In this document: in pieces, positions 1 to 64,000 of the stretch | Numbering within the stretch: position 1 is the stretch's first letter | Layout: each line of letters opens with the position of its first letter | Assembly: GCA_963841735.1 (NCBI GenBank) | Contig: CAWJDT010000001.1 | Location: forward strand, 1,568,001 to 1,632,000 | Direction: 5' to 3' | DNA: 64,000 bases | From: an uncultured Actinomycetes bacterium | Lineage (GTDB): Bacteria > Actinomycetota > Thermoleophilia > RBG-16-64-13 | Made by a program: the position numbers and the translations under genes | The notes under the pieces: generated by a model | What the model was told of the DNA's origin: nothing | What the model saw: only the letters and a program-made list of their open reading frames with translations | Database searches by the model: none

Positions 1-476
1 TGCCGGCCGTCTCTTGCGGGCTGAGGTCTACGCAGATAAGGTTGAGATCCATGCCGACGCCACGCTCGTGGCCACCCATCTCCGCAGCTACCGTCGCGAC
101 CAGAGCTTCCTGGATCTGGCCCACTATCTGCCTGCCTTTGCGAGAAAGCCTCGGGCGGCCGGCTGCTGCGCCGCCCTTCATCAGGCCGATCCGGTGTTCT
201 TGCGCGCCCGGGACCGTCTGCTCGCCGATCCCGGTGGATACCGGGTCTTTGCCGAGATTCTCATGCTGGGGCTGCGCTTCGATCTTGAGATCCTGGCCGA
301 AGCCCTGGGCGAGTGCTCTAGCCTCCGGGAGACTCTCGGTCGAGGGTGTCCGCCAGCATTGTCTTAACCTCACCCACCCGGCGCCGCAGCATGTGGAGGT
401 GCCTGAGTTCTTGGCTCTGCGCCTTCCCCGGCCGGATCTTTCTCGCTACGACGCCTTGGCGGCGGTGGCCCGATGA
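1..476 (+). CDS. istA: IS21 transposase IstA, 3' part (frameshift near 335)
   Basis: VEIHADATLVATHLRSY...HYLPAFARKPRA, and a C-terminal RPDLSRYD motif in a second frame. Overlaps the istB start (ATGA). Confidence 0.75.
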   Translation, partial: PAVSCGLRSTQIRLRSMPTPRSWPPISAATVATRASWIWPTICLPLRESLGRPAAAPPFIRPIRCSCAPGTVCSPIPVDTGSLPRFSCWGCASILRSWPKPWASALASGRLSVEGVRQHCLNLTHPAPQHVEVPEFLALRLPRPDLSRYDALAAVAR

Positions 477-1240
477 ACTCAGAGGTCGTCGCGGCCCAGG
501 TCAAGCTCTTCACCCAGGAGCTGAAGATGCCGGGGCTGCGCACTCATTTCGAGGAGATCGCCCGAGAAGCAAGAGGCACCGGGGAATCCCACGAGGCCTA
601 TCTGGTTGCCTGTCTGCGGGCCGAGATCGAGTCCCGGCGAGAGCACCGGCTGCAAGATCGCCTGAAACAAGCCCGCTTCCCCCACCGAAAGACGCTCGAT
701 GAGTTCGACTTCACCCTGGTGCCGTCGGTCTCCAAGGAAGAGGTTCTCAGCCTCGGGCAGGGTGAGTTCGTGCGCGCCCGGGAGAACGTCATCCTCCTGG
801 GGGCCAGCGGCACCGGCAAGACCCATCTCGCCCAGGCCATCGGACACGCCGCCATCTACGCCGGCGCTCGGGTCCGCTTTACGAGCGCGGTCGCGCTGGC
901 CCAAGAACTACTCGCGGCTCAGGATGAGCATCGTCTACCACGCTACCTAAAGAGCTGGCAGAAGAGCGACCTTGCCATCGTCGATGAACTCGGATATCTG
1001 GCACTCGGGCCGGGAGGCCCCTTGCTCTTCCAGTTCTTCGCCGAGCGCTACGAGAAAGGCTCGGTGCTCGTGACCTCCAACCTGGAGTTCTCCCGCTGGA
1101 GCGAGGTCTTCGGTGATCCGGTGCTCACCGCGGCTCTTCTTGATCGCCTCACCCACCACAGCCACATCCTGGTGTTCGAAGGGGAGTCCTACCGGTTCAG
1201 GGAGAGCCAGAAGCAGAAGACGAGATCTCAGGCGAAGTGA
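473..1240 (+). CDS. istB: IS21 helper ATPase IstB
   Basis: ARFP..KTLDEFDF, Walker A GASGTGKT, VDELGY, TSNLEFSRW, AALLDRLTHH. Confidence 0.95.
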   Translation: MNSEVVAAQVKLFTQELKMPGLRTHFEEIAREARGTGESHEAYLVACLRAEIESRREHRLQDRLKQARFPHRKTLDEFDFTLVPSVSKEEVLSLGQGEFVRARENVILLGASGTGKTHLAQAIGHAAIYAGARVRFTSAVALAQELLAAQDEHRLPRYLKSWQKSDLAIVDELGYLALGPGGPLLFQFFAERYEKGSVLVTSNLEFSRWSEVFGDPVLTAALLDRLTHHSHILVFEGESYRFRESQKQKTRSQAK

Positions 1241-1297
1241 CCGGGGTGGTCAACTATTCGATGATCGAGGTGGTCAACTTTTCGGTTGACGAACACA

Positions 1298-1866
1298 CAC
1301 CAGGAAGTAGCTGGCCTGGGCCACCACCGGGGCGATCTTGGCGAGCTTGCTCTCGAAGCACACGCACTCGTAGAGGCCGTAGGCGTCTTCTAGGGTGAGG
1401 AACATCGTCCTTTTCCCCGAGCGCATCCAGGGGTTCTGGGCCCGTTCATAGACGCCGGCCACCGTAACCGGCACCTCGTCGCCCATACTGGGGAGTTCGT
1501 AGCTCATGCGCACGCCCATGCGGCGGAGTTCCTCCTCATATAGAGAGAGGGGATGGCAGGCAACCGTGAGTCCCAGGAGTTCGAGTTCGGAGCGGACCTT
1601 GTCTTCCAGGCTCCAGCGGCGCTCCAGGCCCGCGCGGCTGGGCGGGGAAAAAAACGCCCGCAGTTGGCCGCGCCTCCCTCCGGACGACCCGGCCAGTGCC
1701 TCCAGACGATCATGAAGAAGTGGCAGTCTCCAGAGCAGTTCGGTGCGGTCGGGCTCCAGGGAGTCGAAGGCTCCCACCCGGATGAGGTTCTCGGCCACGG
1801 GGCAGTCGATGCGGGTGCGCAGGTAGAAGTCCTCGAAGCTGGTGAAGGGGCCGTGGCGGCGCTCCT
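1298..1866 (-). pseudogene. dnaE2: dnaE2 internal/3' fragment, copy A
   Basis: Colinear with 10513-11081 with mostly synonymous differences. Cut by IS21 on the left and by the cassette junction GCTCCT|AGAC on the right. Confidence 0.92.
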
Positions 1867-1900
1867 AGACGGTTTGACCGCAGCCGCCTCGCCAGGAAGG

Positions 1901-1930
1901 TTGACAGGCACAAGCCGGGTCTGATAGCGT
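1901..1930 (+). promoter_or_regulatory. sigma70-type promoter of cassette 1
   Basis: TTGACA-N18-TAGCGT with an extended TG, about 35 bp inside the junction. Confidence 0.55.
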
Positions 1931-2183
1931 TCGACGCCTTGCACCAGTCGTAACGTCGGATGGGTTGGGACCCATCGGGGGGGTGACGAATTGGGTGGTC
2001 GCGGCCTCATACCTCAGTCTCACCTCAGCTCCTGTGTCTGCGGGCTACGTCCCGCCTTCACTCCCCCGGACTATGTCTCGTCGGTCGACGCGCATCGCGA
2101 CGGTTTCTGGTACTGAAGGGGGGCGCCCACAGCAACGTAGTTGCCCATTCCAGCAAGGGGAAGCGCTTCAAAGGGGTAGACGC

Positions 2184-4334
2184 ATGTCGAGACGTCGAAG
2201 AACGTTCAGCTTCATAGTTGTTGCCCTCTTGCTTTTCTGTACGGCAGTTCTCCTTGACAGCCGATCCGAAGCGGCCGCCACTATCGACGAGGTGCAGCCA
2301 ACGCACGACGCCCAGTGGATCACAGAGAGTGAACCTGCGGTGGTGCAGGCGGCAAGAGTTCGTGAGCTCTCGGAGCTGAGAACCGACAGGTCCAAGACCT
2401 TCGAGCTGGCTGATGGGCAAAGAGAATGGGTGGGCTACGGAGAGGCGGTTCACTACCGAGATGCGAGTGGCGCGTACCAGGACATCGACGACAGCATTGT
2501 GACTGATGCCAAGCAGATTGACGGAAGCAGCTATTCCTTTAGGAACGGAGCCAACGCCTTCACCGCTCGGTTCGGGGCGGATGCAGCCGATCCCCGGCTT
2601 ATCATGATTGAGTACCAGGGCGCTTCCATCGCCTTCGGTCCGGCTGGTGCGAAGGCCTCCGTCGCGACAGAGACGGCTGACGTCAAGAGCGAGGCCCTCG
2701 CCGACATGACCTACGGAGAGAACCTGGTCGGGTATCCAGAGGTCTACCCGGGAATCGATCTCTTCTACGAGCTCAAGACATACGGGGTCAAGGAATACCT
2801 CACGTTGCGGCACCAGACCACCTCAAACGAGTTCACTTTCAATCTGATTCTGAAAGGGCTCACCCCGAAAGAAGCCGATGGCCGCATCACCTTCGTGAAC
2901 GACCAGGGCGAGACTCTCTTCTGGTTGGGCGAGCCTGTGGCGGTGGACGAGGCCGGGGTGGCAACCAAGGATGTTGCCTACACGATCTCCGGCAAAGGAA
3001 GCGAGTACAAACTCACGGTCAAGGTGTCACAGACCTATCTCGATGACGCCGAACGCGTCTATCCGGTGATCGTGGATCCGGACTTCCTGATCACTGGGAA
3101 CGCCGATACCTATGACACATACGTGAGTTCGCGGTATCCCGATTCCATATACACGTACAACACCTACCTGAGGACTGGCAGGGACAGCGACTACTACACA
3201 AGAAGGACCTATCTCAGGTTCGACTTGAGCGATGCATACGGCATCGGGTCGGACAATGTCACGGGTGCCTACATCCGTCTGGAGAAGTACAGCGGAGCAA
3301 CCCCGGCGATAACCGCGTATCGCAATACCGGCAGTTGGTCTTCGGGGACAGTCACCTGGAACAATCGGCCATCCTATACCACCAGCGAATGCTCGACCAC
3401 TGCATACAACGATAGTGGCGCCTGGTGGCGCATGTACAACCTCACAGTGGTGAAGAAGTGGCTGAATGGGACATATCCCCAGTGGGGGTGGATGATCAAG
3501 GACGCCGCGGATTTGTCTGGAACGACCCAGTGGACCACCTTCTACGCCTGCGATGCCCCGTCGCCCCACAAGCCCGAGCTCCACATCCAGTACAACCTAA
3601 GTCCGATAGCCGCTGCTTTTGGCTACAACGTGGACGGGCCGGGACAAGATCCGAATCCTGACATCCACACTTGGTACGCAGCACAAGACGCGGCTTCTTG
3701 CATGGCGGGTGTGGGGTACAGCGCCCAGGCCTACAAGAACTACAGCGCCTACACTCTGTACAACAGCTTTGGCCCAGACGCAATCTGGTACTGGGCGTTT
3801 CACGGTGGCGTAGATGGGGGCTGGCTCACAGCAAAGAAGTGCGTAGACGATCCCCCGTACGTTGCGAATTAGGTGCAGTATCTTGAGGCATTGCCTAACC
3901 ACGCCAACACCCCGGGAGCTGATTCGAACACCAACGGAGCTCACTTCTATCTGAACAACCTGAATGCAGCTACGGCCACAAGGACTCTCTTGGCAGTCTT
4001 TCAAGGATGCTACACAGGACTGTACAGGGTCGGCCACAACGGCGACCGGAACTACAACTTGTGTGGTGTGGTGGTATTGAAGGGCGTCGATTGCTCCATC
4101 GGTTTCCAAGATGAGATAAGTGCAAAGGTGAATGACGACAACAACCCCACGCGGTATTGGGCCGACTGCTTCTTCAGTTCTCTAGCCGCCAATGACTTGG
4201 GAGTATCCGACGCCGCGGCATGGGCATCCTGGGCGTTTATTGATCACTATGGCGACTTCGGAGGGTATGACTCCTACATCATATTCGGCGACTACAATCT
4301 GAAGATCCTGCCGCAGCGCTACGGAGGGGGCTAG
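2184..4334 (+). CDS. Secreted DNRLRE-like scaffold protein with a C-terminal clan-CD (caspase/gingipain-like) domain; in-frame TAG at 3870-3872
   Basis: Signal peptide; ELRTDRSKTF and YPVIVDP motifs as in Rhs/WapA-like N-termini; DTYVSS...RRTYLRFDL...VTWNNRP...PELHIQY. YWAFHGG lies before the TAG and VFQGCYTG after it; ORF 3873..4334 continues in the same frame. Confidence 0.7.
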
Positions 4335-4405
4335 GCCGTCTTCCCGGTGGAGACCGAGCTTGATGGCAGTGTGATTGAGGGTACCGATAGCGATTGGAGA
4401 AGACG

Positions 4406-4873
4406 ATGAGGAGAACAAAGCTCAACATTCTGGTGGTTGCTCTTGCCGTCCTCTTGATTGGTGGCTTGGTCGCCGGTGTCATCCTAGCCAGGACAGCCGC
4501 CGTCGTTGCCCAGCCCGACCTCCTCGCGGTTGCCGGGAAGCAACTGCAGACGGCTCTGGGAATCCCGGAGCAGGTGGTAAGCGTTTCCACCTCTCAGAAC
4601 CCCGCGCTTCCGGGCACAGATACTGTTCTCCAATGGGATGGTGGCCGTGCCTGGGTCAATAGCGATACGGGTGCAATTGTGGGACTGCTTCAGGAGCGAA
4701 CGGAAGGCGACAACAAAGCCCCCTTCCTGGAAGACTCGCAACTGGCCGAAGCGGCAGCCAGCTTCCTCGCAAGTGTGGGGTGGGATGACATTGCTCTCGC
4801 TGCCGCTGGCTTCAGGGGCGGGCGTGGGCTCGACGGCATGGAGGTCAGACTCGGCAGTCGGCCGTTGTTGTAG
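4406..4873 (+). CDS. Membrane-anchored/secreted hypothetical protein (possibly C-terminally truncated)
   Basis: N-terminal hydrophobic helix; GGAG SD; directly downstream of the effector-like gene. Confidence 0.6.
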   Translation: MRRTKLNILVVALAVLLIGGLVAGVILARTAAVVAQPDLLAVAGKQLQTALGIPEQVVSVSTSQNPALPGTDTVLQWDGGRAWVNSDTGAIVGLLQERTEGDNKAPFLEDSQLAEAAASFLASVGWDDIALAAAGFRGGRGLDGMEVRLGSRPLL

Positions 4874-4909
4874 GAAGCACCGCATCCTCTTGTTGCGAAG
4901 GGTGCACAA

Positions 4910-5325
4910 ATGAGGTATCCGAGACTGTCTCAGGCTTTGGGCGTTGTCTTCTGCCTTGTTGCGCTTGGGATTGCAGGCGGCTGCTCGCACGGGAGTGTTC
5001 CAGCCGACCAAGACGGCGGGGACTCGTCATCAAGCGCATCTGGTTCGGTCCCACCCCGTATGCCCGATCCGATCACTACTCGTTGGCCGCTCGGGCTCGA
5101 GAACGTGGTGGCCGCCCAGGGAGACCAGCTGTGTGTCGTTGACGCCCAAGGGCTCGTATTCCGCGAACGGAACCCCCCGCTCACAGTCATGGCGCGGGAC
5201 GAACAATCGGCTACGTTCAGCTATGCTCTGAGCAACAACGGAAAGTACATCGCCTACCTTGCCACACGCGGGGAACTGCTTGTGCGGGCAACAGCTACTG
5301 GGCGACAGACTGGGTCGGTGCCGAT
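4910..5325 (+). pseudogene. Lipoprotein with a TolB-like propeller start, truncated by dnaE2 copy B
   Basis: Lipobox IAGGC; ALSNNGKYIAY repeat; the frame runs into dnaE2-homologous sequence at 5326. Confidence 0.7.
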
Positions 5326-7132
5326 TAGGCGTCCTCTAGGGTGAGGAACATCGTCCTTTTCCCCGAGCGCATCCAGGGGTTCTGGGCCCGCTCGTAGACG
5401 CCGGCCACCGTCACCGGCACCTCGTCTCCCAGAGCTCGTGTCGGAATGACGCTTCGCCGCTAGGACGCGATCGGCGCGGGTGAGGCAAGGACGCAGGGAG
5501 CGTTCGTAGCGGAGCTACGGGCGCGACTGAGGACGATGGATCACACCGCCCAGTGCGAGCTCGGCGGCCAAGGCTTCGTTTCGACACGAGCTCAAAGCCG
5601 GGGAGCTCGTAGCTCATGCGCACGCCCATGCGGCGGAGTTCCTCCTCATATAGAGAGAGGGGATGGCAGCTCACCGTGAGTCCCAGGAGTTCGAGTTCGG
5701 AGCGGACCTTGTCCTCGAGGCTCCACCGGCGCTCTAGGCCCGCGCGGCTGGGCGGGGAAAAGAATGCCCGCAGTTGGCCGCGCCTCCCTCCGGACGACCC
5801 GGCCAGCGCCTCGAGGCGATCATGAAGAAGTGGCAGTCTCCAGAGCAGTTCGGTGCGGTCGGGCTCCAGCGAGTCGAAGGCCCCCACCCGGATGAGGTTC
5901 TCGGCCACCGGGCAGTCGATGCGGGTGCGCAGGTAGAAGTCCTCGAAGGATGTGAAGGGGCCGTGGCGGCGCTCCTGTTCGATGCGGTCGAGGGAGCGGT
6001 CGCCCATCTGCTTGAGGTACTTGAACCCCACCCGCAGGGCCCGGCCGGCGTCGGGGGCGATGCCGGCGCTGGGGGCGAGGCAGGCGCCCGGCTCCACGCC
6101 GCCGCGGGCGCGGGGCGCGCGGGGGAGGGTGAGGTCGCCGGGGTCGGGGGCGGCGCCCCGTGGGCGCGCCGCCTCGGCCGGCGGTAGCTCACCACCCGGT
6201 GTCAGACTGACGGCCGGTGGGGCGGCGCTCCCGGTCGAAACAGCGCCAGATTTCGCATCATCCCCACGGTGATCGTCGGCGGAAAGCTGCTGCTCCAGCG
6301 CCACCCGCAGGGCCTCGGCATAGGCCGACTCGCCCTCCTGCTCGGCGGCCAGCTCGGCCAGGTCGGCCTCGGTGAGGCCCCAGTGGTGCTCGGCGGTCCA
6401 GGCCTGGGCGAAGGGGTCGTAGGGGGCTTGCGCCCCGGGGGTGTGCGGCGCCGCTCCGGAGGTGTCCCAAACGGTCGGGGGTTCGGTGTCTTCCACGGTA
6501 AAGCCGCGCCCCGAAAGGTTGATGTCAAGGGGTCTAACCTCCAGCCCGAAGCGCCGGGCATCGTTCAGCACCGTTCTTGGGGTGTAGAAGCCCATGGGGT
6601 AGTTGTTCAGCACCGAGCACAGGAACTCGGCCGGGTAGTAGGCCTTGAGGTAGGCGGTGGCGTAGGCGATGACGGCGAAGCACACCGAGTGGCTCTTGTT
6701 GAACCCGTAGGCGGCGAAGCCCTCCAGCTGGCGGAAGACCTCGCGGGCGGCGTCGGGGGGCACTCCCTGGGCGATGGCGCCGGCGATGAAGGTCTCGCCG
6801 ATCTTGGCCATCTCCTCCCGGCTGCGGTCGCGGGTCATGGCGCGGCGGAGGGAGTCGGCGTCGGCCAGGTCGAACCCGGCCACCGACTGGGCTATGCGCA
6901 GCACCTGCTCCTGGTAGAGGATCACCCCGTAGGTATCGGCCACGGCCTCGGCCATGGCGGGGTGGGGGAGGACGACAGGCTCCAGGCCCCAGCGGCGGTC
7001 GATGAAGGGGCCGATCATCTCGGCCTCCAGCGGTCCGGGGCGGTAGAGGGCGATGGCGGCGATGACGTCGTCGAAGTCCCGCTCCTGCAGACGGCTGGCG
7101 AGGTTGCGCTGGCCGGCCGACTCCAGTTGGAA
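5326..7132 (-). pseudogene. dnaE2: dnaE2 internal fragment, copy B (contains a MITE)
   Basis: Colinear with 10595-12276 (TYGVILYQEQV, FAAYGFNKSH). Its low-complexity linker differs from that of the full gene. Confidence 0.93.
5432..5593. mobile_element. 162-bp MITE-like insertion
   Basis: Absent from copy A and the full gene. Terminal inverted repeats GAGCTCGTGTCGGAA / TTTCGACACGAGCTC (14 of 15 match). Confidence 0.85.
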
Positions 7133-7539
7133 GTCTGGTGCATCACGCTACTTTCTTGCGACGTGGCTGCACTGTGTTTGCCGGCGGAGTCCTGTGCTCG
7201 CCGAGGTCCACTCTTCTGGCAATCGGACGCATGGCGCGAGAAGGATCCTCGCAAATTGCGGGTTTCGTGCAGGAGGAGCTGTCGAGAATGGCACCATTCG
7301 GTAGGAGCCGGACATTTGTATGAGTAGGAGCGATGAGGTGCAAGGGGCCTCACCATGCACGCCGCAAACACTGATGGAGGGGCCTATCGAGTCTTCGGTC
7401 TGAACTCATCGGGGGGCCAGAGATGAGAGGCCCACCTTGACAACACAACAACGAAGCCTTGATGCGGGTTGTGCAATGACGGTAGCGGTTTTGAACGCAC
7501 TTTGTGTTTGACCCCATGCCAACAAACGGAGGAGGGACG

Positions 7540-8943
7540 ATGAACACTAGGCGACTCGCGGTCACAGCACTCGTAGTCGCAATGTCATTGCTGGTGCTCT
7601 TCAGCTCGATAGCCCTGGCGGCAGATGACGCATATCCGGCTGGCTATGAAGTGAGACTGCCAGCCATAACCGACAGCGCGCTTGACTATTCGGCGGTCAC
7701 GACGGTCATAGCGGGCTACTTCACGACCTACTACCGAAGCATAGAGCAATTGGCCGTAGCGCCGGAACTCGCCGACTACATCATCGATAACGACGAGACC
7801 CACTTGTACACTTGCGCCTTGCAGTATTCGATTGACTGGCGCAAGGCGTCCGGCCCTGACCTCGCCGGCATAGTGGATACCAAGGTGGAACGTGTCGACA
7901 TCAAGTACGCAAAGCAGAGCAGCGATCGGCCGCTTGAGGTAGTGGCAGCTGTGGGGGTCGGCTTTCGTTATCTTGCCGATCCTTCGCAAACAAGGGCCAG
8001 GGCAGAGCTTCTGTGGGAAATTGGGATAGATACGATAGACGGCGACCTTAGGATAGCGAGCCTCAACTCGGAAGCCAGCGACTATCGCTGGCGGAAGGCA
8101 GAAGTTGAAGAGAAGCTCAGGAGCGTCGATAACGCGGCGTATACGAAGACCGATGCAATCGACGAGCTGTATGCAGAGCTTCACTCTCAGATCAGTTCAC
8201 ACGTTGTCGGGCCCACAGAGGTACCGACCCCTGGTGAGGATACATCTGCAGAAGAAGAGGACAAGGCGGCTGCCGTAGCCGCGAGCCCGTCCATCATGAT
8301 GTATTCGCGGCCTTACGACGGGTATAAGGCAGCCTATTATGGCAGATGCAAAGGAGACAGCGCAGGAACGGGGATATTCCGCAACATGCACGACTGTGGT
8401 GGCTACGACTGTACCAACTTTGTGTCTCAGTGCATCTGGGCTGGCTACGGTGGAACCCAGAACTATGACATTACCACTCAGCAAGGGATGGCTGCGTGTG
8501 CCCAGTTGGCCCGACAGGACTACAGACAGATCCGATACAACCAGGCCGACCCCTGGTACGGGCGTAGCGTACTCAGTCCCCCCACGTATCCAGCACAGGA
8601 CTGGATATCAGTAGACTACCTATATGGCCATATACAAACGGACTCCATGGGACCCCGAGGCACGCACCACAACAATCACAATCTCTATAACAGCTCCATA
8701 GGCCAGAGTCTGGCGGTGTACGTGGGTCATGTTATTCAAATTGACCATGCGGCTTATGCCGCCCCGTATTATCACTCGATGATGGTGGTTTCTAGCTGGG
8801 GCACCCTGTCGAATCCCTATGCCATCTATGTGGCACAGCACGATGGCAACTATTCCTTTCGTCAGTTTTATGACGCTATGTACGAAAACAACTGTTGGTA
8901 CGCACGAACTATCAGGTTTACAAGCGGTTCGTTCAACGAGTAG
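7540..8943 (+). CDS. Secreted putative amidase (amidase_6-like) protein
   Basis: Signal peptide; GGYDCTNFVSQCIWAG, YYHSMMV and AQH motifs; GGAGG SD. Confidence 0.8.
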   Translation: MNTRRLAVTALVVAMSLLVLFSSIALAADDAYPAGYEVRLPAITDSALDYSAVTTVIAGYFTTYYRSIEQLAVAPELADYIIDNDETHLYTCALQYSIDWRKASGPDLAGIVDTKVERVDIKYAKQSSDRPLEVVAAVGVGFRYLADPSQTRARAELLWEIGIDTIDGDLRIASLNSEASDYRWRKAEVEEKLRSVDNAAYTKTDAIDELYAELHSQISSHVVGPTEVPTPGEDTSAEEEDKAAAVAASPSIMMYSRPYDGYKAAYYGRCKGDSAGTGIFRNMHDCGGYDCTNFVSQCIWAGYGGTQNYDITTQQGMAACAQLARQDYRQIRYNQADPWYGRSVLSPPTYPAQDWISVDYLYGHIQTDSMGPRGTHHNNHNLYNSSIGQSLAVYVGHVIQIDHAAYAAPYYHSMMVVSSWGTLSNPYAIYVAQHDGNYSFRQFYDAMYENNCWYARTIRFTSGSFNE

Positions 8944-9008
8944 TTCGGACAGCCGACGCGGGGGCGCATGTTGCTACATGCGCTCCCGCATCATCATGCG
9001 AGGTGGTA

Positions 9009-10082
9009 ATGAAGAGGGTTAGCGCAGTTGTCCTGAGCATCGGCGTTTTGTGCGCGTATCTGGTCGGCTGTACAGGAGCGGAAGGGGCAGTGACCAGCAG
9101 TGGCTTCTCGGCTACCGCAGAGACGGCGATAGGACCTGAGACGGGCACTGAGACCGGGGTGGCGAGCTTTGTCTGGCGACCAGACGCGAAGCAGGGATAC
9201 GGTTCAGACGTTGCCAATAGACGGGCCTACGGAAACCTCGATGGCGGCGACGGGATGCTCTACTTTCGGGCCTACAATGGCCGTGAGTCTCCGCTTTGCT
9301 CGCTGTTCTCACTTGATGAGGCAACTGGCGAGACCAAGGAGTTGGCAGACGATTGCTACGGCATGGTGAATCTTGCCGGGGACTGCGTCTTCTACATAGG
9401 TGAGGTGAGTGAAGGGGTCTTTTGCTACAACACACAGACTCGGCAGGTGACCCAGGTGTATGAGGGGCCGGTGCTCAATCTGCTGGCCACAAGAGACTAT
9501 GTATATATCATCAGCCAGGCACTTGAGCTGCTAGAGCTGGAACGGGGGAGCGGGGCAATACGAGAGGTGATGAAAGGCGTCTGGTACCAGTATCTAGAGG
9601 CGATCCAGGGCGCTGTGTATTTTGCCCAGATGATGCCTGACGAGATGCACTGCAGATTGTACAGAATACCTCCCGGGGCTCCAGGTGGTGCGGATCCCGT
9701 CTATGACGGGGTCGCGTGCCCACTGAAGGTGATGGGGACGCGCGTCCTGTGCGGGGGTAGTGAGAGCGCCGAGTTGCTCGACATGGACAGCGGGCAGAAG
9801 GTGAGTCTGTATCGGTGGGATAGCGGGGCGGGTTTGCCGGCTGCCAATGGGAATGGCGTGTTCCACGTCACGATCGACGATCAGGGATATGCAGAGCTGT
9901 CCGTGTTCGACTTAGAGCGCGAGACAACGTCCACGCTGATGCCGGTACATGGTGGGGCGGTCTACTTCGTTGATGGAGAGATGTACCTCGTGAGCCCGGC
10001 GAACCTTGACATAGAGCGGGTCATTCTTGATCCGAGCGATCCGCGTACTGAGTGGGTCGTGCGGGGTGACAGTCCGAGATAG
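9009..10082 (+). CDS. Beta-propeller lipoprotein (DUF5050-like)
   Basis: Lipobox YLVGC; repeated LYF/VFY/VYF strands. Confidence 0.65.
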   Translation: MKRVSAVVLSIGVLCAYLVGCTGAEGAVTSSGFSATAETAIGPETGTETGVASFVWRPDAKQGYGSDVANRRAYGNLDGGDGMLYFRAYNGRESPLCSLFSLDEATGETKELADDCYGMVNLAGDCVFYIGEVSEGVFCYNTQTRQVTQVYEGPVLNLLATRDYVYIISQALELLELERGSGAIREVMKGVWYQYLEAIQGAVYFAQMMPDEMHCRLYRIPPGAPGGADPVYDGVACPLKVMGTRVLCGGSESAELLDMDSGQKVSLYRWDSGAGLPAANGNGVFHVTIDDQGYAELSVFDLERETTSTLMPVHGGAVYFVDGEMYLVSPANLDIERVILDPSDPRTEWVVRGDSPR

Positions 10083-10322
10083 GAGGGAGGGCCGCAAGAC
10101 CTTGAGAGGGCGCGGGGCACCGATGGACGGGGAGGGAACGAGACCTGGATAGGTGGAGGGAAGGGAATCAAACCATCCGCGGTTCCGGCGCTCGGCTCGG
10201 GAGAACTGGCCCCTGGGGATGTCGTCCACGGTGCGATCGCGCTCCAGTTCACCGAGGAGGCGGCGGTGACCGGGAAGCTCACGTTCTACGACCTACCCTC
10301 CCTCACCGTGAGCATCGAGTAG
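10083..10322 (+). pseudogene. Orphan 3' gene remnant (DUF4352-like C-terminus)
   Basis: Open frame with no start near its 5' end, ...GSGELAPGDVVHGAIALQF...LTVSIE*. Confidence 0.4.
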
Positions 10323-10347
10323 AACTAGTCGGGGGCCGCTTCTGCGG

Positions 10348-13300
10348 TCACCCCACCTTCTTCGGTATGGCATTAGTCCTGGCTCCTGGCGCAACCACCT
10401 CCGGCGCTGGTTGCCCTCCAGTCTTCCTCCTCCCCATTACCTCCTCCAGATCCAGCACCTCCTCGGCCACGATAGCCAACCCCCGCTTATGGTTGTTCTG
10501 CAGCCTCCCTCTCACCAGGAAGTAGCTGGCCTGGGCCACCACCGGGGCGATCTTGGCGAGCTTGCTCTCGAAGCACACGCACTCGTAGAGGCCGTAGGCG
10601 TCCTCTAGGGTGAGGAACATCGTCCTTTTTCCCGAACGCATCCAGGGGTTCTGGGCCCGTTCGTAGACGCCGGCCACCGTCACCGGCACCTCGTCGCCCA
10701 TACTGGGGAGCTCGTAGCTCATGCGCACGCCCATGCGGCGGAGTTCCTCCTCATATAGAGAGAGGGGATGGCAGCTCACCGTGAGTCCCAGGAGTTCGAG
10801 TTCGGAGCGGACCTTGTCCTCGAGGCTCCACCGGCGCTCTAGGCCCGCGCGGCTGGGCGGGGAAAAGAATGCCCGCAGTTGGCCGCGCCTCCCTCCGGAC
10901 GACCCGGCCAGCGCCTCGAGGCGATCATGAAGAAGTGGCAGTCTCCAGAGCAGTTCGGTGCGGTCGGGCTCTAGCGAGTCGAAGGCCCCCACCCGGATGA
11001 GGTTCTCGGCCACCGGGCAGTCGATGCGGGTGCGCAGGTAGAAGTCCTCGAAGGATGTGAAGGGGCCGTGGCGGCGCTCCTGTTCGATGCGGTCGAGGGA
11101 GCGGTCGCCCATCTGCTTGAGGTACTTGAATCCTACCCGCAGGGCGCGGCCGGCGTCGGGGGCGATGCCGGTGCTGGGGGCGAGGCAGGCGCCCGGCTCC
11201 ACGCCGCCGCGGGCGCGGGGCGCACGGGGGAGGGTGAGGTCGCCGGGGAGCGGCGGCGCTTCGCGCCGCGCTCCGGCCGGCGGTGGCTCACCACCCGGGG
11301 TCAGACTGGCTGTCGGCGGTGCGGCGCTGCCGGTCAAAACAGCGCCAGATTTCGCATCATCCCCACGGTGGTCGTCGCCGGAAAGCTTCTGCTCCAGCGC
11401 CACCCTCAGGGCCTCGGCATAGGCCGACTCGCCCTCCTGCTCGGCGCTCAGCTCGGCCAGATCGGCCTCGGTGAGCCCCCAGTGGTGCTCGGCGGTCCAG
11501 GCCTGGGCGAAGGGGTCGTAGGGGGTTTGCGCCCCGGGGGTGTGCGGCACCGCACTGTCGGTGTTCGGCGCCGCCTCACCGTCGGTCTGCGGCAGCGCCT
11601 CACCCGCGGCCCAAGGGTCCGGCGGCACCTCGTCCTCCACGGTAAAGCCGCGCCCCGACAGGTTGATATCCAGCGGCCGCACCTCCAGCCCAAACCGCCG
11701 CGCGTCGTTCAGCACCGTCCTTGGCGTGTAGAAGCCCATGGGGTAGTTGTTGAGCACCGAGCACAGGAACTCGGCCGGGTAGTAGGCCTTGAGGTAGGCG
11801 GTGGCGTAGGCGATGACGGCGAAGCACACCGAGTGGCTCTTGTTGAACCCGTAGGCGGCGAAGCCCTCCAGCTGGCGGAAGACCTCGCGGGCGGCGTCGG
11901 GGGGCACGCCCTGGGCGATGGCGCCGGCGATGAAGGTCTCGCCGATCTTGGCCATCTCCTCCCGGCTGCGGTCGCGGGTCATGGCGCGGCGGAGGGAGTC
12001 GGCGTCGGCCAGGTCGAACCCGGCCACCGACTGGGCTATGCGGAGCACCTGCTCCTGGTAGAGGATCACCCCGTAGGTATCGGCCACGGCCTCGGCCATG
12101 GCGGGGTGGGGGAGGACGACCGGCTCCAGGCCCCAGCGGCGGTCGATGAAGGGGCCGATCATCTCGGCCTCCAGCGGTCCGGGGCGGTAGAGGGCGATGG
12201 CGGCGATGACGTCGTCGAAGTCCCGTTCCTGCAGACGGCTGGCGAGGTTGCGCTGGCCGGCCGACTCCAGTTGGAACAGCCCGATGGAGCCTCCGTTGCT
12301 GACGATCTCGTAGGCGGCGGGATCGTCGGGCGGTAGCTCGTAGGGCCGGATGCGCCGGCCGGTGCGCTGCCTTATCAGGTGCACGCACTCCGAGACGGCC
12401 GAGTGGGTGCGGAGGCCCAGGATGTCCATCTTGACCAGGCCCAGGGCGGCGACGTCGTCCTTGTTGAACTGGAGAACGACGACCCCTTTCGCGGCCCACT
12501 GGAGCGGGGCGTAGTAGGTGATGGGCTTGTCGGCGATGACGAAGCCCCCCAGGTGCGTGCCCAGGTGCATGGGGAAGGAGTCGAGGCGTTCGACCAGGTC
12601 GAGGACGCCGGGGGTCCGGGACTGCCGGGGGCGCCGTCACCGGCGGGCGCGCCCCGTCTTGTAGCGGCGAGTCCTTCAGCTCCGGCCAGGCTCCGGCCAG
12701 ATACTCCCTCATCCGCGCCGCGTCCCCGTGGTGGGGCACGTGCTTGGCCAGGGCGTTGATCTCGGTGGGCGCGAACCCCAGGGCCTCGGCCACGATGCGC
12801 ACCGCCGAGCGGGGGCTCATGGTGTTGACGTTGGCCACCACAGCCACGTTTTGGTCTCCGAAAGTCTTGTAGATGTGCTCTATCACCTCGTCCCGGCGCG
12901 ACGAACAGAAGTCCACGTCGATGTCGGGCATCTCGCGGCGGTTGGGATTGAGAAACCGCTCGAACAGCAGATTGTGGCGGATAGGCTCCGACGCCGTTAT
13001 GTCCAGCGCGTGGCAGACGATGGAGTTGCCGGCCGACCCGCGGCCGCTGCACGCCACCCCTTTGGCGCGTGCCCACCTGACGATGTCGTGCACCACCAAG
13101 AAATAATGGGCGAATCCCATCTGCTGGATCATGCGGAGCTCCTTCTCCAGAAGCTCCACCGCCCGCGGGGGCACGGGCTTGTAGCGCCGGGCGATGCCCC
13201 GGAAGCAGCGCTTGGCCAGGAGCGAGTAGGCCGTCTCGCCGGCGGGCAACGCCGACCTGGGGGAAGTGGAAGGTGCCGAGGTCGAGGTCTACGTTGCAGC

Positions 13301-14842
13301 GCTGGGCGATGGCCCACGTGGCGGCGAGCGGCGACGTCGCCGGGGCGCCGGCCTCCGTCCCGACCGGCGCTGCCGGCACCGTCCCAGCCCGTCTCACGCT
13401 CCACCTTGTATGCAACATACGTTGCATTGCAATACTCATGCATCAGACCGTAGTCTGCTGGTGCCCAATCGCCCCACCAGTCCGGGGGCTCTTCCTCGGC
13501 GCCGATCAGCCCCAGCAGCGGGCTCGGCAAGAGTCTCTAGCTCAGCCTTAGACTGAAGGTAGCGGACGCCGGGCACTGGTTCCGGATAGCCCGACAGTGG
13601 CTTATCGCGGCCGGCGGCGCGGCAGACCAGGTGAAGCGCGCGATCATTCTCACCTGCGTAATGGGCATTGGTGGTAAGCACGGTGCCGACGCCGCAGGCG
13701 TCCGGCCAGGCGGGCCAGGCGCTCGCAGTAGGTGAGGCAGGAGAGGCGCCAGGGTCGGCCGTCGCGGTGGAAGCCGACGTCGAAGTCGGCGGGATTGAGC
13801 CGTCTGTGGGGCGCCGCGGGGCAGGTCGGGACGGGCGGCGCTGCGGGGCGGCGACCAGACGGCGTAGCGCGCGTCTGTGCGGGCGCCTCGGCCACAGCCG
13901 TGCGCCAAGATGCAACCAAAGTTGCAGAAGAAGCAAGTACGCAACGGGGCAGAATGGGGGGCGATGACTGTGGAGTAAGGCGGTGACTGTGGGGAAGGGG
14001 GCCGGGCAGCGCTGGGGCCCAGGGGGCGCAGGCCTTAGGGCTGCGGCCGGCTGCGTGGTGGGGCGATGCCGGAGACGGTTGCCGTCGGCGCGGATCTTCT
14101 CGTAGACAGGGGAGCCGTGCTGGCCGGCGTGGGCCTCCTGGTGAGGTTCGTAGCCGAAGTACTGCAGCTCTACATAGAGGTGGTCGCGATGCGAAGAGCG
14201 TCGCAGAGGCGGAGGAGGGCGGCGCGGGCCTCCTCGTCGCGGCCGGCGTCGACGAGGGAGCCGATCTCTCCGTGCCTGCAGCCGGTGAGGCAGATGAGGC
14301 CCTCGGCGTGAGCGGCGAGTGACTCGACGGTGACGGTGGGGGGCCGCTCCCGCTCGGGATCGGCCAGGTGGGCGGCGGAGAGCAGGCGGCATAGGTTGGC
14401 ATAGCCCTCGCGGGTCTCGGCGAGTAGCACCAGGTGGTGCGGGTCGGCCGGGGCGCCGCGGCGCGCCGGCGGCTGCGGCCGCGTTGCGCGGCGTCTGCGC
14501 CGGCCGTCGCGGCTCGGCGGTCGCCGGCACCGCGCCGCCACCGCCGGGCAGCAGCGACTCCACCCGCACCTCGGCTCCGAAGATGGGCTTGATGCCGTGC
14601 TTGGCGCAGGCCTTGGCGAAGCGCACGGCGCCGTAGAGGCCGTCGTGGTCGGTGAGAGCCAGGGCCGGCTGCCCCAGCTCGGCCGCCCGGGCGACCAACT
14701 CCTCGATCCGGCTGCCACCGTCGAGGAACGAGAAGTTCGAGTGCACGTGCAGGTGGACGAACGGGGTGGAGTCGGTCGGCGCCTGGGCCTCGGCGTCGGC
14801 TGAGGCGAAGGAGTCGCCCGGTGGAGATTGGCTATTTATCAT
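10348..14842 (-). CDS. dnaE2: Error-prone DNA polymerase III alpha DnaE2 (several apparent frameshifts between about 12570 and 14500)
   Basis: PHP motifs HLHVHSNFSFLDG and ALTDHDGLYG, RGSAGNS, catalytic PDIDVDF, HLGGFVI, KMDILGL, and OB-fold FLTLED, spread over several frames. Confidence 0.9.
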
Positions 14843-14864
14843 TACAAGGGCCGGCCCGTGTTGT

Positions 14865-14918
14865 GAACATATGTTCGTAGGAAACAGCAGTATAGCGAAC
14901 AAATGTTCGTGAGCCCAA
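14865..14918 (-). promoter_or_regulatory. dnaE2 promoter with two LexA (SOS) boxes
   Basis: GAACATATGTTC (14865-14876) and CGAACAAATGTTCG (14896-14909) flank a minus-strand TATACT -10 box (14889-14894). Confidence 0.88.
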
Positions 14919-15260
14919 GCCGCAGTGGTTCTACCTTGGCTGGTTACCTCACCCGTCAGACGGACATGGAACCCCCCGATTGATCGCTACGCTCAGTGTC
15001 GATTCCGTTGGGCGGCCCTACGTACCAACAGACAATACTTCCCGGGGGTCCAGCCGTGTCCTCCGCTTGCTCAGGGGTCAGTGCTTTGGTAGGGTGACTA
15101 TCAGACAGTAGTTTGGCAGTGCTAAAGCGCCGGGCATTTGGCAGCCCGGCGAGGATCGCAAGTCCGAGAGCCGGAGGGGTGGATGATCCAAGCGCCGTTC
15201 AATGCGTCCTGGAGCACCTCATATCGTCATGTCCTGCCGCCCATGTTTGACCTTCGCCGA

Positions 15261-15352
15261 TCTCGGTCATCAAACGTCTAGGTCATCATCCATCTAGGTC
15301 ATCATCCATCTAGGTCATCATCCATCTAGGTCATCATCCGTCTAGGTCATCA
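15261..15352. repeat. 16-bp tandem repeat, about 6 units (TCTAGGTCATCATCCA)
   Basis: Units start at 15261, 15277, 15293, 15309, 15325 and 15341; no spacers. Confidence 0.95.
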
Positions 15353-15510
15353 GTCCGGAACCGCCGGCCTGGTTTCAACGGAAAGGAGCGTGTGGCAAGA
15401 AGAGAAGAATCCGAGCCCTGCTACGAAGTCGTCTCATTGCTGCGAATCTTCAGACAGTCGGTTGGTCAGGTGCAGTTGGGAGGAAATCTCCCGAATTCTT
15501 ATTTGAGGGG

Positions 15511-16689
15511 ATGGTTTTGATGAAACAACGCGTATCTTTGATGCTCGTGGGGGCCATGATCTTGATGGTCGCTCTTGCCGGAGTGGTGGTGGCTGGTTGT
15601 GGCAACGACGAAGGCACGACTACCACTGTTCCCCAGGCCGCTACTACAGTGACCACGGGCGCCACTACAGTTACAACGGGCGCAACTACAGAGACCACAG
15701 CTTTCACTGGTGACGTCATCACGCTCAAGTATGCCGATCAGAACGCTGAAACCGGCTGGGTGGGCAAGGAAGCTGCCAACCCGTGGCTGGACAAGGTCGA
15801 AGCGGCTACCGGCGGCCAGGTAAAGATCGAACGCTACTTCGGCCAGACCCTCTTTCCCGGCAAGGACACCTGGGAAAGCCTCAAGGCCGGCATAGCCGAT
15901 CTCGGGTGGTGCATGCACCAGTACTGGGCCAACTTGACTCCGCTCGCCGAAGTGGTGACCCTGCCGTTCATGCCCTTCGAGAGTGCCGAGCAGGCAGGCG
16001 CGATTATGTGGCAGCTGTACACGGAGTTCCCATCGATCGCTGCGCAGTTCTCGGACAACCATCCGGTGGCGCTGTGGGCCTCCAGCCCCTACTACCTACT
16101 CACCACCGATAAGGCCGTGCGCACTCCTGCGGACGTCAAAGGCCTCAAGATCCGCGCCGTCGGTGGACCGCCGACCGATTTGGTCGAGGCTCTTGGCGGC
16201 GTCGCCGTGAGCATGCCGATGCCGGATACCTATCAAGCCCTTCAGACGGGAGTACTCGACGGTATTCTGACCAACTGGGAATCGCTGTATTCCTTCCGTC
16301 ACTATGAAGTAGGCAAGTACCTGACCGTCATACCGTTCTGCACGGGCCTGTTCGGCATCAGCTTCAACAACAACAGCTGGGACAATCTCCCCGACAACGT
16401 GAAAGCGGCCATTGACACCGTGAGCGGGATGGAAGGCTCGAAGTTCTGGGGCCACAACATGTTCGACACGGCTGCCGCGGCGGTCAAGCAGATCGCTGAA
16501 GACGGCGGCTATAACCTCGAATACATAACCCCCACGGCCGAGGAGATCGAAACCACGTGGAAGGCGCAGTACGGTCAGCCGTTGTGGGACGAATGGGTTG
16601 CGAACATGGTCGCCGCGGGCAACACCGATGCCCAGGCCATCCTTGACAGGTGTCTCGAGCTGATCGAGAACGGCGTGCCGGGACAGTAG
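15511..16689 (+). CDS. dctP: TRAP transporter solute-binding lipoprotein
   Basis: Lipobox VAGC; KGLKIRAVG, YQALQTGVLDG. Confidence 0.92.
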   Translation: MVLMKQRVSLMLVGAMILMVALAGVVVAGCGNDEGTTTTVPQAATTVTTGATTVTTGATTETTAFTGDVITLKYADQNAETGWVGKEAANPWLDKVEAATGGQVKIERYFGQTLFPGKDTWESLKAGIADLGWCMHQYWANLTPLAEVVTLPFMPFESAEQAGAIMWQLYTEFPSIAAQFSDNHPVALWASSPYYLLTTDKAVRTPADVKGLKIRAVGGPPTDLVEALGGVAVSMPMPDTYQALQTGVLDGILTNWESLYSFRHYEVGKYLTVIPFCTGLFGISFNNNSWDNLPDNVKAAIDTVSGMEGSKFWGHNMFDTAAAAVKQIAEDGGYNLEYITPTAEEIETTWKAQYGQPLWDEWVANMVAAGNTDAQAILDRCLELIENGVPGQ

Positions 16690-16749
16690 TCTGCGGAATC
16701 ACGCGACACTGACAAGAGCCTACAACACTAACTAGCAAGGTAGACTGGC

Positions 16750-17286
16750 ATGATCCTGGCCCGCACGTGGAAAACGTTGGACGCGATACTCGAGCGGACC
16801 GCCAGCATCTTCTACGGTATTGGGAGCGGCATCCTCGCGGTGCTCATGGTGTTCACCTTCGTGGATGTCGCTCTCCGATACTTCTTCAATAGTCCCATCA
16901 AGGGAGACTACGAAATCTCTTCGTACCTGATGGTGCTGGTGATCCCGAGTGGCCTTGCACTCACCTCTCTCAGGAAGAGGCACATCAGGGTGGACGTATT
17001 CACCCAGTTCCTGCCCAAGAGGGTACAGTCAGGGCTGAGCACCTTCGCCTATCTGCTCACTCTGGGTTTCGTCGGTTTCATGGTCTGGCAGACCGCGAAG
17101 TACGCCTCGCTACTCATCGCTTCCATGCAGCAAGCGACCACCATAGCTATTCCCGACTTCCCGTTCGTCATCGTATGCACGATCTATCTCATCATGTTCG
17201 CACTCGTGATCCTACGTGATCTGATCATCTATGCTCGTCTTACCGTGCGTGGCGGGAAGGAGGATGACGCTCATGTCGCCAGTTGA
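16750..17286 (+). CDS. dctQ: TRAP transporter small permease
   Basis: DVALRYFFNSPI, HIRVD; 4 TM helices. Confidence 0.92.
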   Translation: MILARTWKTLDAILERTASIFYGIGSGILAVLMVFTFVDVALRYFFNSPIKGDYEISSYLMVLVIPSGLALTSLRKRHIRVDVFTQFLPKRVQSGLSTFAYLLTLGFVGFMVWQTAKYASLLIASMQQATTIAIPDFPFVIVCTIYLIMFALVILRDLIIYARLTVRGGKEDDAHVAS

Positions 17287-18577
17287 AATCGGCATAATTG
17301 GAATGGGCGTCCTCTTCACCCTTCTCTTTTTGGGGGTCCCGGTCGGTGTGGCTCTCGGAGCAGTCGGCTTTGCGGGTTTCGCCGCGGTTTCAGGATTCAA
17401 CTCGGCCCTGGGGATTGTCAGAATCGTGCCGTATTCGACGTTCTCGAACTACGGTCTGATAGTGATCCCGCTCTTCGTCCTGATGGGCAACTTTGCCTTC
17501 CATTCCGGCATGAGCGCAGACTTGTACAAGACCGCCCGCGCCTGGTTTGGCCGGGTGCGTGGTGGTCTGGCTATGTCGACCGTGGCGGCGTGCGCCGCGT
17601 TCGGCGCCGTCTGCGGCTCCAGTGTCGCCACCGCGGCCACCATGGGCAAGATCGCTCTTCCGGAGATGAAGAAGCACAACTACGATGACAGCCTCGCTAC
17701 CGGGACTCTGGCCGCGGGAGGAACGCTGGGTATCCTCATTCCTCCCAGCGTGATCATGATCATCTACGGGGTGCTGACGGAGAACTCCATCGGCAAGCTG
17801 TTCCTCGCCGGGTTTCTGCCGGGGATTATGCAGGCGATCTTCTACATAATCCTCATCGGTGGCATATGTATGGTGTACAAGAATAAGGGGCCCGCGGGCG
17901 CAGCCGTATCCATTTGGAACAAGGTGAAATCCCTGCGGCATTCTTGGGCCGTGCTGATTCTATTTGCACTTGTCATCGGGGGCATCTACTTCGGCATCTT
18001 CAGTCCTGTCGAAGCCGCCGGCATCGGTGCATTCGGCGCACTCGTGATCTCCCTTGCGAAGCGGCAGCTCACCTGGAATGGGTTCCAAGCGAGTCTCACC
18101 GACGCGGTCATGACATCGAGCATGATCTTTCTCATCATGCTCGGGGCCAACATGTTCGGATACTTCCTCGCGGTGACCAGACTTCCGCAGGCCCTATCCG
18201 ACTCGTTGCTGGGCATGGATGTCAGCAGATATTGGATTCTCCTGATCATCATGATCGTCTACATCGTACTCGGCATGTTCATGGACTCCATGGCCATGAT
18301 CCTCGTTACGTTGCCGATCTTCTATCCGGTCGTCATGGAGTTGGGTTTCGACCCGATATGGTTCGGGATCATCGTGGTGAGGGTCGCCGAGATCGGATTG
18401 ATCACACCGCCGGTGGGGATGAACCTCTACGTGATCCAGGGGATAGCAGAAAAGGTGCCGATGGGCAAGGTGTTTAGAGGAGCGGCACCGTTCGTAGTGG
18501 TGGACTTTGTGCACGTCGCGGTGCTCGTGGCATTTCCAGTGATCGCGACGTTCCTGCCCAACCTGCTTATGAAGTAG
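17273..18577 (+). CDS. dctM: TRAP transporter large permease
   Basis: IPLFVLMG, GTLGILIPPS, GLITPPVG. Confidence 0.95.
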   Translation: MSPVEIGIIGMGVLFTLLFLGVPVGVALGAVGFAGFAAVSGFNSALGIVRIVPYSTFSNYGLIVIPLFVLMGNFAFHSGMSADLYKTARAWFGRVRGGLAMSTVAACAAFGAVCGSSVATAATMGKIALPEMKKHNYDDSLATGTLAAGGTLGILIPPSVIMIIYGVLTENSIGKLFLAGFLPGIMQAIFYIILIGGICMVYKNKGPAGAAVSIWNKVKSLRHSWAVLILFALVIGGIYFGIFSPVEAAGIGAFGALVISLAKRQLTWNGFQASLTDAVMTSSMIFLIMLGANMFGYFLAVTRLPQALSDSLLGMDVSRYWILLIIMIVYIVLGMFMDSMAMILVTLPIFYPVVMELGFDPIWFGIIVVRVAEIGLITPPVGMNLYVIQGIAEKVPMGKVFRGAAPFVVVDFVHVAVLVAFPVIATFLPNLLMK

Positions 18578-18622
18578 GTCCGGTAATCCACAGATAGCTC
18601 TAGGTTGGCGCGCGAAGTGATA

Positions 18623-18653
18623 CGGCCCCCGTCCGGAATACCGGGCGGGGGCC
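18623..18653 (+). terminator. GC-rich hairpin after the TRAP operon
   Basis: GGCCCCCGTCCGG...CCGGGCGGGGGCC stem. Confidence 0.55.
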
Positions 18654-18946
18654 GTTGTCGATGGCCGGCGCGGTCTCAGGGTAGTCCTCGTAGGTGAGGC
18701 AGCCAATGCAACGGGGATTGCGCAAATTGGGAACTGCAACATACCTGGCAAATGCGGGGTTTGTCTTTTCAAGCTTTAGCCAGAGGGCGCGCGGTCGGCC
18801 GAAGCGCAGCGCGGGTTGCCGTATCCGCAACGTACCCGAGGCATACCATACTGGTCGTTGCTTTGTGAGTGCGCACCATCTCAGCTGGTGTTATGGTTGA
18901 GAGAGTAGGTATATGAGGCGGAAGAGGACGGAGTGGAAGAGGCGCC

Positions 18947-19612
18947 ATGGCGGATCTCGTCAAACTGGACCTGAAGAAGCAGCTCAAGCACCTCTACCGG
19001 CCATCGGTTGGGAAGGTCGCCGTGGTCGACGTGCCCGAGATGCAGTTCGCCATGATCGACGGTCAGATCGAACCACACATGTCCCCTGGTGATTCTCCTC
19101 TGTTCTCCGTTGCCATCGGGGCGCTCTTCGGGCTGTCGTACACTCTCAAGTTCATGTCCAAGAAGAGGCTCATTGACCCGATGGACTACACGGTGATGGC
19201 GCTGGAGGGCTTGTGGACTACGCCCCAGGGCGGCGCCGACTACGCGGAGACGAACGAATGGCTCTGGACGCTTATGATTATGCAGCCTGATCACATCACC
19301 CTTGAGATGTTCGCCGAGGCCTTGGCCGAGCTAAAGGGCAGGCTGGCCAAACAGGGCAAAGACGGGGGAGATCCGGCCGTGTTCGACCGTATGCGCCTGG
19401 AGCGATTCAACGAGGGTCTCTGTGTGCAGGCCCTGCACGTCGGGCCCTATCTGGACGAACCGCGCACTCTTGAGCAGATGAGTTTGTTCGCGGACGCTAA
19501 CGGCTATAGCTTCTACGGCAGGCACCACGAGATCTATGTGGGCGATCCGCGGACGGCCAAGCCGGAAAACCTCCGGACCGTGCTGAGGCACCCCGTGATC
19601 AAGACGAAGTGA
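18947..19612 (+). CDS. GyrI-like small-molecule-binding domain protein
   Basis: LDLKKQLKHLY, LEGLW, HHEIYVGDPR. Confidence 0.85.
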   Translation: MADLVKLDLKKQLKHLYRPSVGKVAVVDVPEMQFAMIDGQIEPHMSPGDSPLFSVAIGALFGLSYTLKFMSKKRLIDPMDYTVMALEGLWTTPQGGADYAETNEWLWTLMIMQPDHITLEMFAEALAELKGRLAKQGKDGGDPAVFDRMRLERFNEGLCVQALHVGPYLDEPRTLEQMSLFADANGYSFYGRHHEIYVGDPRTAKPENLRTVLRHPVIKTK

Positions 19613-19801
19613 CACACCCCATACCTGTCGGACGGTTGGTGTGACGCTTAAGCGCGGCGGCGGGTTGAGCCGGGGCGGTATCGCCAGCCCGGTGGATGGC
19701 CTCGGTGGCTCTAGCGTCGGAGCGGTCCTCATTCTACAATCGCCTATGAGCAGTTGAGCCTGGGTGAGTAGGCCGGGTAGGGAACCGCATTTATTCGGAG
19801 G

Positions 19802-20716
19802 GTGGCCACCATGGATTCATGCAGATTGAAGGGCAGGTGCCGGTCGACGGTACGGTCGTCGGGTAGGCCGCTTGCCGGAGTGGTCGTCGCTGTTGCCTTG
19901 CTGATGGGGTTGAGTTTGATTCTTGTGGGTTGCGGCCCGAAGGTGGGGGCCACCCAGACGGTGGTGCTAGAGGAGCCGCTGGCCAGCGCCGCGGTCACCG
20001 ATGTCGAGCTGATCATGGGCGCCGGCACCCTCAAGGTCGCACCGGGGGCGATAGGGCTGATCTCAGGCACCATCCGCTGCAATGTGGAGGACTGGCTACC
20101 TGAGATCAAGCGCAATGATACCCGTCTCGTCATTGGGCAGAAGAGCCGAGATGCAGTATCAGACGCGGTGAGCAGCACCGTCAACAACTGGGATGTGAAG
20201 CTGGGTAGGTCGCCCATGCGTCTGACGGTAGTGGCTGGGGCATATGAAGGGTCCTTGGATCTGAGCGGCTTGACTCTGCAGGGACTGAGCGTCGAGGACG
20301 GCGCCGCCAAGAGCCAGATCAGGTTCAGTTCGGCAAACCCGGGCCAGATGGAACGTTTGCGCTACAAGACTGGCGCGTCTACCGTGTCCCTACTCGGACT
20401 GGCCAACGCCAACTTCAAGTCTATGGAGTTCACGGGCGGAGCCGGCACCTACAGTCTGGACTTCTCTGGGCAACTGCGTACCAAGGCTACCGCGCGGGTG
20501 GTGGTGGGCTCGGGGACTGTGCGTATTCAGGTGCCGGCCGACACCGCGGCTATAGTCAAGGTCAGCGGATCGCGGGCGGCCATCGACCTGCAGGGTGAAT
20601 GGGTGACCAAGGGCACGACCCACAGCACTCCCGCCCTCGACCTTGTCAAAGACGGCAAGATCCTGACCATCGAATTGGAGATGGGCACCGGCACAGCCAC
20701 ACTAGTAGTGAAATGA
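19802..20716 (+). CDS. Lipoprotein with a toast-rack (DUF2154/LiaF-like) beta-solenoid
   Basis: Lipobox LVGC; repeated GAG-turn strands. Confidence 0.65.
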   Translation: MATMDSCRLKGRCRSTVRSSGRPLAGVVVAVALLMGLSLILVGCGPKVGATQTVVLEEPLASAAVTDVELIMGAGTLKVAPGAIGLISGTIRCNVEDWLPEIKRNDTRLVIGQKSRDAVSDAVSSTVNNWDVKLGRSPMRLTVVAGAYEGSLDLSGLTLQGLSVEDGAAKSQIRFSSANPGQMERLRYKTGASTVSLLGLANANFKSMEFTGGAGTYSLDFSGQLRTKATARVVVGSGTVRIQVPADTAAIVKVSGSRAAIDLQGEWVTKGTTHSTPALDLVKDGKILTIELEMGTGTATLVVK

Positions 20717-21519
20717 CGGTGTGTGGGGGCGGCGAGCCGCCCGAGTCCGTCGGCGGCGGGGCGGTGTTCCTGCGAGCGGTGGAGATACGCGGAGATGAGT
20801 TCCCCTCCCCTGCGGTCTATCCCTTCGACATCCCGGCCCTGGGGCGCCGCCAGACGCTAAGGTTCGAGCAGAGCGTGAGCTTCTTTGTGGGCGAGAACGG
20901 CTCGGGGAAGTCCACCCTCATCGACGCCGTCGCGCGCCGGTGCGGACTGCACCTATGGGCAGACGGGAAGCGTTGCGCCTCGCCTGCGTCCAGTGGCCGG
21001 CCGGCGGCGCACGCGGTGCGCGGACGGTTGAGCGACTACGTGAACGTCACCGTGGCTCGGGGTCCTGTGCGCGGCGGGATCTTCAGTGCCGAGAGCTTTC
21101 GCGAATGGGCCGAATTCCTGGACGACCTCAGTCAGGTCGACCCCGGTCAGGCGAAGTATCACGGGGGCAAGGAGCTCACTCTGCGTTCGCGGGGAGAAGG
21201 CCTGCTCGCGTATTTTCGGGGGCGCTACCGCATACCGGGGCTGTACTTCTTGGATGAGCCCGAAGCCGCCCTGTCCCCGGCCAGCCAGATCGAATTGCTG
21301 CGGCTGCTCGCAGCCTTTCGCGAGCAGGGTCACGCCCAGTTCGTCCTGGCTACTCACTCACCCATCTTGATGGCCTTGCCGGGGGCTCAGGTGTTTTGCT
21401 TCGACGGGGGTGTCATAGAGGAGACCCGATTCGAGCAGACGGCCCACTACCGTCTCTACCGTGATTTCATGGCCGATCCGGCGACCTTTCTGGCGAAGTT
21501 GAGCCCGCGAGAGCTCTAG
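20713..21519 (+). CDS. ABC/AAA-type ATPase
   Basis: GENGSGKST, LDEPEAALS, ATHSPIL. Confidence 0.88.
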   Translation: MTVCGGGEPPESVGGGAVFLRAVEIRGDEFPSPAVYPFDIPALGRRQTLRFEQSVSFFVGENGSGKSTLIDAVARRCGLHLWADGKRCASPASSGRPAAHAVRGRLSDYVNVTVARGPVRGGIFSAESFREWAEFLDDLSQVDPGQAKYHGGKELTLRSRGEGLLAYFRGRYRIPGLYFLDEPEAALSPASQIELLRLLAAFREQGHAQFVLATHSPILMALPGAQVFCFDGGVIEETRFEQTAHYRLYRDFMADPATFLAKLSPREL

Positions 21520-21645
21520 TACTCTGACCCGCAGGTTCGCCGGCGCAAAGCCCTGGTACGCAAAACGAGCCGGATGATCCGGCTCGTTTTGCGTTCGCAT
21601 CCCAACGGCGCCCGCCGGCCTGCCGGCCTGGGGGCGCTTGCAGCG

Positions 21646-22095
21646 CTATTCGATGGTGAGAGTCACTTGGAAGGTCTGATCTGGAGTAGCACCGGAATCG
21701 AATTGCTGGGCGTACGTGATCACCAGTTCCGCCTCTCCCTTGGCCAATGCCTTGAATGTCAGGGTGGCTGTGCCTCCCGAGCCTACGATGGCTTGGTCGG
21801 TGGAGTCGGTGGTGTACTCGGCCTCACCCACCTGCTCGAGCAAGGTGGCGTCTTCGGCGCTCAGCTTGGCCGCCCACGAATAGCCGGTGGTGGCATTGGC
21901 CGCGAGCACAACTTTGATGGTGTCGCCTACCTTGACGGTGAAGGCCTTGCCGTTGTCGTTGGCAGCTAGGTTCCAGGAGCCGCCCGCGGCGCCGGCGTCA
22001 TCGCCGCACCCGGCGGCCGCCACCGCGATCAGGGCCGCGACCAGCACAATGATGGCTGTGCCGAGACCGAACTTGCGAACATTGTGCCTGTCCAT
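21646..22095 (-). CDS. Chagasin-family (I42) protease inhibitor lipoprotein
   Basis: Lipobox AAGC; LAANATTGYSW, VGSGG. Confidence 0.85.
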   Translation of the reverse strand: MDRHNVRKFGLGTAIIVLVAALIAVAAAGCGDDAGAAGGSWNLAANDNGKAFTVKVGDTIKVVLAANATTGYSWAAKLSAEDATLLEQVGEAEYTTDSTDQAIVGSGGTATLTFKALAKGEAELVITYAQQFDSGATPDQTFQVTLTIE

Positions 22096-22181
22096 CGCTA
22101 TACCCCTTATCCTCGTCTTGCTGTGTTGTCCTGTGCTGTGCAACGCCTCTGAGACGAACCGGGGGGCTTTCTGGTTTCGGG

Positions 22182-23315
22182 CTATGGGGAGGATTGTTGC
22201 GCGCGCGCGGTGGCCTTGCGGAAAGCGCGTCGCCGTCGCCAAACGACGAAGCCCAAGAGAAGTATGACGGCTACCGCGGTGGTGACTATCACCACGGCCT
22301 TCATGTCCTGGACGATCATGGCCACGATGTTGGTGGCCAGGGTGACCGTCCACAGTACGAGGGCGGTGCGGGCTTGCGAAAGCCCCCGGTCCAGGAGCCT
22401 GTGGTGGAAGTGGTCTTTGCCGGGGGTGCTGAGAGGGTTGCTGCGCTTTATCAGCCGGCGTACCACCACCTGCGCTGTATCCAGGAGTGGCAACAGGAAG
22501 GGCAACAGCAGAAATACCACGGTAGGTGCCAAGGCGAAGACGGTGGTGACCTTGAGACTCCCCAGGATGGTCGAGGCCGCCAACACATAGCCGAAGAAGT
22601 AGGCGCCGGAGTCGCCCATGATGATGCGAGAGGGGGCGAAGTTGTGACGCAAGAAGCCGAGGGCCGCCCCGCCCATGGCCGCCAGTAGGATGGTCGCGGC
22701 GGCTCGGGACTCGAACTGGGCCGACACTGCGAGCAGGCACATAGAAGTGATGAAGCTGACCCCACCGGCAAGGCCATCCACCCCGTCGATGAGATTGATG
22801 GCGTTGGTGATGGCGACGATCCAGATCACGGTGAACACGACCGAGATAGTGAGGGCGAAATCGCCTCCGAACTCCACCGGGATGCGAATGCCGGTGCCGA
22901 CCAGCAGCAGGGCTGCTATCAGCTGTATCGCTAGGCGGAAGACCGGGGGTAGACCGTACTGGTCGTCTATGAAGCCGGCCAGGATCATGAACGATCCCCC
23001 GAGCATGATGGCCAGTATCTGCACCTGCACGTCCAGGATGACTATGCGGCGCATCAGAGTGGCGATGACCAGCGCCAGGATTACCGCGGCGAAGATGCCA
23101 AGGCCACCAGCGTTAGGTAGAGGCTCCTTGTTCAAGCGCCGGGCGTTCGGCTCGTCCGCCCAGCCTACGCGCAGTGAGTACATACGCATGCGGGGCATGA
23201 ACCACCAGGCCGCGACGGCAGCGATCAAGAAAGTAAGGACTACTGTCACCCAGCCCAGCCGACCAGGGGCGTAGATGCCGAGGGTTTTGAGAAAGTCGGT
23301 TATCGGATCGAGCAT
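22182..23315 (-). CDS. MraY/WecA/TagO-family polyprenyl-phosphate GlcNAc-1-P transferase
   Basis: GFIDD, NAINLIDGVDGLA, IMGDSG, DHFHHRL. Confidence 0.92.
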   Translation of the reverse strand: MLDPITDFLKTLGIYAPGRLGWVTVVLTFLIAAVAAWWFMPRMRMYSLRVGWADEPNARRLNKEPLPNAGGLGIFAAVILALVIATLMRRIVILDVQVQILAIMLGGSFMILAGFIDDQYGLPPVFRLAIQLIAALLLVGTGIRIPVEFGGDFALTISVVFTVIWIVAITNAINLIDGVDGLAGGVSFITSMCLLAVSAQFESRAAATILLAAMGGAALGFLRHNFAPSRIIMGDSGAYFFGYVLAASTILGSLKVTTVFALAPTVVFLLLPFLLPLLDTAQVVVRRLIKRSNPLSTPGKDHFHHRLLDRGLSQARTALVLWTVTLATNIVAMIVQDMKAVVIVTTAVAVILLLGFVVWRRRRAFRKATARAQQSSP

Positions 23316-23420
23316 CGTACAGGCATCCTATCATCGGCGGAGGATACAAGAGCGTTCCGCGGCCAATAGGTCGGACGAGGCATAAACGACGTCGGATGGC
23401 GACCAGACCCAGGCGTTGGG

Positions 23421-24155
23421 TCAGCGCTTGCGGTGGACCAACCTGAGTGCTGCCCAATCTCGATCGATCGCAGCCACCTTGACATCCACAAGAGCGTGGG
23501 TGAGGCCCAGCCTGCGGACCACGTTCTCGTTGAGGTCGTCGAAGCGGCCTGCCCCTCGGCCGGACTGCTTGAGCCACGATACCCAGAGGCTGCCCCCGGG
23601 GGCCAGTTTGTCGCGCAGCAGGGCAAACGACTTCACGAGGTCTGTCCGGTCGCGGGCGAAGACGTGGATATAGTCGAACATGCCGTCGTGCGAGACCAGG
23701 CCGTCGGCCTGGTCGAATACCAGGAAGCCGGCGGGCAGAGGGAACAGGGGATTGTCGTCGTCCGCAGGCGGCGCGATGATCGCCCCGGCGTCCTCGGGTC
23801 GGAGTCTTAGCTTCTTGTGGAGTGGGTTCTCGTCGACAGCTGCCGCCGCGGGGGAGGTCGCGGGCGGTGTCGCGCTCACCGGTTTGTCGCCGGAAGTCTC
23901 TAGGGGGGCAGCTTCGAGCGGCGCTTTGACCGGCGAAGCGGCCGGCGCTTTGGCCGAGGCTTTGTTGGCCGGCGCTCTAGCCGGCGCTTTGGACGGCGCT
24001 TTGGACGGCGCTTTGGACGGCGCTTTGGACGGCGCTTTGGACGGCGCCGACTTGTTGGCCTTCGTGGCTGTCACGGGCTGCTTCGTGGCCCCGGCGGCCT
24101 TGGTGGGCTTCGCGGGGGGCGTGGCCTGGGGTTTGTCAGTGTCTTCTTTTGGCAT
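23421..24155 (-). CDS. DUF3052-like protein with a Lys/Ala/Pro-rich N-terminus
   Basis: C-terminal LWVSWLK...DLNENVVR...LVDVKVAAID; (APSK)n repeats. Confidence 0.7.
   Translation of the reverse strand: MPKEDTDKPQATPPAKPTKAAGATKQPVTATKANKSAPSKAPSKAPSKAPSKAPSKAPARAPANKASAKAPAASPVKAPLEAAPLETSGDKPVSATPPATSPAAAAVDENPLHKKLRLRPEDAGAIIAPPADDDNPLFPLPAGFLVFDQADGLVSHDGMFDYIHVFARDRTDLVKSFALLRDKLAPGGSLWVSWLKQSGRGAGRFDDLNENVVRRLGLTHALVDVKVAAIDRDWAALRLVHRKR
23982..24047. repeat. 12-bp coding tandem repeat (CGGCGCTTTGGA, about 5.5 units)
   Basis: Encodes the KAPS repeats. Confidence 0.9.
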
Positions 24156-24309
24156 ATCTTCTCCGCGGGCAATGGGTTGGGCCTGCAGCCCGCTATCTGC
24201 GCCATGTTAGCATTTTGGGCGCTCTGGACTAATGCTTCGGCTTGCTTTAGCCTTTTCGGCATCCGTCGCGATCCGGGTCTGGTGACGGCCTGACCCCGAG
24301 GAGGGAAAC

Positions 24310-25128
24310 ATGTTCTGTGCCAAGTGCGGTCAATCCCTTGAAGAGGGCAAGCGCTTCTGTATCAGCTGCGGTGCCCCCGTGACCGCACCCCCTACTCCGC
24401 CGGGTTTTCCGCCGGGGCCCTTGCCGGGTCCTCCGCCGGCGGGCAACCACACCGGTCTGATCGTCGGCTCGATCGTGGCTGGGATCATTGTTCTCGCCGG
24501 GCTGGGCGTGGGCCTCTGGTTGGGACTACGCGACGACGGCAAGACGGATTCCACGACGGTGGTCTCGGGCACCACCAGTAGCTTTGCCGGGACAGGGGGT
24601 AGCGTAACCACCGGCGGCGGGACTGCCCCCAGCTCTGGCGGCGCTATCACCACCCAGACGATCCCCAGTTTGACCGGCTCGACCGGTCCTCCGGGAGTTA
24701 CCGGTAGCACCAGCACCACCGCAGACCTGCTCGCCGAGTGGTACACGTTCCACGATAACCTGGTCTTGGAGTTGGACTACGACAATGGGCGCATCCCGGA
24801 ACTGGCCGATGCGATCAACGCCACCACTCCCGATGTGCCCGACTGGGTGTATGAGGAGCTGTCCGACATGGCCGACAGCCTGGGGGCGGCGAGCCAGACC
24901 ATGGCCGACACGACGGTGCCTCCGGGATTCGACGACGCCCACTTCTGGATCATGGAGGCTGCTGCGCACATGGGCAACCGCATACAGGCAACCATGGACG
25001 GCATCTCGCTCATTTGGTCCACCGGCTCCATCAACTCGGCGAAGGCCTCCTTCGATATCGGTCGAGCCGAACGGGATGCCTACGTGGACGCCCTAGGGGA
25101 GCACTATAGCTTCATGCCCGCGGATTGA
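24310..25128 (+). CDS. Zinc-ribbon membrane protein
   Basis: MFCAKCG...FCISCG, one TM helix, Thr-rich linker. Confidence 0.8.
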   Translation: MFCAKCGQSLEEGKRFCISCGAPVTAPPTPPGFPPGPLPGPPPAGNHTGLIVGSIVAGIIVLAGLGVGLWLGLRDDGKTDSTTVVSGTTSSFAGTGGSVTTGGGTAPSSGGAITTQTIPSLTGSTGPPGVTGSTSTTADLLAEWYTFHDNLVLELDYDNGRIPELADAINATTPDVPDWVYEELSDMADSLGAASQTMADTTVPPGFDDAHFWIMEAAAHMGNRIQATMDGISLIWSTGSINSAKASFDIGRAERDAYVDALGEHYSFMPAD

Positions 25129-25190
25129 CGCGCGCCGTGGCGCCGGTGAGACCCGCCGGCGTGGGGCGCTCCAATCAATCGGGCCGGGGG

Positions 25191-26279
25191 CTACTCTATG
25201 GTGCGCGCGTCCGCCAACGACGCAAGGTCGGCGTCGCTGAGGCCTGTAAGGAAGTCCAAGAGCACAGCCCCAGACTGCCTTACCACCTCGAGGTCGCAAT
25301 GCTCGTATGTGTCCCCTGCCTTATGGTAGGTGGGGTCGTCCCGCCATTCTAGCCAGGCCACGGGGTAGCCTGCCGTCTCGAAGGCCTCGTGGTCGCTGGA
25401 ACCGGTGGGGCCTGTATCCCGGCTGTAGGAGCAGGGGATTCCGGCCTCAGTCGAGCGGGTCAGCAGCATGTCGGTGAGCAACTGCGGCCCCCGGCCCATG
25501 TTGCGCACTTTGAGGTCCTGCCCGTAGGCCACCATGTCTACCGAGATCATCCCTGCCAGCGCTGTGCGCTGCTGCTCGCTCATGTCCTCTACGTAGCGGC
25601 GGGAGCCGAAGTGATGATGACTGCTGTCGGAGTCGATCATCTCTTCGGCACCGAAGAGCACGAACTCCAGACTGGGGGTGATGTCGGCGTCGACGAGGTC
25701 GCGGGCCAGTTCGAGGACTACTGCCACGCCAGAGGCGTTGTCGTTGCCTCCCGGCGTGGTGGTCTTGGAGTCAAGATGACCGCCCACGGTCAGTACCCAG
25801 TGGGAAGAGCCTGGCTTCACGGCTCGTACGTTGTGGGATGTCTTGCCGTTGGGCAGAGGCACTTGGGTGACGGCTACTGAATAGCCCAGACCGGTTAGAT
25901 AGCCCGCCGCGTAGCTGACGGCGGCGTCTTCGGCTTCACTGCCGGAGGGTCTTGCCCCTATGTCGACGGCCAGCGCCTGGATATGCTCCATAGTTAGACC
26001 GGCATCGAAGGCTAGGGGTGGAGTGGGGGGCGGCAACGTGGTGGTGGGGAGGCTGGTGCTCGAAGGGGCAGGGGCGGAAGTTGTCACCGGGTCGGAGGTC
26101 ATGGGAGTCGTTGTGGTCGCGGCGGGTGCCGTCGTGGTTGTGGGCTGGTCCCCGGGGGTCGAGGGGTTCGCACCGGGCCAGAAGACGAATATGGCCAGCC
26201 CGGCCGCGACAAGAAGGAGGACGAGTGCTCCTATCAGCAGGCGCGTGTCCTGCCTTCGTCTGCGTGTAGTCGGGCGCAT
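25191..26279 (-). CDS. M28-family aminopeptidase, membrane anchored
   Basis: GHLDS, GNDNASG, GAEE, SDH, YH. Confidence 0.9.
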   Translation of the reverse strand: MRPTTRRRRQDTRLLIGALVLLLVAAGLAIFVFWPGANPSTPGDQPTTTTAPAATTTTPMTSDPVTTSAPAPSSTSLPTTTLPPPTPPLAFDAGLTMEHIQALAVDIGARPSGSEAEDAAVSYAAGYLTGLGYSVAVTQVPLPNGKTSHNVRAVKPGSSHWVLTVGGHLDSKTTTPGGNDNASGVAVVLELARDLVDADITPSLEFVLFGAEEMIDSDSSHHHFGSRRYVEDMSEQQRTALAGMISVDMVAYGQDLKVRNMGRGPQLLTDMLLTRSTEAGIPCSYSRDTGPTGSSDHEAFETAGYPVAWLEWRDDPTYHKAGDTYEHCDLEVVRQSGAVLLDFLTGLSDADLASLADARTIE

Positions 26280-26283
26280 ACGG

Positions 26284-27228
26284 CTACTGCGCGCCCCAGA
26301 AATGCAGCTCCGATACAGAGGTGTCTTCGGCCTTATTGGGCCCTTCCGCCGCTTCGTACACGGCTGTGATGGTGACGCGCACGGAGGTGACCGTGTGCGA
26401 GATGCTTAGAGCGATGACCTGCGGTTCGCGAGAATCCGCTACCGAATATGACTCCACGGTGCCGTCGGAGAAACTAAGGTCGAAGCTGCGCACCCTGCCG
26501 TTAGAAATCCACCTGTCCCAGCCGTCCGTGGTCTTGTCGTAACCGGGCACGATGCGGAGCTGTTGTATGGTCACCGGGTCGGCGAAAGTGAACTCGATGA
26601 ACTCGCCGATGCCGTACCCGGCTACTCCTTCGGCCCAACAGGTGGTGGGGTCGGTGTCGATGAGATTCGCCTTGCTGTAGCTGGTCGAGCCCTGCGCGGC
26701 CAGCGTGGAAGACACGTTGATGTCGGCTTGGGCCGAGAGGTCGACTGGCGCGGTTTCTACGGCGGAGGTCGTAGTGGTCTGGCCGGCCGTGCTCCCGGTT
26801 GTCTGGTCATTGGGGACCGTGGTGCCCGGGCCGGCGGTGGTGCCCGCGGCTGTGTCGGTCGAGACGGTGCTCGCGCTCCCGGAGTCGTCGCGGAGGAGGA
26901 AGTACGCGGCGATGGCGGCGCCGGCGCAGAGCACGAAGACCAGCCCTGCGACGAAGACCCACATACCGGCACGCCCACGCGGCGGATCAGATCGCTCCCA
27001 TGATTGGGAGGGGTCCCAAGACTCCAGGGGAGGGGACGGCTCCCAGGGGTTCGGGGTGGCCTGCGGGGCCGGAGGGCTCGGCGGGGCGATCGCGGCCAAC
27101 ACCGGGGCGACCGGCGGGACTACCTCCGTGATTGCGTCCGGGTCGATTGCCGCGGTCGCCGGAGCGCCGCAGAAACGACAGAATCTTGTGCCACCTTCGA
27201 TCTCTTCACCGCACTTGGCGCAGAGCAT
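26284..27228 (-). CDS. Zinc-ribbon membrane protein with a discoidin-like domain
   Basis: CAKC/CRFC; NLIDTDPTTCWAEG. Confidence 0.8.
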   Translation of the reverse strand: MLCAKCGEEIEGGTRFCRFCGAPATAAIDPDAITEVVPPVAPVLAAIAPPSPPAPQATPNPWEPSPPLESWDPSQSWERSDPPRGRAGMWVFVAGLVFVLCAGAAIAAYFLLRDDSGSASTVSTDTAAGTTAGPGTTVPNDQTTGSTAGQTTTTSAVETAPVDLSAQADINVSSTLAAQGSTSYSKANLIDTDPTTCWAEGVAGYGIGEFIEFTFADPVTIQQLRIVPGYDKTTDGWDRWISNGRVRSFDLSFSDGTVESYSVADSREPQVIALSISHTVTSVRVTITAVYEAAEGPNKAEDTSVSELHFWGAQ

Positions 27229-27261
27229 CGCTCACCTCCTCGGCTGCCGACAGGGATCACG

Positions 27262-28206
27262 CTAGAGGGCGATCACCCGGAAGGCTCGTACGTTGATCTG
27301 ACCTTTGCCGCAGTAGATGCCAACGGTGCCGGCTTCGAGTGCCCGGTTGTCGGTGGCTCGAGCCAACTCGGCGTCTTCGAAGCGCAGCTTGAGGGTGTTG
27401 TCGTAGACTTCAATCCGGTACTTGTGCCACTGGCCATCGAGAGCGAAGTGGGCGTCGGCGATGTCACTCTCACCGAATCCTATGACCAGGCGCTCGTTAT
27501 CTCCGTTGAATCCCGCCCAGTAGCCGAGGCCGTTGGTCATGCGGGCCATGAGGTACACGTCGGTGCCGGCGTCGGGAGCCAGTATCTGGACCTCGCACTC
27601 CACCGCGTAGTTGCGCTGCTCGCCCAGGTCGACCGGGGCCACCGCGAAGGAATCGCTGCTGCCGTCGGTGACAAGCATGCCGGCGATCGTCTTCCACTGA
27701 CCGGCGGCCGCCCACCCGTTGAGGCCTGTCGACCAGTCGGTGATCTCATAGAGCACGGTGTCCGCGGGCGGCGGCGGGATGGTGGTGGGCAGGGGTTGGG
27801 TCGTGGCGGCACCGTTCTGCGTGGTGGTCGGGCCGTCAAACAGCGTGGTGGTCGGGGCGCTGCTCGGGGTAGTCGTGGTCACCGGCAGCGTGGTGGTGGT
27901 CACGGGGGCGATGGTGGCTGTAACTACCGAGTCGGCGATGGTGGTGGTCACGGGGGCGATGGTGGTTGTAACTACCGAGTCGGCGATGGTGGTGCTGGGG
28001 ATGCTGGAGGTGGTTGCCGCAAGAGTGGCGAGCGTAGAAGTCTCGGCCGCGGACGTCCCAGAGGCCCGGCCGCTGTCCAGGCTGCAGCCCGTTGCCAGCG
28101 GGAGCAGCAACATCGCCAGTGCAAGAATGTACATCGACCGGGCGGATCGTGCCCGCCTGCACCGATCGAGACGCGCCCTCTCGCGGAAGCTCTGTAGCCT
28201 ATTCAT
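27262..28206 (-). CDS. Lipoprotein with a Thr-rich stalk and ConA/LamG-like domain
   Basis: Lipobox ATGC; a 48-bp duplicated unit near 27891-27994; GQWHKYRIEV, GTVGI. Confidence 0.7.
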   Translation of the reverse strand: MNRLQSFRERARLDRCRRARSARSMYILALAMLLLPLATGCSLDSGRASGTSAAETSTLATLAATTSSIPSTTIADSVVTTTIAPVTTTIADSVVTATIAPVTTTTLPVTTTTPSSAPTTTLFDGPTTTQNGAATTQPLPTTIPPPPADTVLYEITDWSTGLNGWAAAGQWKTIAGMLVTDGSSDSFAVAPVDLGEQRNYAVECEVQILAPDAGTDVYLMARMTNGLGYWAGFNGDNERLVIGFGESDIADAHFALDGQWHKYRIEVYDNTLKLRFEDAELARATDNRALEAGTVGIYCGKGQINVRAFRVIAL

Positions 28207-28399
28207 CGCCGCCCTCCTTAGGAATGCATGCTGGTTGTTGCACCGCGCGTCGTCAGAGCGACCGGGCGCCACATGTAGCAAAGTACCATCCCGAGGCCGA
28301 AATACCAGCTTCTGGACAAGACCGGCGTTGCCAGAGGGTGGGCGGTGAAGCGTCGTGACACGTACTTGTGAAGAGAACGTTTGCTCCGCAGCCCATTTC

Positions 28400-30823
28400 C
28401 TAGCGGTGCCGACCCAGCCGGAGTGAGTTGCCCACCACCAGCAGACTACTCGCGGCCATCGCACCGGAGGCGATGATGGGACTGATCAGACCCGTGACTG
28501 CGAGGGGGATCGCCACCGCGTTGTAGGCGAAAGCCCATGCCAGGTTCTGGCGGATATCCCCCCGAGTGCGGGCGGAGAGCTTGACGAACCAGGGCACAAG
28601 CGTGAGATCGCCGCGGGTGACGATGACGTCGGCCGCGTCGGCGGTCAGATCGGCACCCTCTGCCATGGCCACGGCCAGGTCGGCCTGGGCAAGGGCGGGA
28701 GCGTCGTTAACCCCATCGCCCACCACAGCAACCACCTCGCCTTCGCCTTGCCAGAGGCGGATCCGACCCACCTTGGCCTCGGGGCCGAGGCCTCCTGAGT
28801 AATCACCCGCGCCGACTTCGAGCGCCACCGATGCAACCGGCTCGGCGGCGTCGCCGGAAAGGATGCTGGTCTTGATGTTCTGCCTCGCCAGAGCGGCAAA
28901 CGCCTCCCGGGCCGTGGGGTTGAGTTCGTCGCGCAGCGTGATGGAGCCGAGGGGTCGGTCGTCCCGGGCGACCCACACCGTGGTGCCCCAGGCCGCCGCC
29001 GGACCTTCGACGGCAGAGGGGGCCGTCTCGGCGCGGAGCGTGGTTGGGTCGAGGCCAAGGTAGGCGGGAGATCCTACCCTCACTCGGGCTCCGCCCAGAG
29101 AGGGCACGACTGCACCGCAGCCCCGTCCGCGTATGGCCTCGAAATCGGTAGCCGTGGGAAGCGGCCCTTCGCAGGCGGCCACGATCGCCTGGGCTAGGGG
29201 GTGTCCGGAATACTGTTCCACGGCCGCGGCCAGGCAAAGCAGGTGCTGTCCCGCGTCGCCGGTCGGTGATGTCGGCGGATCAGGCCCCAGCAGGTCGGGA
29301 GTGAGGACCATGACTCGGTCGACTGTCAGGCGTCCGCGCGTGACGGTGCCGGTCTTGTCGAAGACCACGCGCTTCACCGTTGCGGCCAGCTCCAGCGCCG
29401 CCGGGTTTCGTACCAGCACCCCCGCGCGGGCCGCCGCGCTCAGAGAAATGGTGAGGGCGAGCGGAGTGGCCAGACCCAAGGCGCACGGGCAGGCGACTAC
29501 CAGGACGGTGATCGCCGCGATGAAGGAACCAGGCGCGGGCCGTCCCAGCGCAAGCCTGACGGCGAACGAGACGACTGCCACCAAGATGATGCCCACAGCG
29601 AAATACGCGGAAGCCCTGTCGGCGAGCCTCTGGCTGCGCGGCTTTGTCGCCAAGGTCTCCTCGATGAGCTGGGATATCTTGGCCAGCCTGCTGCCGGTCA
29701 CCGGGCCGGTCGTCCGGGCCACCAGCGAGCCGTCTAGCAATAGGGTGCCGGCCATGATGTGGTGTCCGGTCTCCTTGTCCACCGGGAACGACTCTCCGGT
29801 GAGCAGGGATTCGTCCACCGCTCCCGCGCCCTCGGTGACCGTGCCGTCGGCTGGAATGCGTTCACCGGCTTTGATGAGGATCTCGGCTTCAGCAGGCAGA
29901 TCCGCGGCGTCCACCCTTACCCAGGCGTCCTCGACGCGGGTCCAGGCGCAGTCGGGCTGGAGGTCGAGCAAGGCGTTGAGGTCGCGACGTGCCCTGGTGC
30001 CGCCCAGGGATTCCAGGTAGCGCCCGATCATCACGAAGGTGGTGATCATCGCGGCTGAGTCGAAGTACGTGGCTCCCGAGGCACTGACTGTGACATATGC
30101 GCTGTAGACGAAGGCCGAGAGCGTTCCCAGAGCCACAAGGGTGTCCATGGTCGCGGTGCGGGCCAGCAGAGCGCGCCAGGCCCCTCGCAAGAAGGAGAGG
30201 CCGCCGACAAACAGCACGGGCAGGGTCAGTCCCATGGCCAGATACTGGAGAGTGCGCACCTCCGAACCCGCGTAGTCTCCCTGGCCGTAACGGGGATAGA
30301 GTAGAGCGAGATAGATGATCATCACCTGCATCCCGAAAGAGACCGCCACGATCAGCTGAAGGAGGATGCCCTCGAGCCGTCTCTCGACACCGGCGTGCGC
30401 GCGGTCGGAAAGCACCCGGGCCTGATATCCGAGGGACTCCAGCCTCGCGAGCAGGGCGTTTGCCGAAGCCTTGTCGGGGTCGTAGCTGACGCGTCCGCGC
30501 TCGGAGGCGAAGCTGACGTCGACGTTGCGCACCCCGGGCTGATGACGCAACAGCGCCTCGGCGGCCGTCGCGCATCCTGTGCACCACATGCCTTTCAGGG
30601 AGAAATAGGCGGTCTCGCTGGGGCCGACCAGGGAGGCGACCGGCCGGCTTTTGGCCACCGGCTTGGTGAGTATCTGTTGGAGAAGGCCGCTCTCGTCCGC
30701 CAGTTCGTAGACTCGAGCGCAGCCCTCACAGCAGAAGCGTTTCTCCTCGGCTTTGATCGTCCGCGAGACTGGGAGAGGCGCCTGCAGACCACACAGGTCG
30801 CAACTGGAGTGTCGGTCTACCAC
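28400..30823 (-). CDS. P1B heavy-metal (Cu) ATPase, CcoI/FixI-like
   Basis: N-terminal CxxC...CCEGC, GMWCTGC, TGES, CPC, DKTGT, HP, GDGVND. Confidence 0.93.
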   Translation of the reverse strand: MVDRHSSCDLCGLQAPLPVSRTIKAEEKRFCCEGCARVYELADESGLLQQILTKPVAKSRPVASLVGPSETAYFSLKGMWCTGCATAAEALLRHQPGVRNVDVSFASERGRVSYDPDKASANALLARLESLGYQARVLSDRAHAGVERRLEGILLQLIVAVSFGMQVMIIYLALLYPRYGQGDYAGSEVRTLQYLAMGLTLPVLFVGGLSFLRGAWRALLARTATMDTLVALGTLSAFVYSAYVTVSASGATYFDSAAMITTFVMIGRYLESLGGTRARRDLNALLDLQPDCAWTRVEDAWVRVDAADLPAEAEILIKAGERIPADGTVTEGAGAVDESLLTGESFPVDKETGHHIMAGTLLLDGSLVARTTGPVTGSRLAKISQLIEETLATKPRSQRLADRASAYFAVGIILVAVVSFAVRLALGRPAPGSFIAAITVLVVACPCALGLATPLALTISLSAAARAGVLVRNPAALELAATVKRVVFDKTGTVTRGRLTVDRVMVLTPDLLGPDPPTSPTGDAGQHLLCLAAAVEQYSGHPLAQAIVAACEGPLPTATDFEAIRGRGCGAVVPSLGGARVRVGSPAYLGLDPTTLRAETAPSAVEGPAAAWGTTVWVARDDRPLGSITLRDELNPTAREAFAALARQNIKTSILSGDAAEPVASVALEVGAGDYSGGLGPEAKVGRIRLWQGEGEVVAVVGDGVNDAPALAQADLAVAMAEGADLTADAADVIVTRGDLTLVPWFVKLSARTRGDIRQNLAWAFAYNAVAIPLAVTGLISPIIASGAMAASSLLVVGNSLRLGRHR

Positions 30824-31608
30824 AGCATGAACCGGCCGATGTTCACGGAGTGCACGACGCCAAGGGCTGCCAGACCGCGCAGACAGAGCTGCAGCCCGAC
30901 CAGGAACACGATGACCCCTGCGGCCCGCATCAGCCACCGGCGGCGGGGCGAGCCGAGAAAACCGATTCCCGACTGGACTATAGCCAGCGCCGGGAAGGTG
31001 GCGAGGCCGAAGACCAACATGGCGAGGGAGCCGCCCCAGGGGCTGCCGGTCCCGGCTCCCACGAGGAGGGCTCCGTAGACGAGGCCACAGGGCAAGATGC
31101 CGTTGATGGCGCCGAGTAGCGCTGGTCCCCAGTGTCCCGGGAGCCGCAAGGCCCGCAGGGTGGCTCTGTTCCACCAACGGGCTCCGCCCGCTCGGGCCAA
31201 GGCGGGGAGCAGGCCGGCGTACCCGAGGCCCAGTACCAGCACCGCCAGGCCGATCGCGATGCCGACGACTGCGCCGAACGTGGTCATATCTCCGGCGAGA
31301 CCGAAGAGGGAAGCGGTGGCGCCTACGATGGCGCCCATGACCACGTAGACCGCGATGCGGCAGGCGTGATAGACGAAGGTGGCGGCGACCGGCATGCGGC
31401 GCATGGAGGGAGCGGCAACTTGCCTGGTGGTCTCGGCGGCGGCTTCGCAGGCGGTCGCGGCGCCGGCGGCTTCGGCGCCAGCTCTCCGCTCGGCGAAGCG
31501 AATACCCGTCATGGCCACCAGGGGCCCGCACATACCCAGACAGTGGCCCACGCTCCCAAGCAGACCCGCGACGAAGAGGGCCGCCAGAGTACTGCCGGCT
31601 ACCGGCAA
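30817..31608 (-). CDS. DsbD_2/TauE-like membrane maturation protein
   Basis: GHCLGMCGP, LPCGLVY. Confidence 0.85.
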   Translation of the reverse strand: MPVAGSTLAALFVAGLLGSVGHCLGMCGPLVAMTGIRFAERRAGAEAAGAATACEAAAETTRQVAAPSMRRMPVAATFVYHACRIAVYVVMGAIVGATASLFGLAGDMTTFGAVVGIAIGLAVLVLGLGYAGLLPALARAGGARWWNRATLRALRLPGHWGPALLGAINGILPCGLVYGALLVGAGTGSPWGGSLAMLVFGLATFPALAIVQSGIGFLGSPRRRWLMRAAGVIVFLVGLQLCLRGLAALGVVHSVNIGRFMLW

Positions 31609-31618
31609 GTCGCGCCTC

Positions 31619-32092
31619 TCACTTTGTCGCCATAGCGAAGGAGACCGAGACTTCCTCGCCCTGCGCAGTAGTAACTGCGACGAGGGCCTCCCACTCACCG
31701 GCCATGGTGAAAACCACCTGCGTGGCGTATTGCCCCGGCGCCTGCTCGACTGCCTTCGGCTGGTTGCGGGGCATGGGCATCGCGGGCATGGTCATGTCCA
31801 GCTGGACCTGTGCCGCGGTGACCGGCTCGCCATCCTCGTCGGTGACTGTGATTAGAAACTGGGCCTGGCTACGCGGCCCGGGAGGGTACGGAGTGACCAG
31901 AGCTGTGACGGTGAGGCCGCTTTTCGTCTCGGGGCCGAACATCCGGGAAGCGCCCGTGGGGTCGTCTTGGGCGCCGCATCCCAGGGCTCCGCCGAGGGCG
32001 AGAGTCAGGAGCGCGATAGCGAGGAGGAGGAGCGGGACATTCAGCGCCCTCCGGCACTTGATCGTAGGGCCGGTCGGGGAGCGAGGAGGCAA
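31619..32092 (-). CDS. YtkA/FixH-like lipoprotein
   Basis: MTMPAM, GQY, MAGEW. Confidence 0.8.
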   Translation of the reverse strand: MPPRSPTGPTIKCRRALNVPLLLLAIALLTLALGGALGCGAQDDPTGASRMFGPETKSGLTVTALVTPYPPGPRSQAQFLITVTDEDGEPVTAAQVQLDMTMPAMPMPRNQPKAVEQAPGQYATQVVFTMAGEWEALVAVTTAQGEEVSVSFAMATK

Positions 32093-32093
32093 T

Positions 32094-32411
32094 TCAGTCT
32101 ACCTCTTGGAACGTGCGCATCTCCAGCATCTCGGGGCTGAGGTGCGAGTACTCTCGCAAGATCTTCTCTTCGGCCAGCGCGGACTTGCGGTGAGTCTCCA
32201 AATCCTCCCAGTGGTCCCAGACACTCTCCACCACCACCCGAGTCCGATCGGGTAGATCCAGCGAGAATATGGCCCGCGCAGTGGTGAAGCCCGGTTCGTC
32301 CGGTAGGACGGCGCGCAGGTACCCGAGCACCCGCTCCAGAGAAGACCCGGTCTCGAGCTCGTGCTGCCGCTCGGGGGAGATGTCGAAGCTCACCTGGTAG
32401 ACATAGGCCAT
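32094..32411 (-). CDS. ABM-like hypothetical protein
   Basis: Good SD; VVVESVWD; located in the operon. Confidence 0.65.
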   Translation of the reverse strand: MAYVYQVSFDISPERQHELETGSSLERVLGYLRAVLPDEPGFTTARAIFSLDLPDRTRVVVESVWDHWEDLETHRKSALAEEKILREYSHLSPEMLEMRTFQEVD

Positions 32412-32442
32412 GTAGTCATCCCTCCTCGCCCGTGGCTGTCGG

Positions 32443-32748
32443 TCACGAGTTCCAGTGCAGCACCAGATACACCACCCAGGCGATCAGCACAGCGGGAACG
32501 GCGACGAAGACCACCCAAGGGAGCCCGCCCCCGGCCTCCTCGATCTCACCGTTGAAGCTGTCGATGTAGCCGTCGGGCCTCACGTCCTCGTGACGGCCGT
32601 CGTCTTCTTCTCCGCGGTGACCGCTGCTGCCGGGGAGGGTGCGCGAGCGCGTGGGGAGCGCAAAAGCGAAGGCGAAGACGAGGAGAACGATCACCCCGAT
32701 CACGAGGCCGATGATCTCAGGCCCCACGCGCAACGCGTTCTGAGTCAT
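32443..32748 (-). CDS. Small two-TM protein (resembles the CcoP N-terminus, IEE..GGLP)
   Basis: Two hydrophobic helices; overlaps the ccoS stop. Confidence 0.6.
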   Translation of the reverse strand: MTQNALRVGPEIIGLVIGVIVLLVFAFAFALPTRSRTLPGSSGHRGEEDDGRHEDVRPDGYIDSFNGEIEEAGGGLPWVVFVAVPAVLIAWVVYLVLHWNS

Positions 32749-32924
32749 GCCTCGCCTCCCTTCTTGCGCGGCCAGGGTTGCGGTTCGTTATCCTCGAGCA
32801 TCTTGTATTTGGCTTCCTCGACGTTGTGAAACTGACCCTTGCGCCAGCCCCACACGATGAAGGCTATACCCACAAGTGTCATAAAGATCATCCACCCGAC
32901 CAAGAGCCATAGTCCTAGAGGCAT
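32745..32924 (-). CDS. ccoS: cbb3 oxidase maturation protein CcoS
   Basis: FIVWGWRKGQFHNVEEAKYKML. Confidence 0.85.
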   Translation of the reverse strand: MPLGLWLLVGWMIFMTLVGIAFIVWGWRKGQFHNVEEAKYKMLEDNEPQPWPRKKGGEA

Positions 32925-34881
32925 CACGGACCTCCCGTGGTGGCGGGTGCAGCCGGGACTAGTTCCTGCGTGTACGTGACGACGTTCCAGATGTCCGCGT
33001 CGCTGAGGAAGCGGGCAAACGGAGGCATGACGCTGGCGGGCACCCCGTCCCACACCCGCCAGAACAGGTAGTTGAGGGATAGACCCGCCGGGAGCCGGGC
33101 CGGGCCTCCGCTGGGGCTGTTGACGCTCCCGGAGCCCTCGCCCTCACCGCCGGGGCCGTGGCAGGTGGCGCAGTAGATGGAGAAGACGTTGGCGCCTTGG
33201 GCCACAGAGATCTCGTGGCCTTCGCCGGTCCAGTTGTTGGGGCTGACCGTGGCGAAGTCGGCCGCCACCTCTCCGCTGCCCGCCATGCTCGCAGTGACGG
33301 GTGTGCCCAGGCGGTACGCCTCGATGAGGTACTTGATGGCATCCCAGCGCTGGTCGAGCGGGAGGAACTCGCCCCAGCTGGGCATGGACGTGCCCTTGAT
33401 GCCGAAGGTGACCCGAGCCAACGCTTTGCCTTCGTCACCTTCCCCAAGAGGCACTCTCGCGTCTTCCTGGAGGTCCGCCGGCCGCGGGGTCAGATACTCG
33501 CCGTTCCAGCCCTTGCCGTCACCGGCCAAGCCGTGGCACTGGGCGCAGTTCTGCAGGTAGACGGACCGCCCTCGGGTGAAGGACGCCGTTTCAGGTATCA
33601 CCTCAGTCTTGTACCTGTTGGGGAAGATGAAGTTCTCGCCATCGGGCAGCAACTCGGGGGCCGCCTCGGTCTGTGTGAACACAGTGCGAACGTAGTGCAC
33701 CACGGCCCAACGGTCTTCTTCCGAATACTGCGACTTCCATACCGGCATGGCGCTCCAGGGCAGCCCCTCGCTGATGCGCCAGTAGTAGTCGGCGTCGGTG
33801 AAGATGGGGCTGTCGATGGTGCCGTAGGCCCCGGGATCGTTGAAATCCGGTGGCCGGGGCTGCAGGCCTTCATAGTAGGGGCCGTCGCCTCGGCCGGCGT
33901 CGCCGTGACAAATCATGCATTCGCGGACGAAGATCTGCTTGCCCCGCTCGAGCGTGTCGAGGGTATTGGGGAGCGGGTTGGTGAGACTGGCGTATTCGGC
34001 GGGCGGGTCGCCCTCATCGGGGTCGTGCATGACCGGCCTGGAGAAGGTCTCGCTGGATGTAGCTGATGACCTTCCAGATCTGTTCCTCGGTGAGGCTGAG
34101 CTTCCAGGTGGGCATGACCGTGCCGGGAAGCCCCTCGGAGACATGCCAGAAGAACTGGTCGTCGGGCATAGAACGGAATGGCTCCTGCTTGTAGTCGGCA
34201 GGAGTGACCGACAGGGTGCCCCCGTAGGTGCCCAGGCCGTTGCCGGCGCAGCCGTGGCAGGTCTGGCAGAGTTCGATGTAGGTCTCTTTACCCTGCTGGA
34301 GGCCGGCTGCGACCCAGGTGGGCCACCCTTGCGGCTGGTCGCCACCCGGAAGACCGGTGGGCAGCGCATAAGGATTGGTCAGGCCGGCGTACTCCAGTGG
34401 CGGTGTGATCATGCGGCTCTGCGCCACGCGATCGCCGAGAGAGAAGAGATAGGCGGCGATGGCTCCGAGCTCCTCGTCGGAGAGGAAATCGAACTTGGGC
34501 ATGATCGAGTTGGGAGAGTAATCGCGCGGACTCTTGAGGTGGGCGATCTCCCAGGCCTCGCCGCGCTTACGTCCCACGTAGGAGAGGTCGGGACCGGTGC
34601 GCTCGGAGCCAAGGATCATGGGATTGTCAAAGACGTAGTCGCCCCCCTGCGACACCGCACCCATGGCTGTATCTTCGTCGCGTCACGTACTGCGTGTGGC
34701 AGTAGTTGCAGCCGTTGCCGTAGAACAGCTCTCTTCCGAGCGCTTCCGGGCCGCTGTAGTCCTGTGCCACAAGAGTCTGGGGGGGATTCCAGATGATGTT
34801 CGGCACGAAGACCACCACGGTGACCACGGCGAAGAAGACGATCAGCCCGCCGACGATGATCAGTCTGAAGCTCATTCTCAT
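32924..34881 (-). CDS. ccoO: CcoO fused to additional cytochrome c domains (apparent frameshifts near 34670 and 34050)
   Basis: GCNYCHTQ, GSERTGPDL and SIMP of CcoO, then CQTCH, CMICH, CAQCH and CATCH. Confidence 0.75.
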
Positions 34882-34890
34882 GGCGGTCCC

Positions 34891-36339
34891 CTAGTTCTCG
34901 GCCGCCGGCACGGATGGGGCGCTGAGGACGCCCTCCGGGGCGGGGGTCGTTTGGGGGGCCTGCGCGGGTTGTGTAACAGGCTGGGGGTGCTGCACCGGCA
35001 GGCGCTTGATGACGGTGGCGAACATGTTGTAGCCGAAGAGGAAGAAGCTGGTCACCAGAACCGCTCCGCCGGCCGCCCGCAGGGCCATGTATGAGCGCAG
35101 GCCGGGTAGCACGGTATAGACCGGCAGGCCTTCCTGTACCCAGGACGATCCCTGGACCACCCCTGTCAGGAGAAAGCCCAAGAAGAAGAAAAGGAAGCCG
35201 ACGACATACAGGCTGTATTGCACATTCGCCATGACGCGGCTGTAGATCTTGCAGTCGTAGATGCGGGGGATGACATAGTACATGCCGCCCATGATCACCG
35301 AGGCCGAGAAGAACAACAGAGCAAGATGGGCGTGTCCCGGGACGTACTGCGTGAAGTGGGTCATGAGGTTGACGCTGCGCAAGGCCTGGTGTGAGCCTTG
35401 GAATGACACGAGGATATAGGCGAGCCAGCCGGTGATCATGAAGCGCAGGGAGACGCTGCTGAAGACTCGGTTCCAGTTGCCCCGCATGGTGAGGAAGATG
35501 TTGGCCAGGAAGGCTGTGACGGGCAAGACCATGCCGATGCTGTCGGCGATGGCCACGGTCTTCAGCCAATGGGGGATGGGCGCCCACAGAAGGTGATGCG
35601 CTCCGACACCGGTGTAGAAGAAGATGATGCCCCAGAAGGCGATGAGCGAGAGGAAGTGGCTGTAGAGAGGGGTGCGTGTCTCACGGGGGACGATGTAGTA
35701 GACCACGGCCAAGAGCCCGGTGGTGAACCACAGACCAAGGACGTTGTGCCCGTAGAACCAGTTGAAGATGGTGTCGTTGATGCCGGTGAGCGCGCCGGTA
35801 GGCGGCGCCCACATGACGTTGCCGATGAAGTAGAGAAGAGGCATCCAGATGACGGTGCCGGTGATATACCACAGCGAGACGTACATCTTGCGTTCTACTC
35901 GGCGGTGGATGGTCATGAGCACATTGGCGCCGCCCAGCAGAAGCACGACAATGACCGCCCAATCCACCCACCAGACCATCTCGGCATATTCGCGGCTCTG
36001 GGTGTGAGCGGTGAGGATCCCGATAACTCCCGCCAGGACGGCCAGGTTCCAAAGGATCATGGTGATGTTGCCGAGCTTCTCGCTCCACAGCCGCCGGCCG
36101 GTCAGCCGGGGCACGATGTAGAGTATCAATCCCATCATCCCGCCGGAAAGCCAAGCGAACATGACGGTGTTCACGTGCGCCTGGCGCAGGCGGCTGAAAA
36201 CAAGCGGGCCAAAGCCGTGGATCCAATCGGGAAAGACGAACTCGAGAGCGAGGATCAGGCCCATCAACCCGCCTACGACAAGCCAGGCCGCCGCGGTGAG
36301 CATGAAGTTCTTGCCCGCGCTGTTCTGTTTGTTGAACAT
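34891..36339 (-). CDS. ccoN: cbb3-type cytochrome c oxidase subunit I
   Basis: RLRQAHVN, REYAE, WFYGHN, Y...GAHHL, GHAH. Confidence 0.92.
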   Translation of the reverse strand: MFNKQNSAGKNFMLTAAAWLVVGGLMGLILALEFVFPDWIHGFGPLVFSRLRQAHVNTVMFAWLSGGMMGLILYIVPRLTGRRLWSEKLGNITMILWNLAVLAGVIGILTAHTQSREYAEMVWWVDWAVIVVLLLGGANVLMTIHRRVERKMYVSLWYITGTVIWMPLLYFIGNVMWAPPTGALTGINDTIFNWFYGHNVLGLWFTTGLLAVVYYIVPRETRTPLYSHFLSLIAFWGIIFFYTGVGAHHLLWAPIPHWLKTVAIADSIGMVLPVTAFLANIFLTMRGNWNRVFSSVSLRFMITGWLAYILVSFQGSHQALRSVNLMTHFTQYVPGHAHLALLFFSASVIMGGMYYVIPRIYDCKIYSRVMANVQYSLYVVGFLFFFLGFLLTGVVQGSSWVQEGLPVYTVLPGLRSYMALRAAGGAVLVTSFFLFGYNMFATVIKRLPVQHPQPVTQPAQAPQTTPAPEGVLSAPSVPAAEN

Positions 36340-36383
36340 GTCCCACCCCTACGGCAAGCGGTGACAAGAATCCAGTCTCGCCC

Positions 36384-36413
36384 ATTCTGTGCCATTGACC
36401 CGGGGGGTGTCAA
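36384..36413 (-). promoter_or_regulatory. sigma70-type promoter of the cco operon
   Basis: Minus strand TTGACA-N18-CAGAAT. Confidence 0.5.
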
Positions 36414-36556
36414 CGGGGAAGCGGCGGGGTTCTTGCCGCCAGCACCTTCGCTCCGCTATAGTGGGCCCTTCGGGCGGGTGGCCGTAGACTATGACTGCGG
36501 CTCCGCAAATCAAAGCATCTGCAGGTTCGGCACCCGAACTGCAGGGAGGGAGCAGT

Positions 36557-36931
36557 ATGTCTTCATCAAAATTGTCTTCACGTGGGACTTCGCGTTCTGT
36601 CGCGTCTGTCCTCAAAGTAATGGGGATCGCGATCTTGGTGATCGGCCTGGTTCTCGTCTTCACCGGCTGCGGTGACAAGGCTGGGCTGGTGGGCAAATGG
36701 ACTAGCGCGGCTCAAGAGGAGAACATCGAGTTCACGACCGACGGGAAGATGATCGTCACCAACCTGGACGGATCCGAGCCGATGGAGCTCACCTACAAAG
36801 CCGAGGGTAGCAAGCTGACCGTGGGCATAATGGGAATGGAAAGCACGGTTGACTTCACTCTCAGTGGCGACAAGCTGACGGTCAACGACCCGGAAACGGG
36901 CGATCCTGTGGACTACACGCGCGTGAAATAG
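36557..36931 (+). CDS. Small lipoprotein (lipocalin-like/DUF5640-like)
   Basis: Lipobox FTGC; LVGKW, IEFTTDGK. Confidence 0.75.
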   Translation: MSSSKLSSRGTSRSVASVLKVMGIAILVIGLVLVFTGCGDKAGLVGKWTSAAQEENIEFTTDGKMIVTNLDGSEPMELTYKAEGSKLTVGIMGMESTVDFTLSGDKLTVNDPETGDPVDYTRVK

Positions 36932-37059
36932 GGCAGTAGCCCCGCCTCGGTCGACCGACCGAGACGGCCGGAGTGGGGTTGTCCGGCTCTGATACGAAGG
37001 GCTCATCGTTGTCGAGGTTTGTGCAGGCCTTCTGTGCAAATGTAGAAGACAGCGGTGAG

Positions 37060-37170
37060 TCCTTCGTAGTTCTCCACCTGATCCGACGTCTATGGGTGTG
37101 CGCCGGGGTCATATTGATGGCTCCCATAGTGTGCACATGGATTCCAGGCGCGGTGTTGCCATGGGACTAG
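37060..37170 (+). pseudogene. 3' remnant of a homolog of the membrane gene at 42368-42754
   Basis: LIRRLWVCAGVILMAPIVCTWI versus LARRRWVCAGVLLVVPIVCTWI. Confidence 0.8.
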
Positions 37171-37497
37171 AGGCTGGTTTCAGCCGCCTCACTGATACCA
37201 GGCGGCGGCCGCGAGGGCGACAAGTGAGGCGTGCCGACTAGTTCCGTGGCCCACCCAAAGGACACGGACTGTCGACGGGATCGCTGCGGAGTCTAGCGCC
37301 ACCGCGAAGGCAGCGAGGCCAAGAAGGGGAAGCGAAGGCGAGCCCCAAGGGGCGCGAAGCCCATCCGAAAGAAGCCCATCCCAAGGGGGGCCGGATCCGA
37401 GATACAAGACAGGCGCTGCTAGGTGTCGATCGCGCGGTGTCGCGACACGTACTCGTGCAGAAGAGCGTTTGCCGCGAGAGCGACACCTAGCAGCGCC
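37171..37497. repeat. 327-bp structured non-coding element, copy 1
   Basis: Appears identical to 42755-43081. Multiple stems, and a 17-bp inverted repeat GGCGCTGCTAGGTGTCG/CGACACCTAGCAGCGCC. Confidence 0.9.
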
Positions 37498-38259
37498 CTA
37501 CTCTACGAAGCCCTCTATAACGTAAGTCCCCCCAGCCTTCTTCTCCCGGTGCAGCGTGATGAGCAGACGCTTCTCAGCGTCCTGGAGCAGGCTGCTGAAG
37601 CTGCGGTAGCCGTAAGCTGACTCGTTGAACGAGGGACGCTTGCGCTGCATGGTGTCTTTGACCATGGAGGCGAAGATAGGGTCCTTGTTCTCGCGGATGA
37701 GAGCCGCGATGGACTCCAGCAGCAGGTCGAAGACTTCCCTCTTCTCCTCGGGGATGTTTTTGGCCTGCGGGCTCGGTGCGGGCGGCGCCGCCTGCTTCTC
37801 CAGATCCTCGTAGAAGATGAACTCGTCGCAGTTGTCGACGAGTAGGACGGAGGTCGACTCCCTCATGCCTATGCCGATGACGTGCTTGCCGTTCTCCTTG
37901 AGCTTCGACACCAGGGGCGAGAAGTCGGAATCCCCCGACACTATGACGAAGGTGTCGATGTGCTCCTTCGACCAGGCCAGGTCCATGGCGTCTACGGCCA
38001 GCCGGATATCGGCCGAGTTCTTGCCGGTCATCTGCCGCCGCGGGATCTCGATGAGCTCGATGGCGTTCTCGTGCAGCGGCCTGGTGTATTGCTTGTACTC
38101 GTTCCAATCGGCGTAGGCCTTCTTGACGATGACCTTGCCCTTCTCGACCAGGCGTTCGAGGATCTTGTGGATGTCGAACTCACCGCGCCGGTGCTTGAAG
38201 CCTATGGCGAGGTTCTCGAAGTCGATGAAGACGGCCAGGGTGCGTTCGTGCTCGGCCAT
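37498..38259 (-). CDS. NYN (LabA/DUF88) domain protein with a C-terminal OST-HTH, copy 1
   Basis: FIDFEN, GKNSADIRLAVD, VSGDSDF, YGYRSFS. Upstream homology to copy 2 stops inside the SD. Confidence 0.9.
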   Translation of the reverse strand: MAEHERTLAVFIDFENLAIGFKHRRGEFDIHKILERLVEKGKVIVKKAYADWNEYKQYTRPLHENAIELIEIPRRQMTGKNSADIRLAVDAMDLAWSKEHIDTFVIVSGDSDFSPLVSKLKENGKHVIGIGMRESTSVLLVDNCDEFIFYEDLEKQAAPPAPSPQAKNIPEEKREVFDLLLESIAALIRENKDPIFASMVKDTMQRKRPSFNESAYGYRSFSSLLQDAEKRLLITLHREKKAGGTYVIEGFVE

Positions 38260-38408
38260 ATGGTGTCGGTGCTCTGACGTCAAGCCAACCACGTCGGGAG
38301 ACTTCTGTGGCTCTTCCTGCTGAGCGGCGGCGGATGCCGAATGTGGTTTCCGCCTACGGCATGGGACCAGGTAAACACGGTTCCACGGGCTCCTTGGCAG
38401 TATTGCAG

Positions 38409-38437
38409 TTGACACCCTCAAGACGAGTGTCTACAGT
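38409..38437 (+). promoter_or_regulatory. sigma70-type promoter of cassette 3
   Basis: TTGACA-N17-TACAGT. Confidence 0.65.
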
Positions 38438-38608
38438 GTGCACTGAAGGACGTTCTGGTTGGCACTCGGGGCCTAGAGAACGCGGGGAGGGGAAGGGGGG
38501 AAGGCGCAGTGCTTTGCCATCCACACTGACCGTATGCCAATGCCGGGGCGTGTTGTCGATGCCAATGATCGTGGCGCAATCCGCAAGGTCGCTAGAGAGG
38601 GGTGGGGT

Positions 38609-39790
38609 ATGGGCGGTCCATTGGGTCCATTGATTTCGAGTTGGCGCATTCGGGTGATGGTGGCCGTTGCAGCAGTGTCTTTGGCTCTGGTGCTTGTCGT
38701 GCTGGGAAGCGTCGCAGGCGCGGCCGACATGGGTCCTATGGAAGGGGAGTTTCCGGTGGATCCCGCGGCGCAGAACGGAGTCGTCCACCTGCGGATCGTC
38801 ACGGATCAAATCGATACCAAGAGAAGTCTGTCAAGGGATCTTTGGCTTGAGACTTCGACTGGGGATTTTCTGGCGGTGGAGCGAGAGAACTCGGAAGTTG
38901 TGTCAGTCGCGGCGTGCGATGGCACCTCGGTGAAGAAGTACGATGTCTCCTCCCACCGGGCGGGCAACTTCACGCTCGCAAAGCTGATGTTCGTGGAGCC
39001 CGATGTGGTCACGTCACAACGCGGCTCGCTTGAGGCCTTGCGGGGCTGGGTCGCGGATATGGTCAGGCAGAGCGGCGAAGCCGGCGAGTCAGCGATTGTG
39101 CACGGTCGCGCGGCTCTTGCATATGCCGATATCGGCCAGGGCCAGTCGACGCCCCGCGCAACAGAGGTGTCTCAGCTGGATCTGGTGGTGGACGAAAGCA
39201 CCGGCTTGCCTCTCCAGGCGGTCGTCCACCGGCCAAACGGCGATGTGCTCAGTCGCACGGAGTACGACTATGAGGTTGCCGGTGCCCCGGAAGGGGGATT
39301 CACCGTGGTGTTCCCGGAAGGCTACTACGTTCAGACAGACCAGGATCTCGCTCCTCCTGGGGAAGACAATCTGACTGTGGGGGAGCTGGTCCGTACGGTG
39401 AAGCACCCCGTGTACTGGGCTGGCGACAGCTTCGAAGCCCGGTCGTTGACTGGCTGCAAGGTGGCCAAATCCGGGGTTGTGAATCTCAAGTACGGAGAGG
39501 ACGGGGATTACCCCAGCAAGTCGGGTGCGTCTCCCCTGATATCGGTCTATGAGTACGTTCCCTCAGAACTCGACCCGGAGGTCCTGTCGAGCATCGAAGG
39601 ACAGCTGACGAACCCGAGAAGGGTTGAGGGGAAACGCGGCACATACACCGTGTATGACGCTGCCCTGAACGGCATGCCTATGCTCGAGGTGGTTATTGGG
39701 GATGTTCATGTTGTGATCGCGGACGTTGAAGAAGGTGATGTCGGGGTCATGGTCCGTGCTGCGGACGCCCTGTTCGAAGCTGTGGATTGA
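38609..39790 (+). CDS. Secreted/anchored hypothetical protein (LolA-like fold?)
   Basis: Signal/TM helix; LVVDESTGLPLQ, HPVYWAG. Confidence 0.65.
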   Translation: MGGPLGPLISSWRIRVMVAVAAVSLALVLVVLGSVAGAADMGPMEGEFPVDPAAQNGVVHLRIVTDQIDTKRSLSRDLWLETSTGDFLAVERENSEVVSVAACDGTSVKKYDVSSHRAGNFTLAKLMFVEPDVVTSQRGSLEALRGWVADMVRQSGEAGESAIVHGRAALAYADIGQGQSTPRATEVSQLDLVVDESTGLPLQAVVHRPNGDVLSRTEYDYEVAGAPEGGFTVVFPEGYYVQTDQDLAPPGEDNLTVGELVRTVKHPVYWAGDSFEARSLTGCKVAKSGVVNLKYGEDGDYPSKSGASPLISVYEYVPSELDPEVLSSIEGQLTNPRRVEGKRGTYTVYDAALNGMPMLEVVIGDVHVVIADVEEGDVGVMVRAADALFEAVD

Positions 39791-39977
39791 AGACAGTGGT
39801 GACGCTCGCTCAGCATATGGGGCCGACAAGAGGGTTCCATACGTGGCAACAGCGCACACATGTTCGTGTCGTTTCGCGAAACCAGCGGTGGAGCGCTGAC
39901 GTGTCACACTGGTTTGAAGTGACAAGACATGAATCCGCCGACGGAGTCGCCAACAACAGCGTCAGAAAGGCAAGCCG

Positions 39978-42272
39978 ATGCCGAGACTAAGAACGTTGAG
40001 TTTCGCAGTTTTTGCGGTGCTCATCGTATGCGCGGCGGTCCTGTTGGGCACGCTCTCGCCAGCCACCGCCACCACAGAAGAACCCGGGCAAGGGCGGGAC
40101 GGTACGGTGACGGCCGAACAGGCTCCGACCACGCCCCAAGCCGCCCGAGTGAAGGAACTGGTAGAACTCCGGACGGATAGATCAAAGATCTTTGAACTGG
40201 CCGACGGTCAGCGCGAATGGGTGGGGTACGTCGAGGCGGTTCACTACAAAGATGCAGGCGGAGCATTCAAGGAGATAGACAATGGCATCGTCAGTGAGAA
40301 CAAGCAGGTCGACGGCGTCGATTGGGCCTACCGGAATGCTGCGAACGCCTATACAGTGAGATTCGCGCTGAATGGCGATGCGTCGCACCTTGTGAGTATC
40401 GAAGCACAGGGCAAGTCGATTTCCTTTGGTCCTCTCGGGACCCGAACGTCGGATGTGGCAAAGACAGCGGAGTTGGCCAGTAAGGTGCTGTCAGAGGAAA
40501 CGTACGGCGAGAGCGTGATCACGTATCGAGACTCCCTCCCGGGGATCGATCTCGTTTACCAGCCCCGGACCTACGGCGTCAAGGAATACATCGTCCTAAG
40601 ACAACCAGGAACCCAAGACGAGTATACCTTCAACCTGATTCTGAAAGGCCTGAGCGTGAAACAGGCCGACGGACAAGTGTCTTTCGTCGATAGCGAGGGC
40701 AAGACAGTCTTTGTGTTGGGTGACCCGGTGGCTTTCGACGACGCTGAGGCTTGGACGAACGACGTGACCTACCGTGTGGAGGAGAGCGGGGGCACCTGCC
40801 AAGTCACCATCATCATGCCGCGCGCGTATCTGGACGACCCTGCCCGGGTGTACCCGGTGGTGATCGACCCTGAGATCATGTACCCGTCGCCCACCGCAGA
40901 TACCTACGTTGCCTCGAATCCAAACTACGATGATACGAACTTCTCCAGTTCGTCGTACCTGCGGACCGGTCGGGATACCCCCTACTCAATCAGAAGGAGT
41001 TTCCTCAAGTTCGACCAGGTGGACAACCTGCCAATAAGCGGCGACCAAGTCACGGACGCTTACATAAGGATCCAAGAATACAGCCGGGGTACCAGCGCTC
41101 CTACCATCAACGCTTGGTATTCCTTGGTCCCCTATGCCATCACGACCATGACCTGGAATGGGACGGCACCTGGCACCCCGACGCCTCACTGGGACGGCGG
41201 TTCGACTGACGACTTTGGGAGTCCGCAGTCTACTCTAGGGAGCCAGAGTGGGACCTGGTGGACAATGCATGTCACGACGCCGGTCCAGTACTGGCTCAAC
41301 GGGACCTATCCCAACCACGGCTGGATGATAAAGGACACGACCGAGAACAACACGAGTCACTGGACCACGTTCTACGCCTCAAATGCCGGGTCTCCCCATA
41401 TGCCCGAACTGCATGTCGTGTACACGCCATCAGTTTACCCCAGCACATACCTGGCCTCTCTCCATTTCGATGGGCCGGACTGGGGGGACGGGGGGGAAAA
41501 GACATTCCCCATGCAGGGGAGTGGGACAGTGGGCACCGATGCATATCCGCGGCTGATCAAGACTGACGTCGACTACAACGGTGATGGCTACGTGGACGTC
41601 GAGGAAGCCATACAAATGTACGTGCCATGGGCGACAGGTTCAGGCATATATGGAACTACCAGAGATGGGCACACTATCTCGCAGTATGCGACCGTCAAGG
41701 CTGATCAGAGACCAGCTGTCTACTGGCAACAGAGGGCTGTGACGGCCGCCGGCCCATCGTGGACGGTGTATCAGTATTGGCTCTACTATCCTGATAACGA
41801 CTGGGCAAACAACCACGAACACGACTGGGAACACTACGATTTGTATTTCTGCAACGGCGTTCTCCATTCCACGAAAGTCAGTTGGCACAACACCAGCTTC
41901 CAGGATCACTGGTCCGACTGGGTCCTGAACGGACTGGTGGAAGATGGCACTCATCTCAAGCTCAGTGTTCAGGGTGGTTCGCACGGGATCACCGGTGCTG
42001 GCGGCGGGCTTGAGGATGGTGTCGAAATCAAGTGGACGGGCGCCGTCTACTCGCACGGCGCACGGCTCGACATGGTGGGCACGGGGGGCTGGAGGATCTT
42101 CTCCAACGACTGGTTCGCGGGAGGCATAACGGGATACTCGGAGGCAGGGTCGCACTACAACTCCTCCTACTACTACTACGACGACCCGCTGTACGGCGGT
42201 GGCGAGTGGCTCAGTGGCAATCTTGCCCCGTGGCTGCGTCCGACATACCTGGTGCCGGATGACCCGATTTGA
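39978..42272 (+). CDS. Secreted DNRLRE-like scaffold protein with a C-terminal NPP1/Vps62-like domain
   Basis: N-terminus clearly homologous to 2184-3593; C-terminal YQYWLYYPDN..NHEHDWEH...SWH...GSHG. Confidence 0.8.
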   Translation: MPRLRTLSFAVFAVLIVCAAVLLGTLSPATATTEEPGQGRDGTVTAEQAPTTPQAARVKELVELRTDRSKIFELADGQREWVGYVEAVHYKDAGGAFKEIDNGIVSENKQVDGVDWAYRNAANAYTVRFALNGDASHLVSIEAQGKSISFGPLGTRTSDVAKTAELASKVLSEETYGESVITYRDSLPGIDLVYQPRTYGVKEYIVLRQPGTQDEYTFNLILKGLSVKQADGQVSFVDSEGKTVFVLGDPVAFDDAEAWTNDVTYRVEESGGTCQVTIIMPRAYLDDPARVYPVVIDPEIMYPSPTADTYVASNPNYDDTNFSSSSYLRTGRDTPYSIRRSFLKFDQVDNLPISGDQVTDAYIRIQEYSRGTSAPTINAWYSLVPYAITTMTWNGTAPGTPTPHWDGGSTDDFGSPQSTLGSQSGTWWTMHVTTPVQYWLNGTYPNHGWMIKDTTENNTSHWTTFYASNAGSPHMPELHVVYTPSVYPSTYLASLHFDGPDWGDGGEKTFPMQGSGTVGTDAYPRLIKTDVDYNGDGYVDVEEAIQMYVPWATGSGIYGTTRDGHTISQYATVKADQRPAVYWQQRAVTAAGPSWTVYQYWLYYPDNDWANNHEHDWEHYDLYFCNGVLHSTKVSWHNTSFQDHWSDWVLNGLVEDGTHLKLSVQGGSHGITGAGGGLEDGVEIKWTGAVYSHGARLDMVGTGGWRIFSNDWFAGGITGYSEAGSHYNSSYYYYDDPLYGGGEWLSGNLAPWLRPTYLVPDDPI

Positions 42273-42367
42273 TGTGCGCCTTGTAGGCGGTGCGGATGCC
42301 GGTGCGCTGCGCGCCGGCATCCGCCGACAGGGACCTCTCTGGGACGCCCAAGTAGGTGGTCTTTCGC

Positions 42368-42754
42368 ATGGCACCTGAAGTCCACACTCCTAGGACTCCC
42401 AGCAGGATCTGGCTGGGTCGCGCTGGAGTCTTGAGCGGTGGCATCCTGCTGCCGCCGGTGCTGGTTGGGCTGAGCTGGTGGGTGGCGGGCGAGGGCTATG
42501 GCTCGCTCGCCACCATTCGTTCCGTGGCCGTGATCGGACCGGTTGTGGCCTTCTTTCACCGCGTGTTCGTATCGCTCTACTTTCCGCCCTTCTTGGTCAC
42601 GGGTTCCGTGGCTCCGGCATTCGCACTGCTTGGGCTGTACCTGCTCTTCGCCGTCGTCTACCTGGCCCGTCGTCGATGGGTGTGTGCCGGGGTCTTGTTG
42701 GTAGTCCCCATAGTGTGCACGTGGATCTTCAGCGCGGCCCTACTGGGTGACTAG
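42368..42754 (+). CDS. Small multi-TM protein (candidate immunity partner)
   Basis: AGGTGGT SD; 3-4 hydrophobic helices; follows the effector-like gene. Confidence 0.65.
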   Translation: MAPEVHTPRTPSRIWLGRAGVLSGGILLPPVLVGLSWWVAGEGYGSLATIRSVAVIGPVVAFFHRVFVSLYFPPFLVTGSVAPAFALLGLYLLFAVVYLARRRWVCAGVLLVVPIVCTWIFSAALLGD

Positions 42755-43081
42755 AGGCTGGTTTCAGCCGCCTCACTGATACCAGGCGGCGGCCGCGAGG
42801 GCGACAAGTGAGGCGTGCCGACTAGTTCCGTGGCCCACCCAAAGGACACGGACTGTCGACGGGATCGCTGCGGAGTCTAGCGCCACCGCGAAGGCAGCGA
42901 GGCCAAGAAGGGGAAGCGAAGGCGAGCCCCAAGGGGCGCGAAGCCCATCCGAAAGAAGCCCATCCCAAGGGGGGCCGGATCCGAGATACAAGACAGGCGC
43001 TGCTAGGTGTCGATCGCGCGGTGTCGCGACACGTACTCGTGCAGAAGAGCGTTTGCCGCGAGAGCGACACCTAGCAGCGCC
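42755..43081. repeat. 327-bp structured non-coding element, copy 2
   Basis: Same sequence as 37171-37497, offset 5584 bp. Confidence 0.9.
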
Positions 43082-43843
43082 CTACTCTACGAAGCCCTCT
43101 ATAACGTAAGTCCCCCCCGCCTTCTTCTCCCGATGCAAGGTTATGAGCCGCCCCTTCTCGGCATCCTGGAGCAGGCTGCTGAAGCTGCGGTACCCGTAGG
43201 CCGACTCGTTGAACGAGGGACGCTTGCGCTGCATGGTGTCCTTGACCATGGAGGCGAAGATGGGGTCCTTGTTCTCGCGGATGAGGGCGGCGATGGACTC
43301 CAACAGCAGGTCGAAGACCTCTTTCTTCTCCTCGGGGATGTCCCTCACCTGCGGGCTCGGAGGTGCCGGCGCAGCCTGCTTCTCGAGATCCTCATAGAAG
43401 ATGAACTCGTCGCAGTTGTCGACAAGCAGGGCGGAGGTCGATTCCCTCATGCCTATGCCGATGACGTGCTTGCCGTTCTCTTTGAGCTTCGATACCAGGG
43501 GCGAGAAGTCGGAGTCGCCCGACACGACCACAAAGGTGTCGACGTGCTGCTTCGACCAGGACAGGTCCATGGCGTCCACGGCCAGCCGGATGTCGGCTGA
43601 ATTCTTGCCGGTCATGACGCGCCGCGGGATCTCGATGAGCTCGATGGCATTCTCGTGCAGCGGCCGAGTGTACTGCTTGTACTCGTTCCAATCGGCGTAG
43701 GCCTTTTTGACGATGACCTTGCCCTTCTCGACGAGGCGTTCGAGGATCTTGTGGATGTCGAACTCACCGCGCCTGTGCTTGAAGCCTATGGCGAGGTTCT
43801 CAAAGTCGATGAAGACGGCCAGGGTACGTTCGTGCTCGGCCAT
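43082..43843 (-). CDS. NYN (LabA/DUF88) domain protein, copy 2 (native SD GGAAGGAG)
   Basis: 253 aa, near-identical to copy 1 with many synonymous changes. Confidence 0.92.
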   Translation of the reverse strand: MAEHERTLAVFIDFENLAIGFKHRRGEFDIHKILERLVEKGKVIVKKAYADWNEYKQYTRPLHENAIELIEIPRRVMTGKNSADIRLAVDAMDLSWSKQHVDTFVVVSGDSDFSPLVSKLKENGKHVIGIGMRESTSALLVDNCDEFIFYEDLEKQAAPAPPSPQVRDIPEEKKEVFDLLLESIAALIRENKDPIFASMVKDTMQRKRPSFNESAYGYRSFSSLLQDAEKGRLITLHREKKAGGTYVIEGFVE

Positions 43844-44078
43844 ATGGTGTCGGTGCTCCTTCCCCTAAAACATTGGCACCAGGATTTGTCTCTATGGGTG
43901 AATTCTTGCACGTTTGCTCTATTCCTGTAGTGCGGGGGGCGCGGCGGGGGAGATGGAGCGGACGAGCGCGGATCCTCATCGTTGTAGCGGTATAGTATTG
44001 TCAGGTCGGACGGCAGCTGTGGCGGCCGGACCGGCTGACATACCTGCGGTCATCTGTCATCTGTTTGGGGAGGGCGAC

Positions 44079-45245
44079 ATGAATCGACCAACGAACCATC
44101 TTCCGAGACTCCCGCTTGCCCTGGTCCTGGTGCTGGTTTTGGCTGCGGCGTTGGGCCTCGGATGTGCCAAGGCTAAGGTGTCGGGCGACGCGGATACGTC
44201 GCTCACGCCCTCGTCCGAGCAGAATGCAGCTCACCCAGCACCCACGACCGCGACCAGCGTAGGCGAATGGGCGCCCATAGACCAGGCACCTGTTTTCACG
44301 GGGATTGAGGCGGTGCCCGCGGGATACGCCGTTCGCGTGGAAAGCACTTCTTCCGACGGGACCGTGAGCCGGTCTTTGGTGGTGCCTGCGACCGGCAGCT
44401 TCCGACTCGAGTTGACCACCGATGCTGGTCCGACGGCCGCCAGTTGCGACGTGGTCGTGAACGGTGTTCACTACGGGTTCATCCCTGGCGACGGAGTGGT
44501 GGAGTCACGAGCCTCCGGGGCCGGCCCGCGTCTCGATCAGGCCTATGGCACCACCGGCCTGGACCTCATACCAGCGGATGCCGCGTGGTCCATGCGCGAC
44601 GACTCGTACCAGGCGTCTTTCACTTACCAGAGCAACTATGGCGGCGCCGATGTTGCGGTTGAAATGGTCTACGAAGCCGAACAGGACCCGGCGACCGGCA
44701 TACTCCTACGAGAGCTGCTGTCGTACCCGGACGGGACGGAGGAGACTGGGCGGGAGTTGGTCCCGCTGGCGGACGTGGAGGCGCTCAGCGCGGACACGAT
44801 CTACGAGTACGCCGCGCAGAGCTGGAGCCAGGCAGTAGAAGCTCTCCGCCAACTGCCATATGAAGCGGTGGGGTTGGATCTCCCTGGACTGGTCGCCTCG
44901 ACCATCTTGGTGTTTACCTCCGACTCCGGCTCACGCTATGCGACCATCGGCTACTCGCTTGCCTCTTCTCCCACTCCCCACCCCAGTGTGGCCCAGATTG
45001 ACCTGTTCACGTATGGCCCGGATACCCCCCCTCTCGCCTCAGACCCGGCCGAGGGCTACGGTGCTTTTCGGCGCGGCGACGCCATGGTACGGGTCGGTGT
45101 GCCGGGTCAGCAGTACGCTGTCGGCGGGCTGGACCTCTCGCTCGACAGATTGACCGCGGCGCTGGTGCCCATCTCTGAACTATCCGACGAGTACTTCCCG
45201 CTTCCGGTCTCGTATACTCCCGCAGGGGCGACGAAGCTCCAGTAG
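44079..45245 (+). CDS. Lipoprotein, hypothetical
   Basis: Lipobox GLGC; GGAGG SD. Confidence 0.7.
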   Translation: MNRPTNHLPRLPLALVLVLVLAAALGLGCAKAKVSGDADTSLTPSSEQNAAHPAPTTATSVGEWAPIDQAPVFTGIEAVPAGYAVRVESTSSDGTVSRSLVVPATGSFRLELTTDAGPTAASCDVVVNGVHYGFIPGDGVVESRASGAGPRLDQAYGTTGLDLIPADAAWSMRDDSYQASFTYQSNYGGADVAVEMVYEAEQDPATGILLRELLSYPDGTEETGRELVPLADVEALSADTIYEYAAQSWSQAVEALRQLPYEAVGLDLPGLVASTILVFTSDSGSRYATIGYSLASSPTPHPSVAQIDLFTYGPDTPPLASDPAEGYGAFRRGDAMVRVGVPGQQYAVGGLDLSLDRLTAALVPISELSDEYFPLPVSYTPAGATKLQ

Positions 45246-45280
45246 AGTTCCGGTAGACGAGACTCAGGCGAGGAGGGGAT

Positions 45281-46024
45281 ATGTCGGGCGCGGAGTTCTG
45301 GTCGCACTGGGCTTGGCCACTGGCGGCCGGTTGTCTGGGCGCGGTGTTCACGGGCCTGGTGGCTTGGCAGTGGTGGCGCCGGCGGCGTGCGCAGCAGGCG
45401 GCCTGGGCGGCAGGCATGCTCCTCTACACGGTCGCTGCTTTCATGGAGGCTCGGTCGGAACATGCGGGCGCCTGGAACCCCACTGTCTATCGCATTTACA
45501 TCGTGCTGGCCGCGACCCTGGTCGGCTTTCTGGGCCTGGGCACGCTCTACCTCATTGCACGAGGGCGGCTGTGGGGCCACCTGTACCTGGTGCTTCTGTT
45601 GCTCTGCATGGCGGCCTTCTTCTATGGGACCTTCACCGTCACTCTGGTCAGCGAGAAACTGGTTCCGGGTATCACGGTAGGCGGTCAAGCCCTGGGCGCC
45701 AGCCTCTCCTTTCCCCGGGTGATGTCGCTGCCCGTGAACATCACCGGCTCCCTGTTGCTCTTCGGCGGCGCGCTCTATTCCATCTGGCGGTTCCTGCGCA
45801 AGCGGGAGTTCGCCTATCGCATGTGGGCCAACGTGCTCATAGCCGCGGGTGCTGTTTTGCTGGCCGTCGTGGGATCGCGGGCGCGGCTGGGCAGCACGGC
45901 CGGGCTCTACCCGGCGGAGATGGTGGGCGCGGCGCTCATGCTGGCAGGCTTCCTCATGGCGGGCACTCTGGAGAAGGGTAGACGGGCCATGAGAGCGCGC
46001 CGGGACGCTGAACCTGAGGCTTAG
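45281..46024 (+). CDS. 7-TM membrane protein
   Basis: Hydrophobic helices; strong SD. Confidence 0.75.
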   Translation: MSGAEFWSHWAWPLAAGCLGAVFTGLVAWQWWRRRRAQQAAWAAGMLLYTVAAFMEARSEHAGAWNPTVYRIYIVLAATLVGFLGLGTLYLIARGRLWGHLYLVLLLLCMAAFFYGTFTVTLVSEKLVPGITVGGQALGASLSFPRVMSLPVNITGSLLLFGGALYSIWRFLRKREFAYRMWANVLIAAGAVLLAVVGSRARLGSTAGLYPAEMVGAALMLAGFLMAGTLEKGRRAMRARRDAEPEA

Positions 46025-46053
46025 CCTCTTACACACTCGGGGGCGGTGACCAA

Positions 46054-46620
46054 ATGATAGTCGACGGCACCGTGATGTGGGCAGCGTGGCTGCCCGTCGC
46101 CGCGTTGGTGCTCTGGCTTGAGATAAGGCGCCGCGCGGGTGTGTGGCACACGCTGGGCATACTCGCCCTCACCACCTACGCCTTCTGGATCGCCTCTGTG
46201 GCGTTCTTTCCCATGCCCGTCGGGATACCGCCGATCCCGGGAGACGGTCGTGTTGGCTGGCTCAGGCTTAATCTGGCGCCGTTTCGGGAGGTGTCGCGCA
46301 CTTTTCACCATCAGAGTTGGCACCAGATCGTCCGCGTGTTCGGAGGCAACCTCCTTCTGTTGGTGCCCTTCACCTTGCTTGGGCCGGCGCTGTGGCCGCG
46401 ACTGCGGGCGTGGAGGTGGGCACTGGCCATGGGGGTGGGGTTGTCGGCCTCGATAGAGCTGCTGCAGCTGGCGCTCTGCGCTCTGGTCCAGGACCCCTAT
46501 CGCTCGGTGGACATCGACGACGTCATCGTCAACACGGTCGGAGCGCTGCTGGGCTATACGCTGTTTGTGGGAGGGCGCCGGTTGCTGCGCCGCTGGTCGG
46601 TGCGGAGGCGTCTGCTTTGA
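46054..46620 (+). CDS. VanZ-family protein
   Basis: NLAPF, GNLLLLVPF, IELLQ, DIDDVIVNTVG. Confidence 0.88.
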   Translation: MIVDGTVMWAAWLPVAALVLWLEIRRRAGVWHTLGILALTTYAFWIASVAFFPMPVGIPPIPGDGRVGWLRLNLAPFREVSRTFHHQSWHQIVRVFGGNLLLLVPFTLLGPALWPRLRAWRWALAMGVGLSASIELLQLALCALVQDPYRSVDIDDVIVNTVGALLGYTLFVGGRRLLRRWSVRRRLL

Positions 46621-46746
46621 CGGCGCTCGCGCCGCGGCTGGGGCTCTTGTAATCTTGTTTATGATCGGGTTCCAGCTCTGGTACGTGCCCAAGCAAGGGA
46701 GAGCTTTCTGGACGCTGTTCTGCTCATAGTTTGCGTTCTTGCCTAC

Positions 46747-48525
46747 ATGGGCTATCTCGCGGTGAGGCTCTCACGGCGGTTGAGGGTGCCGGTGGTCACT
46801 TCCTTCATGCTGCTGGGGATTCTTGCTGGTCCCGAGGGACTGAACCTTGTCAACTCGTCGGCGCTGCATTCTCTGCGGGTCGTCGAGCCGGTCGCTCTAG
46901 GCATGATCACCTTTGCCGCGGGTGAGCAGCTCTTCTTCGGTGACCTACGGTGGCTATCTCGCCGCAGTTACGCGGTGGTGGCGTTGGAGACCGTCTTGCC
47001 CGTGCTGCTGGTGGGGATGGGTGCTTGGTTGGTGACCGGCCGGCTTGAGGTGGCCCTTCCGGTGGCCGCCATCGCGGGAACGACCGGACTGGCAACGGTA
47101 ATGAGCACTCTTCGGGAGAGCGGGGCCAAAGGCGACTACGCCAAGTTGCTCGGCTTCTCCATTGCCAGCGACAATTTCTTTGCCATTCTGGCCTTCTCCC
47201 TGGTGCTCCCCTTGGCGGTCGGCATCGAGACAGGGAAGGCTATCGGGGGTCTCTACGCCGACCGGCTGATCGGCATGGTCGCCTCGGTGGCTATCGGTTT
47301 TGTGGCGGGCATCGTGATTTCGCGGCTCGTTAGGCAGGTGCGTTCGTCGCAGGAGCTGTCGATGCTGGTGCTGGCGCACGTGCTGTTGGTGGTTGGCGTG
47401 ACCGAGTACCTCGGCTATTCCGTCCTTCTGGCTGGGTTGGCCATGGGGACGACGGCGGTCAACATGACTAGGAAGGTGCGCGATCGCGAAAGGGCGTTCG
47501 CGGCCATGGTATCGATCGAGTTCCCTGTGGTGGCGATTTTCTTTCTCTGGGCTGGAGCGAGCCTTCATGTCCGCGCTCTGGGAAGCATCGGGGTGCTCTT
47601 TGCTGTATACGTCGGAGCTAGAGTAATCGGCAAGCTGGCCGGCCCTCTCTTGACCGCCTGGGCGGTGCGCGGAGACAGCGAACAGTCCCGCCGCTTCGTC
47701 GGATTGGGCGTGAGCCTGCTGCCTCAGGCTGGTGCCGCGGTGGGCTTGGGCATCCTGGCCCAAGAGACCCTTCCGAAGAGTGGAGAGACGATTCTCGCGG
47801 CCGTGCTTGCCGCGGTTGTGGTGTTCGAGGTGATAGGGCCGCTCGGAGTGCACTGGGCCGCAAAGCATGTCGGCGAGGCCAAGGCGGTTCCGGATGGCCA
47901 ACCCCTGACTTTGGATGAGGCGATCGGCGAGTTGCAGAATCGTCGTGCTCGGGTGGCCGCACTGGTGGGAACCGGCGCAGAAGCGTCGATGTTGCGCGCG
48001 CCGCGCATGCTGGCGGTCCGGCTGGGCGCAGATCTGCTTGTCGTGCCGGTTAGCGACACCTCCGCTTCGAGCCGAGACCCGTCACTTTGGGGATTCTCTG
48101 CCGACCAAGACCCTGACGGCGTATGCCGGAATGACGAGTCCAAGTTCGAGGGGTGTCGGGAGACCGTGATCGACGCTGTCTCGGCTGGGCGCCGCTCGGC
48201 CGACCAGTTGATGTCGATCTTGACGGACTACTCGCCTGACGTCATTCTGCTCGCGTCGGAGGGTCTGCCGTCCTGCGTGCTCGAGATTGCTGAGGACTTG
48301 TCACGACGGCTTGATTGCCCGGTGCTGAGGGTGCCCATGCCCGGCGCGGCCCAGGATGGGCGCTCCTGGCCGGTGAGGCGGGTGGCGCAGGCTCTCGGTC
48401 GCTCGCGGTCGCTATGGCGTGGGTCGAGGGAGTGGTGGTCCGGCAGAGAAGCCGCCGGCACCCGTCCGCTCGCGGAGACCGAGGTCCTCAAGGCTGCGCG
48501 GGCCACCGCAGACGAAGACGCGTAG
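46747..48525 (+). CDS. Cation:proton antiporter (CPA2) with a USP-like tail
   Basis: GILAGP, LLPQAGAAVGL; start uncertain. Confidence 0.82.
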   Translation: MGYLAVRLSRRLRVPVVTSFMLLGILAGPEGLNLVNSSALHSLRVVEPVALGMITFAAGEQLFFGDLRWLSRRSYAVVALETVLPVLLVGMGAWLVTGRLEVALPVAAIAGTTGLATVMSTLRESGAKGDYAKLLGFSIASDNFFAILAFSLVLPLAVGIETGKAIGGLYADRLIGMVASVAIGFVAGIVISRLVRQVRSSQELSMLVLAHVLLVVGVTEYLGYSVLLAGLAMGTTAVNMTRKVRDRERAFAAMVSIEFPVVAIFFLWAGASLHVRALGSIGVLFAVYVGARVIGKLAGPLLTAWAVRGDSEQSRRFVGLGVSLLPQAGAAVGLGILAQETLPKSGETILAAVLAAVVVFEVIGPLGVHWAAKHVGEAKAVPDGQPLTLDEAIGELQNRRARVAALVGTGAEASMLRAPRMLAVRLGADLLVVPVSDTSASSRDPSLWGFSADQDPDGVCRNDESKFEGCRETVIDAVSAGRRSADQLMSILTDYSPDVILLASEGLPSCVLEIAEDLSRRLDCPVLRVPMPGAAQDGRSWPVRRVAQALGRSRSLWRGSREWWSGREAAGTRPLAETEVLKAARATADEDA

Positions 48526-48547
48526 CGGCACGGGAGCGCTTCGCCGC

Positions 48548-48889
48548 CTAGGTAAGGGCACCCTCGCCCGTCTCTCCTGTGCGGATACGGATGCACTCCT
48601 GCATGTCGAGCACGAAGATCTTGCCGTCGCCGATTTTGCCGCTGTAGGCGCCGAGCTTGATGGCCTCGATGGCCTGTTGCACCCTGTCGGCCTGGATGCC
48701 TATTTCGATCTTGATCTTACGTAGAAGGTTGCCCGTCTGAACCTGGCTCCGGTAGACCTCAGCCACGCCCTTCTGCCTGCCTCTACCCAGCACCTCCGAG
48801 ACGGTCATGACGTGGATATCCTGCTCGGCAAGGGCCTCCACTACGCTTTCCAACCGGTCGGGCTGGATCACGGCGATTATGTATTTCAA
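48548..48889 (-). CDS. glnK: P-II nitrogen regulator
   Basis: GRGRQKG, GKIGDGKIFV, RIRTGE; downstream of amtB. Confidence 0.93.
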   Translation of the reverse strand: MKYIIAVIQPDRLESVVEALAEQDIHVMTVSEVLGRGRQKGVAEVYRSQVQTGNLLRKIKIEIGIQADRVQQAIEAIKLGAYSGKIGDGKIFVLDMQECIRIRTGETGEGALT

Positions 48890-48910
48890 AGTCTGTCTCC
48901 TATCTTTGCG

Positions 48911-50140
48911 CTAGCCGAGGAAGGTATAGGCCGACTCTCTGTGCTGGGTGAGGTCTAGGCCTATCAGCTCGTGGTCGGGCTTGACGCGCAGTCCTATGAA
49001 CTTGTCCACCAACTTGAGCAGCACCCAGGAGACCACGAACGAGAAGACCGCGGTGACCACCAAGGTGACCAGCTGCACCCAGAGCTGGCGCGCGCCGGAG
49101 TGGAATAGCCCGTTTGCCCCGTTGGAGTTCCACGACAGACTGGCCCATAGTCCGACGGCGAGTATGCCCCACATGCCGGCAACGCCGTGGATGCCGAAGG
49201 CGTCCAGGGAATCGTCGTACTTGAAGCGGGCCTTGACGATCATCACCGAAATGTAGCAGAGGCCGCCTGCGATGGCGCCGATGGCCAGGGCCGGGAGCGG
49301 GCCGACGAAGCCGGCCGCCGGCGTGATGGCGGCCAGCCCGGCGATGAGGCCGGAGAGGAAGCCCAAGGTGGTGGGACGTTTGGCTATGAGCCAGTCGAGG
49401 AGCATCCAGGCGAGGGCTCCGGCCATGGCGCCCATCTGGGTGGTGACGAAGGCCAGGGTGGAGATGGCGCCCGCGCTGAGCGCGCTGCCCCCGTTGAATC
49501 CGAACCAGCCGAACCACAAGAGGGCGGCGCCCAACACGACGAAGGCCAGGTTGTGCGGCGTGCCGGTCTCCGGGTAGCCACGTCGTTTGCCCACCACCAG
49601 AGCAGCGGCCAGGGCCGCCATTCCCGCGCTGATGTGCACCACGGCGCCGCCTGCGAAGTCAAGCGCTCCCAACTCGCGCAGCCATCCTCCGTCGGCCCAT
49701 ATCCAGTGCGCCAGGGGATCGTAGACCAGGGTGGCCCAGAGCACGGCGAAGACCAAGAAGGCGCTGAATTTCATACGTTCGGCGAAGGCGCCGATGATGA
49801 GGGCCGGCGTGATGACGGCGAACATCATCTGGTAGACCATGAAGAGCAGGTGCGGCACCGTAGCCGCGTACACCGCGTTGGGTTCCAGGGTGACGCCGTG
49901 CATGGCCGCGTACGACAGTCCGCCGATGACGCCCCCGTGGTCGGGGCCGAAGGCGAGGCTATAGCCAAACAGCACCCATTGCAGGCCGATGACGCATACG
50001 GCCGCCAGACACTGCATGAAGACCGAGAGGATGTTCTTTCTGCGAACGAGGCCTCCGTAGAAGAAGGCCAGCCCCGGGGTCATGAGAAGAACCAGGGCCG
50101 AGCTGATGAGCATCCAGGCGGTGTCGCCACTATCGATCAA
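48911..50140 (-). CDS. amtB: Ammonium transporter
   Basis: DSGDTAW, DFAGGAVVH, WFGWFGFNGGS, DDSLDAFGIHG. Confidence 0.95.
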   Translation of the reverse strand: MIDSGDTAWMLISSALVLLMTPGLAFFYGGLVRRKNILSVFMQCLAAVCVIGLQWVLFGYSLAFGPDHGGVIGGLSYAAMHGVTLEPNAVYAATVPHLLFMVYQMMFAVITPALIIGAFAERMKFSAFLVFAVLWATLVYDPLAHWIWADGGWLRELGALDFAGGAVVHISAGMAALAAALVVGKRRGYPETGTPHNLAFVVLGAALLWFGWFGFNGGSALSAGAISTLAFVTTQMGAMAGALAWMLLDWLIAKRPTTLGFLSGLIAGLAAITPAAGFVGPLPALAIGAIAGGLCYISVMIVKARFKYDDSLDAFGIHGVAGMWGILAVGLWASLSWNSNGANGLFHSGARQLWVQLVTLVVTAVFSFVVSWVLLKLVDKFIGLRVKPDHELIGLDLTQHRESAYTFLG

Positions 50141-50267
50141 GATGTCACTCCTTAGGTCGCCGCCGGCGCGTGGATCGAGTCGAGCGTTGGCTAATGTAGC
50201 AGGCGAGACGGGGTTCTCGGAAGATGCCTGCCGCATCCGCCGTGGGAGCGGGGCCGGGGTCGGGCGC

Positions 50268-50768
50268 TCAGATCACCGGCTGCCTCTTGTCCAGCAGGTG
50301 TCTGACGGCCAGATAGGGGTGCCGTAGTGTCATCCGTGGCCCGGAGTAGCGCATCACGGTCTTGATCTGCCCGCGCGTCTCGGGCCGGAAGCAATGCACG
50401 GGGCAGTGGCTGCAGGTGGGTTTGTCTTCACCGAAGCGGCACTGCTCCACGCGGCGGCGGGAGTACTCGGCCAGGGCGGCGCAGGCGGGGCAGAGGCCCG
50501 GATCGGCGGACTCGGTGGCGGGGACCGCACTTGGGGCGGTGCTCGCGGCCGGCGCTCCCGCGACCGCGCCGGTCATGTCCGCGGCGCCGGTTTGGTCAGC
50601 GCACGAGTCCGGGCCCCCGCTGGGTGCGCCGGGGTGGCTGGCTCGGCAATACATGCCGATCATCAAGGCTACAGTGCGCTGTTCTCGGCGCACCCGTTCC
50701 ATAGCGTGGTTCGTCAAGGCTCTTCCCATCTGCTCCCGGTTGGCGGCAATCCTGTATCTTATGCTCAC
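50268..50768 (-). CDS. YgbA-like (nitrous-oxide-stimulated promoter family) protein
   Basis: MIGMYC, KPTCSHCPVHC, MRYSGPRM. Confidence 0.85.
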   Translation of the reverse strand: MSIRYRIAANREQMGRALTNHAMERVRREQRTVALMIGMYCRASHPGAPSGGPDSCADQTGAADMTGAVAGAPAASTAPSAVPATESADPGLCPACAALAEYSRRRVEQCRFGEDKPTCSHCPVHCFRPETRGQIKTVMRYSGPRMTLRHPYLAVRHLLDKRQPVI

Positions 50769-50792
50769 TTGTATCTTAGGAGGTAGTCCATC

Positions 50793-51023
50793 ATGGGTTT
50801 CATGGGTCCCTGGGAATGGGCAATCGTGGCCGTTCTGGTTCTGCTCGTGTTTGGCGGCAAGCTTCTGCCCAAGCTGGGCCGGTCTCTCGGCAAGAGCCTT
50901 ACCGGGCTCAAGCAGGGTGCGAAGGAAGGCACCGAAGAGTTCAAGTCGGCTGTGTCGGAGGACTCCGATGCCGGCAAGAATGACGCGAGCACCAAGTCTA
51001 AAGAGGGCGACGACTCCAAGTAG
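50793..51023 (+). CDS. tatA: Twin-arginine translocase TatA
   Basis: GPWE...LVFGGKLLPKLGRSLG. Confidence 0.9.
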   Translation: MGFMGPWEWAIVAVLVLLVFGGKLLPKLGRSLGKSLTGLKQGAKEGTEEFKSAVSEDSDAGKNDASTKSKEGDDSK

Positions 51024-51092
51024 CTCGGGTGGGCGTCGGCGGCGGTTCCGCGGCCGCGTAGCGTCGGCGTCGGCGCTACGGTTCTGGGGTCG

Positions 51093-52334
51093 CTACAACA
51101 GCTCCAGGAAGCTTTCCATCGCCTGCCGTGACTTCTCCTGTTGTGGTCCGCCGCGGGCCAGGGCGTCTCCGTCGATGGCTAAGAAGGGGATGCCCGCCTC
51201 CATGAAGGCTGCCCGCACCACCGGGACCGAGCCCAACCCGTGCCGGCAACCCCAGTGGTTGAAATGCACCACTCCATCCACCTTGAGCTGTTTGGCCAGC
51301 GCCACGTTGAGACGGGCACGGCGGGCCGAGCTGCCCCACATCACGTTGTCGGTGAGGCGTTTGGCCAGGCCGGGGAAGGGATCGTCGGGGTCGACGGTCT
51401 CGAGGTGCATCTGCCCCATCTCTTCAAAGAGCACCGCGGCCCCCCGTTCACGGATGAGCTCGAAGATCTCAGCGTCATGGTGCGGGACGGTGTGAAGCCA
51501 CAACAGGCGCTTCCACTTGCGGCCGTCCTCGCGCGGGGGGATGATGATGTCGGAGCGGCCGTGCTCGGTGAGCAGCCGTTCGAAGTCCTTGGCACCGGCT
51601 TCGGTGCCCCACATCAGCTGTCCGAGGAACACTAGGGCGAACGTCTCGCGTCCGTCCATCTCCAAGCGGCCGGCGACGCGTTCTGACATGATGTGGCCCC
51701 AGGCGGCCGAGGCCCTGTTCGAGAGTCTGATGGCTCGGTCGAGATCGGGTCTGAGCCCGGTCCAGCGGCCGATGTCTTCGTGAAGCTCCCGCATCTGCTC
51801 GGCCACGTCGGCTACCACGGCGGGTGAGGCCTCGCCTTCGTCGGGCGGCACCGGCACTCGGATCTCGCGGTGGGGCACGCCGTGCCGGACGGCCAGCATC
51901 TCTAGCAGGCACTCCTTACCCAGACAGAGGGGGGTGGTGCCCAGGCACATGGAGGGGACCGGGAGCATGTCGTTCTCCACGGCTGCCAGGGCCATGCGGT
52001 GGTAGCTGCAGACGTCGCGCGCCAGCGGCATGCGCGCGGCGGCGGCCTCCAGGGGCTCACGGGACGGGGTGCCGGTGAGGGTGGCCGAGCCCAGCTCGGG
52101 GATCATGGGGGTGAGCTTGTAGGAGGTCAAGAGCTCGGTGGGAAAGAGGTACGACACCCAAGGGACAACAGCGTCAGGCTTAAAGAGATCCAGAGACGCG
52201 CTTGCAGCGTGGAGATGCATGTACTGTTTAGCGGTGCGGAATCGGAGCGCCTTGTAGCGGGATTGGGCTAGGTAGGCGGTGCGGATCACCGTCGCGCTGA
52301 GGGAGTCGCCTGTGGCGTCGTTGAGACTGGGCAT
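51093..52334 (-). CDS. 2-hydroxyacyl-CoA dehydratase (HgdAB/FldBC family) subunit
   Basis: DVCSYH, VDGVVHFNHWGC, PFLAIDGD. Confidence 0.85.
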   Translation of the reverse strand: MPSLNDATGDSLSATVIRTAYLAQSRYKALRFRTAKQYMHLHAASASLDLFKPDAVVPWVSYLFPTELLTSYKLTPMIPELGSATLTGTPSREPLEAAAARMPLARDVCSYHRMALAAVENDMLPVPSMCLGTTPLCLGKECLLEMLAVRHGVPHREIRVPVPPDEGEASPAVVADVAEQMRELHEDIGRWTGLRPDLDRAIRLSNRASAAWGHIMSERVAGRLEMDGRETFALVFLGQLMWGTEAGAKDFERLLTEHGRSDIIIPPREDGRKWKRLLWLHTVPHHDAEIFELIRERGAAVLFEEMGQMHLETVDPDDPFPGLAKRLTDNVMWGSSARRARLNVALAKQLKVDGVVHFNHWGCRHGLGSVPVVRAAFMEAGIPFLAIDGDALARGGPQQEKSRQAMESFLELL

Positions 52335-52343
52335 GGGGTGGTC

Positions 52344-53525
52344 CTAGCCCTCGAAGAGGTCGTCGTCGGGAAGGTCGGTAGAAGCGGCGCTGCTCGGGGC
52401 GCCGGCCAGGGCGCCGGCTAGGGCGCCACACGGGGCGCCGCACAGGGTGTCGGCGGGTGCCATTCCGGTTGGGTCGGCGTTGCCGGTAACGAACGGGCCG
52501 TCGCCGGCGAGCAGGTCGTTGTCGAGCAGTTGCGCCTCGAGGAAGGCTTCCACCCGGGTACGCAGGGGGCCTCCCGCGTCGAAGGGGAAGTCGACCTCGA
52601 TCTCCAGGTAGGGCAACTGCCGTTCTTGGGCCAGCTGCGCCACCAGCAGGGCGTCGTAGGCGCCGGGGTCGCAGAAGCTCTGGCGGGCGTAGATGATGGA
52701 AGTGGGCTGGGTTTCGTCGAGGTGGCGGTTCAGATGGTCCCGGCGGTCGGCGGTGGAACGGCGCGGGCACATGCCGGCGGCAAGCACCAGGTGGGCGAGG
52801 GCGAGGTAGTCGGTGGCGCCTTGCTGGGCACTGCCGGCCGCCGCTGTCGCCAAAGGCTTCCAGCGGTCTGGCGAGGTGCACGACTCAAGGCCCGAGACGT
52901 GCAGGCCCAGAGTGCCGACCAGACGCAGCAGCGAGTCGTCGCTGAGCGGCCCGGCCACCAGGAACACCCCTCCGGGACGCGGAGGAGCGGGGTAATCCAC
53001 GGAGGGGGGCACGGCCACGGGGGCGGCCTCGTCGGCAGCGGATGAGGTGGTGGGCGTGGTCCCGTCGCCGGCTGTGCCGGCACGCAGCCACTGGTCCAGG
53101 CACCGCAGGTCGGAGGCCAGCGTCTTGGCGACCGCCGCTCCAGACGTGCGGGGCATGGGCAGCACGAAGACCCTTCCAGGATAAGTGGCCGCAAGCAGGT
53201 CGCCCAGGCGGCGCATGGCGTCGCAGCCACCGGGCACCACCAGGCGGTCGGTGGATGAAGGGCCGGCCGCGGCCGCGGTAAGCGGGGGGGCACCAGCCGC
53301 GGCGCCAGCTCGCGCGTCGCGGCTCGGAGTCCCCAAGACCTCCTGGGCTGCGGCGACCAACTTGGTCACGTACGGGCAGGTCATGGGGTGCACACTGAGG
53401 GATTCGCGGCGGGCGGGTGCGCTTTGGTCGCGCAGATGGCCACCCAGCCAACGGGGCGAGTATCCGGCCTCGACAACGAGGTCAAGGGGCAGTAGGTCGC
53501 AGGTGTAGTAACAGTTGGGCATCAA
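52344..53525 (-). CDS. 2-hydroxyacyl-CoA dehydratase family subunit
   Basis: YTC, CPY, CDAMRR, FCDP, TRVEAFLE. Confidence 0.8.
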   Translation of the reverse strand: MMPNCYYTCDLLPLDLVVEAGYSPRWLGGHLRDQSAPARRESLSVHPMTCPYVTKLVAAAQEVLGTPSRDARAGAAAGAPPLTAAAAGPSSTDRLVVPGGCDAMRRLGDLLAATYPGRVFVLPMPRTSGAAVAKTLASDLRCLDQWLRAGTAGDGTTPTTSSAADEAAPVAVPPSVDYPAPPRPGGVFLVAGPLSDDSLLRLVGTLGLHVSGLESCTSPDRWKPLATAAAGSAQQGATDYLALAHLVLAAGMCPRRSTADRRDHLNRHLDETQPTSIIYARQSFCDPGAYDALLVAQLAQERQLPYLEIEVDFPFDAGGPLRTRVEAFLEAQLLDNDLLAGDGPFVTGNADPTGMAPADTLCGAPCGALAGALAGAPSSAASTDLPDDDLFEG

Positions 53526-53657
53526 TCGATCCCTGCCAGGTTATGGGTCGGAGCCGGTGAATACAAGCCCTTGGCCCTTGAGTTGAGCGATTGGGGTCCC
53601 ACCGGTGGCGGTTACTCGACAGCCGCCTGGGGCACTATATGGGAAGCCGAGCAGTTA

Positions 53658-54344
53658 ATGGAGTCGGGTCAACGACTATCGAGATTATCGAGGTTCGCTA
53701 TGTCCAGCGCAAGCGAGCCCGCCGGGGCGCTCCGGTTGTTACTCTTCAAGAGCCGCATGGTGGCGTACGCCCGCTTTGGCTCCGATGGATGCTTGAAGGA
53801 CGCCAATCCGCGGTTTCTCAGTCTCGTCGGTGGCGAGAGCGACGATAGGCGGCTGCCCCAGTTGGTGGTCGAGGGCCAGCGCGAGGAGATGACCAAACTG
53901 CTCCGGGAGCGCCGGTCGTCGGGCGCAGCGCTCAACCTGCATTTTGCCAAGGGGGTCGAGAGTCCGGTGACCCTGTTGGTGACATGGGAATGGGACGACG
54001 GCGACCTCATCCTGCTTGGAGAGGCGCAGGCGGACGATCTAGAAGCCACGCAGGCGACTCTCGTGAAACTGAACCGCCAGGTGTCGGAGTTGGCGCGGGA
54101 GAACGCCAAGAGGAACGCCGCTCTCGAGAAGGCGCTGGCAGACCTGAGCGCCTCTCACTGGCATCTGCGCCGGCTCCAAGAACTGCTCCCCATATGCTCC
54201 TACTGTGGCAAGGTGCGCACGGGAGATGACTACTGGCAGAGCGTGGAGGCCTATCTTTCCGAGAACGCGGATTTTCTCACCCACGGCATCTGCCCGGAAT
54301 GCTTTGTCAAGGTGCAGTCGGAACTGGAGGAACGCCATGAGTGA
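53658..54344 (+). CDS. PAS-like/coiled-coil regulator with a Cys-rich tail
   Basis: LPICSYCGKVR...YWQ...THGICPEC. Confidence 0.75.
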   Translation: MESGQRLSRLSRFAMSSASEPAGALRLLLFKSRMVAYARFGSDGCLKDANPRFLSLVGGESDDRRLPQLVVEGQREEMTKLLRERRSSGAALNLHFAKGVESPVTLLVTWEWDDGDLILLGEAQADDLEATQATLVKLNRQVSELARENAKRNAALEKALADLSASHWHLRRLQELLPICSYCGKVRTGDDYWQSVEAYLSENADFLTHGICPECFVKVQSELEERHE

Positions 54345-54747
54345 ACGCGGCCCGGGGGGTCTGGGGGATCGTCTGAAGGATGAACATGACGCTATTCTCG
54401 CCGCGGTGGCGGCGCGTATGCGCGGCGACGAAGACATGGGCAAGGTCGCCGCTCAGAGAGGTCTGAGCGAGGCCGATATCAACAGCCAGGTCTTGGGTTT
54501 CTGGCTGCAGGGCATCCGGAGCGATTTGACTCTGGGCACTACCGCCGCGATGCAGCAGAACATGACTTGGCTCAAGAGCTTCCGTTCGGGCCACGACCTC
54601 CCCTTCGACGGAAGGGCGGTGCGGAGATGCTTCGCCGAGCTCTCCGACGAAATCGACTCCCGGCTTGATACCGAGGAGCATCGGGCCGAGTACGCCACCT
54701 TCAGGACTCAAGTCGACACGATCATTTCCGATTCGTTTCCCGAGTAG
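54337..54747 (+). CDS. Hypothetical globin/RsbRD-like helical protein
   Basis: GGAGG SD; overlaps the upstream stop. Confidence 0.65.
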   Translation: MSERGPGGLGDRLKDEHDAILAAVAARMRGDEDMGKVAAQRGLSEADINSQVLGFWLQGIRSDLTLGTTAAMQQNMTWLKSFRSGHDLPFDGRAVRRCFAELSDEIDSRLDTEEHRAEYATFRTQVDTIISDSFPE

Positions 54748-54783
54748 CACCCCGGACCACAGCTTATGTGAAGGGAGCCGGCG

Positions 54784-55416
54784 ATGAAGCTGGAGGAGTA
54801 CATCGACCATCTGATCGCGGGCGAAGACGGACTTTGCCTGGCCGAGGCTCAAGAGATCGCCCAGGATCTGCCGGGCCTGCACAGGCTCTACGTCGAGACC
54901 ATCCAGCCCTCTCAGTACAGGGTGGGGGAGATCTGGGAGGGCGGCAAGATATCCGTGGCGGCCGAGCATCTCGCTACCGCCACCAACAGTTACGTGGCCA
55001 CCCGCTGTTATGCGCCGCTCGCTCGGGCGGCCTCGGGCGGGCCGAAGGCGATGGTGGCCTGCACTCCAGAAGAGATGCATGAGTTGGGCCCGCGCCTGCT
55101 GTCGGACCTGCTCGAGTGCGACGGCTGGGATGTGGATTTCTACGGCACGTCCATGCCGCTACGCGACCTCATCGGCGCGATCAAGGAGAGCCGGCCGCGC
55201 TTTGTTGGACTGTCCGCCGCCTTGGTCATGCATCTGGGCAGCGTGCGTAGCACGATCACCTCCATCAGAGAGACTCTGGGGCCGGCGACTCCGCCGATAG
55301 TGGTGGGCGGAAACGCCTTCAGGGGGAGCGACGACCTCTGGAAGAAGGTGGGAGCCGATCTCTATGCGCCCGACGCCTCCACGGCAGTGGCGATGCTGCG
55401 CGCTCTGCGGGACTGA
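54784..55416 (+). CDS. Cobalamin-binding domain protein
   Basis: VGEIWE..ISVAAEH, EMHELG, VGLS, VGG. Confidence 0.88.
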   Translation: MKLEEYIDHLIAGEDGLCLAEAQEIAQDLPGLHRLYVETIQPSQYRVGEIWEGGKISVAAEHLATATNSYVATRCYAPLARAASGGPKAMVACTPEEMHELGPRLLSDLLECDGWDVDFYGTSMPLRDLIGAIKESRPRFVGLSAALVMHLGSVRSTITSIRETLGPATPPIVVGGNAFRGSDDLWKKVGADLYAPDASTAVAMLRALRD

Positions 55417-55505
55417 GCCCTCCGCCGGCCCGCCCGTCTCTCGCGCCCGCCCCCCCGGCGTGCTATAAATGCCGAGGTGCAAACGGTTCCTGGAGGCGAC
55501 GGACG

Positions 55506-56210
55506 ATGAACAAAGTTTTCCCTAGCGCTGAAGCAGCCATCTTCGATATCGGAGACGGGGCGTCGATCTTGAGCGGGGGATTTGGCCTGTGTGGCAATCC
55601 GGAGAACCTGATTCGGGCGCTTCACACAAAGGGCATAAGAGATCTCACCATCATCAGTAACAACTGTGGCACCGATGAGTATGGGCTGGGGATCCTGCTG
55701 CAGTCCGGTCAGGTCAAAAAGATGGTGTCCAGTTATGTGGGCGAGAACAAGAACTTCGAGCGGCAGTATCTCAGTGGCGAGCTCGAAGTCGAGCTTTGTC
55801 CCCAGGGTACCTTGGCCGAGCGGATCCGCTGCGGCGGGGCCGGCATCCCGGGCTTCTACACACCCACCGCGGTCGGCACCATGCTGGCTGAGGGCAAAGA
55901 AGTGCGCGAGTTCGAAGGCCGTGAGTACCTGTTGGAGATGGGCATAAAGGCCGACTTTGCCATAGTGAACGCCTGGAAAGGTGATCGCCTGGGCAACCTC
56001 GTCTACCGCAAGACCGCCCGCAACTTCAATCCGCTGTGCGCCACCGCCGGCAAGGTCACCATCGCCGAGGTCGAGGAGCTGGTGGAAGTGGGCGAGCTCG
56101 ATCCCGACCTCATCCACACTCCCGGCATCTACGTGAACCGGGTGATCCAGGGCGAGCACTACGAGAAGTGGATCGAAAAGCTCACGGTCCGGCCGAAACC
56201 GCAGGCGTAG
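55506..56210 (+). CDS. 3-oxoacid/acetate CoA-transferase subunit A
   Basis: [26 protein letters not shown]. Confidence 0.93.
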
Positions 56211-56244
56211 TCACTCGGCCGAGCATATACCTCAGGAGGCGATA

Positions 56245-56901
56245 ATGGGACTTACCAAGGAACAGCAGGCCAAAAGAGTCGCGGCCGAATTCCAGGACGG
56301 CTACTACATCAACCTGGGCATCGGCATGCCGACCCTGGTCAGCAACTATCTGCCCGAGGGCAAGGATATCTTCTTGCACTCCGAGAACGGCATCCTCGGC
56401 GCCGGGCCGTACCCCTATGAGGGCGAGGCCGACCCCGATCTGATCAACGCCGGCAAAGAGACCATCACTGAGCTGCCCGGCTGCAGCTACTTCTCCAACG
56501 CCGATTCCTTCGCCATGGTCCGCGGTGGGCATCTGGACGCCACCGTGCTGGGCGCCATGGAGGTCTCCGAGAAGGGCGATCTGGCCAACTGGATGATCCC
56601 CGGCAAGATGATCAAGGGCATGGGCGGCGCCGGCGACATCGTCAAGGGTGCCAAGCACGTGATCATCATGATGGATCACAACGCCAAGGACGGCACCCCG
56701 AAGATCCGCACAGAGTGCACCCTCCCCCTCACCGGCATCAAGTGCGTCAACCTCATCGTCACCGACCTCGCTGTTCTTGAGGTCACGCCCGAGGGCATGG
56801 TGCTCAGAGAGGGCGCGCCGGGTATGACTGCGGAAGATATCCAGAAGGTCACTGAGCCAAAGCTGATCGTCAGCCCCGACTTCAAGTCCATAGAGGTCTA
56901 G
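56245..56901 (+). CDS. 3-oxoacid CoA-transferase subunit B
   Basis: NLGIGMPT, catalytic SENG, GMGGA. Confidence 0.93.
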
Positions 56902-56920
56902 GCGGGAGCAGGAGAGCAAG

Positions 56921-57610
56921 ATGCCCAAGAACAAGGTCGTAGGCCTCCAAGAGGCGGTCTCCCGCATCGAGTCCGGGATGACGGTGGCCGTAGGGGGTTT
57001 CCTGTCGCAGGGGGACCCGCTCACGCTTATCCACGCATTGCTGGAATGTGATGTCAACGATCTGACCATCATCTCCTGCACGGCGGGTTTTCGCGACCGC
57101 GGCATAGTGGAACTGGTCAAGGCCGGTAAGGTGCGCAAGGTCATCGCCAGTCACATAGGCACTACTCCAGACGTGGTTAAGGCTTACCACTCAGGCGAGA
57201 TCGAGGTGGAGCTGGTGCCGCAGGGCACGCTGGCCGAGCAACTCCGGTCCGGAGGCGCAGGTCTGGGCGGTTTCTTGACTCCTACCGCTTTGGGCACGCA
57301 GATGGCCAACGGTAAGCAGCAGATCGAGGTGGACGGCAAGATGTATCTGCTGGAGAAAGCCCTCAAGGCGGACGCCGCCCTAGTGCGCGCCCACGACGGC
57401 GACACCTGGGGGAACCTGAGGTACCGGGGCACCGCCTCCAACTACAACCCCCTGTGCGCGGCGTGCGCTCAATACACCATCGCCGAGGTGGAGTACTTGT
57501 ACAGCCCGGGTGAGATATCACCGGACAGCGTGCACACCCCCGGCATATACGTGCACTCTGTCGTTAGGTCCGATCTTGTCTACCGCGGCTCTGCGCACGG
57601 AATATGTTGA
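56921..57610 (+). CDS. CoA-transferase subunit A (second)
   Basis: VGGF, PQGTLAE, HTPGIYV. Confidence 0.92.
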   Translation: MPKNKVVGLQEAVSRIESGMTVAVGGFLSQGDPLTLIHALLECDVNDLTIISCTAGFRDRGIVELVKAGKVRKVIASHIGTTPDVVKAYHSGEIEVELVPQGTLAEQLRSGGAGLGGFLTPTALGTQMANGKQQIEVDGKMYLLEKALKADAALVRAHDGDTWGNLRYRGTASNYNPLCAACAQYTIAEVEYLYSPGEISPDSVHTPGIYVHSVVRSDLVYRGSAHGIC

Positions 57611-57620
57611 GGTGCCTGTA

Positions 57621-58295
57621 ATGGATATCAAGAACATCATCGCCGCGCGCGCGGCCCAGGAACTGCAAGACGGCCAGGTGATCAACCTGGGCATCGGAGT
57701 TCCCACCCTGGTTGCCAACCACGTGCCTCCGGGCATAGACGTGGTCATTCAGACTCAGAACGGGGCTGTGGGCGTCGGCCCTGTTCCCGATGAATTTTGC
57801 GCCGATCATGACAGGGCTAATGCCGGGGGGCAGCCGATAACTCTGGTGGCCGGCGGAAGCTTCTTCGATTCAGCTGCCTCGTTCGCCATGATCCGCGGCG
57901 GCCATATCGACATGACCTTCTTGGGCACCTTCCAGGTGGACGGCGACGGCAATATCGCCAGCTACGAGGTGCCCGGCAAGATCGTGGCGGGCATGGGCGG
58001 CGCCATGGACCTGCTGGTCGGCGCCAGGCTCGTACACGTCGTCACCGAGCACTGCTCGAAAGACGGAGAGAGCAAGCTGCTCAAGAAGTGCACTTTCCCC
58101 TTGACCGGAGCGGCTGAGGCCGACGGCATCATCACCGAGCGGGCTGTTTTCAAGCGCTACCCGGATAAGGGTTTCGTGCTCGAGGAAGTAGCCCGAGGCT
58201 ATACGCTGGAGGACATAGCCGCCTGCACGGAGATGGACTACGTGGTCTCCGAGAACGTCAAGATGGACGCCTACGGGCCAGAGCCCGGGGAGTAA
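57621..58295 (+). CDS. CoA-transferase subunit B (second; TQNG in place of SENG)
   Basis: NLGIGVPT, GMGGAMDL. Confidence 0.9.
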   Translation: MDIKNIIAARAAQELQDGQVINLGIGVPTLVANHVPPGIDVVIQTQNGAVGVGPVPDEFCADHDRANAGGQPITLVAGGSFFDSAASFAMIRGGHIDMTFLGTFQVDGDGNIASYEVPGKIVAGMGGAMDLLVGARLVHVVTEHCSKDGESKLLKKCTFPLTGAAEADGIITERAVFKRYPDKGFVLEEVARGYTLEDIAACTEMDYVVSENVKMDAYGPEPGE

Positions 58296-58313
58296 TCAAG
58301 AGAACGGAGTGTC

Positions 58314-58991
58314 ATGCGGGCGATCGCTCGCCACTCCATAGTGATCGTGCTGGTGGCGGCGTGGATCGGAGCAGTCGTCTACCCTGATCCGCGCCCTTTC
58401 TTCACCTCCGCGGCTCGCCTGAAGAATCCGCCGGTGGACGCCGGCGCCGCTGCTGAGGTCGCTGCCCTGCTTCCCGACGACTACAAGGCCGTGGAGGACT
58501 TCGTCGCCGTCAACGTGGTCTACAAGACTGCCTGGGAGCTATACGGGTTGCCCTGGTATTTCCCCACGGTCCCGGAAGTCATCGCCGACCGGGCGGGCGA
58601 CTGCCAGGCCCAAGCCGTTCTGATGGCGAGCATCCTGAAGGCTAAAGGCATGCCGTACACGCTGCGCTATTCGTTCGACCACGTATGGGTGGACTATCCG
58701 GGTAAAGGGGCGACGGCTCTGGAAGACCCGAGCACGTCGTTCGTGTCCGATGATGGAAAGGGTTGGCTGGCCGGTTTGCCGGACAAGATCCCTCTGTGGA
58801 CGATCATTAAAGTGCGGGTGGCCTATCACTGGACCCCCATGCCCTTTGTACAGAAGCTGCTGATCGTGCTGGGGGTGACCGTCATCGTCGGCTTCGGCGA
58901 GCGGCGCTTTTTTGGCCGATTGAGGCGGCGGGTGTGGCGCGGTAACCCGGCCTGGGCTCTTCCGGTGTCCGCCGGGTCTGGAACGAGATAG
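58314..58991 (+). CDS. Transglutaminase-like membrane protein
   Basis: GDCQAQA, HVWV. Confidence 0.75.
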   Translation: MRAIARHSIVIVLVAAWIGAVVYPDPRPFFTSAARLKNPPVDAGAAAEVAALLPDDYKAVEDFVAVNVVYKTAWELYGLPWYFPTVPEVIADRAGDCQAQAVLMASILKAKGMPYTLRYSFDHVWVDYPGKGATALEDPSTSFVSDDGKGWLAGLPDKIPLWTIIKVRVAYHWTPMPFVQKLLIVLGVTVIVGFGERRFFGRLRRRVWRGNPAWALPVSAGSGTR

Positions 58992-59067
58992 CGCCCGCGG
59001 CGCCGTGGGTGGTCGCCACCGGTGCTGTCATCGCCGCCGCGGTCGGGGCCACGCCACGCGTCCTCTA

Positions 59068-59580
59068 CTACAGCCCGCGCAGTTGCTCCACGATGGCCTC
59101 CCCGTGCTCGGCCACGTAGGCGTTGCCGGGTGCGTGCCCGCATTTGCGGCACTTGATGTCATAGGCAGAATTGAGGGTGTCGCATGCGGCACAGGAGTAG
59201 TGCTCCTTGGCTTCCTCCAGCCAGGCTTCCGCCCCAACCTCCGCGATGCGCGCCAAGTTCTCGTATATCTCGATGCGGTGGGGCCTCTCTTGCCTGAACT
59301 CGTCCAGCGCCGAGCAAGGGTATTGCTCGCACTCCACACAGAACGCGTGGCCGCGCAGCTGCACGCACGAGTACAGGGTGCAGGCCTCGCAGTAGGGCGT
59401 GCGCTTCTCCGACCGGCAGCCGTCGCAGTGGGCTTGCTCGACAGTCCAGCCCATGCGGGACGCGAAGAGGGTCAGTCGGGCGGGGTCCTCGTGGCTGCCT
59501 ATGAAGATGCCGCAGGTGTCGCACGGCAGGCCGCAGACGGCCGCCGTCGCAGGGCCTTGGTTGCGTTCCGGGGTTGTCAC
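59068..59580 (-). CDS. DUF3795 Cys-rich protein
   Basis: CGLPCDTC, CDGC, FCVECEQYPC. Confidence 0.85.
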   Translation of the reverse strand: MTTPERNQGPATAAVCGLPCDTCGIFIGSHEDPARLTLFASRMGWTVEQAHCDGCRSEKRTPYCEACTLYSCVQLRGHAFCVECEQYPCSALDEFRQERPHRIEIYENLARIAEVGAEAWLEEAKEHYSCAACDTLNSAYDIKCRKCGHAPGNAYVAEHGEAIVEQLRGL

Positions 59581-59615
59581 GATATGTCCTCCTGTGGTGT
59601 GAATGCGAAGCCCGG

Positions 59616-60809
59616 TCAAGCCACCGTCTCGCGGAACACCCGGGCCAGATTGCGGTAGCAGACCTTCTCCACCTGCTCGGGCGTCAGACCCGCCTTGACC
59701 AGAAGCTCGGTGATGCGGGGGTAGCCGGCCACGCCGTCGAGGCCGGCCGGCAGGTTGTCGACTCCGTCGAGATCGCCGCCCAGACCAACGGAGTCTTCGC
59801 CGCCCACGTTGATGGCGTGGCGCACGTGTTCGGCAACGAGCTTCAGAGGCGGCCGGGGGACTACTGCCTCGGCAGAGCCTGCGGCGCCGCTGGGGCGCGC
59901 CGCCTCCTCGAAGGGGGTCCCGGCGGCCACCGCTCGCCAGAAGGCCTGGCTGGCAGGGAGGTCTCGCGCGTAGTACTCGGCTGAGAGAAAAGCCGGCACG
60001 AGGCATATGCCCACCACGCCACCGCGTTCGCCGACGGATCGGATCATGTCGTCGGTGAGATTGCGCGGGTTGGGGCAGAGCGATCGGCAGTTGCTGTGGC
60101 TGGCCACAAAGGGCCGGGTGGCTACCCGGCAGATGTCGACAAAGGCCTGGTCGGATGCGTGGGAGACGTCTACCAGCACATGCTTCTCCTCACAAGCGGT
60201 CACCAGAGCGACTCCCTCGCCGGTTAGACCGCCGCCTTGGCCGGAGGCCGAACCACAGAAGGCGTTGTCGCCCCAAGCCAGAGTGAGGAGGCGCACGCCG
60301 GCCCGGTAGAAAAGCTCTAGGTTATCGACGTCGCCCAGCAGGGGGTCGGCGCTTTCTAGGCCGGCGATGACGGCGGTGCGCGGGTGGGTGCCCTTCACCC
60401 CGGGCGGCGCGTCCGGCACCGCGCCTGCGATCGGGGCCGCGCAGGCGTCGGCTATCTCCGTGCCGGTCAGCGCTAGGAACAAGTCGTCCGCATAGTCGAC
60501 GCACAGCCGGCGCACGGCGTCTACCTTACCCAGGCCCACTTCCATTTCGCGGCCCGGATACGCCGTGCTCCACACCCAACTGGCGAACACCTGGGCCCGT
60601 ACTCCCGCGGTTTGCAGCCCTGGTAGCGTGACATGCAGCGTGGAGTCCGGGGTGCTCGGCGTGGCTCCGGGCGAAGCGCCGTCCCGTGGCCCGCCGGCGG
60701 CGCCGCGCCGGGCGGCCGCTCCGTCGTCGGCGATAGCTCCCGTGACGAAGTCGGCCTTGCCCTCCCAGATCTTGCCTATGGTGTCGCAGTGAGCGTCGAA
60801 GAAGCGCAT
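59616..60809 (-). CDS. Membrane dipeptidase (M19) family
   Basis: DAHCDT, DVSH, ASHSN, RNLTDD, GGDLDG. Confidence 0.9.
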   Translation of the reverse strand: MRFFDAHCDTIGKIWEGKADFVTGAIADDGAAARRGAAGGPRDGASPGATPSTPDSTLHVTLPGLQTAGVRAQVFASWVWSTAYPGREMEVGLGKVDAVRRLCVDYADDLFLALTGTEIADACAAPIAGAVPDAPPGVKGTHPRTAVIAGLESADPLLGDVDNLELFYRAGVRLLTLAWGDNAFCGSASGQGGGLTGEGVALVTACEEKHVLVDVSHASDQAFVDICRVATRPFVASHSNCRSLCPNPRNLTDDMIRSVGERGGVVGICLVPAFLSAEYYARDLPASQAFWRAVAAGTPFEEAARPSGAAGSAEAVVPRPPLKLVAEHVRHAINVGGEDSVGLGGDLDGVDNLPAGLDGVAGYPRITELLVKAGLTPEQVEKVCYRNLARVFRETVA

Positions 60810-60897
60810 GACGGGTATGTCTCCGCCGGTGTCCCGGCCGTCTGGTGAAGCGGCCTGTTTTGCGCCCGAGTCTACCACCCGTCCTCTCCGGGAGCGA

Positions 60898-61020
60898 GGC
60901 ACCGAGTCGGCGGCCATTCGGCACCGACTCGGCGGCCATTCGGCCCCGACTCGGCTCCAAGCGCGGCACCAACTCCGGCACCAACTCCGGCACCAATCCC
61001 GGCGCCAACTCGGCGCCAAC
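60898..61020. repeat. Degenerate 11-12 bp tandem repeat (GGCACC(A/G)ACTC), about 11 units
   Basis: Intergenic, between the divergent dipeptidase gene and the leu leader. Confidence 0.8.
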
Positions 61021-61093
61021 CATTGCGTCGGGCCGGTCGCCCCGCCCGGCGTCTAAGTACCGTTTCCGCACCCCTCCTGCTAAACTCGGCTCC

Positions 61094-61207
61094 ATGGAGA
61101 GCAGAACAGGATTTCAGGCTTGTGGCGAAGTCGCCGGCGCGCTGCCGGTCACTGATGCTGCCCGCCTTGCTCTCGTTCTCGACCTCCTCCTGCTCCTCCC
61201 CGAATAG
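61094..61207 (+). promoter_or_regulatory. Leucine leader peptide / LEU-element-like attenuator of leuA
   Basis: 37-aa uORF ending LALVLDLLLLLPE. Leu-codon tract CCTCCTGCTC is complementary to the leuA SD region GAGCCAGGAGG. TGnTAAACT -10 lies 7 bp before the ATG. Confidence 0.8.
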
Positions 61208-61284
61208 GGGAGAAACATTCGCGAAGCCGGCGCTATCCGGCACATCAGCAGCCATGATTTCGTAAGAGCCAGGAGGCAGAGAGC

Positions 61285-63031
61285 ATGTCCACGACCAAAG
61301 CATCCGGATCCGGCGCCAAGTCCGACGGAACCCGCGGCACCGGGCCTGCCGGCGTCGCACCTGAGCGCTGCGCCACCCCGGGCGCATCACCCGCCCCCTC
61401 CGTGGGCGCCGTCGCGGGCGCCTCGGCTGGCGCCGCATCCGAGCCCTGCGCCGGCTCGGCCCCCGTCAGCCCGCGCCGCAACGCCGGCGTTCCCGTGGTC
61501 TTCTTCGACACCACCCTGCGCGACGGCGAGCAGTCGCCCGGCAGCAGCATGAACGCTTCCGAGAAGTTGGAGATCGCCCACCAGCTCGTCCGCCTGGGTG
61601 TCGATGTCATCGAGGCCGGTTTCCCGGCCAGCAGCCCCGGCGATTTCGCCGCCGTGCAGACCATCGCCCGCGAGGTCAAGGGCGCCGTCATCTGCGGTCT
61701 GGCCCGCTGCACCGAGAACGACATCCGCCAGTGCTGGGACGCCATCAAGGACGCCGAGCGCCCCCGCATACACACCTTCGTCTCGACCTCCGACATCCAC
61801 CTGCAGCACCAGATGCGCATGAGCCGCCCCGAGGTGGTGGAGCTGACCAAGAAGATGGTCGCCTTCTGCGTCTCGCTGTGTCCCGACGTGGAGTTCTCGG
61901 CCATGGATGCCACTCGCTCCGACGTGGACTTCCTGGCCGAAGTGCTGGCTGCCGCCGTCGCCGCACGGGGCTACGACCATCAACGTGCCCGACACGGTGG
62001 GCTACTCCATGCCTACCGAGTACGCGGAGCTCATGGACCAGCTCTACGACAAGGTGCCGGGTCTCGACAAGGTGGTGCTGAGCGCCCACTGCCACAACGA
62101 CCTGGGCGTTGGCTGTGGCCAACACTCTGGCCGCAGTGGAGCATGGGGCCACGCAGGTGGAGGTGGCCATCAACGGCATCGGCGAGCGGGCCGGCAACGC
62201 AGCTCTGGAAGAGGTGGCCATGGCTCTGGTCACCCGCAAGGATATCCTCCAGCGGCCCGTGCAACATCGTGACCACCGAGATCTCCCGCGCCAGCCGTAT
62301 GGTCTCGAGTTTCACCGGCCATCTGATCCAGGCGAACAAGGCGATCGTGGGTAAGAATGCTTTCGCTCACGAATCGGGCATCCACCAGGACGGGGTGCTG
62401 AAGGAACGCACCACCTACGAGATCATGCATGCCCGTGACATCGGTCTGACCGACAGCGACATCGTGCTGGGCAAGCACTCGGGCCGGCATGCGCTGCGGT
62501 CGCACCTGGCCGAACTAGGCATCCATCTGGAGGGAGCCGAGCTGGACGAGGTCTTCCACCGGTTCAAGGCCACCGCCGACCGCAAGAAGGAAGTCACCAC
62601 CGCCGACCTCGAAGCCCTGGTGGGCGAAGAGATGCGCCAGCGCGAAGACGTCTACGCCCTGGAACACGTGTACGTGTCGACAGGCACCGACATCATCTCG
62701 TCCAGCCAGGTGGGCGTGAGCAAGCAGGGCAAGACAGCACGCCGGCAAGGCCTTCTCGGGCGGCTCGGTGGAGTCGATCTTCCTGGCCATCGACGACGCG
62801 GTGGGGGTGAAGGGCAAGCTCATCGACTACCAGGTGCGCGCTATCACCTCGGGCAAGGACTCGCTGGGCGAGGTGCGCGTGGTGGTGGAGGTGGACGGCA
62901 AGCGCTATGCCGGTCAGGCCGTCTCCATCGACGTGCTGGAGGCTTCGGCCAAGGCCTATGTGCGGGCCCTCAACAACGTAGACATGGGTCGGGAGGCCGG
63001 GGGAGCCCGCGGCGACCGGCTGTATCTGTAA
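61285..63031 (+). CDS. leuA: 2-isopropylmalate synthase (several apparent frameshifts)
   Basis: [41 protein letters not shown], and a regulatory domain. Confidence 0.92.
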
Positions 63032-63045
63032 GACGGGGATAGGAC

Positions 63046-64000
63046 ATGGCGGACACGACCCGGGACTGGACCTTTCGCGGCTTGGCGGCGGCTCGAGCTG
63101 CCCGGCGGCGCCTGCCGCGTGGCCGACCTGGCCGCGCTGGCTCAAGCGACCGGGCGCGAGGTGGCCCGGCTGCCCTACTCCATCCGCGTACTGCTGGAGA
63201 ACGCACTGCGCCATTGCGGCCGGGGGTCGGTGCAGGAGAAGGACGTGCTGGCCCTGCTCGACTGGCAGCCGCGCGCCGCGGACGGTGCCACGGGTGGCGC
63301 GACCGGCGGCGCCGAGCTGGCCTTCATGCCCGGCCGGGTGCTGCTGCAGGACCTAACGGGGGTGCCCTGCGTGGTCGACCTGGCGGCCATGCGCTCGGCC
63401 GTCGCGCGGCGCGGGGGAGACCCAGCGACGGTAGACCCCAACGTGCCGGTGGACTTGGTTATCGATCACTCGCTGCAGGTGGACTACGCCGGCACGCCCG
63501 ACGCCTGCGAGCGCAACATGGAGCTGGAGATGCGCCGCAACGGCGAGCGCTACGGCCTGCTGCGCTGGGCCCAGGGCGAGTTCGCCAACCTGCGCATCGT
63601 GCCGCCGGGCACGGGTATCTGTCATCAGGTGAACCTGGAGTACCTGGCCGAGGTGGTGCGGCGCGACGCGGCGCGCCGGGCGGCGGCACGGCGGCGGTCG
63701 CGGCGGCTGCGACCGGCGAAGCCCCGTGGGCCTATCCCGACACCGTGATCGGCACCGACTCACACACCACCATGATCAACGGCTTGGGTGTGCTGGGCTG
63801 GGGGGTGGGCGGCATCGAGGCCGAGGCGGTCATGCTGGGCCAGCCCTACTTCATGCTGGTGCCGCAGGTGGTGGGGGTCGCGCCTCGTCGGGCCGTCTGG
63901 CGCCGCGGGCGACCGCTACCGACGTGGCGCTCACTCTCACCGAACTGCTGCGCGGCGTGGGAGTGGTGGGCCGTTTTGTGGAGTACTTCGGCCCCGGCGC
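63046..64000 (+). CDS. acnA: Aconitate hydratase A, 5' part (frameshifted)
   Basis: [58 protein letters not shown]. Confidence 0.92.

Follow-up and report, generated by a model that had tools for sequence, protein, structure and literature searches.

Diverged direct repeats of core-gene ends around accessory cassettes in an uncultured actinomycete genome

Accretion at homology anchors and gene ends in described systems

Orphan arrays at Rhs/CdiA loci are formed by a sequential displacement comparable with that of the T6SS clusters considered below. Elements such as e14 and phage 21 in icd, the islands at tRNA genes and SCC at rlmH integrate at the 3' terminus of a gene, for which they bring a substitute end; all of these depend on an integrase and on a core that is short and fixed. 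In transformable species, homology-facilitated illegitimate recombination and insertion-duplication by single crossover occur as laboratory events during natural transformation. The making of merodiploids by transformation is among the subjects of one report (PMC3784515). In the T6SS effector-immunity clusters of Vibrio cholerae, new modules enter beside a conserved homology anchor and older ones are pushed outward; integrases play no part, the mechanism proposed is homology-facilitated illegitimate recombination, and the authors draw a parallel with integrons (PMC5361080). Flexible genomic islands are reported to be exchanged through homologous recombination in flanking core genes (PMC4033161).

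The arrays reported here lie in a stretch of 64,000 nucleotides (the window) from the 2.8-Mb genome of an uncultured Actinomycetes bacterium (GCA_963841735.1, contig CAWJDT010000001.1). With the T6SS arrays they share modules beside a homology anchor, a probable outward displacement and freedom from integrases; the anchor there is presented as part of the toxin system (PMC5361080), whereas the anchors here are unrelated core genes (for a polymerase, an NYN protein, oxidoreductases and a restriction enzyme), cargo of several kinds is present and every event would leave a long anchor duplicate. Unlike in Rhs/CdiA orphan arrays, the repeated pieces are of dnaE2 and NYN and not of a toxin-gene constant region; the DNRLRE proteins of the window do have a common N-terminal part and unrelated C-termini. 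As in e14/icd, tRNA islands and SCC, the gene is whole, a displaced and diverged end lies at the far border and tandem piling is possible; unlike in those elements, no recombinase gene of the tyrosine or serine type is nearby, the pieces measure 0.1-2.1 kb and breakpoints vary. One-sided homology, host recombination alone and direct duplication around new DNA would be common to these arrays and to insertion-duplication or illegitimate recombination, except that here the process is read from naturally occurring scars of an uncultured lineage, in stacks of up to six. Finally, cargo that varies between strains, at a conserved hot spot flanked by core genes, recalls the flexible islands, in which clean replacement leaves no duplicate; in the present arrays the flank occurs twice and islands accumulate instead of taking one another's place.

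Pieces of dnaE2 and NYN around unrelated cassettes

Repeats were found by self-BLAST of the window, and junctions were read from the assembled contig. Negative coordinates lie left of the window start, and 'equivalent' positions are homologous coordinates in the full dnaE2 gene at 10348-14902. The dnaE2 locus contains the following features.

-5123 to -4889, left of the window: second copy of the last 23 nt of dnaE2 and its 211-nt flank
-3326 to -3300, left of the window: dnaE2 remnant of about 25 nt
-2508 to -1615, left of the window: dnaE2 piece 0
About 1.1 kb left of the window to about 1294, plus strand: IS21-family insertion sequence, terminal AGTTGACCAC repeats at both ends
Entering from the left, 3' end to 476, plus strand: IstA of IS21 (NCBIfam IS21 transposase)
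473-1240, plus strand: IstB of IS21 (Pfam IstB_IS21, E 4.7e-69)
1298-1866, minus strand: dnaE2 piece 1 (equivalent 10513-11081), 3' end cut off by IS21
1965-3872, plus strand: cassette A, secreted DNRLRE/CBM96 protein of 635 aa (Pfam CBM96 1.3e-16; NCBIfam DNRLRE_dom 7.4e-28)
3873-4334, plus strand: cassette A, small ORF, no Pfam family
4394-4873, plus strand: cassette A, small ORF, putatively membrane-anchored from its N-terminal sequence, no Pfam family
4910-5344, plus strand: cassette A, small ORF, lipoprotein-like from its N-terminal sequence, no Pfam family
5326-7132, minus strand: dnaE2 piece 2 (equivalent 10595-12276), split by a 164-nt MITE-like insert
7504-8943, plus strand: cassette B, secreted Amidase_6 protein (Pfam Amidase_6 1.6e-14)
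8895-10082, plus strand: cassette B, DUF5050-like lipoprotein (DUF5050 4.3e-5, under the Pfam cut-off)
10137-10347: native downstream flank of dnaE2, second copy at -5123 to -4889
10348-14902, minus strand: full-length DnaE2-type polymerase gene, the anchor (Pfam DNA_pol3_finger, HHH_6, OB fold)

The best NCBIfam match of the DnaE2-type protein, scored on part of the protein only, is error-prone DNA polymerase. The 3' 740 codons of the gene are open; its 5' half contains at least six frame switches, so the copy that the sequence-only reading took to be restored may not be intact. Frame breaks are also seen around 59-63 kb of the window. Behind the full gene lie at least five further pieces of its 3' end, in a stack that extends left of the window. 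Piece 1 is 95.6% identical to 10513-11081 over 569 nt; in piece 2, 5326-5431 matches 10595-10700 at 96.2% and 5600-7132 matches 10705-12276 at 92.8% over 1578 columns. Over 238 columns, which take in the final 23 nt of the gene, the native flank and its copy agree at 87%. The gap in piece 2 (5432-5599) belongs to a MITE-like repeat family, for which BLAST gave 18 matches in the genome, query copy included. IstA (L001:14015-15367) scored 248.6 bits against a cut-off of 160 for the NCBIfam IS21 transposase, and a genome self-BLAST returned no second IS21 copy. The only partial DNRLRE gene, at -1615 to -1123, is a 5' end cut by IS21.

At the second locus, a cassette lies between two units of an NYN gene.

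37062-38274, minus strand: outer NYN unit, a complete 253-codon frame with 436 nt of downstream flank and just 15 nt upstream
38275-42645, plus strand: whole NYN cassette, GC 59.5% against 63.1% for the genome
38534-39790, plus strand: NYN cassette, predicted secreted or membrane protein of 418 aa
39978-42272, plus strand: NYN cassette, DNRLRE/CBM96 protein (Pfam, NCBIfam)
42356-42754, plus strand: NYN cassette, start of a 132-aa membrane protein
42646-43858, minus strand: inner NYN unit, native upstream region running on rightward (Pfam NYN 3.7e-38, OST-HTH)

The two units are 92.3% identical over 1214 columns. The sequence-only reading had described duplicated host-gene stretches at both loci; these are real direct repeats and more extensive than claimed, and the description of them as pieces holds for dnaE2 and fails for NYN, both copies of which have complete frames. 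Its proposal of a DNRLRE-like family common to the loci is borne out by the DNRLRE/CBM96 domain in both large cassette proteins, whose 498 N-terminal residues are 47% identical and whose C-termini are unrelated. The corresponding DNA stretch (2382-2953 against 40173-40744, 65% identity) is all that cassettes A, B and NYN have in common by self-BLAST of the window. Signal-peptide or lipoprotein-like N-termini are readable in the translations of cassette proteins, and Pfam and NCBIfam found no recombinase domain in them. Cassette GC is 57-59.5%, and homologues of cassette B are confined to 2 of the other 60 genomes of the order. The anchor is directly duplicated around foreign, lower-GC and mutually unrelated cassettes A and B, as in insertion-duplication.

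All of these repeats of the window (dnaE2 pieces, NYN units and the 65% DNRLRE stretch) are direct; its sole inverted repeat of at least 60 nt, 24310/27152, lies outside the arrays. Genome-wide, repeats no more than 30 kb apart comprise 97 direct and 2 inverted pairs, and all pairs of at least 85% identity are direct. This layout recurs at six or more loci of the genome, dnaE2 and NYN among them; the others are anchored as follows.

C1 22.7-39.2 kb: Type ISP restriction-methylase 3' end, four copies
C1 429/442 kb: DHODB-type Fe-S/NAD oxidoreductase subunit
C5 5.4/8.3 kb: Pyr_redox_2 gene
C1 1526/1529 kb: 5' end of a DUF362 gene

Other arrays carry genes of the toxin-antitoxin, restriction, AAA_13, TOTE and deaminase kinds, contrary to the earlier view of the cargo as specifically secreted effectors.

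Among other genomes with a dnaE2 gene, 5 of 57 (G054, G011, G010, G002, G035) have extra 3' pieces on the contig of the full gene, including short internal remnants in G010 (94 nt) and G002 (96 nt). Cassette number and content differ behind the same gene, an outcome that the sequence-only reading had named as support for its model: cargo there includes a secreted protein of no known function, a Fic/RhuM gene with a TOTE primase-helicase, an Amidase_6 homologue and an 11-kb island. The variable breakpoints it noted at equivalent 12276 and 11081 are matched by others at 12445, 12357 and 10746 in G054, of the same genus. Further DNRLRE cassettes bracketed by anchor repeats, for which it proposed a scan, were not seen: the three short-form cassettes found in other genomes occupy other loci, at which no such repeat is visible, two of these loci being near a contig end. 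The closest relative, G053, has neither insert. Its NYN locus is uninterrupted, the homology of the inner unit extending to 43937, and its dnaE2 is followed within 1.2 kb by higBA and a GNAT toxin pair, a distance of 28 kb here. No public sequencing run held more than 6% of the sampled words.

Origin of the copies and competing explanations

Differences between anchor copies are almost only synonymous. At five loci dN/dS is 0-0.15 outside the dnaE2 linker, and a dead piece decaying in place would be expected to show a ratio near 0.5. In piece 2, 211 conserved codons hold 18 synonymous and 0 non-synonymous differences, and the low-complexity linker has a dN/dS of 0.40. Piece 1 differs from the full gene at 21 synonymous and 4 non-synonymous sites; piece 0 has a dN/dS of 0.04-0.12 (0.15 over one 62-codon stretch). 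Synonymous and non-synonymous counts are 49.5 and 15.5 for the NYN copies, 30.5 and 9.5 as well as 12 and 0 for the oxidoreductase anchor, and 28.7 and 8.3 for Pyr_redox_2. By this pattern the pieces derive from working alleles of other lineages and not from local decay; different working alleles, as of donor and recipient, were brought together. Identity is a mosaic of 99.7-99.8% tracts beside 77-91% tracts, of which the percentages given per repeat are averages; 10705-11124 has 1 difference in 420 nt and 42766-43125 has 1 in 360 nt. Such near-identical tracts inside diverged repeats fit crossover heteroduplex or later conversion.

Junctions between piece and cassette are sharp. Pieces 0 and 1 each have the joint of equivalent 11081 to the upstream region of the DNRLRE gene, in two diverged versions; this module of piece and cassette must therefore have been duplicated or transferred whole on one occasion or more, and to that extent the proposal that cassettes travel with an anchor piece stands. 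Simple tandem duplication or amplification was considered and rejected, as whole units are not repeated and only units 0 and 1 share their junction and cassette start (80%).

Our preferred explanation, to which we give a probability of roughly 60%, is repeated one-sided homologous capture at flexible-island hot spots, independent of a recombinase and followed by gene conversion. Incoming DNA would comprise the end of a core gene and the cassette adjoining that gene in the donor; the anchor would be paired by host homologous recombination, and the far end would be joined without homology, or a circle would enter by a single crossover. The gene would then be whole, with the cassette behind it and the displaced copy of its end beyond, and repetition would stack cassettes so that the oldest came to lie outermost. 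Later gene conversion between copies, insertions of MITE and IS21 and deletions would blur the stack. The route was probably insertion-duplication or homology-facilitated illegitimate recombination, with close relatives as donors. One-step capture, its direction, its vehicle and its dependence on RecA are the parts of this model that we infer; the genome has a ComEC homologue, and Ku was not found in it at 89.7% completeness.

Several observations tell against capture. In a 377-nt tree all four own dnaE2 copies group together (support 95/99), as do the three of G054, so donors must have been closer than any species representative or copies homogenised in place. Since pieces 0 and 1 differ (24 synonymous, 5 non-synonymous) despite their common junction, extra steps are needed, with conversion by resident working alleles while the modules were still in separate lineages. 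The final 247 nt of dnaE2 are missing from piece 2, which the simple model does not predict, and the frame switches in the 5' half of the full gene put its restoration in doubt.

The same data also fit a two-step history, in which the insertion of a cassette duplicated the gene end locally, into identical copies, and ordinary homologous recombination later put a diverged allele of another lineage in place of part of the working gene, with conversion. Mosaic identity, the clustering of own copies and low dN/dS, also expected after a swap of the working copy, agree with it; however, it offers no mechanism for duplications of 0.1-2.1 kb at insertion, requires a swap at every one of the six or more loci and sits poorly with piece 0 and its higBA flank, 93% identical to the G053 arrangement, as if anchor and neighbour had arrived or stayed together. 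We consider it unlikely.

That alleles of co-occurring related populations were strung into one contig is quite improbable. The copies do differ as sister populations would (dS 0.1-0.4), and the frame breaks in dnaE2 and at about 59-63 kb suggest a noisy consensus; but an assembler cannot join a cassette to a second anchor without reads holding that joint, and misassembly cannot make the same illegitimate junction twice in diverged form. The repeats are, moreover, all direct and at homologous positions, and the layout recurs in five other independently assembled genomes, one of which has it on a contig of 4.6 Mb.

Islands of a site-specific recombinase, acting in trans or since lost, with the repeats as long attachment-site duplications, appear very improbable. 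Elements bringing replacement 3' ends are well known, and the starts of several pieces from different genomes fall within the helix-hairpin-helix region of DnaE (at residue 498 here and at about 475-521 in L017 and L044). However, breakpoints span equivalent 10539 to 12445 with no common motif visible at the joints, thus no short fixed core at a constant position, and one anchor is a 5' end, that of the DUF362 gene. A profile search of the genome found no tyrosine or serine recombinase gene near any array or at any island end, and no IntI gene beside one: of eight Phage_integrase (PF00589) matches the only one on C1 (809979-810530) is about 758 kb from the window, and Resolvase has one match, at 265941 of C5. 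The claim that the window holds no recombinase fails for the IstA and IstB of IS21 and stands for these two types. A nearby integrase or insertion sequence behind each junction would, by the sequence-only reading, have refuted its model; one junction is accounted for in this way, since the right end of IS21 at about 1294 adjoins the start of piece 1 and explains the junction at 1298.

That pieces are kept on purpose, as silent donors for variation in the linker of the polymerase or as independent genes for a DnaE C-terminus, is hardly credible, for all the near-identical flanks of piece 2 around a highly variable linker and the long open frames of some relatives' pieces (267 aa in L044, 714 aa in G054), as IS21 or a MITE interrupts 3 of 3 large pieces in this genome and the same layout occurs at unrelated anchors.

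Proposed accessory-gene gain at core-gene ends

Taken alone, this window is a well-documented case of a known process and not a new system; nothing points to the dedicated integron-like system proposed earlier, and the arrays look like a by-product of ordinary recombination. Only tentatively, and with more doubt than belief, can one-sided capture be read as a regular route for conflict and cell-surface genes in this uncultured actinomycetotal family instead of a rare accident. If that were true, ordered integrase-free stacks would stand at core-gene ends in five or more genera, reaching a depth of six anchor-derived pieces behind the DnaE2-type gene; only stacks with anchor copies diverged enough against deletion would survive, and near-identical tracts made by conversion would let cassettes loop out as anchor-bearing circles.

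If the arrays are real, they would be a readable record of how accessory genes are gained by a cell's own recombination without nearby integrases, revealing the core genes used for landing, the depth that stacks reach and the close relationship of the donors. The model of sequential displacement would be extended from toxin loci to ordinary core genes, and recently acquired cargo could be found in metagenomes by a simple signature, a gene end repeated directly in a diverged copy that differs at synonymous sites only.

Repeated pieces of dnaE2 and copies of NYN

The window (C1 1568001-1632000) belongs to a genome that comprises 2.82 Mb in 8 contigs at 63% GC, with 89.7% completeness and 2.3% contamination. 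Two core genes of the window serve as anchors, i.e. genes whose ends recur nearby. The first, dnaE2, carries Pfam finger, HHH_6 and OB domains and has 'error-prone DNA polymerase' as its top NCBIfam match; it is a second DnaE-family polymerase, and a canonical DnaE (~1215 aa) is encoded at a separate place. The second anchor encodes NYN and OST-HTH domains, and both of its copies are complete 253-codon frames. Self-BLAST of the window recovered all of the repeats listed in the sequence-only reading, every one of them direct, and the dnaE2 array was found to extend left beyond the window border (negative positions below). The repeats are thus real and larger in extent than first reported, with six dnaE2-derived pieces, full gene included, over ~17 kb.

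Features of the two arrays
-5123 to -4889, copy of the last 23 nt of dnaE2 plus a 211-nt flank (flank equivalent to 10137-10347), 87% identity
-3326 to -3300, dnaE2 remnant of ~25 nt, adjoining a MITE
-2508 to -1615, dnaE2 piece 0, extending to the stop codon
about -1104 to 1294, IS21 element (IstB 473-1240; IstA mostly left of the window, last part 3-476)
1298-1866, dnaE2 piece 1, direct copy of 10513-11081, 95.6% identity
1867-5325, cassette A: secreted DNRLRE/CBM96 protein and three small membrane or lipoprotein-like genes
5326-5431, dnaE2 piece 2, first part, direct copy of 10595-10700, 96.2% identity
5600-7132, dnaE2 piece 2, main part, direct copy of 10705-12276, 92.8% identity
7133-10136, cassette B: secreted Amidase_6 protein and DUF5050-like lipoprotein
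10348-14902, minus strand, full dnaE2
37062-38274, NYN copy, direct repeat of 42646-43858, 92.3% identity
38275-42645, NYN cassette: 418-aa protein, second DNRLRE/CBM96 protein and the start of a small membrane protein

The GC content of the cassettes lies below that of the genome. The DNRLRE proteins of cassette A and the NYN cassette are 47% identical across 498 N-terminal residues and have unrelated C-termini, a polymorphic architecture. More widely, the DNRLRE/CBM96 N-terminal part is common to short secreted proteins with unrelated C-termini and to giant open frames, whose length is 2204-2505 aa here and reaches ~3175 aa in relatives, and looks like the mark of a polymorphic secreted-protein family; its loci in this genome include window 1965-4334, window 39978-42272, C1 876833-878191 and C3 5228-6451. 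At the first of these, a 153-aa frame (3873-4334) begins directly after the stop of a 635-aa gene. Behind the dnaE2 array, the variable region contains another NYN-like open frame, a short one of 133 aa judging by its sequence (window -6096 to -5695; 8904-9305 of L001, the locus spanning the left border).

Mobile elements and other features of the window

The sequence-only reading placed no recombinase in the window, which the IS21 contradicts; the arrays also contain MITE-like inserts. To the left, IS21 borders on a fragment from the 5' end of another DNRLRE gene, with 80% identity to 1866-2338; to the right it borders on piece 1, which breaks off at equivalent 10513. These flanks are contiguous in no arrangement seen, so IS21 accounts for the junction at the cut end of piece 1 and probably also for a deletion. 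Pieces 2 and 0 are both interrupted by a 164-nt MITE-like insert with terminal inverted repeats. This family (~160 nt) gave 18 BLAST matches in the genome, query copy counted; copies were located at window 5432-5599, at 12843-13010 and 11494-11654 of L001, and near position 9850-10250 of three further loci (L013, L014 and L033). In three relatives a copy lies within the dnaE2 coding region, and in L013 a 1584-codon dnaE2 frame is open across the insert, which therefore appears to be read in frame.

Elsewhere in the genome, a 1.6-kb repeat occurs in five copies at 99% identity (C1 402277-403882, C1 810532, C1 1355981, C5 149991 and C6 29994). The repeat, with a Phage_integrase-family gene next to three of its copies, is probably this genome's most active mobile element. 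Within the window, the single long inverted repeat (77 nt, 70%) is formed by the 5' ends of two facing paralogous genes, 24310-25128 and 26284-27228, with N-terminal zinc-ribbon-like CxxC motifs. A near-perfect palindrome (37 nt, 97%; 21558-21594) lies just downstream of a gene ending at 21519, and CoA-transferase-like subunit genes form two tandem pairs at 55506-58295 with ~65% DNA identity. The stretch 59200-63100 contains solely short, odd open frames, some of which read like an isopropylmalate synthase-type gene, and this suggests a further cluster of frame breaks.

Recurrence within the genome and across the order

Among repeats of at least 150 nt lying at most 30 kb apart, 97 in this genome are direct and 2 inverted. 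Many of the close repeats of low identity are ordinary tandem paralogues; those of high identity mark further loci with cargo between anchor copies. Four copies of a Type ISP restriction-methylase 3' end occur at C1 22.7-39.2 kb, in a stretch (C1 18-42 kb) with AAA_13, IrrE/HTH, DUF3800 and AbiEi genes. The 3' part of an oxidoreductase subunit gene (C1 442046-442951) is repeated 12.6 kb downstream, where it is also split by a MITE, and the island there includes a deaminase-HATPase gene. On C5, a PD40/TIG secreted protein is encoded between copies of a Pyr_redox_2 gene, while a DUF362 gene has its 5' end repeated. An anchor can thus be either end of a gene. Further, the cargo of these arrays is the usual flexible-genome mix, and the proposal that it consists specifically of secreted effectors is not sustained.

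For the order, 61 genomes were searched, all from a single family and spread over 19 genera. Of these, 58 matched the polymerase's C-terminal 244 residues, and five of the 57 besides the genome under study carry additional high-identity dnaE2 3' pieces on the contig that has the full gene. As the sequence-only reading had anticipated, pieces and cargo behind this anchor vary. In G054, of the same genus, a 10-kb stretch contains three additional pieces that break at positions equivalent to 12445, 12357 and 10746, and the cargo is different. In G011, a Fic/RhuM gene and a TOTE primase-helicase precede a single piece that lies 5 kb downstream; G010 has a 94-nt piece behind an Amidase_6 gene homologue; G002 has a 96-nt piece behind an 11-kb island; and G035 has a 0.6-kb piece that, provided its 4.6-Mb contig closes into a circle, lies ~42 kb downstream. 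NYN was matched in 57 of the 61 genomes, with two complete adjacent copies solely in the genome under study. Its closest relative, G053, lacks the inserts at both loci: its NYN locus is uninterrupted, and higBA and a GNAT toxin pair follow dnaE2 within 1.2 kb, as against 28 kb here. Piece 0 and its higBA flank are 93% identical to the G053 arrangement.

In the 60 other genomes, the DNRLRE N-terminal part was matched in 13, mostly within giant proteins, and short forms in G001 and G051 alone; a six-frame search found Amidase_6 homologues in two. The expectation that other DNRLRE cassettes would be bracketed by anchor repeats was not borne out at the three short-form cassettes of G001 and G051: these occupy other loci, where no anchor repeat could be seen, and two of those loci stop near a contig end. 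An alignment search of genome contigs returned four DNRLRE loci, one of them new, too few to test an association with anchor repeats, and the DNRLRE protein pattern had no match in viral contigs. A pattern search of genome contigs for Amidase_6 relatives gave 25 stretches, none confirmed.

Allele history and mechanism of stacking

Synonymous and non-synonymous differences were counted by the Nei-Gojobori method in the frame of the working gene.

Differences between repeated copies
dnaE2 piece 2, 211 conserved codons: 18 synonymous, 0 non-synonymous, dN/dS 0
dnaE2 piece 2, low-complexity linker: dN/dS 0.40
dnaE2 piece 1: 21 synonymous, 4 non-synonymous, dN/dS 0.057
dnaE2 piece 0: dN/dS 0.04-0.12
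NYN: 49.5 synonymous, 15.5 non-synonymous, dN/dS 0.07
oxidoreductase: 30.5 and 12 synonymous, 9.5 and 0 non-synonymous
Pyr_redox_2: 28.7 synonymous, 8.3 non-synonymous

If a truncated copy next to a gene under constraint were decaying where it lies, a dN/dS of ~0.5 would be expected, and most of the observed values are far lower (linker, 0.40). In-place decay was thus rejected: the pieces belonged to working genes until recently, their alleles having diverged in separate genomes. Identity of the copies is strongly mosaic. Piece 2 and full dnaE2 differ at 1 position in 10705-11124, ~105 in 11125-11724 and 7 in 11725-12276, and the NYN pair, in order, at 28 of 120, 1 of 360 and ~64 of 730 nt; such tracts fit crossover heteroduplex or later gene conversion. 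A simple age gradient, under which dS climbs outward (~0.10, 0.17, 0.28), is weakened by this mosaic. A tree built on 377 nt common to the copies places the four of this genome in one clade (95/99 support), sister to locus L029, and the three of G054 in another. The donors were therefore closer than any species representative, or homogenisation has partly acted on the copies. The illegitimate junction of piece 0 recurs at piece 1, yet the two pieces are 24 synonymous and 5 non-synonymous differences apart, so at least two lineages had a module of piece plus DNRLRE cassette; working alleles would have replaced the anchor part of this module repeatedly until the two versions met in one genome.

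The best fit to these data is one-sided homologous capture, repeated at hot spots. DNA from close relatives would be captured through homology on one side, with its far end joined illegitimately or with a circle entering by a single crossover, and the stack would later be blurred by conversion, MITEs, IS21 and deletions. Breakpoints of the pieces vary, no tyrosine or serine recombinase genes lie near any array, and ten junction alignments inspected by eye revealed no common motif. A ComEC homologue is present in the genome; Ku was not found in it at 89.7% completeness. The recombination part of the sequence-only model stands as the best reading; the arrays are neither a dedicated system for secreted effectors nor free of transposable elements.

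In its simple form, capture leaves unexplained why the final 247 nt of the gene are missing from piece 2, requires extra conversion steps for the pieces with a shared junction, and does not explain the 5' half of full dnaE2 (12606-14815), which has at least six reading-frame switches relative to an intact relative. A two-step history, in which duplication came first and an allele swap later, also fits most of the data. The 3' 740 codons of dnaE2 are open without a break, homopolymer runs are equally frequent in the two halves (12 versus 10), and split dnaE2 frames occur in nine of 19 relatives as well; the breaks may be consensus error or real decay, or may mark the crossover point. Chimeric assembly is unlikely on indirect evidence; the junction shared by pieces 0 and 1, which occurs twice in diverged form, cannot be an assembly error. 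Public sequencing runs have no bearing on the junctions: none of the 10 listed held more than 0.06 of 968 sampled words, and when four were compared with window 1-20000 at 90% likeness, the contigs obtained were short and confined to dnaE2-like parts, with read depth zero at 7338-10005 and almost none at 2002-5336. The shared junction motif had no exact match in metagenome contigs.

PMC5361080 proposes the same mechanism, one-sided homology with illegitimate joining, for Rhs orphans as well as for effector-immunity arrays of T6SS. The new aspects of the present case are how deep the stack is, how many loci a single genome has, and that the pattern recurs at one gene in several genera.
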